This document shows, piece by piece, positions 1 through 64,000 of a DNA stretch of 64,000 bases. The notes under the pieces are model-generated. The model was not told the origin of the DNA. It ran no database searches and saw only the letters and a list, made by a program, of their open reading frames with translations. Positions within the stretch are counted from its first letter, which is position 1. Each line of letters begins with the position of its first letter. Position numbers and translations under genes: made by a program. Source of the stretch: Candidatus Sulfomarinibacteraceae bacterium (GTDB lineage Bacteria; Acidobacteriota; Thermoanaerobaculia; Thermoanaerobaculales; Sulfomarinibacteraceae); the NCBI GenBank assembly GCA_963796455.1, contig CAWCLO010000010.1, positions 96,001-160,000 on the forward strand. Reading direction: 5' to 3'.

Positions 1-1
1 A

Positions 2-1774
2 CAACTTTTTGTCAGCGGGGCCTCTCGGGCGAATGGCGAGATTCGCATTTGGAATACGGACAGCTGGAAGGTAAATAGGATTCTGCAAACTTCTGACCTC
101 GTCGAGGTGGGCCAAAACGGATCCCTTGCAGCGTTTGGATTGTTTGAGCCCGGTGGCACCTCCCTGCTGTCCATTTCGGCCACGAGATGGACCGCAAACA
201 CCACAATTCCAGAACGCAATTTTGTCGTGCACCGCTGGCCGCTCAAAGGTAGCGACCCGCAATGGATCGGTTCAGTCGACGTCACCGGGTCCTTGTTTGC
301 CGCTACTCGCGGTCGAGATGCGTTTGTATCGGCGCACAGTGCGAATCTGTTCTTTCATCACGTTGGTCAAACCGGTCTCGGAACTCCAAGGCTGATCTTC
401 AGTCATCCGGACTCCCTCGATATGGTCCGAAGGCCTGGATTCGATCCGTCGGGTGAACGGTTTGCATTGTGTGATCGTGAGGGCCGGCTGTTTGTTTGGG
501 ATATTGGGGAAACCAACCGCCCTCGCGTTTTTCACGCACCCAGGGGTGATCCCATGAAAACCTCGTTCAGCCCCGATGGCTCGCGGCTCGCGGTCGCCAT
601 CGATCCGGTTGGTGGGGCGCTCTGGGATCTCGCAGGCCCGGCTGGCGCCCTACCTCTGACCTTCGACGGGCATGCCAGGTATGGGTTGGAATTCTCACCC
701 GACGGCCAGTGGCTCATGACCGCCATGGGCCCTCGTTGGCAATTGGCAATGTGGCCGGTGACAAACCAGTACTGGAGAATCCTCGACGGGCACGAGGGCG
801 CAATCTCCGCCATCGAATTTTCGAATGATGGTTCGGTCCTCTATTCCCAGGGGGCTTCAGATGGGAAGGTGCTAGCGTGGCCCCTTTCAGGAATGGATTT
901 GGAATCTCCCGAGGTCGTGTATCAGGCTGGGCCACATTTCGGAACCGGCCTTGCCATCGATCCCAAGGGGCGTTTCATAATCGTATCGACCGACGAGGTC
1001 GTGCTCAAGGTGTCTCTGGAAGGCGGATCGATCACAGAATACGACGCCGCGTGGAAGACCGCGCTCGACAACACTGGCAGGTATATTGCTGCCCAACTCA
1101 AGGTCTCGCCGACAATCGTCGTAACCGACTTAGAGTCTGAAGAACGATGGGAACTCTCAGGCCCGGGAGAGGGCCACGCTTCAGAACCATACTTTGATCA
1201 GGAGGGAAGGCTCTTGATAACCAGGGGCGGAGTTCTGAGCCGGTGGAATCCGATCGACGAAAGCACAGAGGTTCTCTTGGAGGACGTGCCATGGGGATTC
1301 CCATATCCGGACGGCCGAATAGTAATCCCCGGTGAAGGAAAACGGTGGCTGATTGATTTGGAAACGGGAAAACGGACGGAGTTTCCTCTCAAAGGTACGG
1401 CGGGTGCCTGGAACGTGAACCCCTCGGGGTCCATCGTCGCCAGGGGCGGCAGAGACGGAACGGTATCGGTTTGGTCTTTTGACGATCAAATTCTGCACGT
1501 GCTTCTTGGCCACAACGGCCCTGTCCGCGAACCGCGAATCTCTCCCGATGGGAAATGGATCGCGACTCACGGCGCCGACCACACAATCCGCCTCTGGCCG
1601 ATGCCCGATCTTTCAAATCGGCCGTTTCATGATCTCCCGATTGACGACCTCCTCTCCAGACTGAAGGCACTGACAAATCTCCGCGCCGTGCCAGACGACG
1701 AAGCTGATTTCGGATACACCATCAGTGCCGACTTCGGCACATATAGCGGCTGGGCGGAGGTACCTGAGTGGTAG
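2..1774 (+). CDS. WD40/beta-propeller C-terminal part of a kinase-STAND-WD40 paralog (5'-truncated by the window edge)
   Basis: Frame is open from base 2. It has WD40 blades (GHEGAISAIEFS, GHNGPVREPRISPDG...IRLW) and the same C-terminal tail (LTNLR...GW..VPEW) as the two downstream paralogs. Confidence 0.85.
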   Translation, partial: QLFVSGASRANGEIRIWNTDSWKVNRILQTSDLVEVGQNGSLAAFGLFEPGGTSLLSISATRWTANTTIPERNFVVHRWPLKGSDPQWIGSVDVTGSLFAATRGRDAFVSAHSANLFFHHVGQTGLGTPRLIFSHPDSLDMVRRPGFDPSGERFALCDREGRLFVWDIGETNRPRVFHAPRGDPMKTSFSPDGSRLAVAIDPVGGALWDLAGPAGALPLTFDGHARYGLEFSPDGQWLMTAMGPRWQLAMWPVTNQYWRILDGHEGAISAIEFSNDGSVLYSQGASDGKVLAWPLSGMDLESPEVVYQAGPHFGTGLAIDPKGRFIIVSTDEVVLKVSLEGGSITEYDAAWKTALDNTGRYIAAQLKVSPTIVVTDLESEERWELSGPGEGHASEPYFDQEGRLLITRGGVLSRWNPIDESTEVLLEDVPWGFPYPDGRIVIPGEGKRWLIDLETGKRTEFPLKGTAGAWNVNPSGSIVARGGRDGTVSVWSFDDQILHVLLGHNGPVREPRISPDGKWIATHGADHTIRLWPMPDLSNRPFHDLPIDDLLSRLKALTNLRAVPDDEADFGYTISADFGTYSGWAEVPEW

Positions 1775-4700
1775 ATCGCACTCATCTTCCGACCACCCTC
1801 ACCGAGGCGGAGAGCGAGACCCTCGATCTCCACGACCAGTGGCGGACCTTCACCGCAGGGGAGATTGTCGGTGAGCGATACCAGATTCTCGCTCTACTCG
1901 GTCGTGGTGGCATGGGTGAGGTTTGGCATGCCTTCGATTTGAAGCTGCGGGTCGATGTGGCGCTGAAGGCTCTTCGCTCAGACATCTTCAAAACCGAGCG
2001 TCGACGCGAATCGCTTCGTCAGGAAGTTCGGGCTGCTCGCGAAGTCGTCTCGCCAAATGTATGTCGCGTGTTTGACCTCCACGAGATGGAAGGCCTCGAG
2101 CTGGTCTCCATGGAGTTCGTCGACGGCCAGACCCTGCTTGATGCGATGCGGGACGGAGCGCCATTCGATCTCCAGGAAGCCCAGGACATCGCATCCCAGT
2201 TCCTCGCCGGGCTCGATGCGATTCACCAGATCGGCCTCGTCCACCGCGACATCAAGCCTGAGAACATCATGCTCACCCGCTCAGGGCGGGTGGTGGTCAT
2301 GGACTTCGGCATCGCCAGAGAAGAGGCCGAGGGCTCAGGAACCGTCTCGGGCACCGCCGCCTACATGGCCCCCGAGCAGGCAGCCGGCCAGGCTGTGGAC
2401 GCCCGCGCGGACATCTATTCGGCCGGCGTAGTCCTCGCCGAAGTCGTGAATCCAGACGGCCTCAAGAACCGGGAGAGCCGAGAGAGCGTCTGGGAGGCCG
2501 TCCGGGCCGAACCAGCAAGGATTCCGGACACGCCGTGGTCCGCAGTCATTACTAAAGCCGTGGCAACGGACCGCGACCATCGATTCGACTCGGCGGCCGA
2601 TCTCACCCGCGCCCTCGAGGAGGTCACCCTCCGCGTCGCCGGCGCCGACAACCTCCACCCCTACCCTGGCCTCGCCGCCTTCACCGAGGACGACGCCGAG
2701 TACTTCTTCGGTCGCGAGGCCGAGGTCGAACAGATGTGGCGAAAGCTCGAGGGACCGGCACGCATGCTCGGAATCATGGGGCCCTCGGGGGCCGGGAAAT
2801 CCTCGTTCATCGCGGCGGGACTCATCTCACATGCGCCAAACACATGGGAGATTCTTCCAGCAACTCCCGGAAACGCAGTTCTTGCCTCGTTCGCCTCGGT
2901 GGTCGCACGCGAAATGGCTGGAGACCCTGACGCCGTCGAGCTTCTCCTTCGCATCGACGAGCCCGATGTGGCGGTCGAGCTCATCTCCCGGTGGGCGGGA
3001 AGGAGCCCTCGCTCGCTGATCGTGGTCGACCAATTCGAGGAGCTCTTCACTCAGAACTCGAGTGAAGATCAACGGCGGTTTGCGGACCTGCTTCGCCGGT
3101 TTGTCATCGAAGCCGATGTCCACGTTCTGCTGTCGATGCGCGACGATTTCGCCGCGGCCTGCAACATTCACGAATCGCTGCGTCCAATCTTCCAGGACCT
3201 CACTGTCCTCGACCCACCAACCGGGCCGAATCTTCGCCGCGCAATCGTCTGGCCGGCGCAGAAGTGCGGCTACCGCTTTGAAGACGACGCATTGGTGGAG
3301 GAGGTTCTGGCCGAGGTGGAGGAAGAGCGGGGGGCCCTGCCATTGATGGCATTCGCCGCGGCCCGTGCCTGGGAGAAACGGGATCGAGAAACGGGCCTGC
3401 TGACTCGCGAGGCTTACCAAGCCATCGGTGGCGTCGGCGGCGCATTGGCCCAACATGCCGAGGCGACTGTGGACCGCATCGGCACCCAACACATCGCCGT
3501 CGTCCGCGAACTCTTCCGAAACCTCGTCACCGCCGAGGGCACCCGCGCCGTTCGCGAGTGGAACGAGTTGTTGTCGGTGTTCGTCGATTCGCAAGACGAA
3601 TCGCCCGAGGAGGTCCTTCGCGCGCTCATCGACGCTCGCCTTCTGACCTCATACGAAGTGCGCGAGGACGAGCACGAACCCACTCGCCGCGTGGAGATCA
3701 TACACGAGAGCCTGCTTGCCAACTGGCCGCGCCTCGTTCGGTGGCAAACCCAGGATCAGGAAGGCGCACAAATCCGCGACGAACTCCGGCAAAGCGCACG
3801 GTCGTGGGACGAGCACGGTCGCCACGACGACCGTCTCTGGACCGGCACCGCCTTCCGGGAGTTCGAGCTTTGGAGGGAGCGATATCCAGGAGGGTTGACC
3901 GAAACTGAAGAATCCTTCGCGAGGGCCACCACCTCCTTCTCGGCCCGCCGTCGTCGGCGCCGCCGAATTCTCGGCGCGGCGGGGGTCGCGATTTTGCTTG
4001 CGGTGCTCGCGATCGTCACTGGTTTTTGGCGGAAAAGCGAAAGACAAACACGAATTGCTGAAGCCCAGAGGCTGCTCGCCCTCGGCCAACTCGAAATGGA
4101 GAGATTCCCCACAGCGGCCCTGGCCTGGGCCAAGGCGAGCCTCAATATCGCCGACACGAAGGAGGGTCGGCTCTTCGCGCTCGAAGCGATCTCAAGGGGT
4201 CCACTGGCGAGAATCAGACAGTTCGATGTGAACAACGAGGGGGTGGCCCACCACGGGGTTTTCAGCCCGAATGGCGAGTGGATTGCGTATATGGGGTACG
4301 ACCTCCTCAAGGTGGATCATCGGTCAGGGGGCGCGATACGAGTCATCGATTCGTTCCCGAACGATCCGAACGCAGCTTTCAGGGATTTCTATCCGGTGTT
4401 TGATCGGGAGTCGTTACGGCTCTCCGTCTGGCGGTACCAATCCGAAAGCCGGTCCGCGGTCGTTCGCACCTTTGGGGTTCCTGACTTTGAGAAGGTCGTT
4501 CAGATCGAGAGACCGCTGGGCAAGGGCTTCTTCGAATACTGGCCGACATCCGCCGGTGTCTATCACCTGAATCGAAATCAAGGTGGGGTCGAAGTCTGGC
4601 ACCTCCCCCACGGTGGCGAATGGCGGCTATTCGACACGGTCGACGGTTTTGACCGCTGGTTTTTTGATCACCTCGGGGAGTGGGCGGTCTTCCGGCGAGG

Positions 4701-6213
4701 TCAAGAATTCTTTCTCCAATCTTTGGTCAGCTCTGGCGTTGAGCCACGTGTCATCGCCCGATTTGCCACCGAGGACTGGCGTATCAGGGTGGATCCCAAT
4801 TGCAAATGGATTGCCACCGCTCAACCCCAACAGGAACAGGTGTCGGTTTGGCCTGCTGGGTTGGATGTTTCCGAACCAGTCCGTCGTATCGACACAGATG
4901 GCCTGCCCATTTCATCCGCCCTCAATTTCCAGATCGATCAGCAGGGACGGCGCATTGCGGTTGCAGGAAACGTTGAAGGCGTCCGGATGGCAAAGATATG
5001 GGACTTATCGCAACCGGACGGGGCCGAACCTCTGGTTCTCCGCAATCCCGATGCCGAGTACATGAATGGGGTGAGCTTCGAACCGTCGGGTCGGTGGGCG
5101 GTAACAGGCAATACAGTCTGGGCTTCATTCTGGCCGATACCGGAGAATCCCCCGTTGGTCTTCTCGGGTGCCAGTTCCCGACTTCTGAACCTGGCTTTCA
5201 CGGTCGACGGCGCTTCGGTGTTCGTGCCTCTTTTTGATGGCGGTCCGCACTTGTTACACCTGACCCGTGGTAGCGACAATATTGAGCGCCTTGACCTGCC
5301 TGTTGTTTCCCTTGGAGGCATCGCCATGGATCCCGCGGGTCAATTCGTTCTCGCTGCCAAGAACCCCACCGGCGTACTTCTGCTCCCGTTCGATGGATCC
5401 GAGCACCGGGTCCTCGAAGGATTCGATGATGTGTGGGCAACGGCTCTCGCGTATGACGCCGACAGAGCCCTGGTTGCTGCTGCACCCTACCGTGGATCGA
5501 AGGACCAGAAGATCATTCGGGTAGTCAACCTCGATGGCGGGTCTTTAACAACTCTGGGACCGGCCGAAGATGCAGGGGATGGGTTCATTGGTGGCTTCAG
5601 CGAGCTCGAGTTTCTTCCGGACGGCAGGCTGCTTTCGGGCGGGAAGGGAGGAATCCGCCGTTGGAACCTGGAGAACGGCGAATGCGAGCTCTTGTACCCC
5701 GGCATGATCTTCCGGATGGACGTGAGTCCTGATGGGAGATTCGCCGTCGCCGCGCTGTTTGAGGATATGGGCGGGTTCGGGCCGGCCTTGCGGGTTGACC
5801 TGGCGACCGGCCAAACCCGAATCATGCCCGAATACGGGCACCAGAACAGATCCTGCGCAATCGGCCCGGACTCCGACGTGGTTGCCATGTCCGACAATGA
5901 CGGGAGGATTCGGATCGGGAGGTTGTCCGGCGGCGAGCCCCACACGCTTTTTGGTCACTCGAATAGCCCCGAAGGACTGTCGTTCTCGCCTGATGGTCGT
6001 TTATTGGCTTCCGGTGATGTGGGCGGCGCCGTGCGCATCTGGTCGGTGCCCGATGTTACAGGTCCGCCCCCGCAAGAGATGTCCCTGGGAGAGTTCCGAG
6101 CCAAGCTCGAATCATTCACCAATCTGCGGGTCGTGCCCAATGAAACTTCATCGACCGGCTGGCTGTTGGAGGTCGGCCCCTTCCAGGGTTGGGCGAATGT
6201 ACCGGAGTGGTGA
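1768..6213 (+). CDS. Ser/Thr protein kinase + nSTAND1-type P-loop NTPase + TM helix + WD40 repeats
   Basis: Kinase motifs GRGGMG, VALK, HRDIKPEN, DFG and APE. Walker A GPSGAGKSS, Walker B LIVVDQFEELF, and SMRDDF. An Arg run plus hydrophobic helix precedes the WD40 repeats. The GTG start overlaps the upstream stop. Confidence 0.92.
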   Translation: MVDRTHLPTTLTEAESETLDLHDQWRTFTAGEIVGERYQILALLGRGGMGEVWHAFDLKLRVDVALKALRSDIFKTERRRESLRQEVRAAREVVSPNVCRVFDLHEMEGLELVSMEFVDGQTLLDAMRDGAPFDLQEAQDIASQFLAGLDAIHQIGLVHRDIKPENIMLTRSGRVVVMDFGIAREEAEGSGTVSGTAAYMAPEQAAGQAVDARADIYSAGVVLAEVVNPDGLKNRESRESVWEAVRAEPARIPDTPWSAVITKAVATDRDHRFDSAADLTRALEEVTLRVAGADNLHPYPGLAAFTEDDAEYFFGREAEVEQMWRKLEGPARMLGIMGPSGAGKSSFIAAGLISHAPNTWEILPATPGNAVLASFASVVAREMAGDPDAVELLLRIDEPDVAVELISRWAGRSPRSLIVVDQFEELFTQNSSEDQRRFADLLRRFVIEADVHVLLSMRDDFAAACNIHESLRPIFQDLTVLDPPTGPNLRRAIVWPAQKCGYRFEDDALVEEVLAEVEEERGALPLMAFAAARAWEKRDRETGLLTREAYQAIGGVGGALAQHAEATVDRIGTQHIAVVRELFRNLVTAEGTRAVREWNELLSVFVDSQDESPEEVLRALIDARLLTSYEVREDEHEPTRRVEIIHESLLANWPRLVRWQTQDQEGAQIRDELRQSARSWDEHGRHDDRLWTGTAFREFELWRERYPGGLTETEESFARATTSFSARRRRRRRILGAAGVAILLAVLAIVTGFWRKSERQTRIAEAQRLLALGQLEMERFPTAALAWAKASLNIADTKEGRLFALEAISRGPLARIRQFDVNNEGVAHHGVFSPNGEWIAYMGYDLLKVDHRSGGAIRVIDSFPNDPNAAFRDFYPVFDRESLRLSVWRYQSESRSAVVRTFGVPDFEKVVQIERPLGKGFFEYWPTSAGVYHLNRNQGGVEVWHLPHGGEWRLFDTVDGFDRWFFDHLGEWAVFRRGQEFFLQSLVSSGVEPRVIARFATEDWRIRVDPNCKWIATAQPQQEQVSVWPAGLDVSEPVRRIDTDGLPISSALNFQIDQQGRRIAVAGNVEGVRMAKIWDLSQPDGAEPLVLRNPDAEYMNGVSFEPSGRWAVTGNTVWASFWPIPENPPLVFSGASSRLLNLAFTVDGASVFVPLFDGGPHLLHLTRGSDNIERLDLPVVSLGGIAMDPAGQFVLAAKNPTGVLLLPFDGSEHRVLEGFDDVWATALAYDADRALVAAAPYRGSKDQKIIRVVNLDGGSLTTLGPAEDAGDGFIGGFSELEFLPDGRLLSGGKGGIRRWNLENGECELLYPGMIFRMDVSPDGRFAVAALFEDMGGFGPALRVDLATGQTRIMPEYGHQNRSCAIGPDSDVVAMSDNDGRIRIGRLSGGEPHTLFGHSNSPEGLSFSPDGRLLASGDVGGAVRIWSVPDVTGPPPQEMSLGEFRAKLESFTNLRVVPNETSSTGWLLEVGPFQGWANVPEW

Positions 6214-6462
6214 AGGCTGGTCGCACTGGTCTTCTTCAGGAGTTCACAAAACCCGTCCATAAGAGTATCGAACATATCCCTGACCGTTCCCAGATGACTT
6301 CGGTCACAACCGCATCGATCTTGTTGAATAGATCTTTCACTTCGTGTGGGTGATAAGGAAACGGAGTCGCAATATTTGTTGCTTATTTGCCTTTCAGGTC
6401 TCATATTGAGAAACAAGAAAACCTAGCAAAACGAATCGGCGCGCTCTTCTATCGGGGGGGTC

Positions 6463-9400
6463 ATGAGATATGCGGTCGTGCTGTTGGTCGTGTCGCTGGT
6501 GATAGTGTCTTCTCTTGCCGCCCAGGAAACAACCGGTGGCTTGCAGGGGGCGGTCGCAGACAAAGTCGGAAACCCGATCACGGGGGCGGTTGTCGAGGCA
6601 AAAGGGCCTTTCGGCACGGTCTCGACGAAATCGAACACCGAAGGCGAATATCGATTTCCCAGGTTGGCGCCGGGCAACTATTTGGTTTCAGCATCCTTCG
6701 AGGGCTATCCGACGGTGGAATCCGATCCAACCCGGATTGTTCTCGGTGAATCGGCGACCGTCGACTTCACACTCCGGCGAGAGTCCTTTTCAGAAGAGAT
6801 TTTCGTCTACTCCGACACGGTGACCATCGACTTCACCGAAAACCAGACGGCCACGAACATTCACCAGTATGAGATCGACTACCTGCCTCGGGGCCGCGAC
6901 TATACCGACGTGGTCACCTTTGCCCCCGGCACGGTCCTCAATCACCAGGGCGGCGGAATAATGATCGACGGGGCCTCGGGCCTCGAAAACCGCTACATCA
7001 TCGACGGCCTCGACACGACTGACCCCGTACAGGGTGACCCGGGCGTTCCCTTGCGTGCCGAATTCATAGAGGAGGTGCAGGTCAAATCGGCGGGCTACAT
7101 GGCCGAGTTTGGGGGTTCCACCGGAGGGGTGATTAATGTGGTCTCGCGCACAGGGAGCAATGAGTTTCACGGCTCGCTCTTTGTGGACATCGAGGAAAAC
7201 TCATGGAACGGTGCAGCGCGACAGGAGATCGAGTTCCATCTCAACGATCCCGGTGCCAGCCTGGTGACCTACGACAAGGATGACGAGGTTCGCTACGATC
7301 CCGGGTTTTCGCTGGGCGGCCCGATTCTACGCGGCCGGTTTTGGTTCTTCGCATCGTATCTGCCCGGTCTTCGGACCACAAAAAGGACGATTAACTGGGT
7401 AGACCATCCCCCCGATGTCTATCGCCAAAACTATCGTTTCGATTATGGCAGTTTCAATCTCACGGCCAACGTATCGAGTGCTCTGCTGATCAAGGCCGGG
7501 CTCAACGTATCACCGAATACCCGCGAGGGATCGCTGCCCAATCGAGACGGTCGTTCCGGTCTCCCGGGCCAGGAAAACTGGGCGCCGATTGGATCGAAAT
7601 ACGATCGAGAGACCTACCATCTCTCGGCCGACTGGGTCGTGAATAACGACCTCGTTCTGAGCGGTCGAGGGGGTCTTTACCACACCAACTACGAAACCAC
7701 CGGCATCGAGTCCTACGATGTCATCCATCAGTACTCTATCTACAGCGTCGCGGGTTTTTGTGATCGCCACCCTGTGGTGCCCTCCGGAGCCTGCAACAAC
7801 CCGGGCTGGTACAGCGACCCACTGCGCACGAAATGGTACCGCGACATCTACGAGCGGAAAGGTGCGGCGCTGGATGGCACCTGGTTCTTCCGTGGCGGCG
7901 GCCAGCACTCGCTCAAGGCCGGATATCAGACAGAGGAGATCTCCAACGACAAAAGGGCCGCGTGGAACGCCGAACGCGTCCTGTATTACTGGGACCGCGC
8001 CTATACAACCACGACCGGTGACAGCGTCCGCGGAGAGTTCGGTGTTTTTCTCCTCAACAATCCGTCGACCCTGGGAGACGTGGCCAGCCGGAATCAGGCG
8101 GCTTTCGTCCAGGATGCCTGGCAGGTGCGATCGAATGTCACACTCAACATCGGGGTTCGAATCGAAAAGGAGGAAATCCCAAACTACGGCGCCACCGGAC
8201 CCGACCCTGCGATCAGCTTCAATTGGGGGGACAAGGTAGCACCGCGTCTGGGATTAGCCTGGGACATCAGAAACGACGCGAAATGGAAGCTCTACGGCAG
8301 TTGGGGCAAGTATTACGATGTGACGAAGTACGCGGTCTCAGGTCTGCTCGGATCCGGGAGGAATGTCGGGTATTACTACACCTTTGATCATCCTGAAATC
8401 TTTCTCAACGAGACTCCGAGCTGCCGGACCGGCAACAACACGATTTTCGAGCGGCCCGACTGCCCCGCGGGCACCTTTATCGAAGCGATTAACTGGTTGC
8501 CAAACTCCGCGGATCCGGAGGTGTGGGAGGAACTCGGATTTCCCCTCATCGAACCCAATCTCAAACCGATGGAGACCTGGGAAGCTCAAATCGGGGTCGA
8601 CCACCAACTGACGATGAACATCCAGATCGGGGCCCGCTTCGTACACAAAGAGATCGTGCGGACGATCGAGGACGTCGGGATTCTCCTGCCCGGTATCGGC
8701 GAGATCTATGTCATCGGAAACCCCGGCGAAGGAATCACGATCGACGTCAGCGACCTGCCCTATGCCAAACCCGTGCGGGAATATGACGCCCTCGAACTCG
8801 TTCTGGACAAGCGTTTTTCCGACAATTGGTCTTTGCGCGCTTATTTCACTTTGAGCCGGTTGTGGGGCAACTACTCGGGCCTCGCCAACTCGGACGAGGT
8901 CAACGTTGTCGGAAACCCTTTGAACCCCATCGGTTCAGGAGGAAGAAGATCACCCAACGTCAGTCGTCTTTATGATCTTCCCGGTTCAATGTACGACCAA
9001 AACGGTGATTTCGTCTACGGACGTTTGGCGACCGACCGCACCCACCAATTAGGGGCCCAGTTCCTCTACAGCATCCCTTTCGGGCTCAACGTCGGCGTCA
9101 ACCAGTACATCGGCAGCGGCACCCTCATTTCCACCAAAGGATCCATCCTCGGCGGCGATTTCTACCCCTACGGTCGCGGGGACCTGGGTGAAACGCCGTG
9201 GATAACTCAGACCGATCTCTCGCTCTTCTACACCCTGACTCTTGGACGGGGGCTGAACTTCACCGTCGGACTGACGGTTCTGAATCTGTTCGATGAGGAC
9301 ACGCCAACAAGGAAGTGGCCGCACGTGCAAACACAAAATCTTGGAGTCACGAACGAAGACTTTCTCACCGGGTTCAATTACGCCGAGGAGTTGGCGGCGC

Positions 9401-9492
9401 TTGGCCCGGCGGCCCTCGACTCGCGCTTCGGCATGTGGGATACCTTTCAACTCCCGCGGGAACTCCGCCTGACACTCAAGTTCGAGTTTTAG
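6463..9492 (+). CDS. TonB-dependent outer membrane receptor, Oar-like, with N-terminal carboxypeptidase-regulatory-like domain
   Basis: Signal peptide, plug motifs (ENRYIIDG, EEVQVKSAGYMAEFGGSTGGVINVV), barrel motifs (FVQDAW, APRLG) and C-terminal Phe. Confidence 0.92.
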   Translation: MRYAVVLLVVSLVIVSSLAAQETTGGLQGAVADKVGNPITGAVVEAKGPFGTVSTKSNTEGEYRFPRLAPGNYLVSASFEGYPTVESDPTRIVLGESATVDFTLRRESFSEEIFVYSDTVTIDFTENQTATNIHQYEIDYLPRGRDYTDVVTFAPGTVLNHQGGGIMIDGASGLENRYIIDGLDTTDPVQGDPGVPLRAEFIEEVQVKSAGYMAEFGGSTGGVINVVSRTGSNEFHGSLFVDIEENSWNGAARQEIEFHLNDPGASLVTYDKDDEVRYDPGFSLGGPILRGRFWFFASYLPGLRTTKRTINWVDHPPDVYRQNYRFDYGSFNLTANVSSALLIKAGLNVSPNTREGSLPNRDGRSGLPGQENWAPIGSKYDRETYHLSADWVVNNDLVLSGRGGLYHTNYETTGIESYDVIHQYSIYSVAGFCDRHPVVPSGACNNPGWYSDPLRTKWYRDIYERKGAALDGTWFFRGGGQHSLKAGYQTEEISNDKRAAWNAERVLYYWDRAYTTTTGDSVRGEFGVFLLNNPSTLGDVASRNQAAFVQDAWQVRSNVTLNIGVRIEKEEIPNYGATGPDPAISFNWGDKVAPRLGLAWDIRNDAKWKLYGSWGKYYDVTKYAVSGLLGSGRNVGYYYTFDHPEIFLNETPSCRTGNNTIFERPDCPAGTFIEAINWLPNSADPEVWEELGFPLIEPNLKPMETWEAQIGVDHQLTMNIQIGARFVHKEIVRTIEDVGILLPGIGEIYVIGNPGEGITIDVSDLPYAKPVREYDALELVLDKRFSDNWSLRAYFTLSRLWGNYSGLANSDEVNVVGNPLNPIGSGGRRSPNVSRLYDLPGSMYDQNGDFVYGRLATDRTHQLGAQFLYSIPFGLNVGVNQYIGSGTLISTKGSILGGDFYPYGRGDLGETPWITQTDLSLFYTLTLGRGLNFTVGLTVLNLFDEDTPTRKWPHVQTQNLGVTNEDFLTGFNYAEELAALGPAALDSRFGMWDTFQLPRELRLTLKFEF

Positions 9493-9548
9493 GAAGTGGA
9501 GGCAGCAATCGAGAAACCGGACCCGAATCGCCGGCGGCATTCCGATGA

Positions 9549-12500
9549 ATGACTGACCCCGACCTCCCCCCAACCCGCACTGAAGCAGAGAGCGAGACGC
9601 TCGATCTGAGGGACGAGCGGAGGACATTCAACGCAGGCCAGGTCGTCGGTGACCGCTACCAGATCATCGCCCTGCTGGGGCGCGGTGGGATGGGTGAGGT
9701 GTGGCACGCCTTCGATCTCAAGCTTCGCGTCGACGTGGCGCTCAAGGCCCTGCGTTCTGACATCTTCAAGTCGGAGAAGCGTCGCGAATCGCTTCGGCAG
9801 GAAGTACGCGCTGCCCGCGAGGTCGTTTCGCCAAATGTCTGCCGGGTCTTTGATCTTCACGAACTCGAAGGCCTTGAACTGGTCTCCATGGAATTCGTGG
9901 ACGGCCAGACCCTGCTCGAGGTTCTTCGCGAGCACGGTCCCCTCGACCTCCAGGAAGCCCAGGATCTGGCCTCGCAGATTCTGGCTGGGCTTGATGCCAT
10001 CCACCAGATCGGTCTTGTCCACCGCGACATCAAACCCGAGAACATCATGCTTACTCGAGCAGGGCGCGTCGTGGTCATGGACTTCGGCATCGCCCGCGAA
10101 GAACACGAAGGATCGGGCACCGTATCCGGCACCGCCGCCTACATGGCTCCCGAGCAGGCCGCCGGCCAGGCCGTGGACGCCCGTGCCGACATCTACTCCG
10201 CCGGAATCGTCCTAGCCGAGATGGTCAACCCCACTGGCCTCAAGGACCGGGAAAGTCGTGAAAGCGTCTGGGAAGCCGTGCGCGCCGAACCAATCACAAT
10301 CCCCGACTCGCCCTGGACCGCGGTCATCACCAAAGCGGTCGCCAAGGATCGCGACCTACGGTTCGACTCGGCCAACGAACTCAGCCGTGCTCTCGAAGAG
10401 GTGACCCTCCGCGTCGTCGGCGCCGACGATCTCCACCCCTACCCCGGTCTCGCCTCCTTCACCGAAAAAGACGCCGAGTACTTCTTCGGCCGTGAGGCCG
10501 AGGTCGAACAGATGTGGCGGACGCTGGAGGGACCACCTCGTTTGCTTGGATTGGTTGGTCCCTCCGGCGCCGGAAAGACCTCCTTCCTGAGGGCGGGCCT
10601 TCTTCCAAGCGCTACCTCGACATGGGTCGTGGTCCGCTGCAAACCCGGAACCTCTCCCTTTGTGTCCCTGGGCCAGGCGCTGGCGCCCGAGATCGCCAGC
10701 GACGCTGAAGCCATGCTCCTTTTGCCCAGGGTTCAAGAGCCCGGCACTGCTGTCCAGCTTGTCAATCGATGGTCGCGATCAGCGCCCAACTCGGTACTGA
10801 TCGTCGATCAGTTCGAAGAGCTCTTCACTCTCAACGCTGAGGAGGTGCAGGACCGTTTTTCGGGTTTCCTCTCGCGTTTACCTCTCGAGGCAAACGTTTT
10901 CGTGCTGCTATCGATGCGTGATGACTTTTTGATGCTGTGCCACCAGATTGAACGGCTTCGTCCCATCGTGCATGGTCTTACCCTTCTGGACCCGCCAGCT
11001 GGAGCAAATCTCCGTCGAGCCCTCGTCCACCCTGCGAACAAATGCGGCTATCGATTCGAGTGTGACGAACTCGTGGAGGACATGTTGGCTGAGGTCGAGG
11101 GCGAACGCGGCGCTCTTCCGCTTCTGGCCTTTGCGGCTGCCCGCCTTTGGGAAAAACGAGATCGTGAAACGGGTCTCCTTACACGCGTCGCATACAACGA
11201 TATCGGCGGGGTCGCCGGCGCCCTGGCCCGCCACGCTGAGGCGACTATCGATCGCATCGGCACCAGCCACATCACCATTGTCCGCGAGATATTCCGAAAT
11301 CTCGTCACCGCCGGGGGAACTCGCGCGGTCCGCGAATGGGATGAACTCCTCTCCATATTCAGCAATTCGCACGGCGAATCACCCGAGGAGGTGCTTCGTC
11401 AGCTGATCGACGCACGCCTGCTGACGTCCTACGAAATCCGTGAAGAGGACAAGGCATCGACGAGGATGGTTGAGATTATCCACGAGTCCCTCCTGGCCAA
11501 TTGGCCCCGGCTCGTTCGTTGGAAAACACAGGACCAGGACGGCGCGCAGATCCGCGATGAGCTTCGCCAGGCGGCGCGCTCATGGGACGAACACGACCGG
11601 CAAAATGATCGACTCTGGACCGGCACTGCATTTCGGGAGTACCAGCTCTGGCGCGAGCGATACCCCGGTGGGCTAACCGAGTTGGAGGAGGAGTTTGCCC
11701 GAGCCATGACCGCCCACGCCAGACGACGTAGTCGACGAAGGCGAACCGCGGTGGCCGCGCTCATTGTCTTGCTCCTCGGCGGTCTGGCGGTTGTCGGGTC
11801 GTTCTGGCGCCAAGCCGAGCACGCTGCGCGCCGCGCGGAGGCAGCTGAGCTGGTCGCCCTCGGCCAGCTGGAGCTCGAAGGGCACCCGACAGCCTCAGTG
11901 GCCCATGCCATCGCCAGCCTCGAGCTTTCGGACTCTCCGGCCGCGAGAATGTTGGCCCTCGAGGCGTTGTGGCAGGGCCCGACCGCGATCATCATCAACG
12001 ACGAATGGACTCTTCAAACAGTGTTCACGTCGGACGGAAACTGGTTGATTCAGTCGCGTTCGGCTACTGGAACCACTCCGCTGCGTGTAATCGGTGCCGA
12101 TGGCTCGAGCACGGTGCTGGAGCACACTCAAGGAGGCCACGCCGCCGTTGAAGAGGCGGGGGTTGAAAGCGGATACTTCGGGCTGCTGGGGTGGGACAAA
12201 AACAATACTCAGGATGTTCGATCCCTATGGTCTGCACCAGAGAAGATGCTGCTCGCAGAGGCACGGTACGACGGGAGGGGGTTGCTGGGAGGCGTCTCGA
12301 TTCGGTCGGACGATCGCCGAATGCTGATGGTCGTCCACGGGGAAGACGGCCGCCTTGCTGTCGATTCCCTCGGCTTCGACGGTGATCACACGCGTCTCGG
12401 GACCATCGATCTCGACCTCGATCCCGATGAGGACACATGGCTGGTCAGAATGAACAACACAGGCCGGCAGATCGCGGTGGCGACCGGCCAGAAAATTTAT

Positions 12501-14135
12501 ACGGTCGAGATCGGTGATCACGGGCCGTCCGAACCCCGGTTCCTGGGTCGGCAAGAGACTCCACTCATAAAAATTGACATGGATGAGCGGGGCCGCTTTG
12601 TCGCGACTGCCGACGAAAACTGCAGGATACGGCTCTGGTACCTCGATGGTTCTACGGCGCCGGTTGTGATCCAGGGTCCTGCGGAAGGGTGTTCTCTCCA
12701 CACTCCGTCGGACGCAGGGGATTATCTGGTGTCATCCGGCCGTATGAATTCCACCAGTGACCGTGAGTACTGGGTCTGGTCGCTTGAATCCAGGCAACCG
12801 CGGCTGTTGCGACGCTTCGATGTTGGTGGGAGAGGAATAACTGGATACTGGCTGAGCGAGAATTTCTGGGTCAGGAGCGGGCCGGAGCAGCAGGTCCGTC
12901 TATGGCCGATCACGGCGCCGCCGGATGCAGAACCGATCTCTTTGCGCCGAGGCGAGGTTGGCCGATTTGGATATGCGAGGTTCCATCCCAACGAAAAATG
13001 GCTGGTCGTACCGGACGAATCCGGGCTTTCCGTCTGGCCCTTGGCTCGAACCTACCCGACAGTTTTTCGGGCCCACACAGGTCACGTGAATGGGCTTGTG
13101 TTCGGGCCCGAGGGACATTGGCTGGCATCGTCATCAAACGATGGCACGGTCAGGATCTGGCCGCTCGAAGGCGAGCCCCCTCCACGGGGGTGGACCGTCC
13201 TCGATTCTCCTGACCAGCGGGAAATGATGCTCGGGCTGGCGAGATCACCTGACGGCAAGCTACTTTTCGTCGGGAACAGTCGAGATGGCGGCCACCTGCT
13301 GAATCTCGGTGACGAGATTTCCACCACTCTTGTTGACGCTCCAGCCAACCAGATGGGAGGCGAAACCCGTCCCTACGGAGAAACAGCCTTTAGCATCGAC
13401 GGGCGATTTGTGGCTGCGGCATCGGAAGACCTCGAGGATGCCCTTCGAAAGATAGGCGTATGGGACGTCGCTACGGGTGAGCAGATCAATGTGCTGGCGG
13501 AGGGCGAGGTAAATGGCTGGGGCACCCCCCGGTTTACCGAGGACGGTCGTCTCATGGCTTTGGGCCGTTCGGGGTTGCGCTGGTGGGATGTGAAAACCGG
13601 CGAAACCGAAATGGTGTTCGGCGGGGTCTTCCAAAGGTACGCGACGAGCCAGGATCGGCGCCGTCTGCTCCTCCTCGAGGCGTCCACTCACGTTGACCCT
13701 GGGCGCGCCATCTTTCTTGATCTCGATACCGGAGTCGTGACGCCTCTCGAAACTCATGGCAATCGCATCCAATCCGTAGCATTGAATCCGTCCGGTTCTC
13801 TTGCGGTCACCGGCGACAGGGACGGTATCGTTAGGGTTGGACCTGTGACAGGCGAAGAGCCTCGAATTCTTCTCGGTCACGAAAACAGTGTCGATCAGAT
13901 CACTGTGGATCCAATGGGCAGGTTGATCGCCTCTGCGGGAAAGGACCATTCAGTCCGCCTCTGGCCCATGCCCGATCTCACCAAGCCCCCGCTTCACACC
14001 CTGCCGCGCGAGGAACTGATCGCCAAGCTCAAGACCCTCACAAATCTCCGGGCGGCTCGTGACCCCGAATCTGCCACAGGCTGGACCCTGACCCACGCCC
14101 CCTTCCCCGGCTGGGAGACGGTGCCGACATGGTAA
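9549..14135 (+). CDS. Ser/Thr protein kinase + nSTAND1-type NTPase + TM helix + WD40 repeats (paralog of 1768-6213)
   Basis: Same kinase motifs, GPSGAGKTS, VDQFEELFT, SMRDDF, TM helix, WD40 repeats and conserved C-terminal PFPGWETVPTW. Confidence 0.92.
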   Translation: MTDPDLPPTRTEAESETLDLRDERRTFNAGQVVGDRYQIIALLGRGGMGEVWHAFDLKLRVDVALKALRSDIFKSEKRRESLRQEVRAAREVVSPNVCRVFDLHELEGLELVSMEFVDGQTLLEVLREHGPLDLQEAQDLASQILAGLDAIHQIGLVHRDIKPENIMLTRAGRVVVMDFGIAREEHEGSGTVSGTAAYMAPEQAAGQAVDARADIYSAGIVLAEMVNPTGLKDRESRESVWEAVRAEPITIPDSPWTAVITKAVAKDRDLRFDSANELSRALEEVTLRVVGADDLHPYPGLASFTEKDAEYFFGREAEVEQMWRTLEGPPRLLGLVGPSGAGKTSFLRAGLLPSATSTWVVVRCKPGTSPFVSLGQALAPEIASDAEAMLLLPRVQEPGTAVQLVNRWSRSAPNSVLIVDQFEELFTLNAEEVQDRFSGFLSRLPLEANVFVLLSMRDDFLMLCHQIERLRPIVHGLTLLDPPAGANLRRALVHPANKCGYRFECDELVEDMLAEVEGERGALPLLAFAAARLWEKRDRETGLLTRVAYNDIGGVAGALARHAEATIDRIGTSHITIVREIFRNLVTAGGTRAVREWDELLSIFSNSHGESPEEVLRQLIDARLLTSYEIREEDKASTRMVEIIHESLLANWPRLVRWKTQDQDGAQIRDELRQAARSWDEHDRQNDRLWTGTAFREYQLWRERYPGGLTELEEEFARAMTAHARRRSRRRRTAVAALIVLLLGGLAVVGSFWRQAEHAARRAEAAELVALGQLELEGHPTASVAHAIASLELSDSPAARMLALEALWQGPTAIIINDEWTLQTVFTSDGNWLIQSRSATGTTPLRVIGADGSSTVLEHTQGGHAAVEEAGVESGYFGLLGWDKNNTQDVRSLWSAPEKMLLAEARYDGRGLLGGVSIRSDDRRMLMVVHGEDGRLAVDSLGFDGDHTRLGTIDLDLDPDEDTWLVRMNNTGRQIAVATGQKIYTVEIGDHGPSEPRFLGRQETPLIKIDMDERGRFVATADENCRIRLWYLDGSTAPVVIQGPAEGCSLHTPSDAGDYLVSSGRMNSTSDREYWVWSLESRQPRLLRRFDVGGRGITGYWLSENFWVRSGPEQQVRLWPITAPPDAEPISLRRGEVGRFGYARFHPNEKWLVVPDESGLSVWPLARTYPTVFRAHTGHVNGLVFGPEGHWLASSSNDGTVRIWPLEGEPPPRGWTVLDSPDQREMMLGLARSPDGKLLFVGNSRDGGHLLNLGDEISTTLVDAPANQMGGETRPYGETAFSIDGRFVAAASEDLEDALRKIGVWDVATGEQINVLAEGEVNGWGTPRFTEDGRLMALGRSGLRWWDVKTGETEMVFGGVFQRYATSQDRRRLLLLEASTHVDPGRAIFLDLDTGVVTPLETHGNRIQSVALNPSGSLAVTGDRDGIVRVGPVTGEEPRILLGHENSVDQITVDPMGRLIASAGKDHSVRLWPMPDLTKPPLHTLPREELIAKLKTLTNLRAARDPESATGWTLTHAPFPGWETVPTW

Positions 14136-14159
14136 CGGCCGTTCTTTACCAACGGTAAT

Positions 14160-14224
14160 GTGCAGGCGGGACGCCTGCACCACAAAGACACGGGCTCAAG
14201 TGTGGTGCGGGCGTCTCTCCTGCA
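14160..14224. repeat. REP-like palindromic pair (GTGCAGGCGRGACGCCTGCACCAC family)
   Basis: Hairpin unit plus an inverted copy. The same unit recurs at 20346-20413 and 51256-51300. Confidence 0.7.
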
Positions 14225-14252
14225 TTTTGAGCGTTCCGTGGAACGACGTATT

Positions 14253-14400
14253 TCAGGAGTCCTGTGGACCCTCACCATCGTGCACTCTGTCGGGTGTGAT
14301 CGGCAGGAAAGGGTTTATCTCCTGGACCGAACCGTAGCGCCGGCCGTGGTTGAGGTCCTCGGTGTAGAGGATGGTGGCGCCGAGGCGTTTGGTGGCTGCG
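14253..14400 (-). pseudogene. C-terminal fragment of a PIN-domain (VapC-like) gene
   Basis: Manual translation AATKRLGATILYTEDLNHGRRYGSVQEINPF matches the typical PIN C-terminal pattern LYTED..HG..Y....NPF. No start codon or N-terminus is present. Confidence 0.65.
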
Positions 14401-14411
14401 AGGCTCGAAGA

Positions 14412-15526
14412 TCAGACGAGCGTTTGAAGGAAGTTGAGCGCCGGGGTCAAACGGAGTCCGTCTGGTGTGACGACGTCCTTCGTCCCGGACAACGCGAGCT
14501 GCCAGGCCGGGCAATCTGGAAAGCGTCGTTTGAGGTATCTCAGGCTGCGATCCGCCTTCGAGTCCGCAAGCTTGCATTCGACCATGAGGATCGGCAGATT
14601 CCTCTCGACAACCACAAAGTCGACCTCGCGGTCCTCCGAATCACGGAAGTACCTCAGTTCGAGATCGCGGCCTTGGGTGTTGTTCCGGAAATGGACCCAC
14701 TTGAGCAGGTGTGAGGCAACCAGATTCTCGAATCGCGCGGCCGGGTCGGGCACCAGGCTCCAGTCGAAGTGATAGTGCTTGCGGGCCTTCTTGACCGCGC
14801 GGATGCCAGGGGCGCCGAACGGTGGCAGGCGAAATACGGCGTACAGGCGTTCCAGAATGCAAATCCAATTCTCGACGGTCTTGTGGCTCAGCTGAAGATC
14901 CTCGCGCAGCGCGTTGACCGAAAGCGGCGCGCCGACGAGATCGGGGAGCCTGAGGACGAGCAGCTCCAGATTGCCGAGGTCCTGGACCCGCTCGAGGCTG
15001 GTGAGTTCCTCTCGAATGAGGAGGTTCCGGTACTCCCTCGACCACCGTCTCGCTTCGACCTCCGATCCCTCGAAGAACGGTTCGGGAAAGCCCCCGAGGG
15101 TCAGGAGCTGCTGAAGATCATCGGCCGATACGAGACCGAGTTCGGCGACCGAGAGAGGGTGGAGCTGGAGCATGTGGTACCGGCCCTGGAGGGAATCGCC
15201 GGAAAAACGATAGAGATCGAGGCGGGCGCTCCCTGTTACGAGAATCTGCTGCCCTTTCGGCGGCCGTCGTAAATCCCCTTCAGGTAGTTTCGCCAGGAAC
15301 GGTACTTGTGGATCTCGTCGAATATCCAGATCGGGCTCACCGGGAGCTCTCTCTTGAGGATCTGCTCGCGGTCCTCGGCCACGTCCCAGTTGAGATATCC
15401 GCCGACCGTGCCCGGCAGGCTCATTGCCAGGGTGGTCTTCCCGACCTGGCGCGGTCCAGCGACGAAGACCATCTTGCGCTTCAGGTCGCGTACCACCTGC
15501 GGCTTCAGATACCGATCAAACTGCAT
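14412..15526 (-). CDS. AAA_14-type ATPase with C-terminal DUF4143 (PD-(D/E)xK-like) domain; frameshifted near 15253
   Basis: GPRQVGKTT and IFDEIH in ORF 15236-15526. TGSARL, GGFPE, FENLVA and EVDFVV...VECK follow in the other frame. Adding one base at AAAGGGCAG restores a single ORF. Confidence 0.85.
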
Positions 15527-15632
15527 TCAAAGATATTATCTGAATTTTCTACCGTGGTCAAAAAAAACTATAGAATTTTTCGACTGTTGGCGAAATTTAG
15601 AGGAACTCCAAAATTTCAAATCCAGACAGCAC

Positions 15633-16757
15633 TCAATACCGCAACATCGCGGCGATCCCGCCCGGTTCAGCCAGGGCCTTTTTGGCGTCGCCATCGACTA
15701 CTTCGACCTTGCCGCTCATTTCGAGGACGGACTGGCTGAGGCGGTCGATGCAGTGGGGCAGCGGGTGGACGTCCTCGCCGCAGTAGACGCAGGGGCCCTC
15801 GGCATGGGGTGAGTAGGCACTACAGGATCCGCACTCGCCTCCTTTTGCGGTGAAGCCCTTGCCGTAGAGGAGGGTCCAGACCCGGCCCTGGTTGACGGCA
15901 TCGAGGACGGGGGCGAAACCGGCCACGGCCTTGCCGCGGTAGTGGAGTTCGGCGAGCACGCCCTCGACCAGCACCTTTTCGCGGTCGCGTTCCATTTTGA
16001 GCTGGACCTTGAGGATCTTTTTGAGGACTTCCTTCTGCGTGGCTCCGACCTGCATGCTGACGGTGTCCACCAGCTTGCCGCGCATCCGCTTGGGCAGCAG
16101 GCGGGTGAGCTGGCCGGCGGCCCTGGGCGTACCGCCGACGATCAGGCGATCATAGGGCCCGCGCAGGGCGAGATCGTGGAGGGCGTCGATCACCTTTTTG
16201 GCGTGCGAGGTCATTTCGTCATCGCGGCGTTGATCGCGGCGTTTCTGCGAACGCATCTGGTCGGCTCCGAGCGAGCGGCTTCGGGCGGTCGTATCGGAGA
16301 TGAGATCGTCGTGTTCGGTGATCTCGCCCATGTGGACAGTGAAGATCCGGGCTTTTTTGTTGTCGGTGAGAGCGACTGCATAACGCTCGTGCTCATCCAT
16401 GGCTTCGACGACCGGGCGGAGAAAGGCGCCACGCCGCCAGTGGATGGACGCGGCGAAGGCAAGCTCGATCTGGTGGGACTCGCAGAGCTTGGTCTCGGGG
16501 TGGACGACGATCAGCGCCGCCTTCCCCTTGGGTCTCATGTCACGTATGAGTTTGAGGGCCTGCTTGCAGGCGGTGTCGAGGCGATCGCTCTTTTTCTGCC
16601 CTGCCTTGAGTTCCTTGACCAGAGCCTCGGCCTGCACGATAAAACCGCGTTTGCGGTTGGCCTGCTTGTTCTGGTCGATATCCAGGTAGATCGTGAGCGT
16701 ATAGGCTCGTTGCTGAGTCAACGTATAGAGTCGGCTCAAGACACCACGTCCAAGCAT
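15633..16757 (-). CDS. Bacterial archaeo-eukaryotic release factor (aeRF1/baeRF-like) family protein
   Basis: Three-domain eRF1-like layout: TIYLD start, ARIFTVHMGEI, LIVGG, a CxxC-CxxC knuckle and C-terminal GGIAAMLRY. Confidence 0.75.
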   Translation of the reverse strand: MLGRGVLSRLYTLTQQRAYTLTIYLDIDQNKQANRKRGFIVQAEALVKELKAGQKKSDRLDTACKQALKLIRDMRPKGKAALIVVHPETKLCESHQIELAFAASIHWRRGAFLRPVVEAMDEHERYAVALTDNKKARIFTVHMGEITEHDDLISDTTARSRSLGADQMRSQKRRDQRRDDEMTSHAKKVIDALHDLALRGPYDRLIVGGTPRAAGQLTRLLPKRMRGKLVDTVSMQVGATQKEVLKKILKVQLKMERDREKVLVEGVLAELHYRGKAVAGFAPVLDAVNQGRVWTLLYGKGFTAKGGECGSCSAYSPHAEGPCVYCGEDVHPLPHCIDRLSQSVLEMSGKVEVVDGDAKKALAEPGGIAAMLRY

Positions 16758-16883
16758 GGTCACCTCCCTTTTGTCGCACCCATATTCATCATGAGGTTCC
16801 CTTTCATCATACTCCTCCCGGGTGGGGCAAGGGAATCTCCACCGTCAGGCGAATTCCGTTAGGATAGGCACCGAGGTGCGCCC

Positions 16884-17498
16884 ATGAAGAAGATCGATGT
16901 TCGCAAACTTGCCTGTCCCGGTCCGGTGCTCGAGCTCCGGGACCTTTTTGACGCCGGGGAGCGCGAAATCGCGATGCATGTTGCCGACGAACTGTGCCGC
17001 TCGAACGTCACCCGTTTTGCCAGCACACGAGGCGCTACGGTAGACGTGGACGAGCGAGGGGATGGAAGCTTTGTCGTCTCGATCACCGCCGGTGACGATG
17101 CCGCCACCAGCAGACCTGGAGAGGCCGAGCTGCTCACCGCCGAAGGACCGGTTCGCTCCGGCGGCAAGCTGATCGTTCAGATCACGGCCTCGACCATGGG
17201 CACCGGTGATGACGAACTCGGTGCTCTCCTGATGCGGTCTTTCCTGAAGACCCAGGCCCAGCTCGATCGCCGACCGGACGCGATCATCTTTTATAACGAC
17301 GGCGTCAAGCTCTGCTGCGAGAGCTCGGTGCTGCTCGAAGATCTGGAGAATCTGGCGGAGACCGGGGTGGAGCTCATCGCCTGCGGGACCTGCCTCAATT
17401 ATTTCGAACTGGCCGACCAACTCCGGATCGGACGGGTCACCGACATGCTCGAGATCGCCTCGCTGCTTGCAGAGGCCGGGGCCGTCGTCCGGCCGTGA
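16884..17498 (+). CDS. yedF: Sulfurtransferase-like selenium metabolism protein (TusA + DsrE-like domains), YedF family
   Basis: IDVRKLACPGPV (TusA CPxP motif), GDDELGALLMRSF and ACGTCL. Located in the selD operon. Confidence 0.85.
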   Translation: MKKIDVRKLACPGPVLELRDLFDAGEREIAMHVADELCRSNVTRFASTRGATVDVDERGDGSFVVSITAGDDAATSRPGEAELLTAEGPVRSGGKLIVQITASTMGTGDDELGALLMRSFLKTQAQLDRRPDAIIFYNDGVKLCCESSVLLEDLENLAETGVELIACGTCLNYFELADQLRIGRVTDMLEIASLLAEAGAVVRP

Positions 17499-18637
17499 CC
17501 ATCTATTTCGATCACGGCGCGACGTCTTTCCCCAAGGCACCGGGAACGGCCGAAGCGATGCACCGGTTCCTCGACGAAGCCTCGGGGAACCCCGGCCGAG
17601 GCGGCCATCGTTTGACGCTGGCGGCGTCGAGGGCGGTGGAGGGGGCGCGCGAAACAATCGCTACGCTGCTCGGCGGCGATCCCGAACGAACCTTGCTCGG
17701 TCCAGGCACCACCTTCTGGCTCAACACCGTGATGCGTTCGTGCCTCGATGGCGGCGGCCGCGTCGTCACCTCAGCACTCGAACACAACGCCGTGATGCGA
17801 CCGCTGCGGTGGTTGGAAAAGAATCGAGGGGTCGAGGTCGTCGTGGTGCAAGGCGGCGATCGAACGGGCGTGCCGACCGCGGAAGAATTCGCTGCCCGGG
17901 TCTCCGAGGCACCCACAGCCCTGGTCGTATGCACTCACGCAAGCAATATCACCGGAGCCATCCTTCCGGTAGCCGAAATCGCGCAAGCCGTGGCACCGGT
18001 GCCGGTGCTGGTGGACGCAGCGCAGACCGCGGGTTCGATTCCCTTCGATTTTTCCCGGCTCGGAGTTGCTGCCCTCGCCTGCTCCGGCCACAAGGGTCTG
18101 CTCGGACCGCCGGGCATCGGAGTGTTGATGCTGGCCGAGGATTTCAGCGTCGAAGCTCTGATCCAGGGAGGAACTGGCTCGCACTCTGAAAGCGAGGAGA
18201 TGCCGGAGCATCTGCCTGATCTACTCGAGGCGGGAACGGCCAATGGAGTGGGCGCGGTCGGGCTCGGTGCGGCCTGCTCGTGGCTGAGCGAGCAGACGAT
18301 TGCCGCAATCCAAGAACGCGAACAGGATCTTTTGCGCCGCCTGGTTGCGGGGCTGTCAGACATTCCGGGTCTGACCATCCATGGACGATCCGATGACTCG
18401 AATCACATTGGAGTCCTTTCGTTCACGATCCGGGGCGTCGACAACGGTGAGCTTGCCGCCCGCCTCGACCGCGAGCGCGGCATCTGCGTCCGCGCCGGTC
18501 TTCACTGCGCACCGGCGGCGCATCGCCGGATCGGGACCTTTCCGGACGGTACGATTCGAATCGGCGTGGGGCCGTTCAATACAGAGAGCCATATCGATGC
18601 CCTTGTCGATGCGATGAGAATATCCACGGCATCATGA
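17495..18637 (+). CDS. Class V aminotransferase, cysteine desulfurase / selenocysteine lyase-like
   Basis: YFDHGATS, EHNAV, DAAQ, SGHK (PLP Lys) and RAGLHCAP (catalytic Cys). Confidence 0.9.
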   Translation: MTIYFDHGATSFPKAPGTAEAMHRFLDEASGNPGRGGHRLTLAASRAVEGARETIATLLGGDPERTLLGPGTTFWLNTVMRSCLDGGGRVVTSALEHNAVMRPLRWLEKNRGVEVVVVQGGDRTGVPTAEEFAARVSEAPTALVVCTHASNITGAILPVAEIAQAVAPVPVLVDAAQTAGSIPFDFSRLGVAALACSGHKGLLGPPGIGVLMLAEDFSVEALIQGGTGSHSESEEMPEHLPDLLEAGTANGVGAVGLGAACSWLSEQTIAAIQEREQDLLRRLVAGLSDIPGLTIHGRSDDSNHIGVLSFTIRGVDNGELAARLDRERGICVRAGLHCAPAAHRRIGTFPDGTIRIGVGPFNTESHIDALVDAMRISTAS

Positions 18638-18755
18638 GTGTTGAGTTTTGAGTTATGAGTTTTGATTTGCACCCACCCTCATGCAAGGCTGGAAGCGCCC
18701 AATGGCCGATACCGAACTCCGAATTCCGAATTCCGAATTCGGTTCAGGTACGGCG

Positions 18756-20047
18756 ATGACCGGCCGGGACCTCCTTTTGGTCTTCGGCACCGTGCAGCGG
18801 GTGATGCGCGCCGAGAAGGCTGCGCGCGAGGTGGGACTCGATGTGGACGCCGTGCCGGCGCCGCGTTCGGTGAGTTCGCAATGTGGGGTGGTTCTCGAGG
18901 CGCGCTCCTCGGAAACTTCGGGGTTGAATACGGTCCTCGATGACCTCGGATTGCAACCGAAGACGGTCTATCGCGACGGTGGCACCGGTTGGACACCGAG
19001 CGCCCTCGACGCGGTGGTCGCCAAAGACCTCGTCAAATTGACCGCGGGCAGCGCCTATGGTGGGTGTGGCGCCAAACTTTCCAAGGGTTTGCTCGAAAAG
19101 ATCCTCTGTGGTCTGCCACGCCTCGTTTCCGACGATCTCCTGGTCGGTATCGAGTACGCCGATGACGCCGGGGTGGTCCGGGTCTCGGACGAGATCGCCA
19201 TCATCCACACCACCGATTTCTTTCCGCCGATGGTGGACGACCCGTACGCCTTCGGCCGCATCGCGGCGGTCAACGCCCTGTCCGATGTGTGGGCGATGGG
19301 TGGGACGGTCCTCGCCGCCATGAATCTGGTCAGCTTTCCCCTCTCGCAATACGATGGTGACACCCTGAAGGAGATTCTGCGCGGCGGTCTGTCGGCGCTC
19401 GAGGAAGCGGGCGGAGTGCTCGCTGGAGGCCATACGGTCGAGGGACAGGAGCTACTTTTTGGGCTCGCCGTCACCGGCACCGTGCACCCGGATCGGATCT
19501 GGCGCAACGCCGGTGCGCTGGCGGGCGATGTCCTGATCCTCACCAAGCCGCTCGGCACCGGAGTCATTACGACGGCGGCCAAGGCCGAGATGGTGGACGC
19601 CGCCCACCTGTCGACGGCCCTTCGATGGATGTCGACTCTCAACCGCGAGGCGGCCGAGGCGCTGCAGGATGCGGAACCGCATGCGGTCACCGATGTGACC
19701 GGTTTCGGTCTTGCCGGCCACGGCGCGGAGATGGCGGAGGCATCGGGTCTGGCCATCGAGATCGATCTCGGCGCGCTGCCTCTCCTGCCTGGTGCGTTGG
19801 AGGCCGCGGCGACAGGATTGGTTCCGGCCGGGGCCGGGAAGAACCGGACCAGCGTCGAGACGGTCCTCGAGATCGCCGAAGGTACCGACGAGCTCGGGTG
19901 GATCTTTGCTTCGACCCCCAGACTTCGGGTGGTCTGCTGGCGGCGGTGGCCCCCGAACACGCGGAGGCCGTCGTGCGGCGCCTCCCCGGAGCGGCCATCG
20001 TCGGCCGAGTGGTCAAGGGTGAGCCAGGGGCCATCAGGCTCGGATAA
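18756..20047 (+). CDS. selD: Selenide, water dikinase with N-terminal DUF3343-like domain; frameshift near 19896
   Basis: GGCGAK (Cys form), DDAGV, TDFFPP, NALSDVWAMG and TDVTGFGL. The conserved DPQTSGGLL lies in a shifted frame that ends at 20047. Confidence 0.9.
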
Positions 20048-20345
20048 CCACAGCCCATCGGCCCGCGATTTTGAGCACCGAGCCTCGCCACTAGCGACCA
20101 CGAGTAAGGCAGTGGCGAGTCGGAACTTGCTGGCAACGATGAGGTTTCAGGAGGCCACCGGAATGCACCCGGGGCCACTGTGTCAATTGAAAATCCCCGG
20201 TGTTCGACTCCGTGTCTCGGTGCCCTCTCGTGGCTTTGGCTATTTTCGGCACCGGTTCCTGGGCTCGCGCGCCAGGCATAAACTGCCGCCCCCTCCGAGC
20301 TGAAGGCGTTTGATCGTCATCCCGAGCGAGTGCAGCATGGAGGAT

Positions 20346-20413
20346 GTGCAGGCGAGACGCCTGCACCAAAAGACGCTTCGAGGCATTTCTGGTGCGGCCG
20401 TCTCGGCCGCACA
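20346..20413. repeat. REP-like palindromic pair (same family as 14160)
   Basis: GTGCAGGCGAGACGCCTGCACCA plus inverted variant TGGTGCGGCCGTCTCGGCCGCAC. Confidence 0.7.
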
Positions 20414-20435
20414 TTTTCTGTCCTCCCCGGTGCGG

Positions 20436-21203
20436 TCAAAAACCCTTCAAGCTGCGAAGGTGCTGCAGCAGGATCCCGGTGGCGACGGCGACGTTCAGGG
20501 ACTCGATCTCGCGGCTCATCGGAATGGTCACGGTGCCATCGGCAAGATCGATTGCTTCGGACGAGAGCCCGGGGCCTTCCGCCCCCAGGAGAATCAAACA
20601 GGGTTCGGTCGTTCGCCAACCATCGAGCGGACGGCCGCCCGCACCGGATGCCCAGACCTCGCCGCCCACCGTTCGCAGCCGTTCGACCGCTCCATCGGCC
20701 GAGACGCCCCGCTCCACAGGCAGGCGAAAGACCGAGCCGGCCGATCCTCGCACCGCGGCCGGACCAAAGGGGTCGGCGCAGTCGGGGGACAGCATCACCG
20801 TGGCTGCGCCAAGTCCGGCAGCCGCACGGACGATGGCGCCGAGGTTGCCGGGTTCCTGGACCCGTTCGAGCCACAGCCCGATCCCCCCGGAGGCATTCCA
20901 ACGCGGCAATTTCGGTTCCTGCGCCACCGCCAGAACGCCCTGTGGACTTCGGGTCGGAGCGATGTCCTTGAGGACGGAGCTTTCGACTTCGTAGACCTCG
21001 GCCGCGCGCTCGGCCCAGCCCACGATCTCGGCCTCATTCAGGAGATCCGTAGTGAGGTACAGCTCGCGAATCGGGATGCCCCAGCGAATCAGATCTGCCA
21101 CCAGCCGGCGGCCATCCACCACGACTTCACCATCGCGGCGCTGTTTGACCCGTTTTCTGAGATCCTTGACCCGGGAGCCGTGGCGTCCAATTGATTCAAT
21201 CAC
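20436..21203 (-). CDS. TrmH/SpoU family RNA 2'-O-methyltransferase
   Basis: EPGNLGAIVR, LGAEGPGLS and IPM...ESLNVAVA SPOUT motifs. Confidence 0.92.
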   Translation of the reverse strand: MIESIGRHGSRVKDLRKRVKQRRDGEVVVDGRRLVADLIRWGIPIRELYLTTDLLNEAEIVGWAERAAEVYEVESSVLKDIAPTRSPQGVLAVAQEPKLPRWNASGGIGLWLERVQEPGNLGAIVRAAAGLGAATVMLSPDCADPFGPAAVRGSAGSVFRLPVERGVSADGAVERLRTVGGEVWASGAGGRPLDGWRTTEPCLILLGAEGPGLSSEAIDLADGTVTIPMSREIESLNVAVATGILLQHLRSLKGF

Positions 21204-21475
21204 TTTGTTGTGGCCTTGTCTGTGTTCATGCCGACATCATACGTCCATCAAGCAATCGATGCTCGGCCAAGAGAAGCAACTGCCGACGCCTGATGCTCGA
21301 TACTCGATCGCCCACCTACCCGCAGCGCTTCGGATCAGCCGACTCTCTCCTGAAATCCATCGAGAAACGAGTATCCAGCATCGAGTATCGGATGGGCAGG
21401 TTGGCGTTAGTGGATTTTTTCACAATCATTTGAGATAATTCCTACCCCGTCGCAAAACGCGACGGCAGAAGGGAA

Positions 21476-22702
21476 GTGGCAGATATGAGCCTCTCCTTGA
21501 TCGCCAAATCCATTGGCGAATCGGCAACCCTCAAACTCAACGAAGTGGCTGCTGTCCTACGAGCAAAAGGTGATCCGGTGATCCACCTTGGCGGCGGCGA
21601 ACCAAAAGGCAAGGCCCCACTCGATGCGATCCTCGCGGCGACCTCGCTGCTGACCTCGGGTGAGGTTCGTTACACGCCACCGGATGGCATCCCGGCGCTC
21701 AAAAAGGCGATCATCCGCTATACCGAAGATTTCTACGGTTGGCGGCCGGCCCCTGAGAACGTGATGGCCGCCGGCGGCGCCAAACAGGCGATCATGTCGG
21801 CTCTACACGCCATCCTCGATCCCCAGGAGGAGGTCATCTTCCCGGCTCCCTATTGGGTTTCCTACCCGGAGATGGTCAAGCTGGTCGGAGCGGTGCCGGT
21901 GCCGGTGCTCCCCGAAGACGGGTCCTTCATTCCCCGCATTCAGGACATCGAGCAGGTGATCGGTTCGTACACCAAGGCCATCGTGCTCAACAGCCCGAAC
22001 AACCCGAGCGGGGCCGTCTATCCAGCGGATTTCGTCAAGGATGTGGTGGAGCTGTGCGAGAAACGCGGTCTGTATCTGATCATGGACGATATCTACCACC
22101 GCCTGATCTACGACGGACGCACCCCGGTCAACGCCTACGAATTCGCCAAAGACCACACCGACAACTCGAAGTTGATCATCATCAACGGGGTCTCGAAACA
22201 GTACGCAATGACCGGTTTCCGGATCGGCTGGGCGGTCGCCAACACCAACCTGATCAAGGTCATGACCAACATCCAGGGTCACGAGACTTCGGGTCCGTCG
22301 GCGGTCCTGCAGCATGCGGCGGTCGGCGCCATCAACGGCATCCAATCGTCGGTGGACAGCCTTCGCACCACGCTCGAGAACAATCGCAATGTGCTTGTCC
22401 AGGAACTCAACGCTTTTGAAGGTGTTCGCCTGGAAGAGCCCGGCGGCACCTTCTACTCCTTCCCGGACTTCAGCCACTACGACAAGGACTCGGTCCGTCT
22501 TTCGAAGTTCCTGCTCGATAAAGTCCAGGTCGTTACCGTGCCCGGTGCGGAATTCGGCATGGAAGGCCACCTCCGCCTGAGCTTCTGCGGCTCCATCAAA
22601 GACATCACAAAAGGCATCGAGCGCATCAAGTGGGCCCTCGATCCGAACTCCCCCAATGAGCTTTACATCGGTGAGCGCAAGCTGGTGAGGGACTGGTCAT
22701 GA
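21476..22702 (+). CDS. PLP-dependent class I aminotransferase (aspartate aminotransferase-like)
   Basis: NSPNNPSG, DDIY and SKQYAMTGFRIG. Overlaps the pckA start. Confidence 0.92.
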   Translation: MADMSLSLIAKSIGESATLKLNEVAAVLRAKGDPVIHLGGGEPKGKAPLDAILAATSLLTSGEVRYTPPDGIPALKKAIIRYTEDFYGWRPAPENVMAAGGAKQAIMSALHAILDPQEEVIFPAPYWVSYPEMVKLVGAVPVPVLPEDGSFIPRIQDIEQVIGSYTKAIVLNSPNNPSGAVYPADFVKDVVELCEKRGLYLIMDDIYHRLIYDGRTPVNAYEFAKDHTDNSKLIIINGVSKQYAMTGFRIGWAVANTNLIKVMTNIQGHETSGPSAVLQHAAVGAINGIQSSVDSLRTTLENNRNVLVQELNAFEGVRLEEPGGTFYSFPDFSHYDKDSVRLSKFLLDKVQVVTVPGAEFGMEGHLRLSFCGSIKDITKGIERIKWALDPNSPNELYIGERKLVRDWS

Positions 22703-24357
22703 GCAAGTATCTGAAATTCAAAACACCCGCCACCGACCAGGCCGGTGACCTCAAGAGCCGCTACGGGCTCGAAAACCACGGCCTCGTCCACCTCGATCGT
22801 GTCTATTGGAATCTGCCCGAGCCCGCCCTGTACGAGGAGGCCTCGTTCCGCCAGGAAGGGCGAATGGCCCACGGTGGTCCTCTGGTGGTCAACACCGGCA
22901 AGTGGTCGGCTCGAGCCGCGCAGGACAAATACGTCGTCCGCGAGCCATCGACCGAGGACACGATCTGGTGGGGCGAATACAACCGTCCCTATGCCGCCGA
23001 GAACTTCTCGTCGCTGGTGTCGCGCGTGCAGGCTTTTCTGCAGGACGAAGAGCTCTTTGTCCAGGACGCCTACGTGGGCGCCGACCCCGATTACCGGATG
23101 CCGATCCGGGTAATTACAGAATACGCCTGGCACTCCCTGTTCGCCCGCAATATGTTCATTCTCCCCAAGACCCAGGAGGAGTACCAGAACCACGTGCCCG
23201 AGTTCACGGTGATCGCCGCTCCGTCATTCAAGGTCGACCCGCGGATCGACGGCACCCGTTCGGACACGGCCATCATCCTCAGCTTTGCCGACCGCCTCGC
23301 GCTGATCTGCAACTCGCAGTACGGCGGCGAGATCAAGAAGAGCATGTTCACCGTCATGAACTACCTGCTGCCGAAGCAGGATGTTCTTTCGATGCACTGT
23401 TCGGCCAACGTCGGTGACGACGGCGACGTGGCGCTCTTCTTCGGTCTCTCAGGAACCGGAAAAACGACGCTCTCGGCGGATCCGAAAAGGCAGTTGATCG
23501 GTGATGACGAGCACGGCTGGTCGGACGACGGTGTCTTCAACTTCGAGGGCGGCTGTTACGCCAAGGTCATCCGGCTGTCGGCCGACAACGAGCCCGAGAT
23601 CTACGACACCACCCGCCGTTTCGGAACCATCCTTGAGAACGTGGTCCAGGACCCGACCTCGCGACGACTCGATCTCGACGACGATCGTTTCACCGAAAAC
23701 ACCCGCGCCGCGTACCCGCTCGAATTCATCCCCAACGTGGTGCCCGAGGGATCGGTCAAGTCGCACCCGAAGAACATCATTCTGCTGACCTGCGACGCCC
23801 AGGGGGTGTTGCCGCCGATCGCCAGGCTCGACCCCGAGCACGCGGTATACCACTTTATCTCCGGCTATACCTCGAAGATCGCCGGCACCGAGATCGGCCT
23901 CGGTATCGAGCCCGAGATCGCGTTTTCGGCATGTTTTGGCGCGCCGTTCATGGTCCACCACCCCTTCACCTATGCCGACCTGCTGCGCGCCAAGATGGAG
24001 AGACACGGCGCCACCTGCTGGCTGGTCAACACCGGTTGGGTCGGTGGCGGCTGGGGCGTTGGCAAGCGGATTTCGATCCGCCACACACGCAATCTGTTGA
24101 ACGCCGCCCTCGAGGGGATACTCGACAAGGTCGAGTTCCGCCAGGACAATATCTTCGGCTTCGAGGTTCCGCTGTCCTGTCCCGATGTGCCGGAGGAGGT
24201 GCTCGATCCCTCCACATCGTGGGGCAACAAGGATGAGTACTGGAAGCGCTATGACGCGCTGGCGGCTCGTTATGTGGAGAATTTCAAGCTCTATGCTGAC
24301 GGTTGTCCGGCGGAGGTCGCAGCAGCCGGTCCGAAGCGCTTGAAGACCGTGGGGTAG
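22699..24357 (+). CDS. pckA: Phosphoenolpyruvate carboxykinase (ATP)
   Basis: GLSGTGKTTLSAD, LIGDDEHGW, NFEGGCYAK and ENTRAAYP. Confidence 0.97.
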   Translation: MSKYLKFKTPATDQAGDLKSRYGLENHGLVHLDRVYWNLPEPALYEEASFRQEGRMAHGGPLVVNTGKWSARAAQDKYVVREPSTEDTIWWGEYNRPYAAENFSSLVSRVQAFLQDEELFVQDAYVGADPDYRMPIRVITEYAWHSLFARNMFILPKTQEEYQNHVPEFTVIAAPSFKVDPRIDGTRSDTAIILSFADRLALICNSQYGGEIKKSMFTVMNYLLPKQDVLSMHCSANVGDDGDVALFFGLSGTGKTTLSADPKRQLIGDDEHGWSDDGVFNFEGGCYAKVIRLSADNEPEIYDTTRRFGTILENVVQDPTSRRLDLDDDRFTENTRAAYPLEFIPNVVPEGSVKSHPKNIILLTCDAQGVLPPIARLDPEHAVYHFISGYTSKIAGTEIGLGIEPEIAFSACFGAPFMVHHPFTYADLLRAKMERHGATCWLVNTGWVGGGWGVGKRISIRHTRNLLNAALEGILDKVEFRQDNIFGFEVPLSCPDVPEEVLDPSTSWGNKDEYWKRYDALAARYVENFKLYADGCPAEVAAAGPKRLKTVG

Positions 24358-24650
24358 AGATCGGAATTCGGAGTTCGGAATCGGAATTCGGAGTTGTCAT
24401 CGCAGGGCTCTTTCTGATTTCATATCGCAATACTGCCCTTGACTTCGGGTGCCCAGGTCAGTGCTGTCCAAAACAAATCGTGATCTGAAGTTGCCCGGTT
24501 GACAACACGAAATTTACGTGTTGGATTTCGGCATTTCCGCTTCGTGGTTGCCCCGTGCCCGGGTCCGAATTGCAGCGGCACCGACAGTGTTCAGCGTCAG
24601 CGACAGAGGACAGCGGCGGCGGCAGCGATCAGGAGTCCAGTCGGCGAAAT

Positions 24651-24786
24651 GGCCACCTCCGGGTCGTTCAAAGGAAGGGGTAGCCGGTGGGCGGCCGATG
24701 TCAAGGACAGGCAGGGTGCAGGGCATCCTTGACATCGGCCACCACACCGGCTTGTGGGTAGGGGCATGAACGACCCGGAGGTGACC
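24651..24786 (+). promoter_or_regulatory. Long structured leader hairpin sequestering the GGAGGTG Shine-Dalgarno
   Basis: Nested stems 24651-24670/24767-24786 (19 of 20 bp), 24682-24689/24745-24752 and 24693-24707/24726-24740 (15 bp perfect). Confidence 0.75.
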
Positions 24787-25140
24787 ATGTCCAACGCCGC
24801 CACGAACACCAACCTCGTTGCCCACTCGAAAGCACTCGAAGCCGCAGGAATCGCGATCAATCTCGTGATGAGGGTTCCAGCTCCTCTGAAGTCGATAGCC
24901 GATCAGGTGATCCGTTCGGCAAGTTCAGTCCCTGCGAACCTGGCAGAAGGCCACGGCCGTTTCGGTAGAGACCGGTTGAACCACTGGAGAATCGCGTACG
25001 CCTCGGCGAAGGAGGTCGACAGCCACTTGGAGCTCCTCGCCCACGCCGGGGCGATCAGCCAGAATGGAGCCGGTGAAGCAATGAAGGCCTTCGATCAGGT
25101 CCGTGCGATGACATGGCGTTTACTCAACCCAAAGTCTTGA
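24787..25140 (+). CDS. Four-helix bundle protein (23S rRNA intervening-sequence protein / bAvd-like family)
   Basis: DQVIRSASSVPANLAEGHGR...IAYASAKE motif. Strong SD GGAGGTG upstream of ATG 24787. Confidence 0.88.
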   Translation: MSNAATNTNLVAHSKALEAAGIAINLVMRVPAPLKSIADQVIRSASSVPANLAEGHGRFGRDRLNHWRIAYASAKEVDSHLELLAHAGAISQNGAGEAMKAFDQVRAMTWRLLNPKS

Positions 25141-25303
25141 TTTCAGGGCTCCATGCCAGTCAAACGTGACGCTGACTCCTGTTCGCTGACGCTGAACACT
25201 GGTCGCCGTTCCCTGTCGCTGACGCTGATCGCGGCCACCGTCCCTGATCGCTGTCTGAGACTCTATCTTGGACAAGAGTGTGCTCAGGTCCAGGATTCGA
25301 TTC

Positions 25304-25392
25304 TGTCGCCCCTCCGGGGCTCGATATTGATTTTTTCATCTAATTCCTGGGGCTGACGCCCCAGGCTACTCTCTGTCGCCGCTTCGCGGCTC
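25304..25392. repeat. Second REP-like palindrome cluster (GCCCCTCCGGGGC / CCTGGGGCTGACGCCCCAGG / GCCGCTTCGCGGC)
   Basis: Three adjacent short GC-rich hairpins in the intergenic space. Confidence 0.55.
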
Positions 25393-25469
25393 ACAATCTC
25401 CATTTTTCTCTGTGCCTCTGTCTCTGAGGTTGTTTCGAAACGCCCCAGATCGAAATCGCCGGTCGAGGT

Positions 25470-26381
25470 CTATTTCTGGATCGGGAGGCGCTCGGTCGAG
25501 TAAGTCGGCTTCTCCTCGCGCGGTTTGGCGGCGCGATTGGCGGCGCGGGCCTGCATTTTGCGGACCCATTCCTCCGGCGGTTCCTGCGGCGCGAAAGAAA
25601 CAAAGAGCGCGACCCAGCAAAAGGCCGCCGCGAGCCACCCAACGACGATACCGAGCACCGCCCACGGCATATCGAGCGCCACTGGCAGGACCACAAGAAC
25701 CAGGGCCGGTAGCATCCACACCAAAAGGGGCAGCATCGAGCTCAGGGGATTTCGCAGGACGGCCCAGAGCCCCCTCGCCCAGGCGACCAGAGCCGATCTC
25801 CGACCCGATTCGCCCACCAACCACGCCGCGCGGAGGGTGGAGAGCCAACCCAGAAGCACGATCATGCCCATGCCGAACAGGCCGAGCGCCAACACGATGA
25901 GCTCCGATCGCGCGGAGTCGACGATCATCCGCAATTCCCTTACAGCGAGCCAGATCGAGAAAGCTCCAGCAATCGTCACCACATTGCCGACCGTCCACAA
26001 CCGGGCGTATCGCCACCACCAGACGACGCCGTGGCCGAGGATTTCGGAGAGCCGTACCTTGGCGGCGCCCGCGCCCAGCCACCAGCGCACGATTCCTCCG
26101 TGCCACAGGACCGACCACGCGAAGAGCAACAGGACCGCAAGCACAAGCGCGACGGCGATTGGTACTGCCACCGGGCGCAGCAGTTCGAAGAAAATCAACA
26201 GGGAGTCTCCGTCAGGGAGATCGTGGGAAGGGAAGTTGGACCGGGCCGGATTGGCGGCCGCGTGAATGATGACCTGCGCCGGTATCAGGGCCGCGATCGA
26301 CACCATCCAGACAGCGAAGACCACCTTGCGCAACCTGAACGCTAGACGCAGTCCGTCGACCGGGGAAGGGCGACCCGCCAT
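25470..26381 (-). CDS. Hypothetical multi-pass membrane protein
   Basis: Several hydrophobic helices. Directly downstream of the M1 peptidase. Confidence 0.7.
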   Translation of the reverse strand: MAGRPSPVDGLRLAFRLRKVVFAVWMVSIAALIPAQVIIHAAANPARSNFPSHDLPDGDSLLIFFELLRPVAVPIAVALVLAVLLLFAWSVLWHGGIVRWWLGAGAAKVRLSEILGHGVVWWWRYARLWTVGNVVTIAGAFSIWLAVRELRMIVDSARSELIVLALGLFGMGMIVLLGWLSTLRAAWLVGESGRRSALVAWARGLWAVLRNPLSSMLPLLVWMLPALVLVVLPVALDMPWAVLGIVVGWLAAAFCWVALFVSFAPQEPPEEWVRKMQARAANRAAKPREEKPTYSTERLPIQK

Positions 26382-26382
26382 C

Positions 26383-28419
26383 TCAGCTAAACCTTAAGAA
26401 GAGCCTGCCCAGGAGGCCGCCGATCTCGCGCATCCACCACAGTGGATGGTCGACGGCCCCAGGTTCAGCCCGCCAGTAATTGTCTGCTCGCTTGGTTTCA
26501 AGGGCCCACACACCGTCCGGATCCACCACCACCTGCAGCAATCGTTGCGGGCTTTCGAGCTGAAGACTCGCCCAACGATCCGCACCATCCCAAACCCTTC
26601 GTTCGGTCGATCCGTCGGCCCAGGTCAGTTCGAAAACCACCGGGCCGACAAAGTCGCCGCGGCGAACAAATCGCAGATCGATGGACCAATCGTCACCGTC
26701 GTCCCCGTCTCCGGTGGCCACATCCCAGGCCGATCCGTTCCAGTAGAATCCATCCACCAAAGGGGATCGGAAATGATCGACCGACATCACACCCCAATCC
26801 GGGGTGGAATCGGCAAAGACCGCCTGATCGAAGAACCAGCTCAGATCCTGACCGGCCGCCTCGCTCAGGACCGCTTGCAGATCCCGTCCCGTCGGGTGCT
26901 GAAAACGAAAGGTCGAAAAATAGTCTCGCATTCCGCGGGCCATCGCCTGCGGCCCGATCAGACCCTCGATCGTGCGCATCGCCACCGCCATCTTGCCGTA
27001 AGAAGCCAGGAAGTAGACCCACCGGTTTCGGTAGGACCACGACGAGCGGGCAATCGTGACGGGGATGTCGGGGATGGCCGGCGCGACCCGCATGGACGCC
27101 CAGACCGAATGAGGTCTGATCTCAGGCGCCAACCCATCATTCATGATGTCGCGGATGCACGAATTCTCGGCATAGGTCGTGACGCCCTCGTCCAACCAGC
27201 CCCGTTCGAATTCATTGGACGCCACCATCCCCTGGAAATACTGGTGGCCGAATTCGTGAGCGGTGACGCTTTCGATGTCAGGCGACCAGGAATAGGGTGG
27301 AAAGGCATCCAAACGATCGGCCCCGGTGGTGATAAAGGTCGGGTACTCCATGCCGCCCGCCTCTTCGGCGCCGTCGGGCGGCGACACGATGGTCAGCTGC
27401 GGATAGGGAAACGGTCCATAGTGGAGACCGAACCACGCCACCGAGAGCCTGGCCGCCCGAACCATTCTCGGCACCAATGCGCTCTGCGAACGCGGCACCA
27501 GGAAGCGCAGCCGCAGGGGCCGCAATTCGAGATCCGCGGAACTGACACCGAGCAACCTGCGAGCCCGTTCCAACCACACCATCGGCACATCCCGGCTCGG
27601 TTCGAAGTCCGTGACGAAGACCTCCATCAGATCGGGTGGTGCGGTGGACCACGCAAAGTCATGGACTCGATCAGCGCGGTAGCTGACAGTCCGGCTGCCA
27701 TCGCCCGCGACTCTGTTGCCGACCTCGATTCCGGTCGCACCGACGACCCAGTCCTCCGGGATGGTCATCTCCACCCTGTAGCTTCCGAAGTCGGCAAAAA
27801 ACTCCGACGAGGCGTGAAACTGGTGACAGTTCCAACCGGCTTCACCCTCGAAGACGGCGAGCTTGGGAAACCATTGCCCAACCAGATGGAACTCTCCGAC
27901 GAACCCGGTGCGGGCGATGATCCACGGCAGTTGCGCCTCGAACTCGATTTCCAGTTCAACCACCCCACCCGCACGAACGGCTTCGGGAAGCTGCACCCTC
28001 GCGACGGAGAAATCATCCGGATTGTCGTCATCCGGCCGCACGAACTCGAGGCCGGCGAGCAGATCAGTACCATCGGCGAGCCGGAGCGTGTCGATACGGG
28101 TCCAACCCCAACCATCTCCTCCCTGGCTGCGACCTCTCAAGGACCGCCAACCGAGTTCGCGCATGAAAGTGGTCCGCGAGCCCGCAAAAGCATTGAGATA
28201 GAGGTGGAAATAGAGTTCATCCGTCGCGACTCCGGAGGTATTGGTCCAGCGGATCCGCTCCACCCCGAGGATGCGGTGATTGACTTCATCGAGCACGACC
28301 TCGATGTCGTAGTTGGCTACTTCGAGTTCCACCGCCCGCATCGGGGCCGAAGTCGCAAGGATCGTGAGCAAGGCGACGATCGATGCAACGCGAAGCCGGT
28401 TGATCCGTAGAACCATCAT
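26383..28419 (-). CDS. M1 family zinc aminopeptidase, exported
   Basis: GGMEYP, HEFGH-x18-E (WLDEG) and a signal peptide. Start trimmed relative to the ORF track. Confidence 0.9.
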   Translation of the reverse strand: MMVLRINRLRVASIVALLTILATSAPMRAVELEVANYDIEVVLDEVNHRILGVERIRWTNTSGVATDELYFHLYLNAFAGSRTTFMRELGWRSLRGRSQGGDGWGWTRIDTLRLADGTDLLAGLEFVRPDDDNPDDFSVARVQLPEAVRAGGVVELEIEFEAQLPWIIARTGFVGEFHLVGQWFPKLAVFEGEAGWNCHQFHASSEFFADFGSYRVEMTIPEDWVVGATGIEVGNRVAGDGSRTVSYRADRVHDFAWSTAPPDLMEVFVTDFEPSRDVPMVWLERARRLLGVSSADLELRPLRLRFLVPRSQSALVPRMVRAARLSVAWFGLHYGPFPYPQLTIVSPPDGAEEAGGMEYPTFITTGADRLDAFPPYSWSPDIESVTAHEFGHQYFQGMVASNEFERGWLDEGVTTYAENSCIRDIMNDGLAPEIRPHSVWASMRVAPAIPDIPVTIARSSWSYRNRWVYFLASYGKMAVAMRTIEGLIGPQAMARGMRDYFSTFRFQHPTGRDLQAVLSEAAGQDLSWFFDQAVFADSTPDWGVMSVDHFRSPLVDGFYWNGSAWDVATGDGDDGDDWSIDLRFVRRGDFVGPVVFELTWADGSTERRVWDGADRWASLQLESPQRLLQVVVDPDGVWALETKRADNYWRAEPGAVDHPLWWMREIGGLLGRLFLRFS

Positions 28420-28489
28420 GAAAGTGTACCGGAATGGCGAAAGCTGGCATTTCTGGAGCAGAGCGTTTACATTGAGATCCGGACGGATC

Positions 28490-28921
28490 ATGCGACGACT
28501 TCTCATCCTCCTGTTGGTGTTGTCGGCCTCTATGGCGGCCGTCGCTGCAGATATCGACTTCCGGATCGGTATCGAGGATCTCTCCCTCGCCCCTCGGCCC
28601 GATGCACGCACCGAGGCGCGGCTGGCGCAGTGGAATGACCCCATGGGGCGGTTGATGTACCAATTCAATGCGCAGCAGTCGTGGCTGATGCGCGGCGGGA
28701 TGCCCGGCACCGATCGCGCAACGGGAGCGGTGGTCCGAGTCAAGGCCCAGAGTGGGGTCCCCATCCACCTCGTGGCGGCAAACGTCCAGGCCGGGATCGA
28801 CATCTCCAGCGATGAGATCGAGGTCATCGACTGGCCCTGGAAAGAGGAAGAGAGCCCGGCCGTGATGTCCTTGGAGAAGCAACTCTCGGTCCTCCTCGGT
28901 CAGCGGCTCAAGGCCGACTGA
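28490..28921 (+). CDS. Hypothetical exported protein
   Basis: MRR plus hydrophobic signal peptide, coding-like codon usage. Confidence 0.6.
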   Translation: MRRLLILLLVLSASMAAVAADIDFRIGIEDLSLAPRPDARTEARLAQWNDPMGRLMYQFNAQQSWLMRGGMPGTDRATGAVVRVKAQSGVPIHLVAANVQAGIDISSDEIEVIDWPWKEEESPAVMSLEKQLSVLLGQRLKAD

Positions 28922-29151
28922 GCCCCCCGCCTAGCAACTGAGGAGCCGCAGATCACGCAGGTGAACACAGATTCAGGACACGGAAACTCTGTGTTTTTTT
29001 GATCTCAGACGAGTTTGCACGAATGGGTCGTCCCGAACAATGAGTCCTGTATCAGAGCAGTCGGACGGGCAAGCCACGGCGCGGCCTGAATGGCGAAGCC
29101 AACGCGTGAAAATTCGAAATCCGAAACCCGAAATTGCCCCATGGAATCGTT

Positions 29152-29424
29152 CTAGAGGCCTTCCTTGAGGTTTTTCGAGACTTTGAAGCGGACGCTCTTC
29201 GATGCGGCGATGGTGATGGTCTCACCGGTGGCTGGATTGCGGCCCGTACGGGCCGGTCGTTCCGAAACCTGAAAGGTCCCAAAGTTCGGCACCGTGACCT
29301 TGTCATTCGCTGCCAGCGCTTCTTCTATGATCTCGAAGAGAAGGTCGTAGGTCATCGCGACCTGTGTCTTCGGGTATCCGGTGAGTTCGGCCACTCGGTC
29401 CACGAGATCAGCCTTGCCTGCCAT
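29152..29424 (-). CDS. hup: HU family DNA-binding protein
   Basis: NFGTF...RPARTGRNPATGE...F..SK.LK. Confidence 0.93.
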   Translation of the reverse strand: MAGKADLVDRVAELTGYPKTQVAMTYDLLFEIIEEALAANDKVTVPNFGTFQVSERPARTGRNPATGETITIAASKSVRFKVSKNLKEGL

Positions 29425-29666
29425 GTTGCCTCCCAGGAGCTCGCTCGCCCGGACTATACACGAGGTTCCTGCCCGGATTCGCGAACGGCCTTCAATCGAC
29501 CCTATCGCCGACGACGAAGGGGGTCAAGACTCTCACGAGGCCAGGAATAGGAATCCACCGGACACCGTTGTCCCGGGTACCGGCACAAGCCGTGGATCAC
29601 AAACCGCTTCGGTCCCGTTGCGCAACTGATTCCACAGCCGCCACCGCTGCAAATGAAGGAGACGAT

Positions 29667-30122
29667 ATGCTGAACATCGGAGACCCCTTTGTCGAATTCG
29701 AGCTACCGGCTCACGACGGATCCACCGTCAACAGTGCCGATCTTGCCGACCGGCCTTTTCTATTGTTCTTTTATCCCAAGGCCGACACCCCCGGTTGAAC
29801 GATCCAAGCAAAACAGCTGCGTGACAGCTGGGATGATCTCGAGAAACTGGGAGTCGCAGTCTTCGGCGTATCCTACGACACACCTGAAAGAAACCGGGCA
29901 TTCGCTGCAAAAAACAACCTGCCCTTCCCGCTGCTGTCGGATCAGAACCACGATCTGGCAAAGGCGGTCGGCGCGGCTCGCACGTTGATTCCTCTACCAA
30001 AACGCATCTCCTACCTCGTGGGCGCCGACGGCAAGGTCCTCAAGAGCTATCCGAAGGTCGATCCGAAGAAACACGCCTCAGAGGTCCTGGCTGACTTTCT
30101 GGCGACAATAGCTGCCCAGTAG
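29667..30122 (+). CDS. bcp: BCP/PrxQ peroxiredoxin, selenocysteine-containing (UGA at codon 44)
   Basis: FYPKADTPG-[TGA 29796-29798]-T places the TGA at the peroxidatic Cys position. The frame continues in Prx sequence (GVSYD, FPLLSD, RISYLV) to TAG 30122. A hairpin follows the UGA. Confidence 0.9.
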
Positions 30123-30216
30123 TCGCCCGGAGGATCGGGAACGGGAGCTGGGGAGAAAGGGAGAAAGGGAATCTTCCACCGAAGGATTGGCGAGCTCCCT
30201 TTCTCCCTTTCAAACG

Positions 30217-30242
30217 AAAAAACGGGGCCCGAAGGCCCCGTT
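30217..30242 (-). terminator. Intrinsic terminator after mscS
   Basis: AACGGGGCC-CGAA-GGCCCCGTT hairpin with a T run on the minus strand. Confidence 0.7.
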
Positions 30243-30265
30243 GATTCTGCGCTGTTGCGGGGGTG

Positions 30266-31084
30266 CTAGCTCGCCACTTCGTGGAGATGCACGTCCCGCT
30301 GCGGATAAGGGATCGAGCAACCGGCCGCCTCGAGACCTTCTTTGAGCTGACGGTTGAGATCGAATTTGAGGTTCCAGTAATCCTGGGCCATGCACCACGG
30401 CCGGACAACGATATCGACCGAGGAATCACCGAGATTCGAGACCGCGATCACGACCTCGGGATCGGCCAGCACCCGGTCATCGGCCGCCACGATTCCCTGG
30501 ATCGTGTCGATCGCGGTGCCGACGTTGTCGTCATAGGAGATGCCCATGACCATATCGAGACGCCGGTTCTCGTAGCCGTTGTAGTTGCTGATCGTCGCCC
30601 CGTAAACCTGGGAATTCGGTACCGTGATCTTGATGTTGTCTGGCGATCTGAGCGTGGTGCTGAAGATTCCGATCTCCATGACCACCCCCTTGGTACCGCC
30701 CGCCTCGACATAGTCGCCGAGATCAAAGGGGCGAAAGACCAGAAGCATCACTCCTGAGGCGAAATTGGAGAGAGTGCCCTGCAGTGCCAGACCGACCGCG
30801 AGACCGGCCGCACCGAAGATAGCGACCACCGAGGTGGTGGCAACTCCGAGGCGGTTGAGGGCGGCGATCAATACCACGGCCAGAACCCCGTAATAGACGA
30901 GCTTGGCGACAAAGGGCACCAGAGTGGGATCGATTTCGCCACGCTCGAGACCCTTTCGGGTCAGGCGGCGCGCCCAACCGGCGACCATCCGGCCGACGAC
31001 GAGGATGATGATCGCTGCGACCACCGGCTTGTAATTGTTGGACACAAAGGACCAGGTCGAATCGAGTAGCTGTTGAATCTCCAT
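30266..31084 (-). CDS. mscS: Small-conductance mechanosensitive channel
   Basis: GAAGLAVGLALQGTLSNFASG, RPFDLGD and IPYPQRDVH. Confidence 0.93.
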   Translation of the reverse strand: MEIQQLLDSTWSFVSNNYKPVVAAIIILVVGRMVAGWARRLTRKGLERGEIDPTLVPFVAKLVYYGVLAVVLIAALNRLGVATTSVVAIFGAAGLAVGLALQGTLSNFASGVMLLVFRPFDLGDYVEAGGTKGVVMEIGIFSTTLRSPDNIKITVPNSQVYGATISNYNGYENRRLDMVMGISYDDNVGTAIDTIQGIVAADDRVLADPEVVIAVSNLGDSSVDIVVRPWCMAQDYWNLKFDLNRQLKEGLEAAGCSIPYPQRDVHLHEVAS

Positions 31085-31106
31085 AATCTCTTCTTTTCAG
31101 GCCCGA

Positions 31107-31562
31107 TCAGCCCGCCGCGAGCTCCGATGTACAGTTCGGGCACCGAGTGGCCTTGATGGCAATCTCGGTGCAACAGAAGTCGCAGTCCTTGGTCGTGGGC
31201 TCGGCCGGCGCTTCCTCTTCCTTCTTCTTCAAATTGTTGATCGCCTTGATGACCAGAAAGACCGCAAAGGCGACGATCAGAAAGCTGATCACGGTGTTGA
31301 CGAAGAGACCCCAGTTGATGGTGACCGCGCCGGCAGCCTGGGCATCGGCGAGGGCCGCATAGGGACCTGCGGGATCGCCCATCTTGACCACCGCGAAGAG
31401 ATTCGAAAAATCGACCCCGCCCATCAGCATCCCGATCGGCGGCATCAGCATATCGCTGACAAAGCTTTTGACGATGGTGCCGAATGCGGCACCGATGACG
31501 ATGCCGACCGCCATGTCGACCACATTTCCGCGCATTGCAAATTCTTTGAATTCCTTGAGCAT
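31107..31562 (-). CDS. mscL: Large-conductance mechanosensitive channel with C-terminal Cys knuckle
   Basis: [27 protein letters not shown], with tail CDFC...RCPNC. Confidence 0.95.
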
Positions 31563-31645
31563 TCCATCCCCCTTCGATCGACTCTTCAAGAGTCGACCAT
31601 CTTGTTCCCCGTTAATTAAACAGCGTGCTTCGTCGCACGCGGACC

Positions 31646-32389
31646 TCAGAAGTTGAAGACCACCGATGCGGTCGAGGTCGTGTCCGTGCTCTTGGCATCA
31701 CCGATCGGCTCGTTGCGATAACGCACGTCGAAACCAAAACGGAGGGCCAACCACGAGTTGACCGCCGCTTCGATGGCGGTCATCGATGACAGCCGCCAAT
31801 CCGATGTTGTATCGAAATTCGGGAGGAAGACGAGGCGTTCGGTGAGCTTCGCACTCTCGCTGATCTTCCATTCCCAACCGAGGCCAAAGAGACCACCGAT
31901 GAAGTTCATGTCTTCCGCCGGCGGGATACGATCTTCCCAGGTATAGGCAAGACCCATGTCAAAGGTCAGAAGGTGGCGATCACTCTGCACCGCGAGGTAG
32001 GTTGCACCGGCCGAGACCACGGTCTGAGAATCAAAGCCCGCAAAGGTGTCCTTTGCCCATGCCAGACCGCCAAAGGCTTCCCAGCGGTCATTGAGCTTGC
32101 GCACCGCTCGGCCGCTGAGCAGGTAGTTCTCGGCTGTGAGGTTGCCCGAGTCTTCGGCCCGGTTGCCTCGCGCGAGGAAGGACAGACCCCACGGATCCGG
32201 CACCCGATCGAGACCAAAATCAAGTCCAAAAGAACTTGTGTCGGTATTACCGGAGGTCGCCACCCACGAAAGCCCCAAGGAGCCCGCCCAAATCGGCACT
32301 ACTTCTTCTTCGGTTTCTTGGGCCAACACCGGCACCGTGCCCATCATCAGAATCAAGACCACACTCAGCGCACCGATCGAACGTCGCAT
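31646..32389 (-). CDS. DUF481 (YdiY-like) outer membrane beta-barrel protein
   Basis: Signal peptide, TSGNTDT, alternating beta pattern and C-terminal Phe. Confidence 0.8.
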
Positions 32390-32601
32390 CGCTTAACTTC
32401 CTCCGTCTATTTTTTTTCGTACATCTGATTGACCACACACTACCTTAAAAGTCACTTTTGAGCGAAAAAATTGCGTGCAGATCCTTTGATCGGCAACCGG
32501 CAGTCAAGCATCATAATTCCCGAGCGGTATACTTTTGACGTGCCCATCAATTTCACCCCACGCCTGATCCACCAGAATCTTGCGCCGGCCGGCGGTTTCT
32601 G

Positions 32602-35060
32602 ATGAAAACCGGCCGCGTCTTTGTCGCTACCGAGACCGCGGGGCCGCGCTCGCGTTTGGTGGCGATGATCGGAGCGGTCGCAGCCGGTCTCGGCGTCGCC
32701 GTCCTGCAAAACGTTTTGCAGTGGCAAGGGGACCGGATCGAGTTCTTGATTCTGGCGGGATTCAATGCCTTCCTGGCCTCTCTCGCAACATGGTTTTTTC
32801 ATATCAGGTGGCAGGTGCTGGGTGACGTCTTCGACCGCCAGGTCAAAAACGTCTTTCTCCCGATAGCCTGCCATTTTTTGCTGCTGCTGGCGCTCGAGGC
32901 TCTGGTGCCTTCGCAGACTGTGCGCGATACCTTCGGTCTCATCTCATGGGTCATCTCGCAAACTCTGGCTGCCGCGATCCTGTTGTTCACGTTCCGCGGT
33001 GGCAGGGACTACGGATCCGGCAAGAGGGTTCTGCGTACCACCGGCGCGGTCGGTATCGCGGTGGCCGTTTGGGGCATCTTCCACCTGCTCCATGACGCCG
33101 GTCTGGTTCGCGGCATCGCCCCCATAGAAGCCGGTCTCGCCACCGTCTTTCTCCTGGCGGCCGTCGTGCCGATGCTGGGGGGCGGCGACCAACGCCAACC
33201 GCGAGAGGTGTGGCTGGGGGCGGCCTTCCTTCTCACAGCGATCGCCCATATGAACCTGTCGTGGTCGAGTACGGTTTACGACAGTCCCTTCATGTGGGCC
33301 CATGTCCTGCTCGGGCTCAGCCTCGCAACACCAACCATTGGCGCGGTTTTCGAAAACGTCACGCTCCTGGAGTCCCAGACCGCGCTCTCCGATCGGCTCA
33401 AACGCCTCCGCAGCAGGATGGAGATCCTGCTCGATACGCTGCCGGTGTTGGTCCTTTCGGTGGATCGCGACCGCAATATCCGCTACGCCAACCGGGCTGC
33501 GAGCCAGCTCTTCTCCATCCCCCACGGGGCCGGGGACACGGATCACGGATCGGAATGGCTGGACCGGATCCATGCCAATCACCGGCCGCAGATCTACTCC
33601 GCCATCCCGTCCGTGCTCGAGGGCGGGAGGGGAATCTGGGAAGAGATGATTCGGGTCGAAGACGCCGAGGGCACGGTGCACTGGCTCAACACCCAGATGC
33701 AGCCGGTCGCCGATCCGGTGGTCAACGAAACACTGATCCAGGTCGTCGCCGTCGACGTGACGGATCTTCATCTCGCCAGACGGGCGGCCGAGGGCCGCCA
33801 GTCGCGACTGGCGTTTCTTTCCAACCTCGCCCAGAGCCTTTCGGGAGAGCTCGAAGAACAAAAAATCCTCGATCTTTTCCTCGAACTCGGGCAAGAAATC
33901 CTGCCGCTGCAGTCGCTTCTTTTGTACCGTCCGGTGGCGACCAGCGACGGGCTCAGGTTGGAGGCCGGCACCGGCCCTGGCATCGAAGCATTCGAGGGCG
34001 ATCGCTTCCGCCACCTCACCGATGTTGACCACCCATGTGTGAAGACCTTTCACGAGGGCGTGCCACAGGGAGCACCTACGGCGGGCAACGTGCCCGACGA
34101 GCTTGCCGAGTGGCTCGCCGCGGAGCACCAGATCCAATACTTGAACTATCTGCCACTGACCGCCGCAGGCCGGACCGCGGGGGTTCTTTTGGCGACCTCC
34201 GGAACGCCCCTCAATCTGGCCGTCGAAGATATCGATCTGCTTTCACAGATCGGATTCCTGGTGGGTGGCGCGATTTCCCTCTCGCAGTTGGTGCGCGAAC
34301 TCGATGAACAACGGGCGGTGGCCTTCGAGGCTTCGCGGTTGAAATCGGAGTTTCTCGCCAATACTTCGCACGAACTCCGGACACCATTGACGGCGATCCT
34401 CGGTTTTCTCCGTCTCATCATCGACGGCGCGGTGAAAGACCCGGAAAAACAGCGGGAATTCCTGACCATAGCCCACGAATCGGCCGAGAGTCTGCTCAAT
34501 ATCATCAACGACGTCCTCGACCTCGCCAAGATCGAGGCCGGCCGCCTCGAGGTCCATTTTGCGCCGGTCCCGGTGCGGACCGTGCTCAAGGACATTCAGA
34601 CCCTTTTCCGGCATCAGATGAAGAGCAAGGGTCTGCGATTCGAGACCGAAGGATCGGATAGCAAGCTGGTACTGTGGGCGGATTCCGACCGGACATCGCA
34701 GATCCTCACCAATCTGATATCGAACGCGATGAAGTTCACCAATCGGGGGGACTCAATCGTCGTCAGGTGCCGGGCCCGCGACACCAAGATCCTCTTCGAA
34801 GTCGTGGACTCGGGTATCGGGATCGCACCCGACGAATTGGAAAAGATCTTCTCGTCCTTTTACCAGGTCGATGGCTCCACCACCCGGCAACGGGGGGGAC
34901 CGGTCTCGGGCTTGCCATCTCACGCCGTCTGGCCGAGCTGATGGGCGGCACGCTCGAGCTCGACAGCGAGGGCGTCAATCGCGGTGCGACGGCGCGGCTC
35001 GTCCTCGGAGAGTTCACCACCGACCACGAGGCGACAAATCCCGAGCTTCGCGCACCCTAA
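32602..35060 (+). CDS. Membrane sensor histidine kinase (TM-PAS-GAF-HisKA-HATPase); frameshift in the G run near 34895
   Basis: SHELRTPL, NAMKFT and DSGIGI. The G2 box GGTGLGLAISRRL lies in the shifted frame ending at 35060. Confidence 0.88.
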
Positions 35061-35208
35061 AAAGCGGTGGAGCCGATGTCGGCGCTGATTGAACCACAGA
35101 GGCACCCTGACGTTTCGTCACAACCACCAAGACGCCAAAGGCACCAAGTCATCACAATGACGCCGGCGGAGCCGGGAATTTCTTTTCCTGCGGGTCCTTC
35201 TCCTGAGA

Positions 35209-35468
35209 TCGCCCACAGAACACACAGAAACCATCGCAGCCACGAAGACGGACAGAACGCAGAGGCGCAACGACATCGATGTGAAACTGGGAGCGTCGAG
35301 CAATCCTTTCGCGAATAGGTAGAGGAAGAAGGAGGCGAGGCCTGCGCTTGAGCGCAGGCCGGTATCTCGCCAGATTGAGGCAGGTGATCCCCCGGCATCT
35401 TTGCGATCTTCGCGGCCTTTGCGGTTTTTGCGATGGCTTCTATGTTTTTCTGTGTGTTCTGTGGGCGA
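35209..35468. repeat. MITE-like unit bounded by a perfect 22-bp inverted repeat
   Basis: TCGCCCACAGAACACACAGAAA at 35209-35230 and its reverse complement at 35447-35468. Confidence 0.65.
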
Positions 35469-35694
35469 CAACGGGTCTCTTCAGGGATTCTGCGGTTCGA
35501 CAGGGATGAACGATGCGACCTGAACGAGAATCCTTTGCCCCAGAAAATTCGATTGCTGCTCAAACACGCAATAACTCAATACTCTTCCAATCATTTAAAT
35601 TTAGATTACGATGACAGGCACCAAATCGTCGCTGCATGAAGCGAGCGGAATCGGGGTCCAGATGCGGTGCAATCTTCGCAACAATCCCTCTCCC

Positions 35695-35722
35695 TTGACA
35701 ATCCAAAGTGTTTCTGTATATT
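35695..35722 (+). promoter_or_regulatory. Putative sigma70 promoter of the efflux operon
   Basis: TTGACA-N16-TATATT upstream of a GGAGG ATG. Confidence 0.55.
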
Positions 35723-35756
35723 CCTAAATGGTTATGAAGTGATCTCTTGCGGAGGC

Positions 35757-37103
35757 ATGATGGGTGCAAAGCTTCTCACCGTCTCGATATTGATCTCGGC
35801 AGTCAGCGGTCTTGGGGCCCAGGAGTTGACGCTCGATGACGCCGTGCAAACCGCGCTCGCCAATAATCCCGAAGTGGTATCCGCCCGGGAACGGGCAGCA
35901 GCGGCGGGCGAACGATCCGAACAGGCCAAGGGTCATCGATTGCCGGAGCTCAACCTCAGCGAGTCCTTCATCTACAGCAACAACCCCGCGGAAGTCTTCG
36001 CCCTGACCCTGAACCAGGGCCGATTCGATATGGAAAAATTTTTCATGTCGGACCCCAACAACCCGGATCCCCTGTCGACCTGGGTGACCAGTGCCGAGCT
36101 CGTGGTTCCAGTTTATACAGGCGGCAAGTTGTCGGCGCGGGTCCATCAGGCAGCTGCCATGGCGACCGCTGGTGAGCTCGAGTATCTCCACACCCGCGAA
36201 AAAGTGGTCTTCGAGACCATGACCGCCTATATCAATCTTGCCAAGGCCCGTGAGCACGTGGCCCTGCTCGAGAAGGCGCGGGCGACCACGGCCGAAAACG
36301 TCAGAATCGCCGAGCAGTACTCGGCGCAAGGAATCATCCTCGAAGCCGACGTCTTGCAGTCAAGGGTCTTTCTCTCCGAAATGGATGACCTGGTGGCGAC
36401 CGCCCGCAATGGCGAACGACTCGCCCAGGCAGCCCTCAACTATCAGATGGGCGTCAGTCAATCGCTCCCCCGGCTCCAGGCCGAGATGCCGCCGCCGCCA
36501 CCTGTCATCAATGATCTCGAGAGCCTGGTCGGTGGTGCGCTGGCCGATCGTCGCGACCTCAACGCCGCTCGTCGCCGTCTGGATGCCGGTCGTCTCGAGG
36601 AAAAAGCAAACAAACCGGGCTATCTGCCCGAGATCGCGGTACGCGGCAACTACGACCTCTACGACGACCAGATCTTTGGTTCCAACGGACACTCGGGGTC
36701 GATCATGGCATTCGCCAAGATCAACGTCTTTTCAGGTGGTTCCAACTCCTCGGCACGCGCTGCGGCCAGACACCAGACCGCCTCCTACGAAGCCGACATC
36801 CGTCGTTTCGAAGAGGGCGTCCGGCTCGAGGTGCAGCAGGCCTGGCTGGATCTCCAGACCGCCGGTACGCGACACCTCACCGCCAAATCCGCGGTGACCG
36901 CCGCCACGGAAGCACTCCGGGTGCGCGAAAGCAGGTTCCGCCAGGGCCTCGACAAGATGCTCGATCTCCTGGCTGCACAGACCGCTCTTCGCGAGACCGA
37001 GATGCGCGAAATGATCGCCCGTTATGACCTTGCTCTCAACACCCACCGTCTCAGGTTCGTGTCGGGCGCATCGCTGACCGATGGTACGGAGGAAAGTCGA
37101 TGA
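35757..37103 (+). CDS. TolC family outer membrane efflux protein
   Basis: Signal peptide, LTLDDAVQTALANNP and repeated OEP halves. Confidence 0.9.
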   Translation: MMGAKLLTVSILISAVSGLGAQELTLDDAVQTALANNPEVVSARERAAAAGERSEQAKGHRLPELNLSESFIYSNNPAEVFALTLNQGRFDMEKFFMSDPNNPDPLSTWVTSAELVVPVYTGGKLSARVHQAAAMATAGELEYLHTREKVVFETMTAYINLAKAREHVALLEKARATTAENVRIAEQYSAQGIILEADVLQSRVFLSEMDDLVATARNGERLAQAALNYQMGVSQSLPRLQAEMPPPPPVINDLESLVGGALADRRDLNAARRRLDAGRLEEKANKPGYLPEIAVRGNYDLYDDQIFGSNGHSGSIMAFAKINVFSGGSNSSARAAARHQTASYEADIRRFEEGVRLEVQQAWLDLQTAGTRHLTAKSAVTAATEALRVRESRFRQGLDKMLDLLAAQTALRETEMREMIARYDLALNTHRLRFVSGASLTDGTEESR

Positions 37104-38173
37104 AAAACCTGAAAACCCTGATTCCAGTCATCGCTCTGGTGTTTTCGCTCGGATGCGGACACGAGCAACCGCAACAGGCCGAAACCGTCCTCGCACCCAT
37201 ATCGGTGGACGTAGCGGAGGTCGAGCTGATCCAGGAAGAAAAACCGATCGAGGTTCGGGGAGTCGTGCAAGCTGCCCGCCAGGCCGTGGTATCGAGCCGT
37301 GTCATGGGCCCGGTGGTCGCCCTCAGGGTACGAGCCGGTGCAGTGGTCGGCAAAAATCACGTGCTTCTCGAGATCCAACCCGAAGCCGCCGACGGCCAGT
37401 TGGCCCAGGCCAGCGGCGCACTCGCGCAGGCACAGGCGGCGCTCTCGCTCGCCGAACGGAACTTTTCGAGATACAAAGCTCTGGCCAAGGAGAACGCGGC
37501 CTCGGATCTCGAACTCGATATGGCGCGGATGCAGTTCGAACAGGCGCAGGGCGCGGTCGAGCAGGCCGAGGGCGCGGTCCAGGCGGCATCCTCGGTGGCC
37601 GGGGAGTCCGCCGTCCGATCGCCATTTGCCGCGCGGGTCGTCGAAACTCTGGTCGAGGTCGGAGACCTCGCGGCCCCCGGCAGGCCATTGGTCAAGCTCG
37701 AGTCGATCGGAGGCCAGCAGATCTGGTTGACGGTGCGCGAAGGAGACCTTCGGCGGGTGGCTCTCGGCGACACAATCGGCGTTCGATTCGATGCTCGTCC
37801 TGATCTGGAGGTGGTTGACGGCTCGATCGTGGAGATCGTCCCATCCGCCGATTCGGCGACCCACACATTCACCATCAAGGTCGACCTCGGTGGGCTCGAG
37901 ATTCCCTCTGGTTTTTCCGGCCGAGCCGAGATATCCGGTGATTCGACCGGCCGTCTGGTTGTCGGTCGGGAAGCGGTCCACCAACGAGGCGGCCTGGAAC
38001 TGGTTGTCGTCCGCTCCGAAGATGGAACCGCCCGCACTCGCGCGGTCACCACCGGCGCTTCGACCACCGACAACCGAATCGAGATTCTTTCCGGTCTCGA
38101 CCAGGGTGAATCGGTGGTCATGAACATCGCCGGCCCGGTGGCCGACGGCACCCCGCTGGAGCTGCAGCGATGA
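37100..38173 (+). CDS. RND efflux periplasmic adaptor (lipoprotein)
   Basis: Lipobox SLGC, lipoyl-hairpin motifs (SSRVMG, RSPFAARV) and ILSGL..GE.VV. Confidence 0.9.
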   Translation: MKNLKTLIPVIALVFSLGCGHEQPQQAETVLAPISVDVAEVELIQEEKPIEVRGVVQAARQAVVSSRVMGPVVALRVRAGAVVGKNHVLLEIQPEAADGQLAQASGALAQAQAALSLAERNFSRYKALAKENAASDLELDMARMQFEQAQGAVEQAEGAVQAASSVAGESAVRSPFAARVVETLVEVGDLAAPGRPLVKLESIGGQQIWLTVREGDLRRVALGDTIGVRFDARPDLEVVDGSIVEIVPSADSATHTFTIKVDLGGLEIPSGFSGRAEISGDSTGRLVVGREAVHQRGGLELVVVRSEDGTARTRAVTTGASTTDNRIEILSGLDQGESVVMNIAGPVADGTPLELQR

Positions 38174-41100
38174 CCGGCGATAACAACGATCAAAAAAAGG
38201 CCGGCGGCGCAAAGCCGCAACCCGGCGAGATCGAGCAGGCACACCGCGACGCGTTGCGCCTCAAGATGACCCGGCGCAAGCTCGGCACTGCCGGACGAAT
38301 CGGCCAGATGTTTCTCGAGTCGAAGCTGACGCCCTTGATCGTCGTCGCATCCCTGCTTCTCGGGCTTTTCGCCATCATCGTGACGCCTTCGGAGGAGGAG
38401 CCCCAGATCAAGGTCCCGATGATCGACGTCATGGTGGGCTTTCCGGGCGCGACCGCCGAGGAACTGGAACACACCGTCATCACGCCTCTGGAGAAACTCC
38501 TCTACGAGATCGAAAACGTCGAATACATCTACTCGATCTCGAACCCCTCCGGCGGATTGATCGTGGTCCGGTTCCTGGTCGGAACCGATCCCGACCAGGC
38601 TGCCGTGCGCGTCCACACCAAGATCCAATCGGCGGTCGACACCATGCCCGCGGGGGTCATGCCACCGGTCGTCAAACCGCGAACCATCGATGACGTTCCG
38701 GTCGTCGCCTACACCCTGTGGAGCCAACAGGCATCGCCGGCTGAATTGCGGCAGGTGGCCGACGAGATCAAGGTCGAGCTCACCCGCCACCCTCGGGTGG
38801 CGCAGGTATCGATCATCGGTGGACAACGCCGGGTCCTGCGGGTGGATTTTGATCGCGAGGCGCTGGCTTCTCGAAATGTCTCCATTCTCCAGGCCTACGG
38901 CGCACTGCAAAGCCTGAACTGGCGTCTCCCGGCCGGATCCACCTCGGTTGCCAATTCGGAAGTGGTCGTCGATGTCGGACAGTTTCTGACGAGCGCCGAC
39001 GAGGTGGGCGATGTGGTGCTGTCTTCGTCCGGTGGCCGGCCGGTCTATTTGAAGGACGTGGCCAGGGTTTTTGAAGGGCCCGAAGAACCAGCATCCTACG
39101 TATGGCTGGGAACCGGGCCGGCAGCTCCGGAGAAGGGTCTCGAGTCCGCCGGCATGGATCTGCCGGCTGTGACGATCGCGGTAGCCAAAAAACCGGGCAC
39201 GAACGCCGTCGACATGGTCGAAGATCTCGATCGCATGCTCGATGGCCTCGCCGGAAAAATGATCCCCTCCAACGTCGAGATCCTCAAGACCCGCGACTAC
39301 GGCGCGACGGCCGATGAAAAGGCCGACGAGCTGCTCAAACACCTGTACTCGGCCACCATCGCCGTGATCCTCCTGATGTGGATCACGCTGTCGTGGAGGG
39401 AAGCCACGGTGGTAGCCGTCGTCATTCCGGTGACTCTGGCTTTGACCCTCGCCGCCTCCTATTTCTTCGGCTATACACTCAACCGGGTCAGCCTTTTCGC
39501 TCTGGTCTTTTCGATCGGAATCCTGGTCGATGACGCGATCGTGGTGGTGGAAAACATCCACCGCCACATCAAGCTCAAATGGGCGGGGGCAAAACAGACC
39601 ACCGTTTACGCCGTCGACGAGGTCGGCAACCCGACCATTCTCGCCACCTTCGCCATCATCTCCGCGCTGCTGCCGCTGGCCTTCGTCCGCGGACTGATGG
39701 GCCCCTATATGCGGCCGATCCCGATCAACGCCTCGGCGGCGATGCTCTTCTCCTTGATGGTGGCTTTCACCATCTCGCCGTGGATGGCCTACCGACTCTT
39801 CCGTAAGGAATCGAAGGGGGAAGACGACTCCAAGGGTGTTCCTCTCGAAGATAGCGGTCTGCCCGAGGAGGGCAGAATTTCAAAGCTCTACTCCTGGGTG
39901 ATGGATCCGATGATCAAGCGCTCGGTCCTCCGATACGCCTTTCTGGCCGCCGTCGCCACCCTGTTGGTCTTCGCTATGGGGACTGTGGCCATCGGTTTCA
40001 CCACCGTCAAGATGCTGCCTCACGACAACAAATCGGAGCTGCAGGTGGTGATCGATGCGCCCGAAGGATTCACCCTCGAGCAAACCAACGCCGCCGCCCG
40101 TGAGCTCGCGTATCAGTTCCGTACCATGCCCGAAGTGACCGACTTTCAGATCTACGTCGGGACCTCGGCACCCTTCAATTTCAACGGTCTCGTCCGTCAC
40201 TATTTCCTGCGGACCGGCAGCAATGTTGCCGACATTCAGCTCAACGTCGTCCACAAACACAAAAGGGCCGACAAAAGCCACGCTCTCGCCAACGAGGTCC
40301 GGCAGATGCTGCTGCCGACGGCCGACCGGCTCGGCGTCGACATCAAGGTGGCCGAGATTCCGCCCGGCCCGCCGGTGCTCTCCACCCTGGTGGCGGAGGT
40401 CTATGGACCGACCTTTGACGGTCGCCTCGAGGTGGCGCGACAGGTCAAAGATGTCTTTGCCGGCACCGACGGCGTCGTCGATGTGGATTGGGAGGTCGAG
40501 GCCGCCGGCCCGCGAATCGAGGTCCGCGTCGATCGCGAAAAGGCGATCGCCGCCGGCATCACCGCCGAACAGGTTGTGCGGACCCTCCGTGTGGCCCTCG
40601 ACGGCGCCGATGCCGGTCTCGTCCACGATCCAACGACCCGTGATCCGGTGCCCATCGTGCTCCGGCTCGATCGCGCACAGCGTGCCCATGTGGACGATCT
40701 TCTGCAGCTGACCGTGCACGGCAGCAGCGGCCGCATGGTTCCTTTGTCGGAGATCACGACGGTGATCGACGGCGAGCGCGAACAAAGCCGCTACCACAAG
40801 AATCTGCAGCCGGTGACCTATGTCTATGGTGAGGTCGCCGGTCGTTTCGAGGCACCCGTCTACGCAATCCTCGAAATGAAGGACCAACTGGCCGAGATCA
40901 TCACGCCTCTCGGCAAAGAACTCGAGATCATCACCACGACCCTGCCGGAGGACAGCAGCCGCTACATCATGAAATGGGACGGTGAGTGGCACATCACCTA
41001 CGAGGTCTTCCGCGATATGGGAATCGCCTTTGCGGTCGTGATGGTGCTGATTTATGTGCTGATGGTCGGCTGGTTCAAATCCTTCATCACACCGATCATC

Positions 41101-54979: not shown

Positions 54980-56275
54980 ATGACCGGAATCAACAAAATG
55001 ACCCTCGTCGGCCTCGCGGTGATTTTTCTCTGCGTCGGCGCCGCGAGCGCCCAGGACGAGCTCTACCTCGAAATCACCCAGCCCGGGCTGCGACGGGTCG
55101 CGGTGGCGACGCCGCCGCTGATGGTGCTTCCTGGAACCCCAACCGAGTCGGCACGAGAGTTTCAGGAAACCCTGGACAACGACCTTGCTGCAGCGGCTCC
55201 GGTCGCAATCGTCGATCCTCGTCTTTATTCGCTGATCGAGGACGACCCCCGTCCCGAGGTTCTGAATCAGCGCTGGCGGGCCATCGGCGCCCAGTTTCTG
55301 CTCAGCGGGACCGTGGTTCGCGCCGGAGGCCAACTGGTCGTCGAAGCGCGCCTGGTGGATCTGGTCTCGGGCGAGTTTGCATTTGCAAAAAGATACCGCT
55401 CGGGCATCGACGCTTCGGCTGTTGTTGCGCACACTCTCGCCAACGACATCGTCCAGGTCTTTACCGGGCGTCCAGGGCCTTTCCTGTCGCGCCTCGGTTT
55501 CATCTCCGACCGTGTGGGCGAGTCCGAACTCTGGGTCATGGACTGGGACGGCGCGAACCCGAAACAGCTCACCAAACACAACACCATCGCGCTCGCACCG
55601 GCGTGGTCCCCCGACGGACGCCAGATCGTTTTCACCTCCTTCCTGCGCGGCACTCCCGCCCTCTTCGTTCTGACCCCCCACGAGGGCTATCTTCGGATGA
55701 TCTGGGACAAGGGCGGCGTCAATTCGTCGGCCAGTTTTTCGCCAGATGGTTCAAGGATCGCCTTCGCGTCGTCGGTCGACGGAAACACCGACATCTACGT
55801 GATGCCGCTTGAGGGTGGCACCGCGCGGAGGCTGACGAACGCCAGGGGCATCGACACCCAACCGGCGTGGGCTCCAAACGGCCGCCAGATCGCATTCACC
55901 TCGACCCGTTCGGGCACACCGCAGATCTATCTGATGGACGCCGACGGTTCGAATGTCCGGCGGCTCAGTTTTGAAGGTGGTTTTCACGACGAGGCGACCT
56001 GGGCCCCCGACGGGACCCGTGTTGCCTGCACAACCAAGGTCGGCAGCAAGTTCCAGATCGCCACCATCGATACGATCACCGGCGACAAGACCGTCATCCC
56101 CGGCCCTGGTAACAACGAATCACCGTGCTTTTCTCCCGACGGTTCGATGCTTGCTTTCGCTTCAGACCGTACCGGTTCTCCACAGATTTTCATCACCGAC
56201 GCCGATGGGGTTCCGCACCAATTGACCAGCGAAGGCAAGAACCACTCACCGACGTGGACGGCGGCGTCGAAGTAG
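54980..56275 (+). CDS. tolB: TolB beta-propeller protein
   Basis: TolB N-domain plus PD40 repeats (PAWSPDG, FSPDG). Confidence 0.9.
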   Translation: MTGINKMTLVGLAVIFLCVGAASAQDELYLEITQPGLRRVAVATPPLMVLPGTPTESAREFQETLDNDLAAAAPVAIVDPRLYSLIEDDPRPEVLNQRWRAIGAQFLLSGTVVRAGGQLVVEARLVDLVSGEFAFAKRYRSGIDASAVVAHTLANDIVQVFTGRPGPFLSRLGFISDRVGESELWVMDWDGANPKQLTKHNTIALAPAWSPDGRQIVFTSFLRGTPALFVLTPHEGYLRMIWDKGGVNSSASFSPDGSRIAFASSVDGNTDIYVMPLEGGTARRLTNARGIDTQPAWAPNGRQIAFTSTRSGTPQIYLMDADGSNVRRLSFEGGFHDEATWAPDGTRVACTTKVGSKFQIATIDTITGDKTVIPGPGNNESPCFSPDGSMLAFASDRTGSPQIFITDADGVPHQLTSEGKNHSPTWTAASK

Positions 56276-56314
56276 AGAGCCTCCATACTCGATGCTCGAT
56301 GCTCGATGCTGGAT

Positions 56315-57160
56315 CACTCTTGTCCAAGACAGAGTCTCGATAGCGTACAGGGACAGCGAGCAGGAGTCAGCGGCAGCGTTCAGTCACCAGCGTCAGCAAT
56401 CAGCGACCGGGGCGGCGACAGCGCCAGTGAAAAGCTCTCACTTCGTCGGGTTCAACAGTCGCCAGGTCATCGCACGGACTTGATCGAAGGCCTTCAGCGC
56501 ATCACGTGCGGCTGTCTGATTGATAGCCCCGCGGTGTGGGCGAGGAGCTTCAAGTAGCTGTCGACCTCTTTCGCCGAGGCGTATGCGATTCTCCAGTGGT
56601 TCCACCGGTCTCTACCGAGTCGGCCGTGACCTTCTGCCAGGTTCGCAGGGACTGAACTTGCCGACCGGATCACCTGATCGGCTATGGATTTCAGCGGAGC
56701 TGGAACCCTCATCACGAGCTTGATCGCAATTCCTGCTGCCTCGAGGGTTTTCGAGTGGGCAACGAGGTTGGTGTTCGTGGCGGCGTTGGACCTGGTCACC
56801 TCCGGGTCGTTCATGCCCATACCCACAAGCCGGTGAGGCGGCCGATGTCAAGGATGCCCTGCACCCTGCCTGTCCTTGACATCGGCTGCCCACCGGCTAC
56901 CCGTTTTGTTGAACGACCCGGAGGTGGCCATTTCGCCGACTGGACTGCTGATCGCTGCCGCTGATCACTGATCGCTGATCACTGATCGCTGTTCCCTGTT
57001 CGCTGTCCCTGTTCGCTGTTGCCTGTCGCTGCCGCTGCAATTCGGGCACGGACACGGACGCGGACTCGGGCACGGGACACCGCAAACTCGATATACCAAA
57101 AACCAACCTGTAAGCCTCGTTGTGTCAGGTGGGTGACTTCAAATGACGATTTGTTTTGGA
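56315..57160 (-). mobile_element. Foldback element copy B with a degraded four-helix-bundle gene
   Basis: Inverted homolog of 24467-25280, with leader hairpin at 56794-56929. Confidence 0.7.
56438..56793 (-). pseudogene. Four-helix bundle protein pseudogene
   Basis: Close paralog of 24787-25140. The start ATG is changed to AGG and a 2-nt insertion lies near 56535 (356 nt versus 354 nt). Confidence 0.8.
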
Positions 57161-57313
57161 TCGCAGGGCTGCTGGATGCGCAAATTTCCGGAATCTTCCG
57201 TATGCTATGTACATGCCGGGTGGATGGGTGGATCCAGCATCTAGGATCCAGCATCGGGCAAAATCATAGACCGATCTTCGGCAGCTCACCTCGATTCAGC
57301 AGGGAGACTCACC

Positions 57314-57754
57314 ATGAGTGACCGCAAATACAGCCATCGTGGCTATCAGGATGACGATCGGGATCGCGAGCCGCAAAAGAAACGCGAACGCCCGAAGACA
57401 GACGGCGTCCGCCGCTATGACAGCGCACCGCGTGGGCGGGGCCTGGGGGCGCCGACCAAGGTTTCCTTCAAGTGTGCACGCTGCGGTCACGAATTGGCGG
57501 ACCCGAAGATCACCACCGACACGATGTGCTCATCCTGCGGCTCCGCCCTCCACTCGTGCTCCAATTGCACCTTCTTCAATACGGGATCGCGTTTCGAGTG
57601 CCAAAAGCCGATCGCCAAACGGGTCGAGAGCAAGACCAAGGTCAATCCGTGCAAATTCTTCAAACCCAAAGCGGTTCGCGATCTCAAGGTCGAGACACCC
57701 GGAGTCTCGTCGCACGATCCGCGCGCGGCCTTTGACGCCTTGTTCAAGAAGTAG
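57314..57754 (+). CDS. Hypothetical Cys-rich (multi-CxxC) zinc-binding protein
   Basis: CARC, CSSC and CSNC plus further Cys. SD GGGAG upstream. Confidence 0.75.
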   Translation: MSDRKYSHRGYQDDDRDREPQKKRERPKTDGVRRYDSAPRGRGLGAPTKVSFKCARCGHELADPKITTDTMCSSCGSALHSCSNCTFFNTGSRFECQKPIAKRVESKTKVNPCKFFKPKAVRDLKVETPGVSSHDPRAAFDALFKK

Positions 57755-57875
57755 CTTGTGAGGCCATGATCGGTCGCTCCGCTCCCTGGCTATGAGGCGA
57801 CGAGGAGTTTTCGCTGCACCAGGTTGTCTCAGAGCCTCATCGCTCCATAGCCTCACTCGCCCTATAACCCCAAAC

Positions 57876-59177
57876 CTACTCCTTCGATGACCCTGCTGTG
57901 ATGGTCTCCAACCCATGCGCGTTCGGTCCGGTTTCTTCCTTCCGCAACATGACGGCGAAGAAGAGGGCGAAGAAACCGAGAATACTGAACGCCCACATTC
58001 CCGGGATATGGCCGGCGGGGTTCTCCCCACTCGCCTGGTAGTGGTCATTCAAGAAACCGATGAGCAGCGGCATGCCCATGACGCCGAGTTGCTGGATCAG
58101 GGTCATGAGGGCATAGGCGGTTCCGAGCCGTTTCTCATCGACGATGTAGGCCACCGAGGGCCACATCACCGCGGGAATCAGCGAAAAGGCGATCCCCATC
58201 ATCGCCACGGGGACCGCAAGGGGCGTGATCTGGTAGGCCATCATCAAAAAGACCGGCATCATCAAGAATGAACCGAAGACCATGAAGAGCGAACGTTTAC
58301 CCACCTTGTCCACCAACAGCCCGAAGAGGGGGGTCGCGATCATGGCCGCCAGCGGCAGCACGCTGTTGTACTGACCCGCCACACCACGGGTCAGCTCCCA
58401 GGCCTCCATGAAGAACTTGATGGAGAATCCCCGGAAGGGGAAGATGGCCGAGTAGAACGTCACGCACAACGCCACCACGAACCAGTACGACTTGGTGAAA
58501 CGGAAGAGATCCGAGAGCACCAGCTTATCGGTCTCACCGGCATCACCGAGACCATGGCGGCGGCTTGCGCGCACCTCGAGGAGGCCGTAGACGATCGCAG
58601 AAACCACGACCAGGATTCCGATCGCTGCAGCGATGATCAGCGGGCTGCGCCAGCCCGTGAAGGCCGACGGGACCCAGGTCGGCATCAGGTCGGCCGAAAA
58701 CGAACCCAGACGGGCGATGGTCAGATTGATTCCAAAGGCGAATCCGAGCTCCCGCCCTTTGAACCACTTGGCCAGTGCGCAGGTGATCGCCACGATCAGG
58801 GGCTCGGAACCAAGGCCCAGGAGGAAGCGGGCGCCCACCATGACCCAGAAATCGGAGGTCACAGCCATCAGGATCCCGGCAAAGGTACAGATACCGCCAA
58901 AAACGATGGTTGACTTGACGGTGCCGTATTTGTCGATGATCACGCCGCCGAGCAACAGGACGATGACCGCCGCAAGACTGTAGACCGAGAACAGCATGCC
59001 GTAGTTCGCGTCGCTGAAACCGAGTTCCGACTTCAACAGATCGGCGATAGGTGCGATGGAATCGTAGACATAATAATTGGCGAACATGGCCAAACTGATC
59101 ACAATCAGTACGACCCACCGATACATGGGCGAAGGCTGGGAGGCCATGTCCTGGGAATTCACGTTGTTTTCGTTCAT
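57876..59177 (-). CDS. MFS transporter
   Basis: GGVIIDKYG, ARFLLGLG and GLLVDKVGKR motifs; about 12 TM helices. Confidence 0.9.
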   Translation of the reverse strand: MNENNVNSQDMASQPSPMYRWVVLIVISLAMFANYYVYDSIAPIADLLKSELGFSDANYGMLFSVYSLAAVIVLLLGGVIIDKYGTVKSTIVFGGICTFAGILMAVTSDFWVMVGARFLLGLGSEPLIVAITCALAKWFKGRELGFAFGINLTIARLGSFSADLMPTWVPSAFTGWRSPLIIAAAIGILVVVSAIVYGLLEVRASRRHGLGDAGETDKLVLSDLFRFTKSYWFVVALCVTFYSAIFPFRGFSIKFFMEAWELTRGVAGQYNSVLPLAAMIATPLFGLLVDKVGKRSLFMVFGSFLMMPVFLMMAYQITPLAVPVAMMGIAFSLIPAVMWPSVAYIVDEKRLGTAYALMTLIQQLGVMGMPLLIGFLNDHYQASGENPAGHIPGMWAFSILGFFALFFAVMLRKEETGPNAHGLETITAGSSKE

Positions 59178-59310
59178 CGAGCGCTCCTTTTGACTCAACG
59201 TTGACACAGCATAGTCGAGCCGCCGGAAGTTTAGATCGCTACTTGGTGTTATACTGGTTCGACCTACCCGTGGCGCCAAGGCGACCGCGGTCGCCGGAGG
59301 ATCCCCCAAT

Positions 59311-60162
59311 TTGCTGACCCGAAGACGTTTCTTGAAGAGTGCCTCTCTGACTGCAGCCAGTTCGCTCGGTTTCGCCGGCTACGGATTTTCGAATGCGCTC
59401 GACATGCCCGGTGTGCGCCGCCAACGCCTCGACCTGCCGAACCTTCCCCAGGATTGGGACGGTCTGCGAATCGTGCAGATCTCCGATGTCCACGCGGGCC
59501 CGTATATGGATTCCGAACGGATGTCACGACTGCGGGACATGGCTCACAACCTGAAGCCCGACCTCATCGTCTTCACCGGCGATCAGATGGATCGCCGGCC
59601 GTCGGACGCCGAGCTCTTCGTGCGCGGTTTCGAAGGCATCACGGCACCGATGGGTGTGTGGGGCATCCTCGGAAACCACGATCATTTCTTCGATCCGAAA
59701 AAGAGTGAATGGGCGCTCGAGGCGGCAGGAATCAAACCACTGATCAACGAAGGCGTTGTATTCGAGCGCAACGGCGCGGAGCTGGCTATTGTGGGCGTCG
59801 AAGATCTCCACGCGAGTGCGGGTCGCGAGCCCGACTTTTCGGTCCTCAATCGATACCCGACCGCTTTCCGGGTCTGCCTCTGTCATCAGCCGAACGGCTG
59901 GCATCGGGCCGCCGAAGCAGGCGCCCATCTGACCCTGGCCGGCCACACCCATGGCGGTCAGATCGCACTCACCGGCCGCAATATCAACGTGGCGCGTTTC
60001 AACACCCGCTACATCGCCGGACCCTACCGTCGTGAAGAGGCATTTCTCTACGTGTCGCGAGGAGTCGGTGTTGGTGCTGTCCCTGTCAGAGTCGGCGCGC
60101 CGCCGGAGATCGATGTGCTGACTCTCAGAAGCCCGGCGGCGAGCGCAACGGCCGTCGCGTAG
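59311..60162 (+). CDS. Tat-exported metallophosphoesterase
   Basis: TRRRFLK, DVH, GD, GNHD and GHTHGGQ. Confidence 0.9.
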   Translation: MLTRRRFLKSASLTAASSLGFAGYGFSNALDMPGVRRQRLDLPNLPQDWDGLRIVQISDVHAGPYMDSERMSRLRDMAHNLKPDLIVFTGDQMDRRPSDAELFVRGFEGITAPMGVWGILGNHDHFFDPKKSEWALEAAGIKPLINEGVVFERNGAELAIVGVEDLHASAGREPDFSVLNRYPTAFRVCLCHQPNGWHRAAEAGAHLTLAGHTHGGQIALTGRNINVARFNTRYIAGPYRREEAFLYVSRGVGVGAVPVRVGAPPEIDVLTLRSPAASATAVA

Positions 60163-60232
60163 ATCTTCCAAAAAGCACAACTCGTTGCCGGGCCCCATTA
60201 CCGCGAGCAGCCACCACATGCCGCCTGGACTA

Positions 60233-60348
60233 CTGACCGCCGCCGCTGAACACTGATCGCTGTTCTCTGTCGCTGCCGCTGTTCACTGACTCCTGTTCGC
60301 TGACGCTGCCCCTGAAAGCTGCCCGAGACCCTGTCTTGAACAAGAGTG
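60233..60348 (+). repeat. Foldback element copy D: solo right arm plus terminal motif
   Basis: CTGACTCCTGTTCGCTGACGCTG shared with copy A. Terminal motif at 60325-60348. Confidence 0.65.
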
Positions 60349-60387
60349 TTCCTCATTCCTCATTCGTTTGCCTGCTAAGCTCGGTCC

Positions 60388-61932
60388 GTGGACCCAAAGA
60401 CTGAAATACTCACCAAGGGCATCCTCAGCCTGATTGCACTGGCAGTCATCGCCTGGCGCCACCGGCCTGCGAACAAACTCGCACCCGAACGCGCCGGCCA
60501 ACTACTCGGTCTGATGGCCGTGATCGCGGTCCTGGCCTACACCAATTTCGGGCAATTCCACGGTCGGTCCGGGATCCACCACTGGGAGCAGTTCCACTAT
60601 TTTCTGGGCTCGAAATATTTTCCCGAGCTCCGCTATGACGGCCTTTACGTCGCCTCCCTCGCGGCGGAACGGGATATCGATCGAGGCCGTGAGCCCCAAC
60701 GTTACATGCGGGACCTCCGGACCAACGAGGTTGTTCGAACAGCCCTCTTGACTGGTCACGAACGCGAGGTCCGCGACCGATTCAGCGCCGACCGCTGGCA
60801 GGCTTTCGTTACCGACGTCGGGTATTTCCTCGAATCCAACGACTCCAACTACATCAGTCGAATCCGGAAGGACCACGGTTACAACCCCACCCCGACATGG
60901 ACCTTCACGGCGCGGCTTTTTTCGCGATGGCTCGTGGCTGGTGACACATCACTCAGCGCCCTGGCGTGGCTCGATCCGCTGCTGCTCGCGCTGCTCTTCG
61001 CCACGATCTTCCGCACCTATGGAGCCCGGGTGGGATGTCTTTCATTGATTGTATTCGGGCTCGGATACCCATGGAGATTCGACTGGATCGGTGGCGCCTT
61101 TCTGCGTCAGGATTGGTTGGCGGCGGTTGCCGTCGCGATCTGCCTTCTGCATCAGAAACGACACGCCCCGGCGGGTGCATTATTGGCCTACGCAGCCATG
61201 GTCCGGGTCTTTCCCGCCACCTTCCTGATCGGCGCAACGGTGCTCGGTTTGGCCGCCCTTGCCAAACGACAAACGCTCAGCAAATTCAGGCACATCGCGG
61301 CAGGCTTTGCCGGAGGCATCGTGATCTGCCTGCTGGCAGGCTCCATGATCGGCGCCGGGCCGTCCGCCTGGGGCGAATTTCGGACCAATCTCGAAAAACA
61401 CCATGGCACCTGGTTGACCAACAACGTCGGTCTGAAGAACACCATGCTCTATGACGGCGCCACCATGCGTCGGGACGATGTGGATTTCCGACTGCCCGAG
61501 CCCTGGCTCCACTGGCAAGAGAAAATGAACCGACTCGAGCGCGAGCGCCGGCCTCTGATCGCTGCGGTCTCCGCCCTGATGCTGGCGCTGGTGGTTCTCG
61601 CAGCCCGCCGCCAACGACTCGACCAGGCCTCGATCCTCGGAATTGTGGTGACCTTTTCTCTGGTGGTCCTGACCTCCTATTACTGGGTCATGCTGCTGCT
61701 GTTGCCGCTCGGGCGAGGGCGTTGGATGCCCACTACCGGGTGGTTGGCGATCAACACCGGGCTCTTCGGGCTCCACCTGGCGACGCCGTCCTTCGAGATG
61801 ATCTACGGCACCTTGTCCTGGGCGCTGACGATCTTTTTCATCGTCTGGCTCGCACCGGATGCGGTTGCGAGCGTCAGGGAACTGACCGACCGCACCGCCA
61901 CATCGAAGCCCTCTGCAAACCTGAAAGGGTGA
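60388..61932 (+). CDS. Multi-pass membrane protein, possibly a GT-C fold glycosyltransferase
   Basis: Many TM helices with a large loop and YNPTP. Function is inferred only. Confidence 0.6.
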   Translation: MDPKTEILTKGILSLIALAVIAWRHRPANKLAPERAGQLLGLMAVIAVLAYTNFGQFHGRSGIHHWEQFHYFLGSKYFPELRYDGLYVASLAAERDIDRGREPQRYMRDLRTNEVVRTALLTGHEREVRDRFSADRWQAFVTDVGYFLESNDSNYISRIRKDHGYNPTPTWTFTARLFSRWLVAGDTSLSALAWLDPLLLALLFATIFRTYGARVGCLSLIVFGLGYPWRFDWIGGAFLRQDWLAAVAVAICLLHQKRHAPAGALLAYAAMVRVFPATFLIGATVLGLAALAKRQTLSKFRHIAAGFAGGIVICLLAGSMIGAGPSAWGEFRTNLEKHHGTWLTNNVGLKNTMLYDGATMRRDDVDFRLPEPWLHWQEKMNRLERERRPLIAAVSALMLALVVLAARRQRLDQASILGIVVTFSLVVLTSYYWVMLLLLPLGRGRWMPTTGWLAINTGLFGLHLATPSFEMIYGTLSWALTIFFIVWLAPDAVASVRELTDRTATSKPSANLKG

Positions 61933-62055
61933 AAGGGCGCAAGGCGGATAAGGGAGCTTGAGTATTCGAGAGAATGGGAGGGTGAGCGGGTCTCCCCATC
62001 TCCCCATCTCCCCTTCTCCCTTTCTCCCTTTCTCCCTTTCTTTCTCGGGAACCAG

Positions 62056-62528
62056 CTACATCGGATACAGCCCGCTGTCCGCGTCGGCGGGGCGCCGGCA
62101 AAACCGCCGCCTCCCGCGTCTCCCATCTCTGCTTCGATCGCATCGCCGAGCTCTTCCTCGACCTTCTCCGGATCCTCGCCGGCTTCGAGCCGCCGGATCA
62201 TCTCCTCCATCGCCGGTGTGACCTCTTCACCCGCGATATCGGTCATCCGCCGCACCGCAGCCGCCATCGCCTTGGGATCGTTTTCGTCCATATTCTCGAG
62301 CTCTGAGGCAAAGCGCATCATCTCCCGTTCCATCCGAGGGTCGTCCATCCCGGCGTCGTCGTCCATCGAGCCTTTGCCGGAAACCGCAACCCCAAAAGAC
62401 GAGGGCACCCGACCGAGATCAGAAGCGCCGCATTTCGGACAAACCGGCGTTTTTTCGGTTGCCACCTTGAAGGAGTGAAAACTGTAGATCTTGTTACAGG
62501 CTCGACACAGAAATTCATAGATCGGCAC
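62056..62528 (-). CDS. FmdB-like zinc-ribbon protein; apparent frameshift near 62083
   Basis: (M)PIYEFLC..C...CPKCG. Adding one G gives a plausible end TRDSGLYPM-stop. Confidence 0.75.
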
Positions 62529-63843
62529 GAGTGCCTCCGTCGTCGCCGTTTTCGCCCCATCGATCGACCTGGTAGGGAACGAGCCCGGCCTTCTGCAGGG
62601 ATTTCGAATCAACCCTCATCGCCAGTTCCAGCGTCTCCTCATCGAATCGTCGCGCCACCTGATGCGGTAGGCCAACCGCCCGCCGCACCATCTCGGCCTC
62701 CTCCAGCGGAACCCGAAGAATGGCGACATCAGGATTCGAGAGCACCCGCCGGCGAATGACCGCCTTGAGATCATTGACGCCTTTTCCGGTCACCGCGGAG
62801 ACCGAAACGGTCCCCCCGAAGCCAAGACCCGCGATCCGGTGGACCCCACCCACGAGATCGATCTTGTTGCGGACCACCAGGACCCGATCGCGTTCGACAT
62901 CGAGCCCATCGAGGACCTCATGGCCGATTCGAAGATGCTCTTCCCATGCGGGATGAGACGCGTCCACCACATGCAGCACGAGATCGGCCACCACCGCCTC
63001 CTCGAGAGTCGATCGAAAAGGCGCCACGAGATCGTGTGGAAGCTTGCGTATGAAACCCACCGTGTCGGTGAGCACGGCCGTGATCTCCTCGCCGAGGGCC
63101 ACCCGCCGTGCCCGTGGGTCGAGGGTCGCAAAGAGCCGATCTTCCACCAGCACATCGGCCCTGGTCAGACGGCGAAAAAGAGACGACTTACCGGCATTGG
63201 TATAACCGACGATGGCAACCGAAGAGATATCGTCACGCCGTTCGCGCCGCAACCGCCGGTCTCTCTCGATGACCTCCAACTTGCCACGCAGTTGCGCCAT
63301 GCGTTTGGAGATCAACCGCCGGTCGATCTCGAGCTGTGTTTCGCCGACACCCCGGGTTCCGATGCCCCCGTTTTGACGAGAGAGGTGGCTCCAACGCCGG
63401 GTGAGCCGGGGCATGAGATAGCCGAGCTGGGCAAGCTCGACCTGGGTCTGCGACTCGCGGCTGCGGGCGTGCTGGGCGAATATGTCGAGGATCACCGCCG
63501 CGCGGTCGAGAACCTTGACCGTCTTCGGCACCTCGCCCTCGATATTGCGAACCTGCGACCCGGTGAGATCTTCGTCAAATACCAACGAATCGATCTCTTC
63601 ATCCTCGCAGCGGTCGGCGAGGCGATGAAGAAAGCCCTTCCCGACCAGCGTCGCAGGGCTGGGCTGCCGGCGCTCCTGGATTTCCCGGCCGATCACCTCG
63701 CCACCGGCGGTTTCGACCAGCCGTTCGAGCTCGTCGAGATGCTCCTCGACCACGTGGCGTGGCAGGCCGGGCAAAGCCAAACCGACCAGAAGCGTCCGTT
63801 CGCGCCGGTCTCTTTCGGGTTCGTATGCCGGTTTCGGAGTCAT
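62515..63843 (-). CDS. hflX: GTPase HflX
   Basis: GVGETQLEIDRR, GYTNAGKSS, LFATLD, DTVGFI and NKID. Confidence 0.96.
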   Translation of the reverse strand: MTPKPAYEPERDRRERTLLVGLALPGLPRHVVEEHLDELERLVETAGGEVIGREIQERRQPSPATLVGKGFLHRLADRCEDEEIDSLVFDEDLTGSQVRNIEGEVPKTVKVLDRAAVILDIFAQHARSRESQTQVELAQLGYLMPRLTRRWSHLSRQNGGIGTRGVGETQLEIDRRLISKRMAQLRGKLEVIERDRRLRRERRDDISSVAIVGYTNAGKSSLFRRLTRADVLVEDRLFATLDPRARRVALGEEITAVLTDTVGFIRKLPHDLVAPFRSTLEEAVVADLVLHVVDASHPAWEEHLRIGHEVLDGLDVERDRVLVVRNKIDLVGGVHRIAGLGFGGTVSVSAVTGKGVNDLKAVIRRRVLSNPDVAILRVPLEEAEMVRRAVGLPHQVARRFDEETLELAMRVDSKSLQKAGLVPYQVDRWGENGDDGGTRADL

Positions 63844-63846
63844 GGA

Positions 63847-64000
63847 CTAGGGGAGATCCTCCTGGTGCATCTTGAGGAGGACCTTTTCGCATGCGGCAAG
63901 CGTTTCGTCAATATCCTTGGCACCGTGGGTGCTCGAAAGAAAACCGGCCCGTCCCTGTTCTCTGGGAAACAAGATGCCGTCGTTCCGCAACGCACCGACC
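63847..64000 (-). CDS. C-terminus of a class III aminotransferase (HemL-like), partial
   Basis: GILFP...FLSSTHGAKDIDETLAA pattern. Confidence 0.55.
   Translation of the reverse strand, partial: VGALRNDGILFPREQGRAGFLSSTHGAKDIDETLAACEKVLLKMHQEDLP

Follow-up and report, generated by a model that had tools for sequence, protein, structure and literature searches.

The gene-bearing element and its copies in the window

The window (the whole 64,000-nucleotide stretch of DNA that was analysed) contains four related loci, A to D. Copy A, with all its parts on the + strand, is a complete element of 822 bp (positions 24459..25280), as judged from its ends and flanking duplications. Its first ~19 bp form the left terminal inverted repeat and, with a subterminal segment (24459..24550), correspond to the right end of an IS4 element. 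A hexamer run and a CAGCG-rich left arm follow (24551..24648, limits approximate), and then a leader inverted repeat of three stems (24649..24789), which spans a GGAGGTG word, the start codon(s) and two back-to-back TTGACA words. The four-helix-bundle gene (24787..25140) encodes 117 aa, or 124 aa from an in-frame ATG at 24766, an upstream start found in 64 of 65 copies. Downstream lie a CGCTG-rich right arm (25155..25256, limits approximate) and the right terminal inverted repeat (25257..25280), which corresponds to an IS4 element's left end. The PF05635 ORF is enclosed by complementary arms, and no sigma-70-type promoter or terminator was scored around A.

Copy B (56315..57168, − strand; 854 bp) has a broken gene, with the start codon lost and a 2-base insertion. 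Copy C (50982..51440, − strand) retains the right end and both arms but no left end, and its gene is replaced by a palindromic interior (~51256-51312) that is common to 76 gene-less loci. Copy D (60228..60348, + strand) consists of the right arm and right end only, and no target duplication was seen at its junction. A and B are each flanked by a 9-bp near-duplication: TGCCCAGGT (24450..24458) and TGCTCAGGT (25281..25289; 8/9) around A, and ATCCAGCAG and ATCCAGCAT, within a 7-base array, around B.

The original prediction had described these four loci, two end motifs, CAGCG/CGCTG arms and a PF05635/TIGR02436 gene, with A intact and B a pseudogene, and all of this was found. It missed the near-duplications. 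Its solo arm D is a right arm that also carries the right end, and its decay series of a mobile, transposase-less family is supported, except that C is a member of a gene-less subfamily rather than a one-off deletion.

A large family with IS4-type ends

The four loci understate the family, which comprises ~247 loci and occupies 109 kb of the 5.0-Mb genome (G000; assembly 90.5% complete). Genome-wide recurrence of the 24-bp end motif, a proposed check, is far above chance: there are 146 matches at ≤4 mismatches, compared with one match altogether, at 5 mismatches, for five shuffled motifs. Both predicted end motifs are real but together make up one pair of terminal inverted repeats. The left end had been placed 8 bp too far inward (it is at 24459 in A and at 57168 in B), and the extended left motif is an inverted repeat of the right motif at 16/19 positions in a well-preserved copy and at 13/19 in A.

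Target duplications accompany these ends. Among 73 left-right pairs, the 9 bp are duplicated exactly in 21 (shuffled mean 2.1, maximum 9; 1000 shuffles) and within one mismatch in 40 (shuffled mean 7.9, maximum 17; 1000 shuffles). Other lengths (3-8 and 10-14) gave ≤3 exact duplications among paired copies, and of 17 pairs lacking 7-base periodicity, 7 nonetheless agree at 8-9 of 9 bases. A length of 9 bp falls inside the 8-13 bp range for IS4 derivatives and mobile insertion cassettes. The latter are defined by IS4-family ends around a passenger gene, with no transposase of their own and with movement in trans.

The whole family is very probably such a transposase-less mobile insertion cassette with IS4-type ends. 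Its ~250 elements, which often carry a conserved gene known from rRNA intervening sequences, are likely moved by a transposase from elsewhere. The predicted absence of a transposase holds for every copy, and movement in trans with an IVS-type four-helix-bundle gene aboard is likewise supported.

Candidate transposase partners

Complete IS4-family elements share the family's ends. One, in a congener (L016 in G017), is 1411 bp long and has these ends around a DUF4372 + DDE_Tnp_1 protein with a Y-R-E-K motif (NF033592, 251 bits; cut-off 115). A second (L182) is 78% identical to it. The left end of our reference copy agrees with L016 at 53/92 ungapped positions, and at 35/73 beyond the repeat (0/10000 shuffles as high); its right end agrees with L182 at 25/30. 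Homology to complete IS4 elements thus covers ~92 bp on the left and 25-30 bp on the right. Among 25 related IS4 loci examined, seven combine CA-type ends with an exact 9-bp duplication; L016, L182 and six further related loci with such ends have no target duplication of their own. PMC2266710 (Table 1) gives CA ends and 8-10 bp repeats for the IS4Sa subgroup, and our IS4Sa-like assignment rests on this pattern of ends and repeats rather than on a tree with ISfinder members.

Such movement would in itself be ordinary DDE transposition. Over 92 bp, even the closest IS4 ends share only 54-58% identity with the element and, judged by this identity, the exact transposase partner is not among the IS4 elements found. 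No cognate transposase was detected in G000 (90.5% complete), G006, G021 or G008; nevertheless, G000 holds a pair of elements that are 99.3% identical. In G000, tblastn with the L016 protein gave no match, no pair of ends <6 kb apart encloses a transposase, and there was no IS256, reverse transcriptase, ISL3 or NF033592 match. The single DDE_Tnp_1 match of this genome was rejected as the autonomous copy because its ends differ. In viral contigs the end motif matched seven times, and the DNA retrieved contained neither the gene nor the transposase. No RNA sequencing run was listed as containing the element. Four DNA sequencing runs yielded pieces only, with no joint skipping the element, a result that carries no weight either way.

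Insertion into intergenic 7-base arrays

The elements insert between genes, at sites that fit AT[CG]C[AT]G[CG]AT-like 9-mers supplied by (ATCCAGC)n arrays, which also occur without an element. A flank lies inside a called gene in just 1 of 78 paired copies (with a crude gene caller). The consensus 9-mer, present 871 times in the genome, abuts 109 of 260 ends. Orientation in tandem gene contexts showed no significant bias (18 versus 10, p 0.18). As a check on mobility, orthologous sites were compared, and A, B and C are missing in 5/5 relatives; these are other species, 72-85% identical, and no clean single-copy target was seen.

IS4-family ends and 9-bp target duplications thus surround a hairpin leader and the four-helix-bundle gene. 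We propose that a cognate IS4 transposase supplied in trans likely cuts and pastes this cassette, which is found mostly in intergenic 7-base repeat arrays.

One core, two kinds of ends

In seven other congeners, the same gene and hairpin core sits between ISL3-type ends with 8-bp duplications, and elements with either type of end land in 7-base arrays between genes. In 24 of 45 relative loci the ends are of ISL3 type on both sides, and 17 of these 24 have 7-8 of 8 bp duplicated. No ISL3 partner was present among 20 end loci retrieved; a family search then found one, an intact ISL3 with the same ends adjoining a core (L155, a single case). In an unrooted gene tree, the genes with IS4 ends group on a single branch (99/99) among those with ISL3 ends; the tree has 57 rows, 11 of them with neither end type, and ends were labelled from one side where needed. 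The gene core is probably older than its IS4 ends. Array-seeking IS elements would have landed on both sides of it, once ISL3 and once IS4, with a deletion then removing the transposase.

Within the core, a 140-bp inverted repeat covers the translation start (z −4.8). Wobble counts do not favour a simple mRNA hairpin as the leader's form. The gene matched PF05635 alone in Pfam, and its protein weakly matches 2GSC and 2RLD, both five-chain structures. The protein may form a pentamer like Avd and bind the fold-back nucleic acid of the element itself, a guess against which the balance leans somewhat. The four unrelated PF05635 genes of the genome also sit between inverted arrays.

The gene is under selection. 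Pairwise dN/dS is 0.15, with 0.14-0.19 for shared changes and 0.62 for single-copy changes, and linkage among gene copies decays with distance. No stop codon occurs in the 65 full-length genes, where ~4 were expected, which suggests selection on resting copies too and is not what a mere passenger would explain. Selection on the copies that give rise to new ones, together with recombination between copies, would keep the gene, with drift in the resting copies. Derivatives without the gene have duplications and include near-identical pairs (one is 98.1% identical), so the protein is not needed in cis.

What maintains the gene

The core could itself be a selfish unit, with IS ends as exchangeable vehicles and a protein that promotes the spread or retention of its own fold-back cassette by binding arms or arrays, by steering or assisting an available transposase, or by promoting recombination between copies. 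Its recurrence with IS4 ends, with ISL3 ends and with neither argues for this, as do the strong constraint seen in shared changes, the occurrence of seven identical copies of the gene in G008, 4102 relatives at E≤1e-10 and the similar setting of the unrelated PF05635 genes. Furthermore, ~20 right-end copies are truncated near position 100-125, at the start of the core. However, gene-less elements outnumber gene-bearing ones among the 78 paired copies (45 versus 33), and with duplications; one copy with a frameshift shows 98.4% identity to two intact copies; and in G008, G024 and G020 these IS4 ends enclose other palindromes without a gene. Moreover, the truncated copies lack duplications at their junctions, with near-matches in just 5 of the 107 well-preserved unpaired ends (79 right, 28 left). 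We therefore regard a selfish core as unlikely. The fuller version seems a little more doubtful still: a vehicle-swapping selfish gene cassette living among 7-base arrays and captured repeatedly by unrelated array-seeking transposons (IS4, ISL3), with an Avd-like protein that favours its own spread, regulation from the antisense strand, and a role as the free-living parent of protein-coding rRNA intervening sequences.

Alternatively, the host may keep the copies because the cell makes use of the protein or of the long hairpins (in RNA processing, termination between convergent genes or defence), with transposition merely supplying them. That 59 of the 65 full-length genes are intact with no nonsense change, and that single-copy dN/dS lies below 1 (p 0.025), would suit such a role, as would the location of 27/65 copies between convergent genes, compared with 278/1644 long spacers. 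Yet the position of the copies is explained by the arrays, which themselves come after stop codons; sites are not common to relatives; and 6 of 24 congeners (several of them incomplete) gave no match. Sixty redundant copies should also each feel weak selection. A host function is accordingly improbable as the reason for their retention.

The 7-base arrays might instead be footprints of repeated insertion and excision, since rejoining a 9-bp target whose first two and last two bases are the same would yield a 7-base period, and 73 of 160 array loci abut an end. This origin is largely refuted and very unlikely: array counts do not track the element (242 matches in G015 and 180 in G022 without ends, but 2 in G021 with 56 ends), and G006 keeps short arrays at the empty B and C sites.

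Least credible are two other routes of movement. The original prediction had an HUH/Y1 transposase recognise the terminal hairpin and move the element as single-stranded DNA; the genome does have six Y1 genes, the right end can fold and leader mismatches favour one strand, but no Y1 gene adjoins the ends, nearly the same right-end sequence terminates a DDE element (L182), and the ends match complete IS4-family elements. Inverted ends and 9-bp duplications contradict this route, because, to our knowledge, Y1 enzymes make no such products, and HUH/Y1 elements (IS200/605, REP-RAYT) lack terminal inverted repeats and target duplications. RNA-mediated spread, whether DGR-like or by retrotransposition with an Avd-like helper, could draw on the excess of right over left ends (164 versus 103) and on the family's relationship to Avd discussed in PMC10053308, but it is just as improbable: the genome has no RVT_1 match, Pfam gave PF05635 alone, both DNA ends derive from an IS, and left-truncated copies have no duplications at their truncation points, for which retrotransposition was rejected.

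Comparison with known systems

A literature search that covered few subscription journals found no description of this gene in an IS-ended cassette. What PF05635 proteins do, and where rRNA intervening sequences with an ORF come from, are long-standing questions, and transposon ancestry has been proposed, not shown (PMC4990558, which cites ideas of IVSs as mobile elements or as remnants of transposition). This family shows the gene on the move: its ends are defined, two unrelated families supply candidate transposases, there is a rule for targets, and ~60 natural variants are under selection. Both questions thus become testable in Escherichia coli. A preference of transposases for intergenic 7-base arrays further illustrates how an array can serve as a safe landing site.

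The predicted free-standing IVS-like unit stands in so far as the same protein family lies inside complementary arms, as in the 23S rRNA IVSs with an S23p/PF05635 ORF of Coxiella and Leptospira. It is not a strict IVS: the window's 23S gene (44644-47654) has no PF05635 match, and the cassette is free-standing, intergenic and never in rRNA here, with IS ends and duplications. Purifying selection acts on its ORF; that of Coxiella, in contrast, is reported to be in decay (PMC4990558). Avd of diversity-generating retroelements belongs to a homologous fold family (PMC10053308); unlike those systems, this genome (90.5% complete) yielded no reverse transcriptase, a search that the original prediction had called for.

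Like MITEs and REP-targeting IS elements (PMC1525189), the family consists of high-copy non-autonomous derivatives inserted into intergenic repeats, but its full-length form carries a conserved gene, and its targets are tandem 7-base arrays (cf. PMC4692102), not REPs. It resembles IS4Sa-like IS4 elements (DUF4372 + DDE_Tnp_1, NF033592) in ends, subterminal homology and 9-bp duplication, and differs in that its copies have no transposase. In organisation it resembles MIC231 and passenger-bearing IS231/IS4 elements (PMC6542083, PMC2266710), with which it shares IS4-family ends around a passenger gene, the lack of a transposase and, probably, movement in trans. In contrast to the CAT ends and 10-12 bp repeats of IS231, however, this family has IS4Sa-like CA ends and 9-bp repeats; ~65 gene-bearing copies occupy one chromosome, their cargo also rides ISL3 ends, and their targets are 7-base arrays.

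Results

The four loci of the original prediction (copies A, 24459-25280, plus strand; B, 56315-57168, minus; C, 50982-51440, minus; D, 60228-60348, plus) proved to be as described, and their right-end motif recurs throughout the source genome (G000): it has 146 matches at ≤4 mismatches, whereas shuffled motifs have almost none. The predicted left motif is real, but flank alignment places the true left end 8 bp further out, and the extended end is an inverted repeat of the right end. The family comprises about 247 loci (109 kb, 2.2% of the assembly). An end scan found 267 ends (164 right and 103 left), which combine into 80 inward-facing pairs. Of these, 73 join a left to a right end, and the other seven, with two right ends, are of the kind that recombination between the inverted arms would produce. 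Paired copies fall into two length classes (about 400-550 bp and 780-900 bp), and 33 of 78 carry a near-full gene.

A 9-bp flank repeat was exact in 21 of the 73 left-right pairs, and in 40 it had at most one mismatch. None of the other lengths tested, from 3 to 14 bp, gave more than three exact matches. Because many copies sit in intergenic arrays of 7-base tandem repeats, left and right flanks were shuffled against each other as a control, giving means of 2.1 exact repeats and 7.9 at ≤1 mismatch. Among the 17 pairs without 7-base periodicity, seven matched at 8 or 9 of 9 bp.

Paired copies are intergenic, with a flank inside a called gene in only 1 of 78 (crude gene caller). A consensus 9-mer, occurring 871 times in the genome, adjoins 109 of 260 ends, and 73 of 160 array loci are in contact with an end. 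We reject the arrays as a product of the element, given that ends are lacking from genomes with hundreds of array matches and that one genome combines 56 ends with two array matches. Presence/absence variation between species, as predicted for a mobile unit, was found: A, B and C are missing at the pckA, tolB and purN sites in five of five relatives, with the gene next to these sites conserved in just some of the five. The relative G006 retains short arrays at the B and C sites without the element. A REP-like hairpin directly follows copy A (25290-25400; Rfam Acido-Lenti-1 match at 25346-25391); the same repeat occupies the orthologous site in G021, and a similar hairpin lies between IS4-type ends at locus L025.

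The end motif is present in 17 of 77 family genomes, and a reversed control motif in none. Of the 20 loci fetched, one (L016, in congener G017) spans 1411 bp and encodes an IS4-family transposase between the two ends; at L013 the same gene lies behind a single end. The left 92 bp of the cassette are colinear with the right end of L016 (53/92 identical); beyond the terminal repeat 35/73 positions are identical, a value reached in 0 of 10000 shuffles. The left end of a second complete IS4 element, L182 from a metagenome, matches the cassette at 25/30. Of 41 related IS4 loci returned, 25 were examined: seven have CA-type ends and an exact 9-bp duplication, seven (including L016) have CA-type ends without duplication, and the remainder are cut or have other ends. 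This is consistent with subgroup IS4Sa, to which PMC2266710 ascribes CA ends and 8-10 bp repeats. No cognate IS4 transposase was found in the 90.5%-complete G000 assembly, so the enzyme was supplied in the past, is encoded in unassembled DNA or comes from a visiting element. One pair of copies, 99.3% identical, shows fairly recent copying.

The core (hairpin leader and gene, about positions 115-760) is kept in 18 of 24 congeners, mostly without the element ends. Among 45 core loci of relatives, the IS4 ends occur once, in G006, where the flanking duplication is 9/9. Another 24 are bounded on each side by GG(C/T)TCATCCGG ends, and in 17 of these 7-8 of 8 bp are duplicated; this class sits in AACGTT-type arrays. 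An intact ISL3 with these ends (L155; PF01610, E 2.6e-69) directly adjoins a core bearing one ISL3-type end, an arrangement that plausibly records a capture event. In a 57-gene tree (9 of 59 own copies included, partial rows excluded), all 10 IS4-ended rows form one branch (support 99/99), and ISL3-type ends are scattered across several lineages and also occur in two other genera. This unrooted tree suggests that the IS4 ends were acquired later. A shortened IS4-ended core (arm, leader and gene start) in two genomes of another genus (L009 in G063, L010 in G067) suggests transfer between genera. IS4 ends in G008, G024 and G020 enclose other palindromes, with the gene absent.

The copy A gene matches PF05635 (55.9 bits, cut-off 33.8) and TIGR02436, and its protein weakly matches the five-chain structures 2GSC and 2RLD (E 0.005). 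All but four of the 70 PF05635 matches in G000 belong to this subfamily. Near-full copies are intact in 59 of 65, the other six being broken by frameshift; there are no stop codons, against about 4 expected. Median pairwise identity is 90% (dS 0.32, dN 0.049), and dN/dS is 0.14-0.19 for shared changes and 0.62 for single-copy changes. Linkage declines with distance and all four combinations occur at 60-75% of site pairs, a pattern that indicates recombination among copies but that repeated mutation may also help to produce. Near-identical partners exist for gene-less as well as frameshifted copies; the protein is thus dispensable in cis. The simplest reading is that selection on source copies and exchange between copies maintain the gene.

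The leader forms a three-stem inverted repeat spanning GGAGGTG and the start region, with at least two Watson-Crick types at 12 of 44 base pairs (115 leaders). The leaders of IS10 and IS50 block translation from read-through transcripts, and this fold would do likewise. On the coding strand, however, A-C mismatches exceed G-U (149 vs 18 cells; 34 vs 15 distinct events, p 0.009, the events not being independent; 5 vs 2 recurrent types), and the antisense fold is more stable in 86 of 113, which hints that the folded molecule is the other strand, or DNA. Near-identical G008 copies (L094, L095, L097, L098) differ solely in the 3' arm of the inner stem, possibly an artefact of sequencing through the hairpin.

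Several other repeats were recorded. A palindrome in copy C (51052-51080), CCTGAAGGTGGGCC...GGCCCACCTTCAG, also fills IS4-ended miniatures of G008 and G024 (L018, L021, L022). A tandem of four ISL3-ended miniatures with 6-base spacers lies at L128 (G068:C3). A separate DDE element has GAGCCTCTTGCAAAA ends (G000:C7, about 290900-292280; L148, L149), and miniatures with these ends follow tolB in G008 and G024, where they occupy GGGCTAT-type arrays; this may be a third family that seeks arrays. The four unrelated PF05635 genes (G000:C4 1278094, C1 983149, C9 2726, C10 733004) are each flanked by inverted 6-8-base arrays, the flanks shown being without IS ends. The rRNA operon (44458-49635, minus strand: 16S, tRNA-Ile, tRNA-Ala, 23S, 5S) has a 23S match of 3011 bases (model 2925), with no PF05635 gene inside. 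At C4 1143372-1147449 and C8 150867, and at C6 37094 and C7 279899-286913, G000 also holds repeated Y1-type genes and repeated 1.7-1.8 kb units that resemble IS91-type elements, and a further repeat family, of 600-1000 bp, in which CGCAGAT/ACACAGA arrays occur.

Discussion

The element fails the tests for a diversity-generating retroelement, and the predicted mobilisation by an HUH transposase likewise failed its tests. ORF-bearing rRNA intervening sequences (IVSs) have the gene and fold-back layout in common with the element, but not its location, theirs being by definition inside rRNA. The amplification of an IVS-type gene under constraint, between two unrelated sets of ends, gives direct access to two long-standing questions, the function of PF05635 proteins and the origin of ORF-bearing IVSs. 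Among the papers listed by our literature searches, none describes the cassette; the comparison drew on PMC2266710, PMC4990558, PMC6542083, PMC10053308, PMC9330008, PMC1525189 and PMC4692102. The family is real and a variant of mobile insertion cassettes, with ordinary movement. On sequence grounds it behaves as a mobile insertion cassette does, having every sequence feature tested for that class except a transposase in the same cell, with mobilisation predicted in trans.
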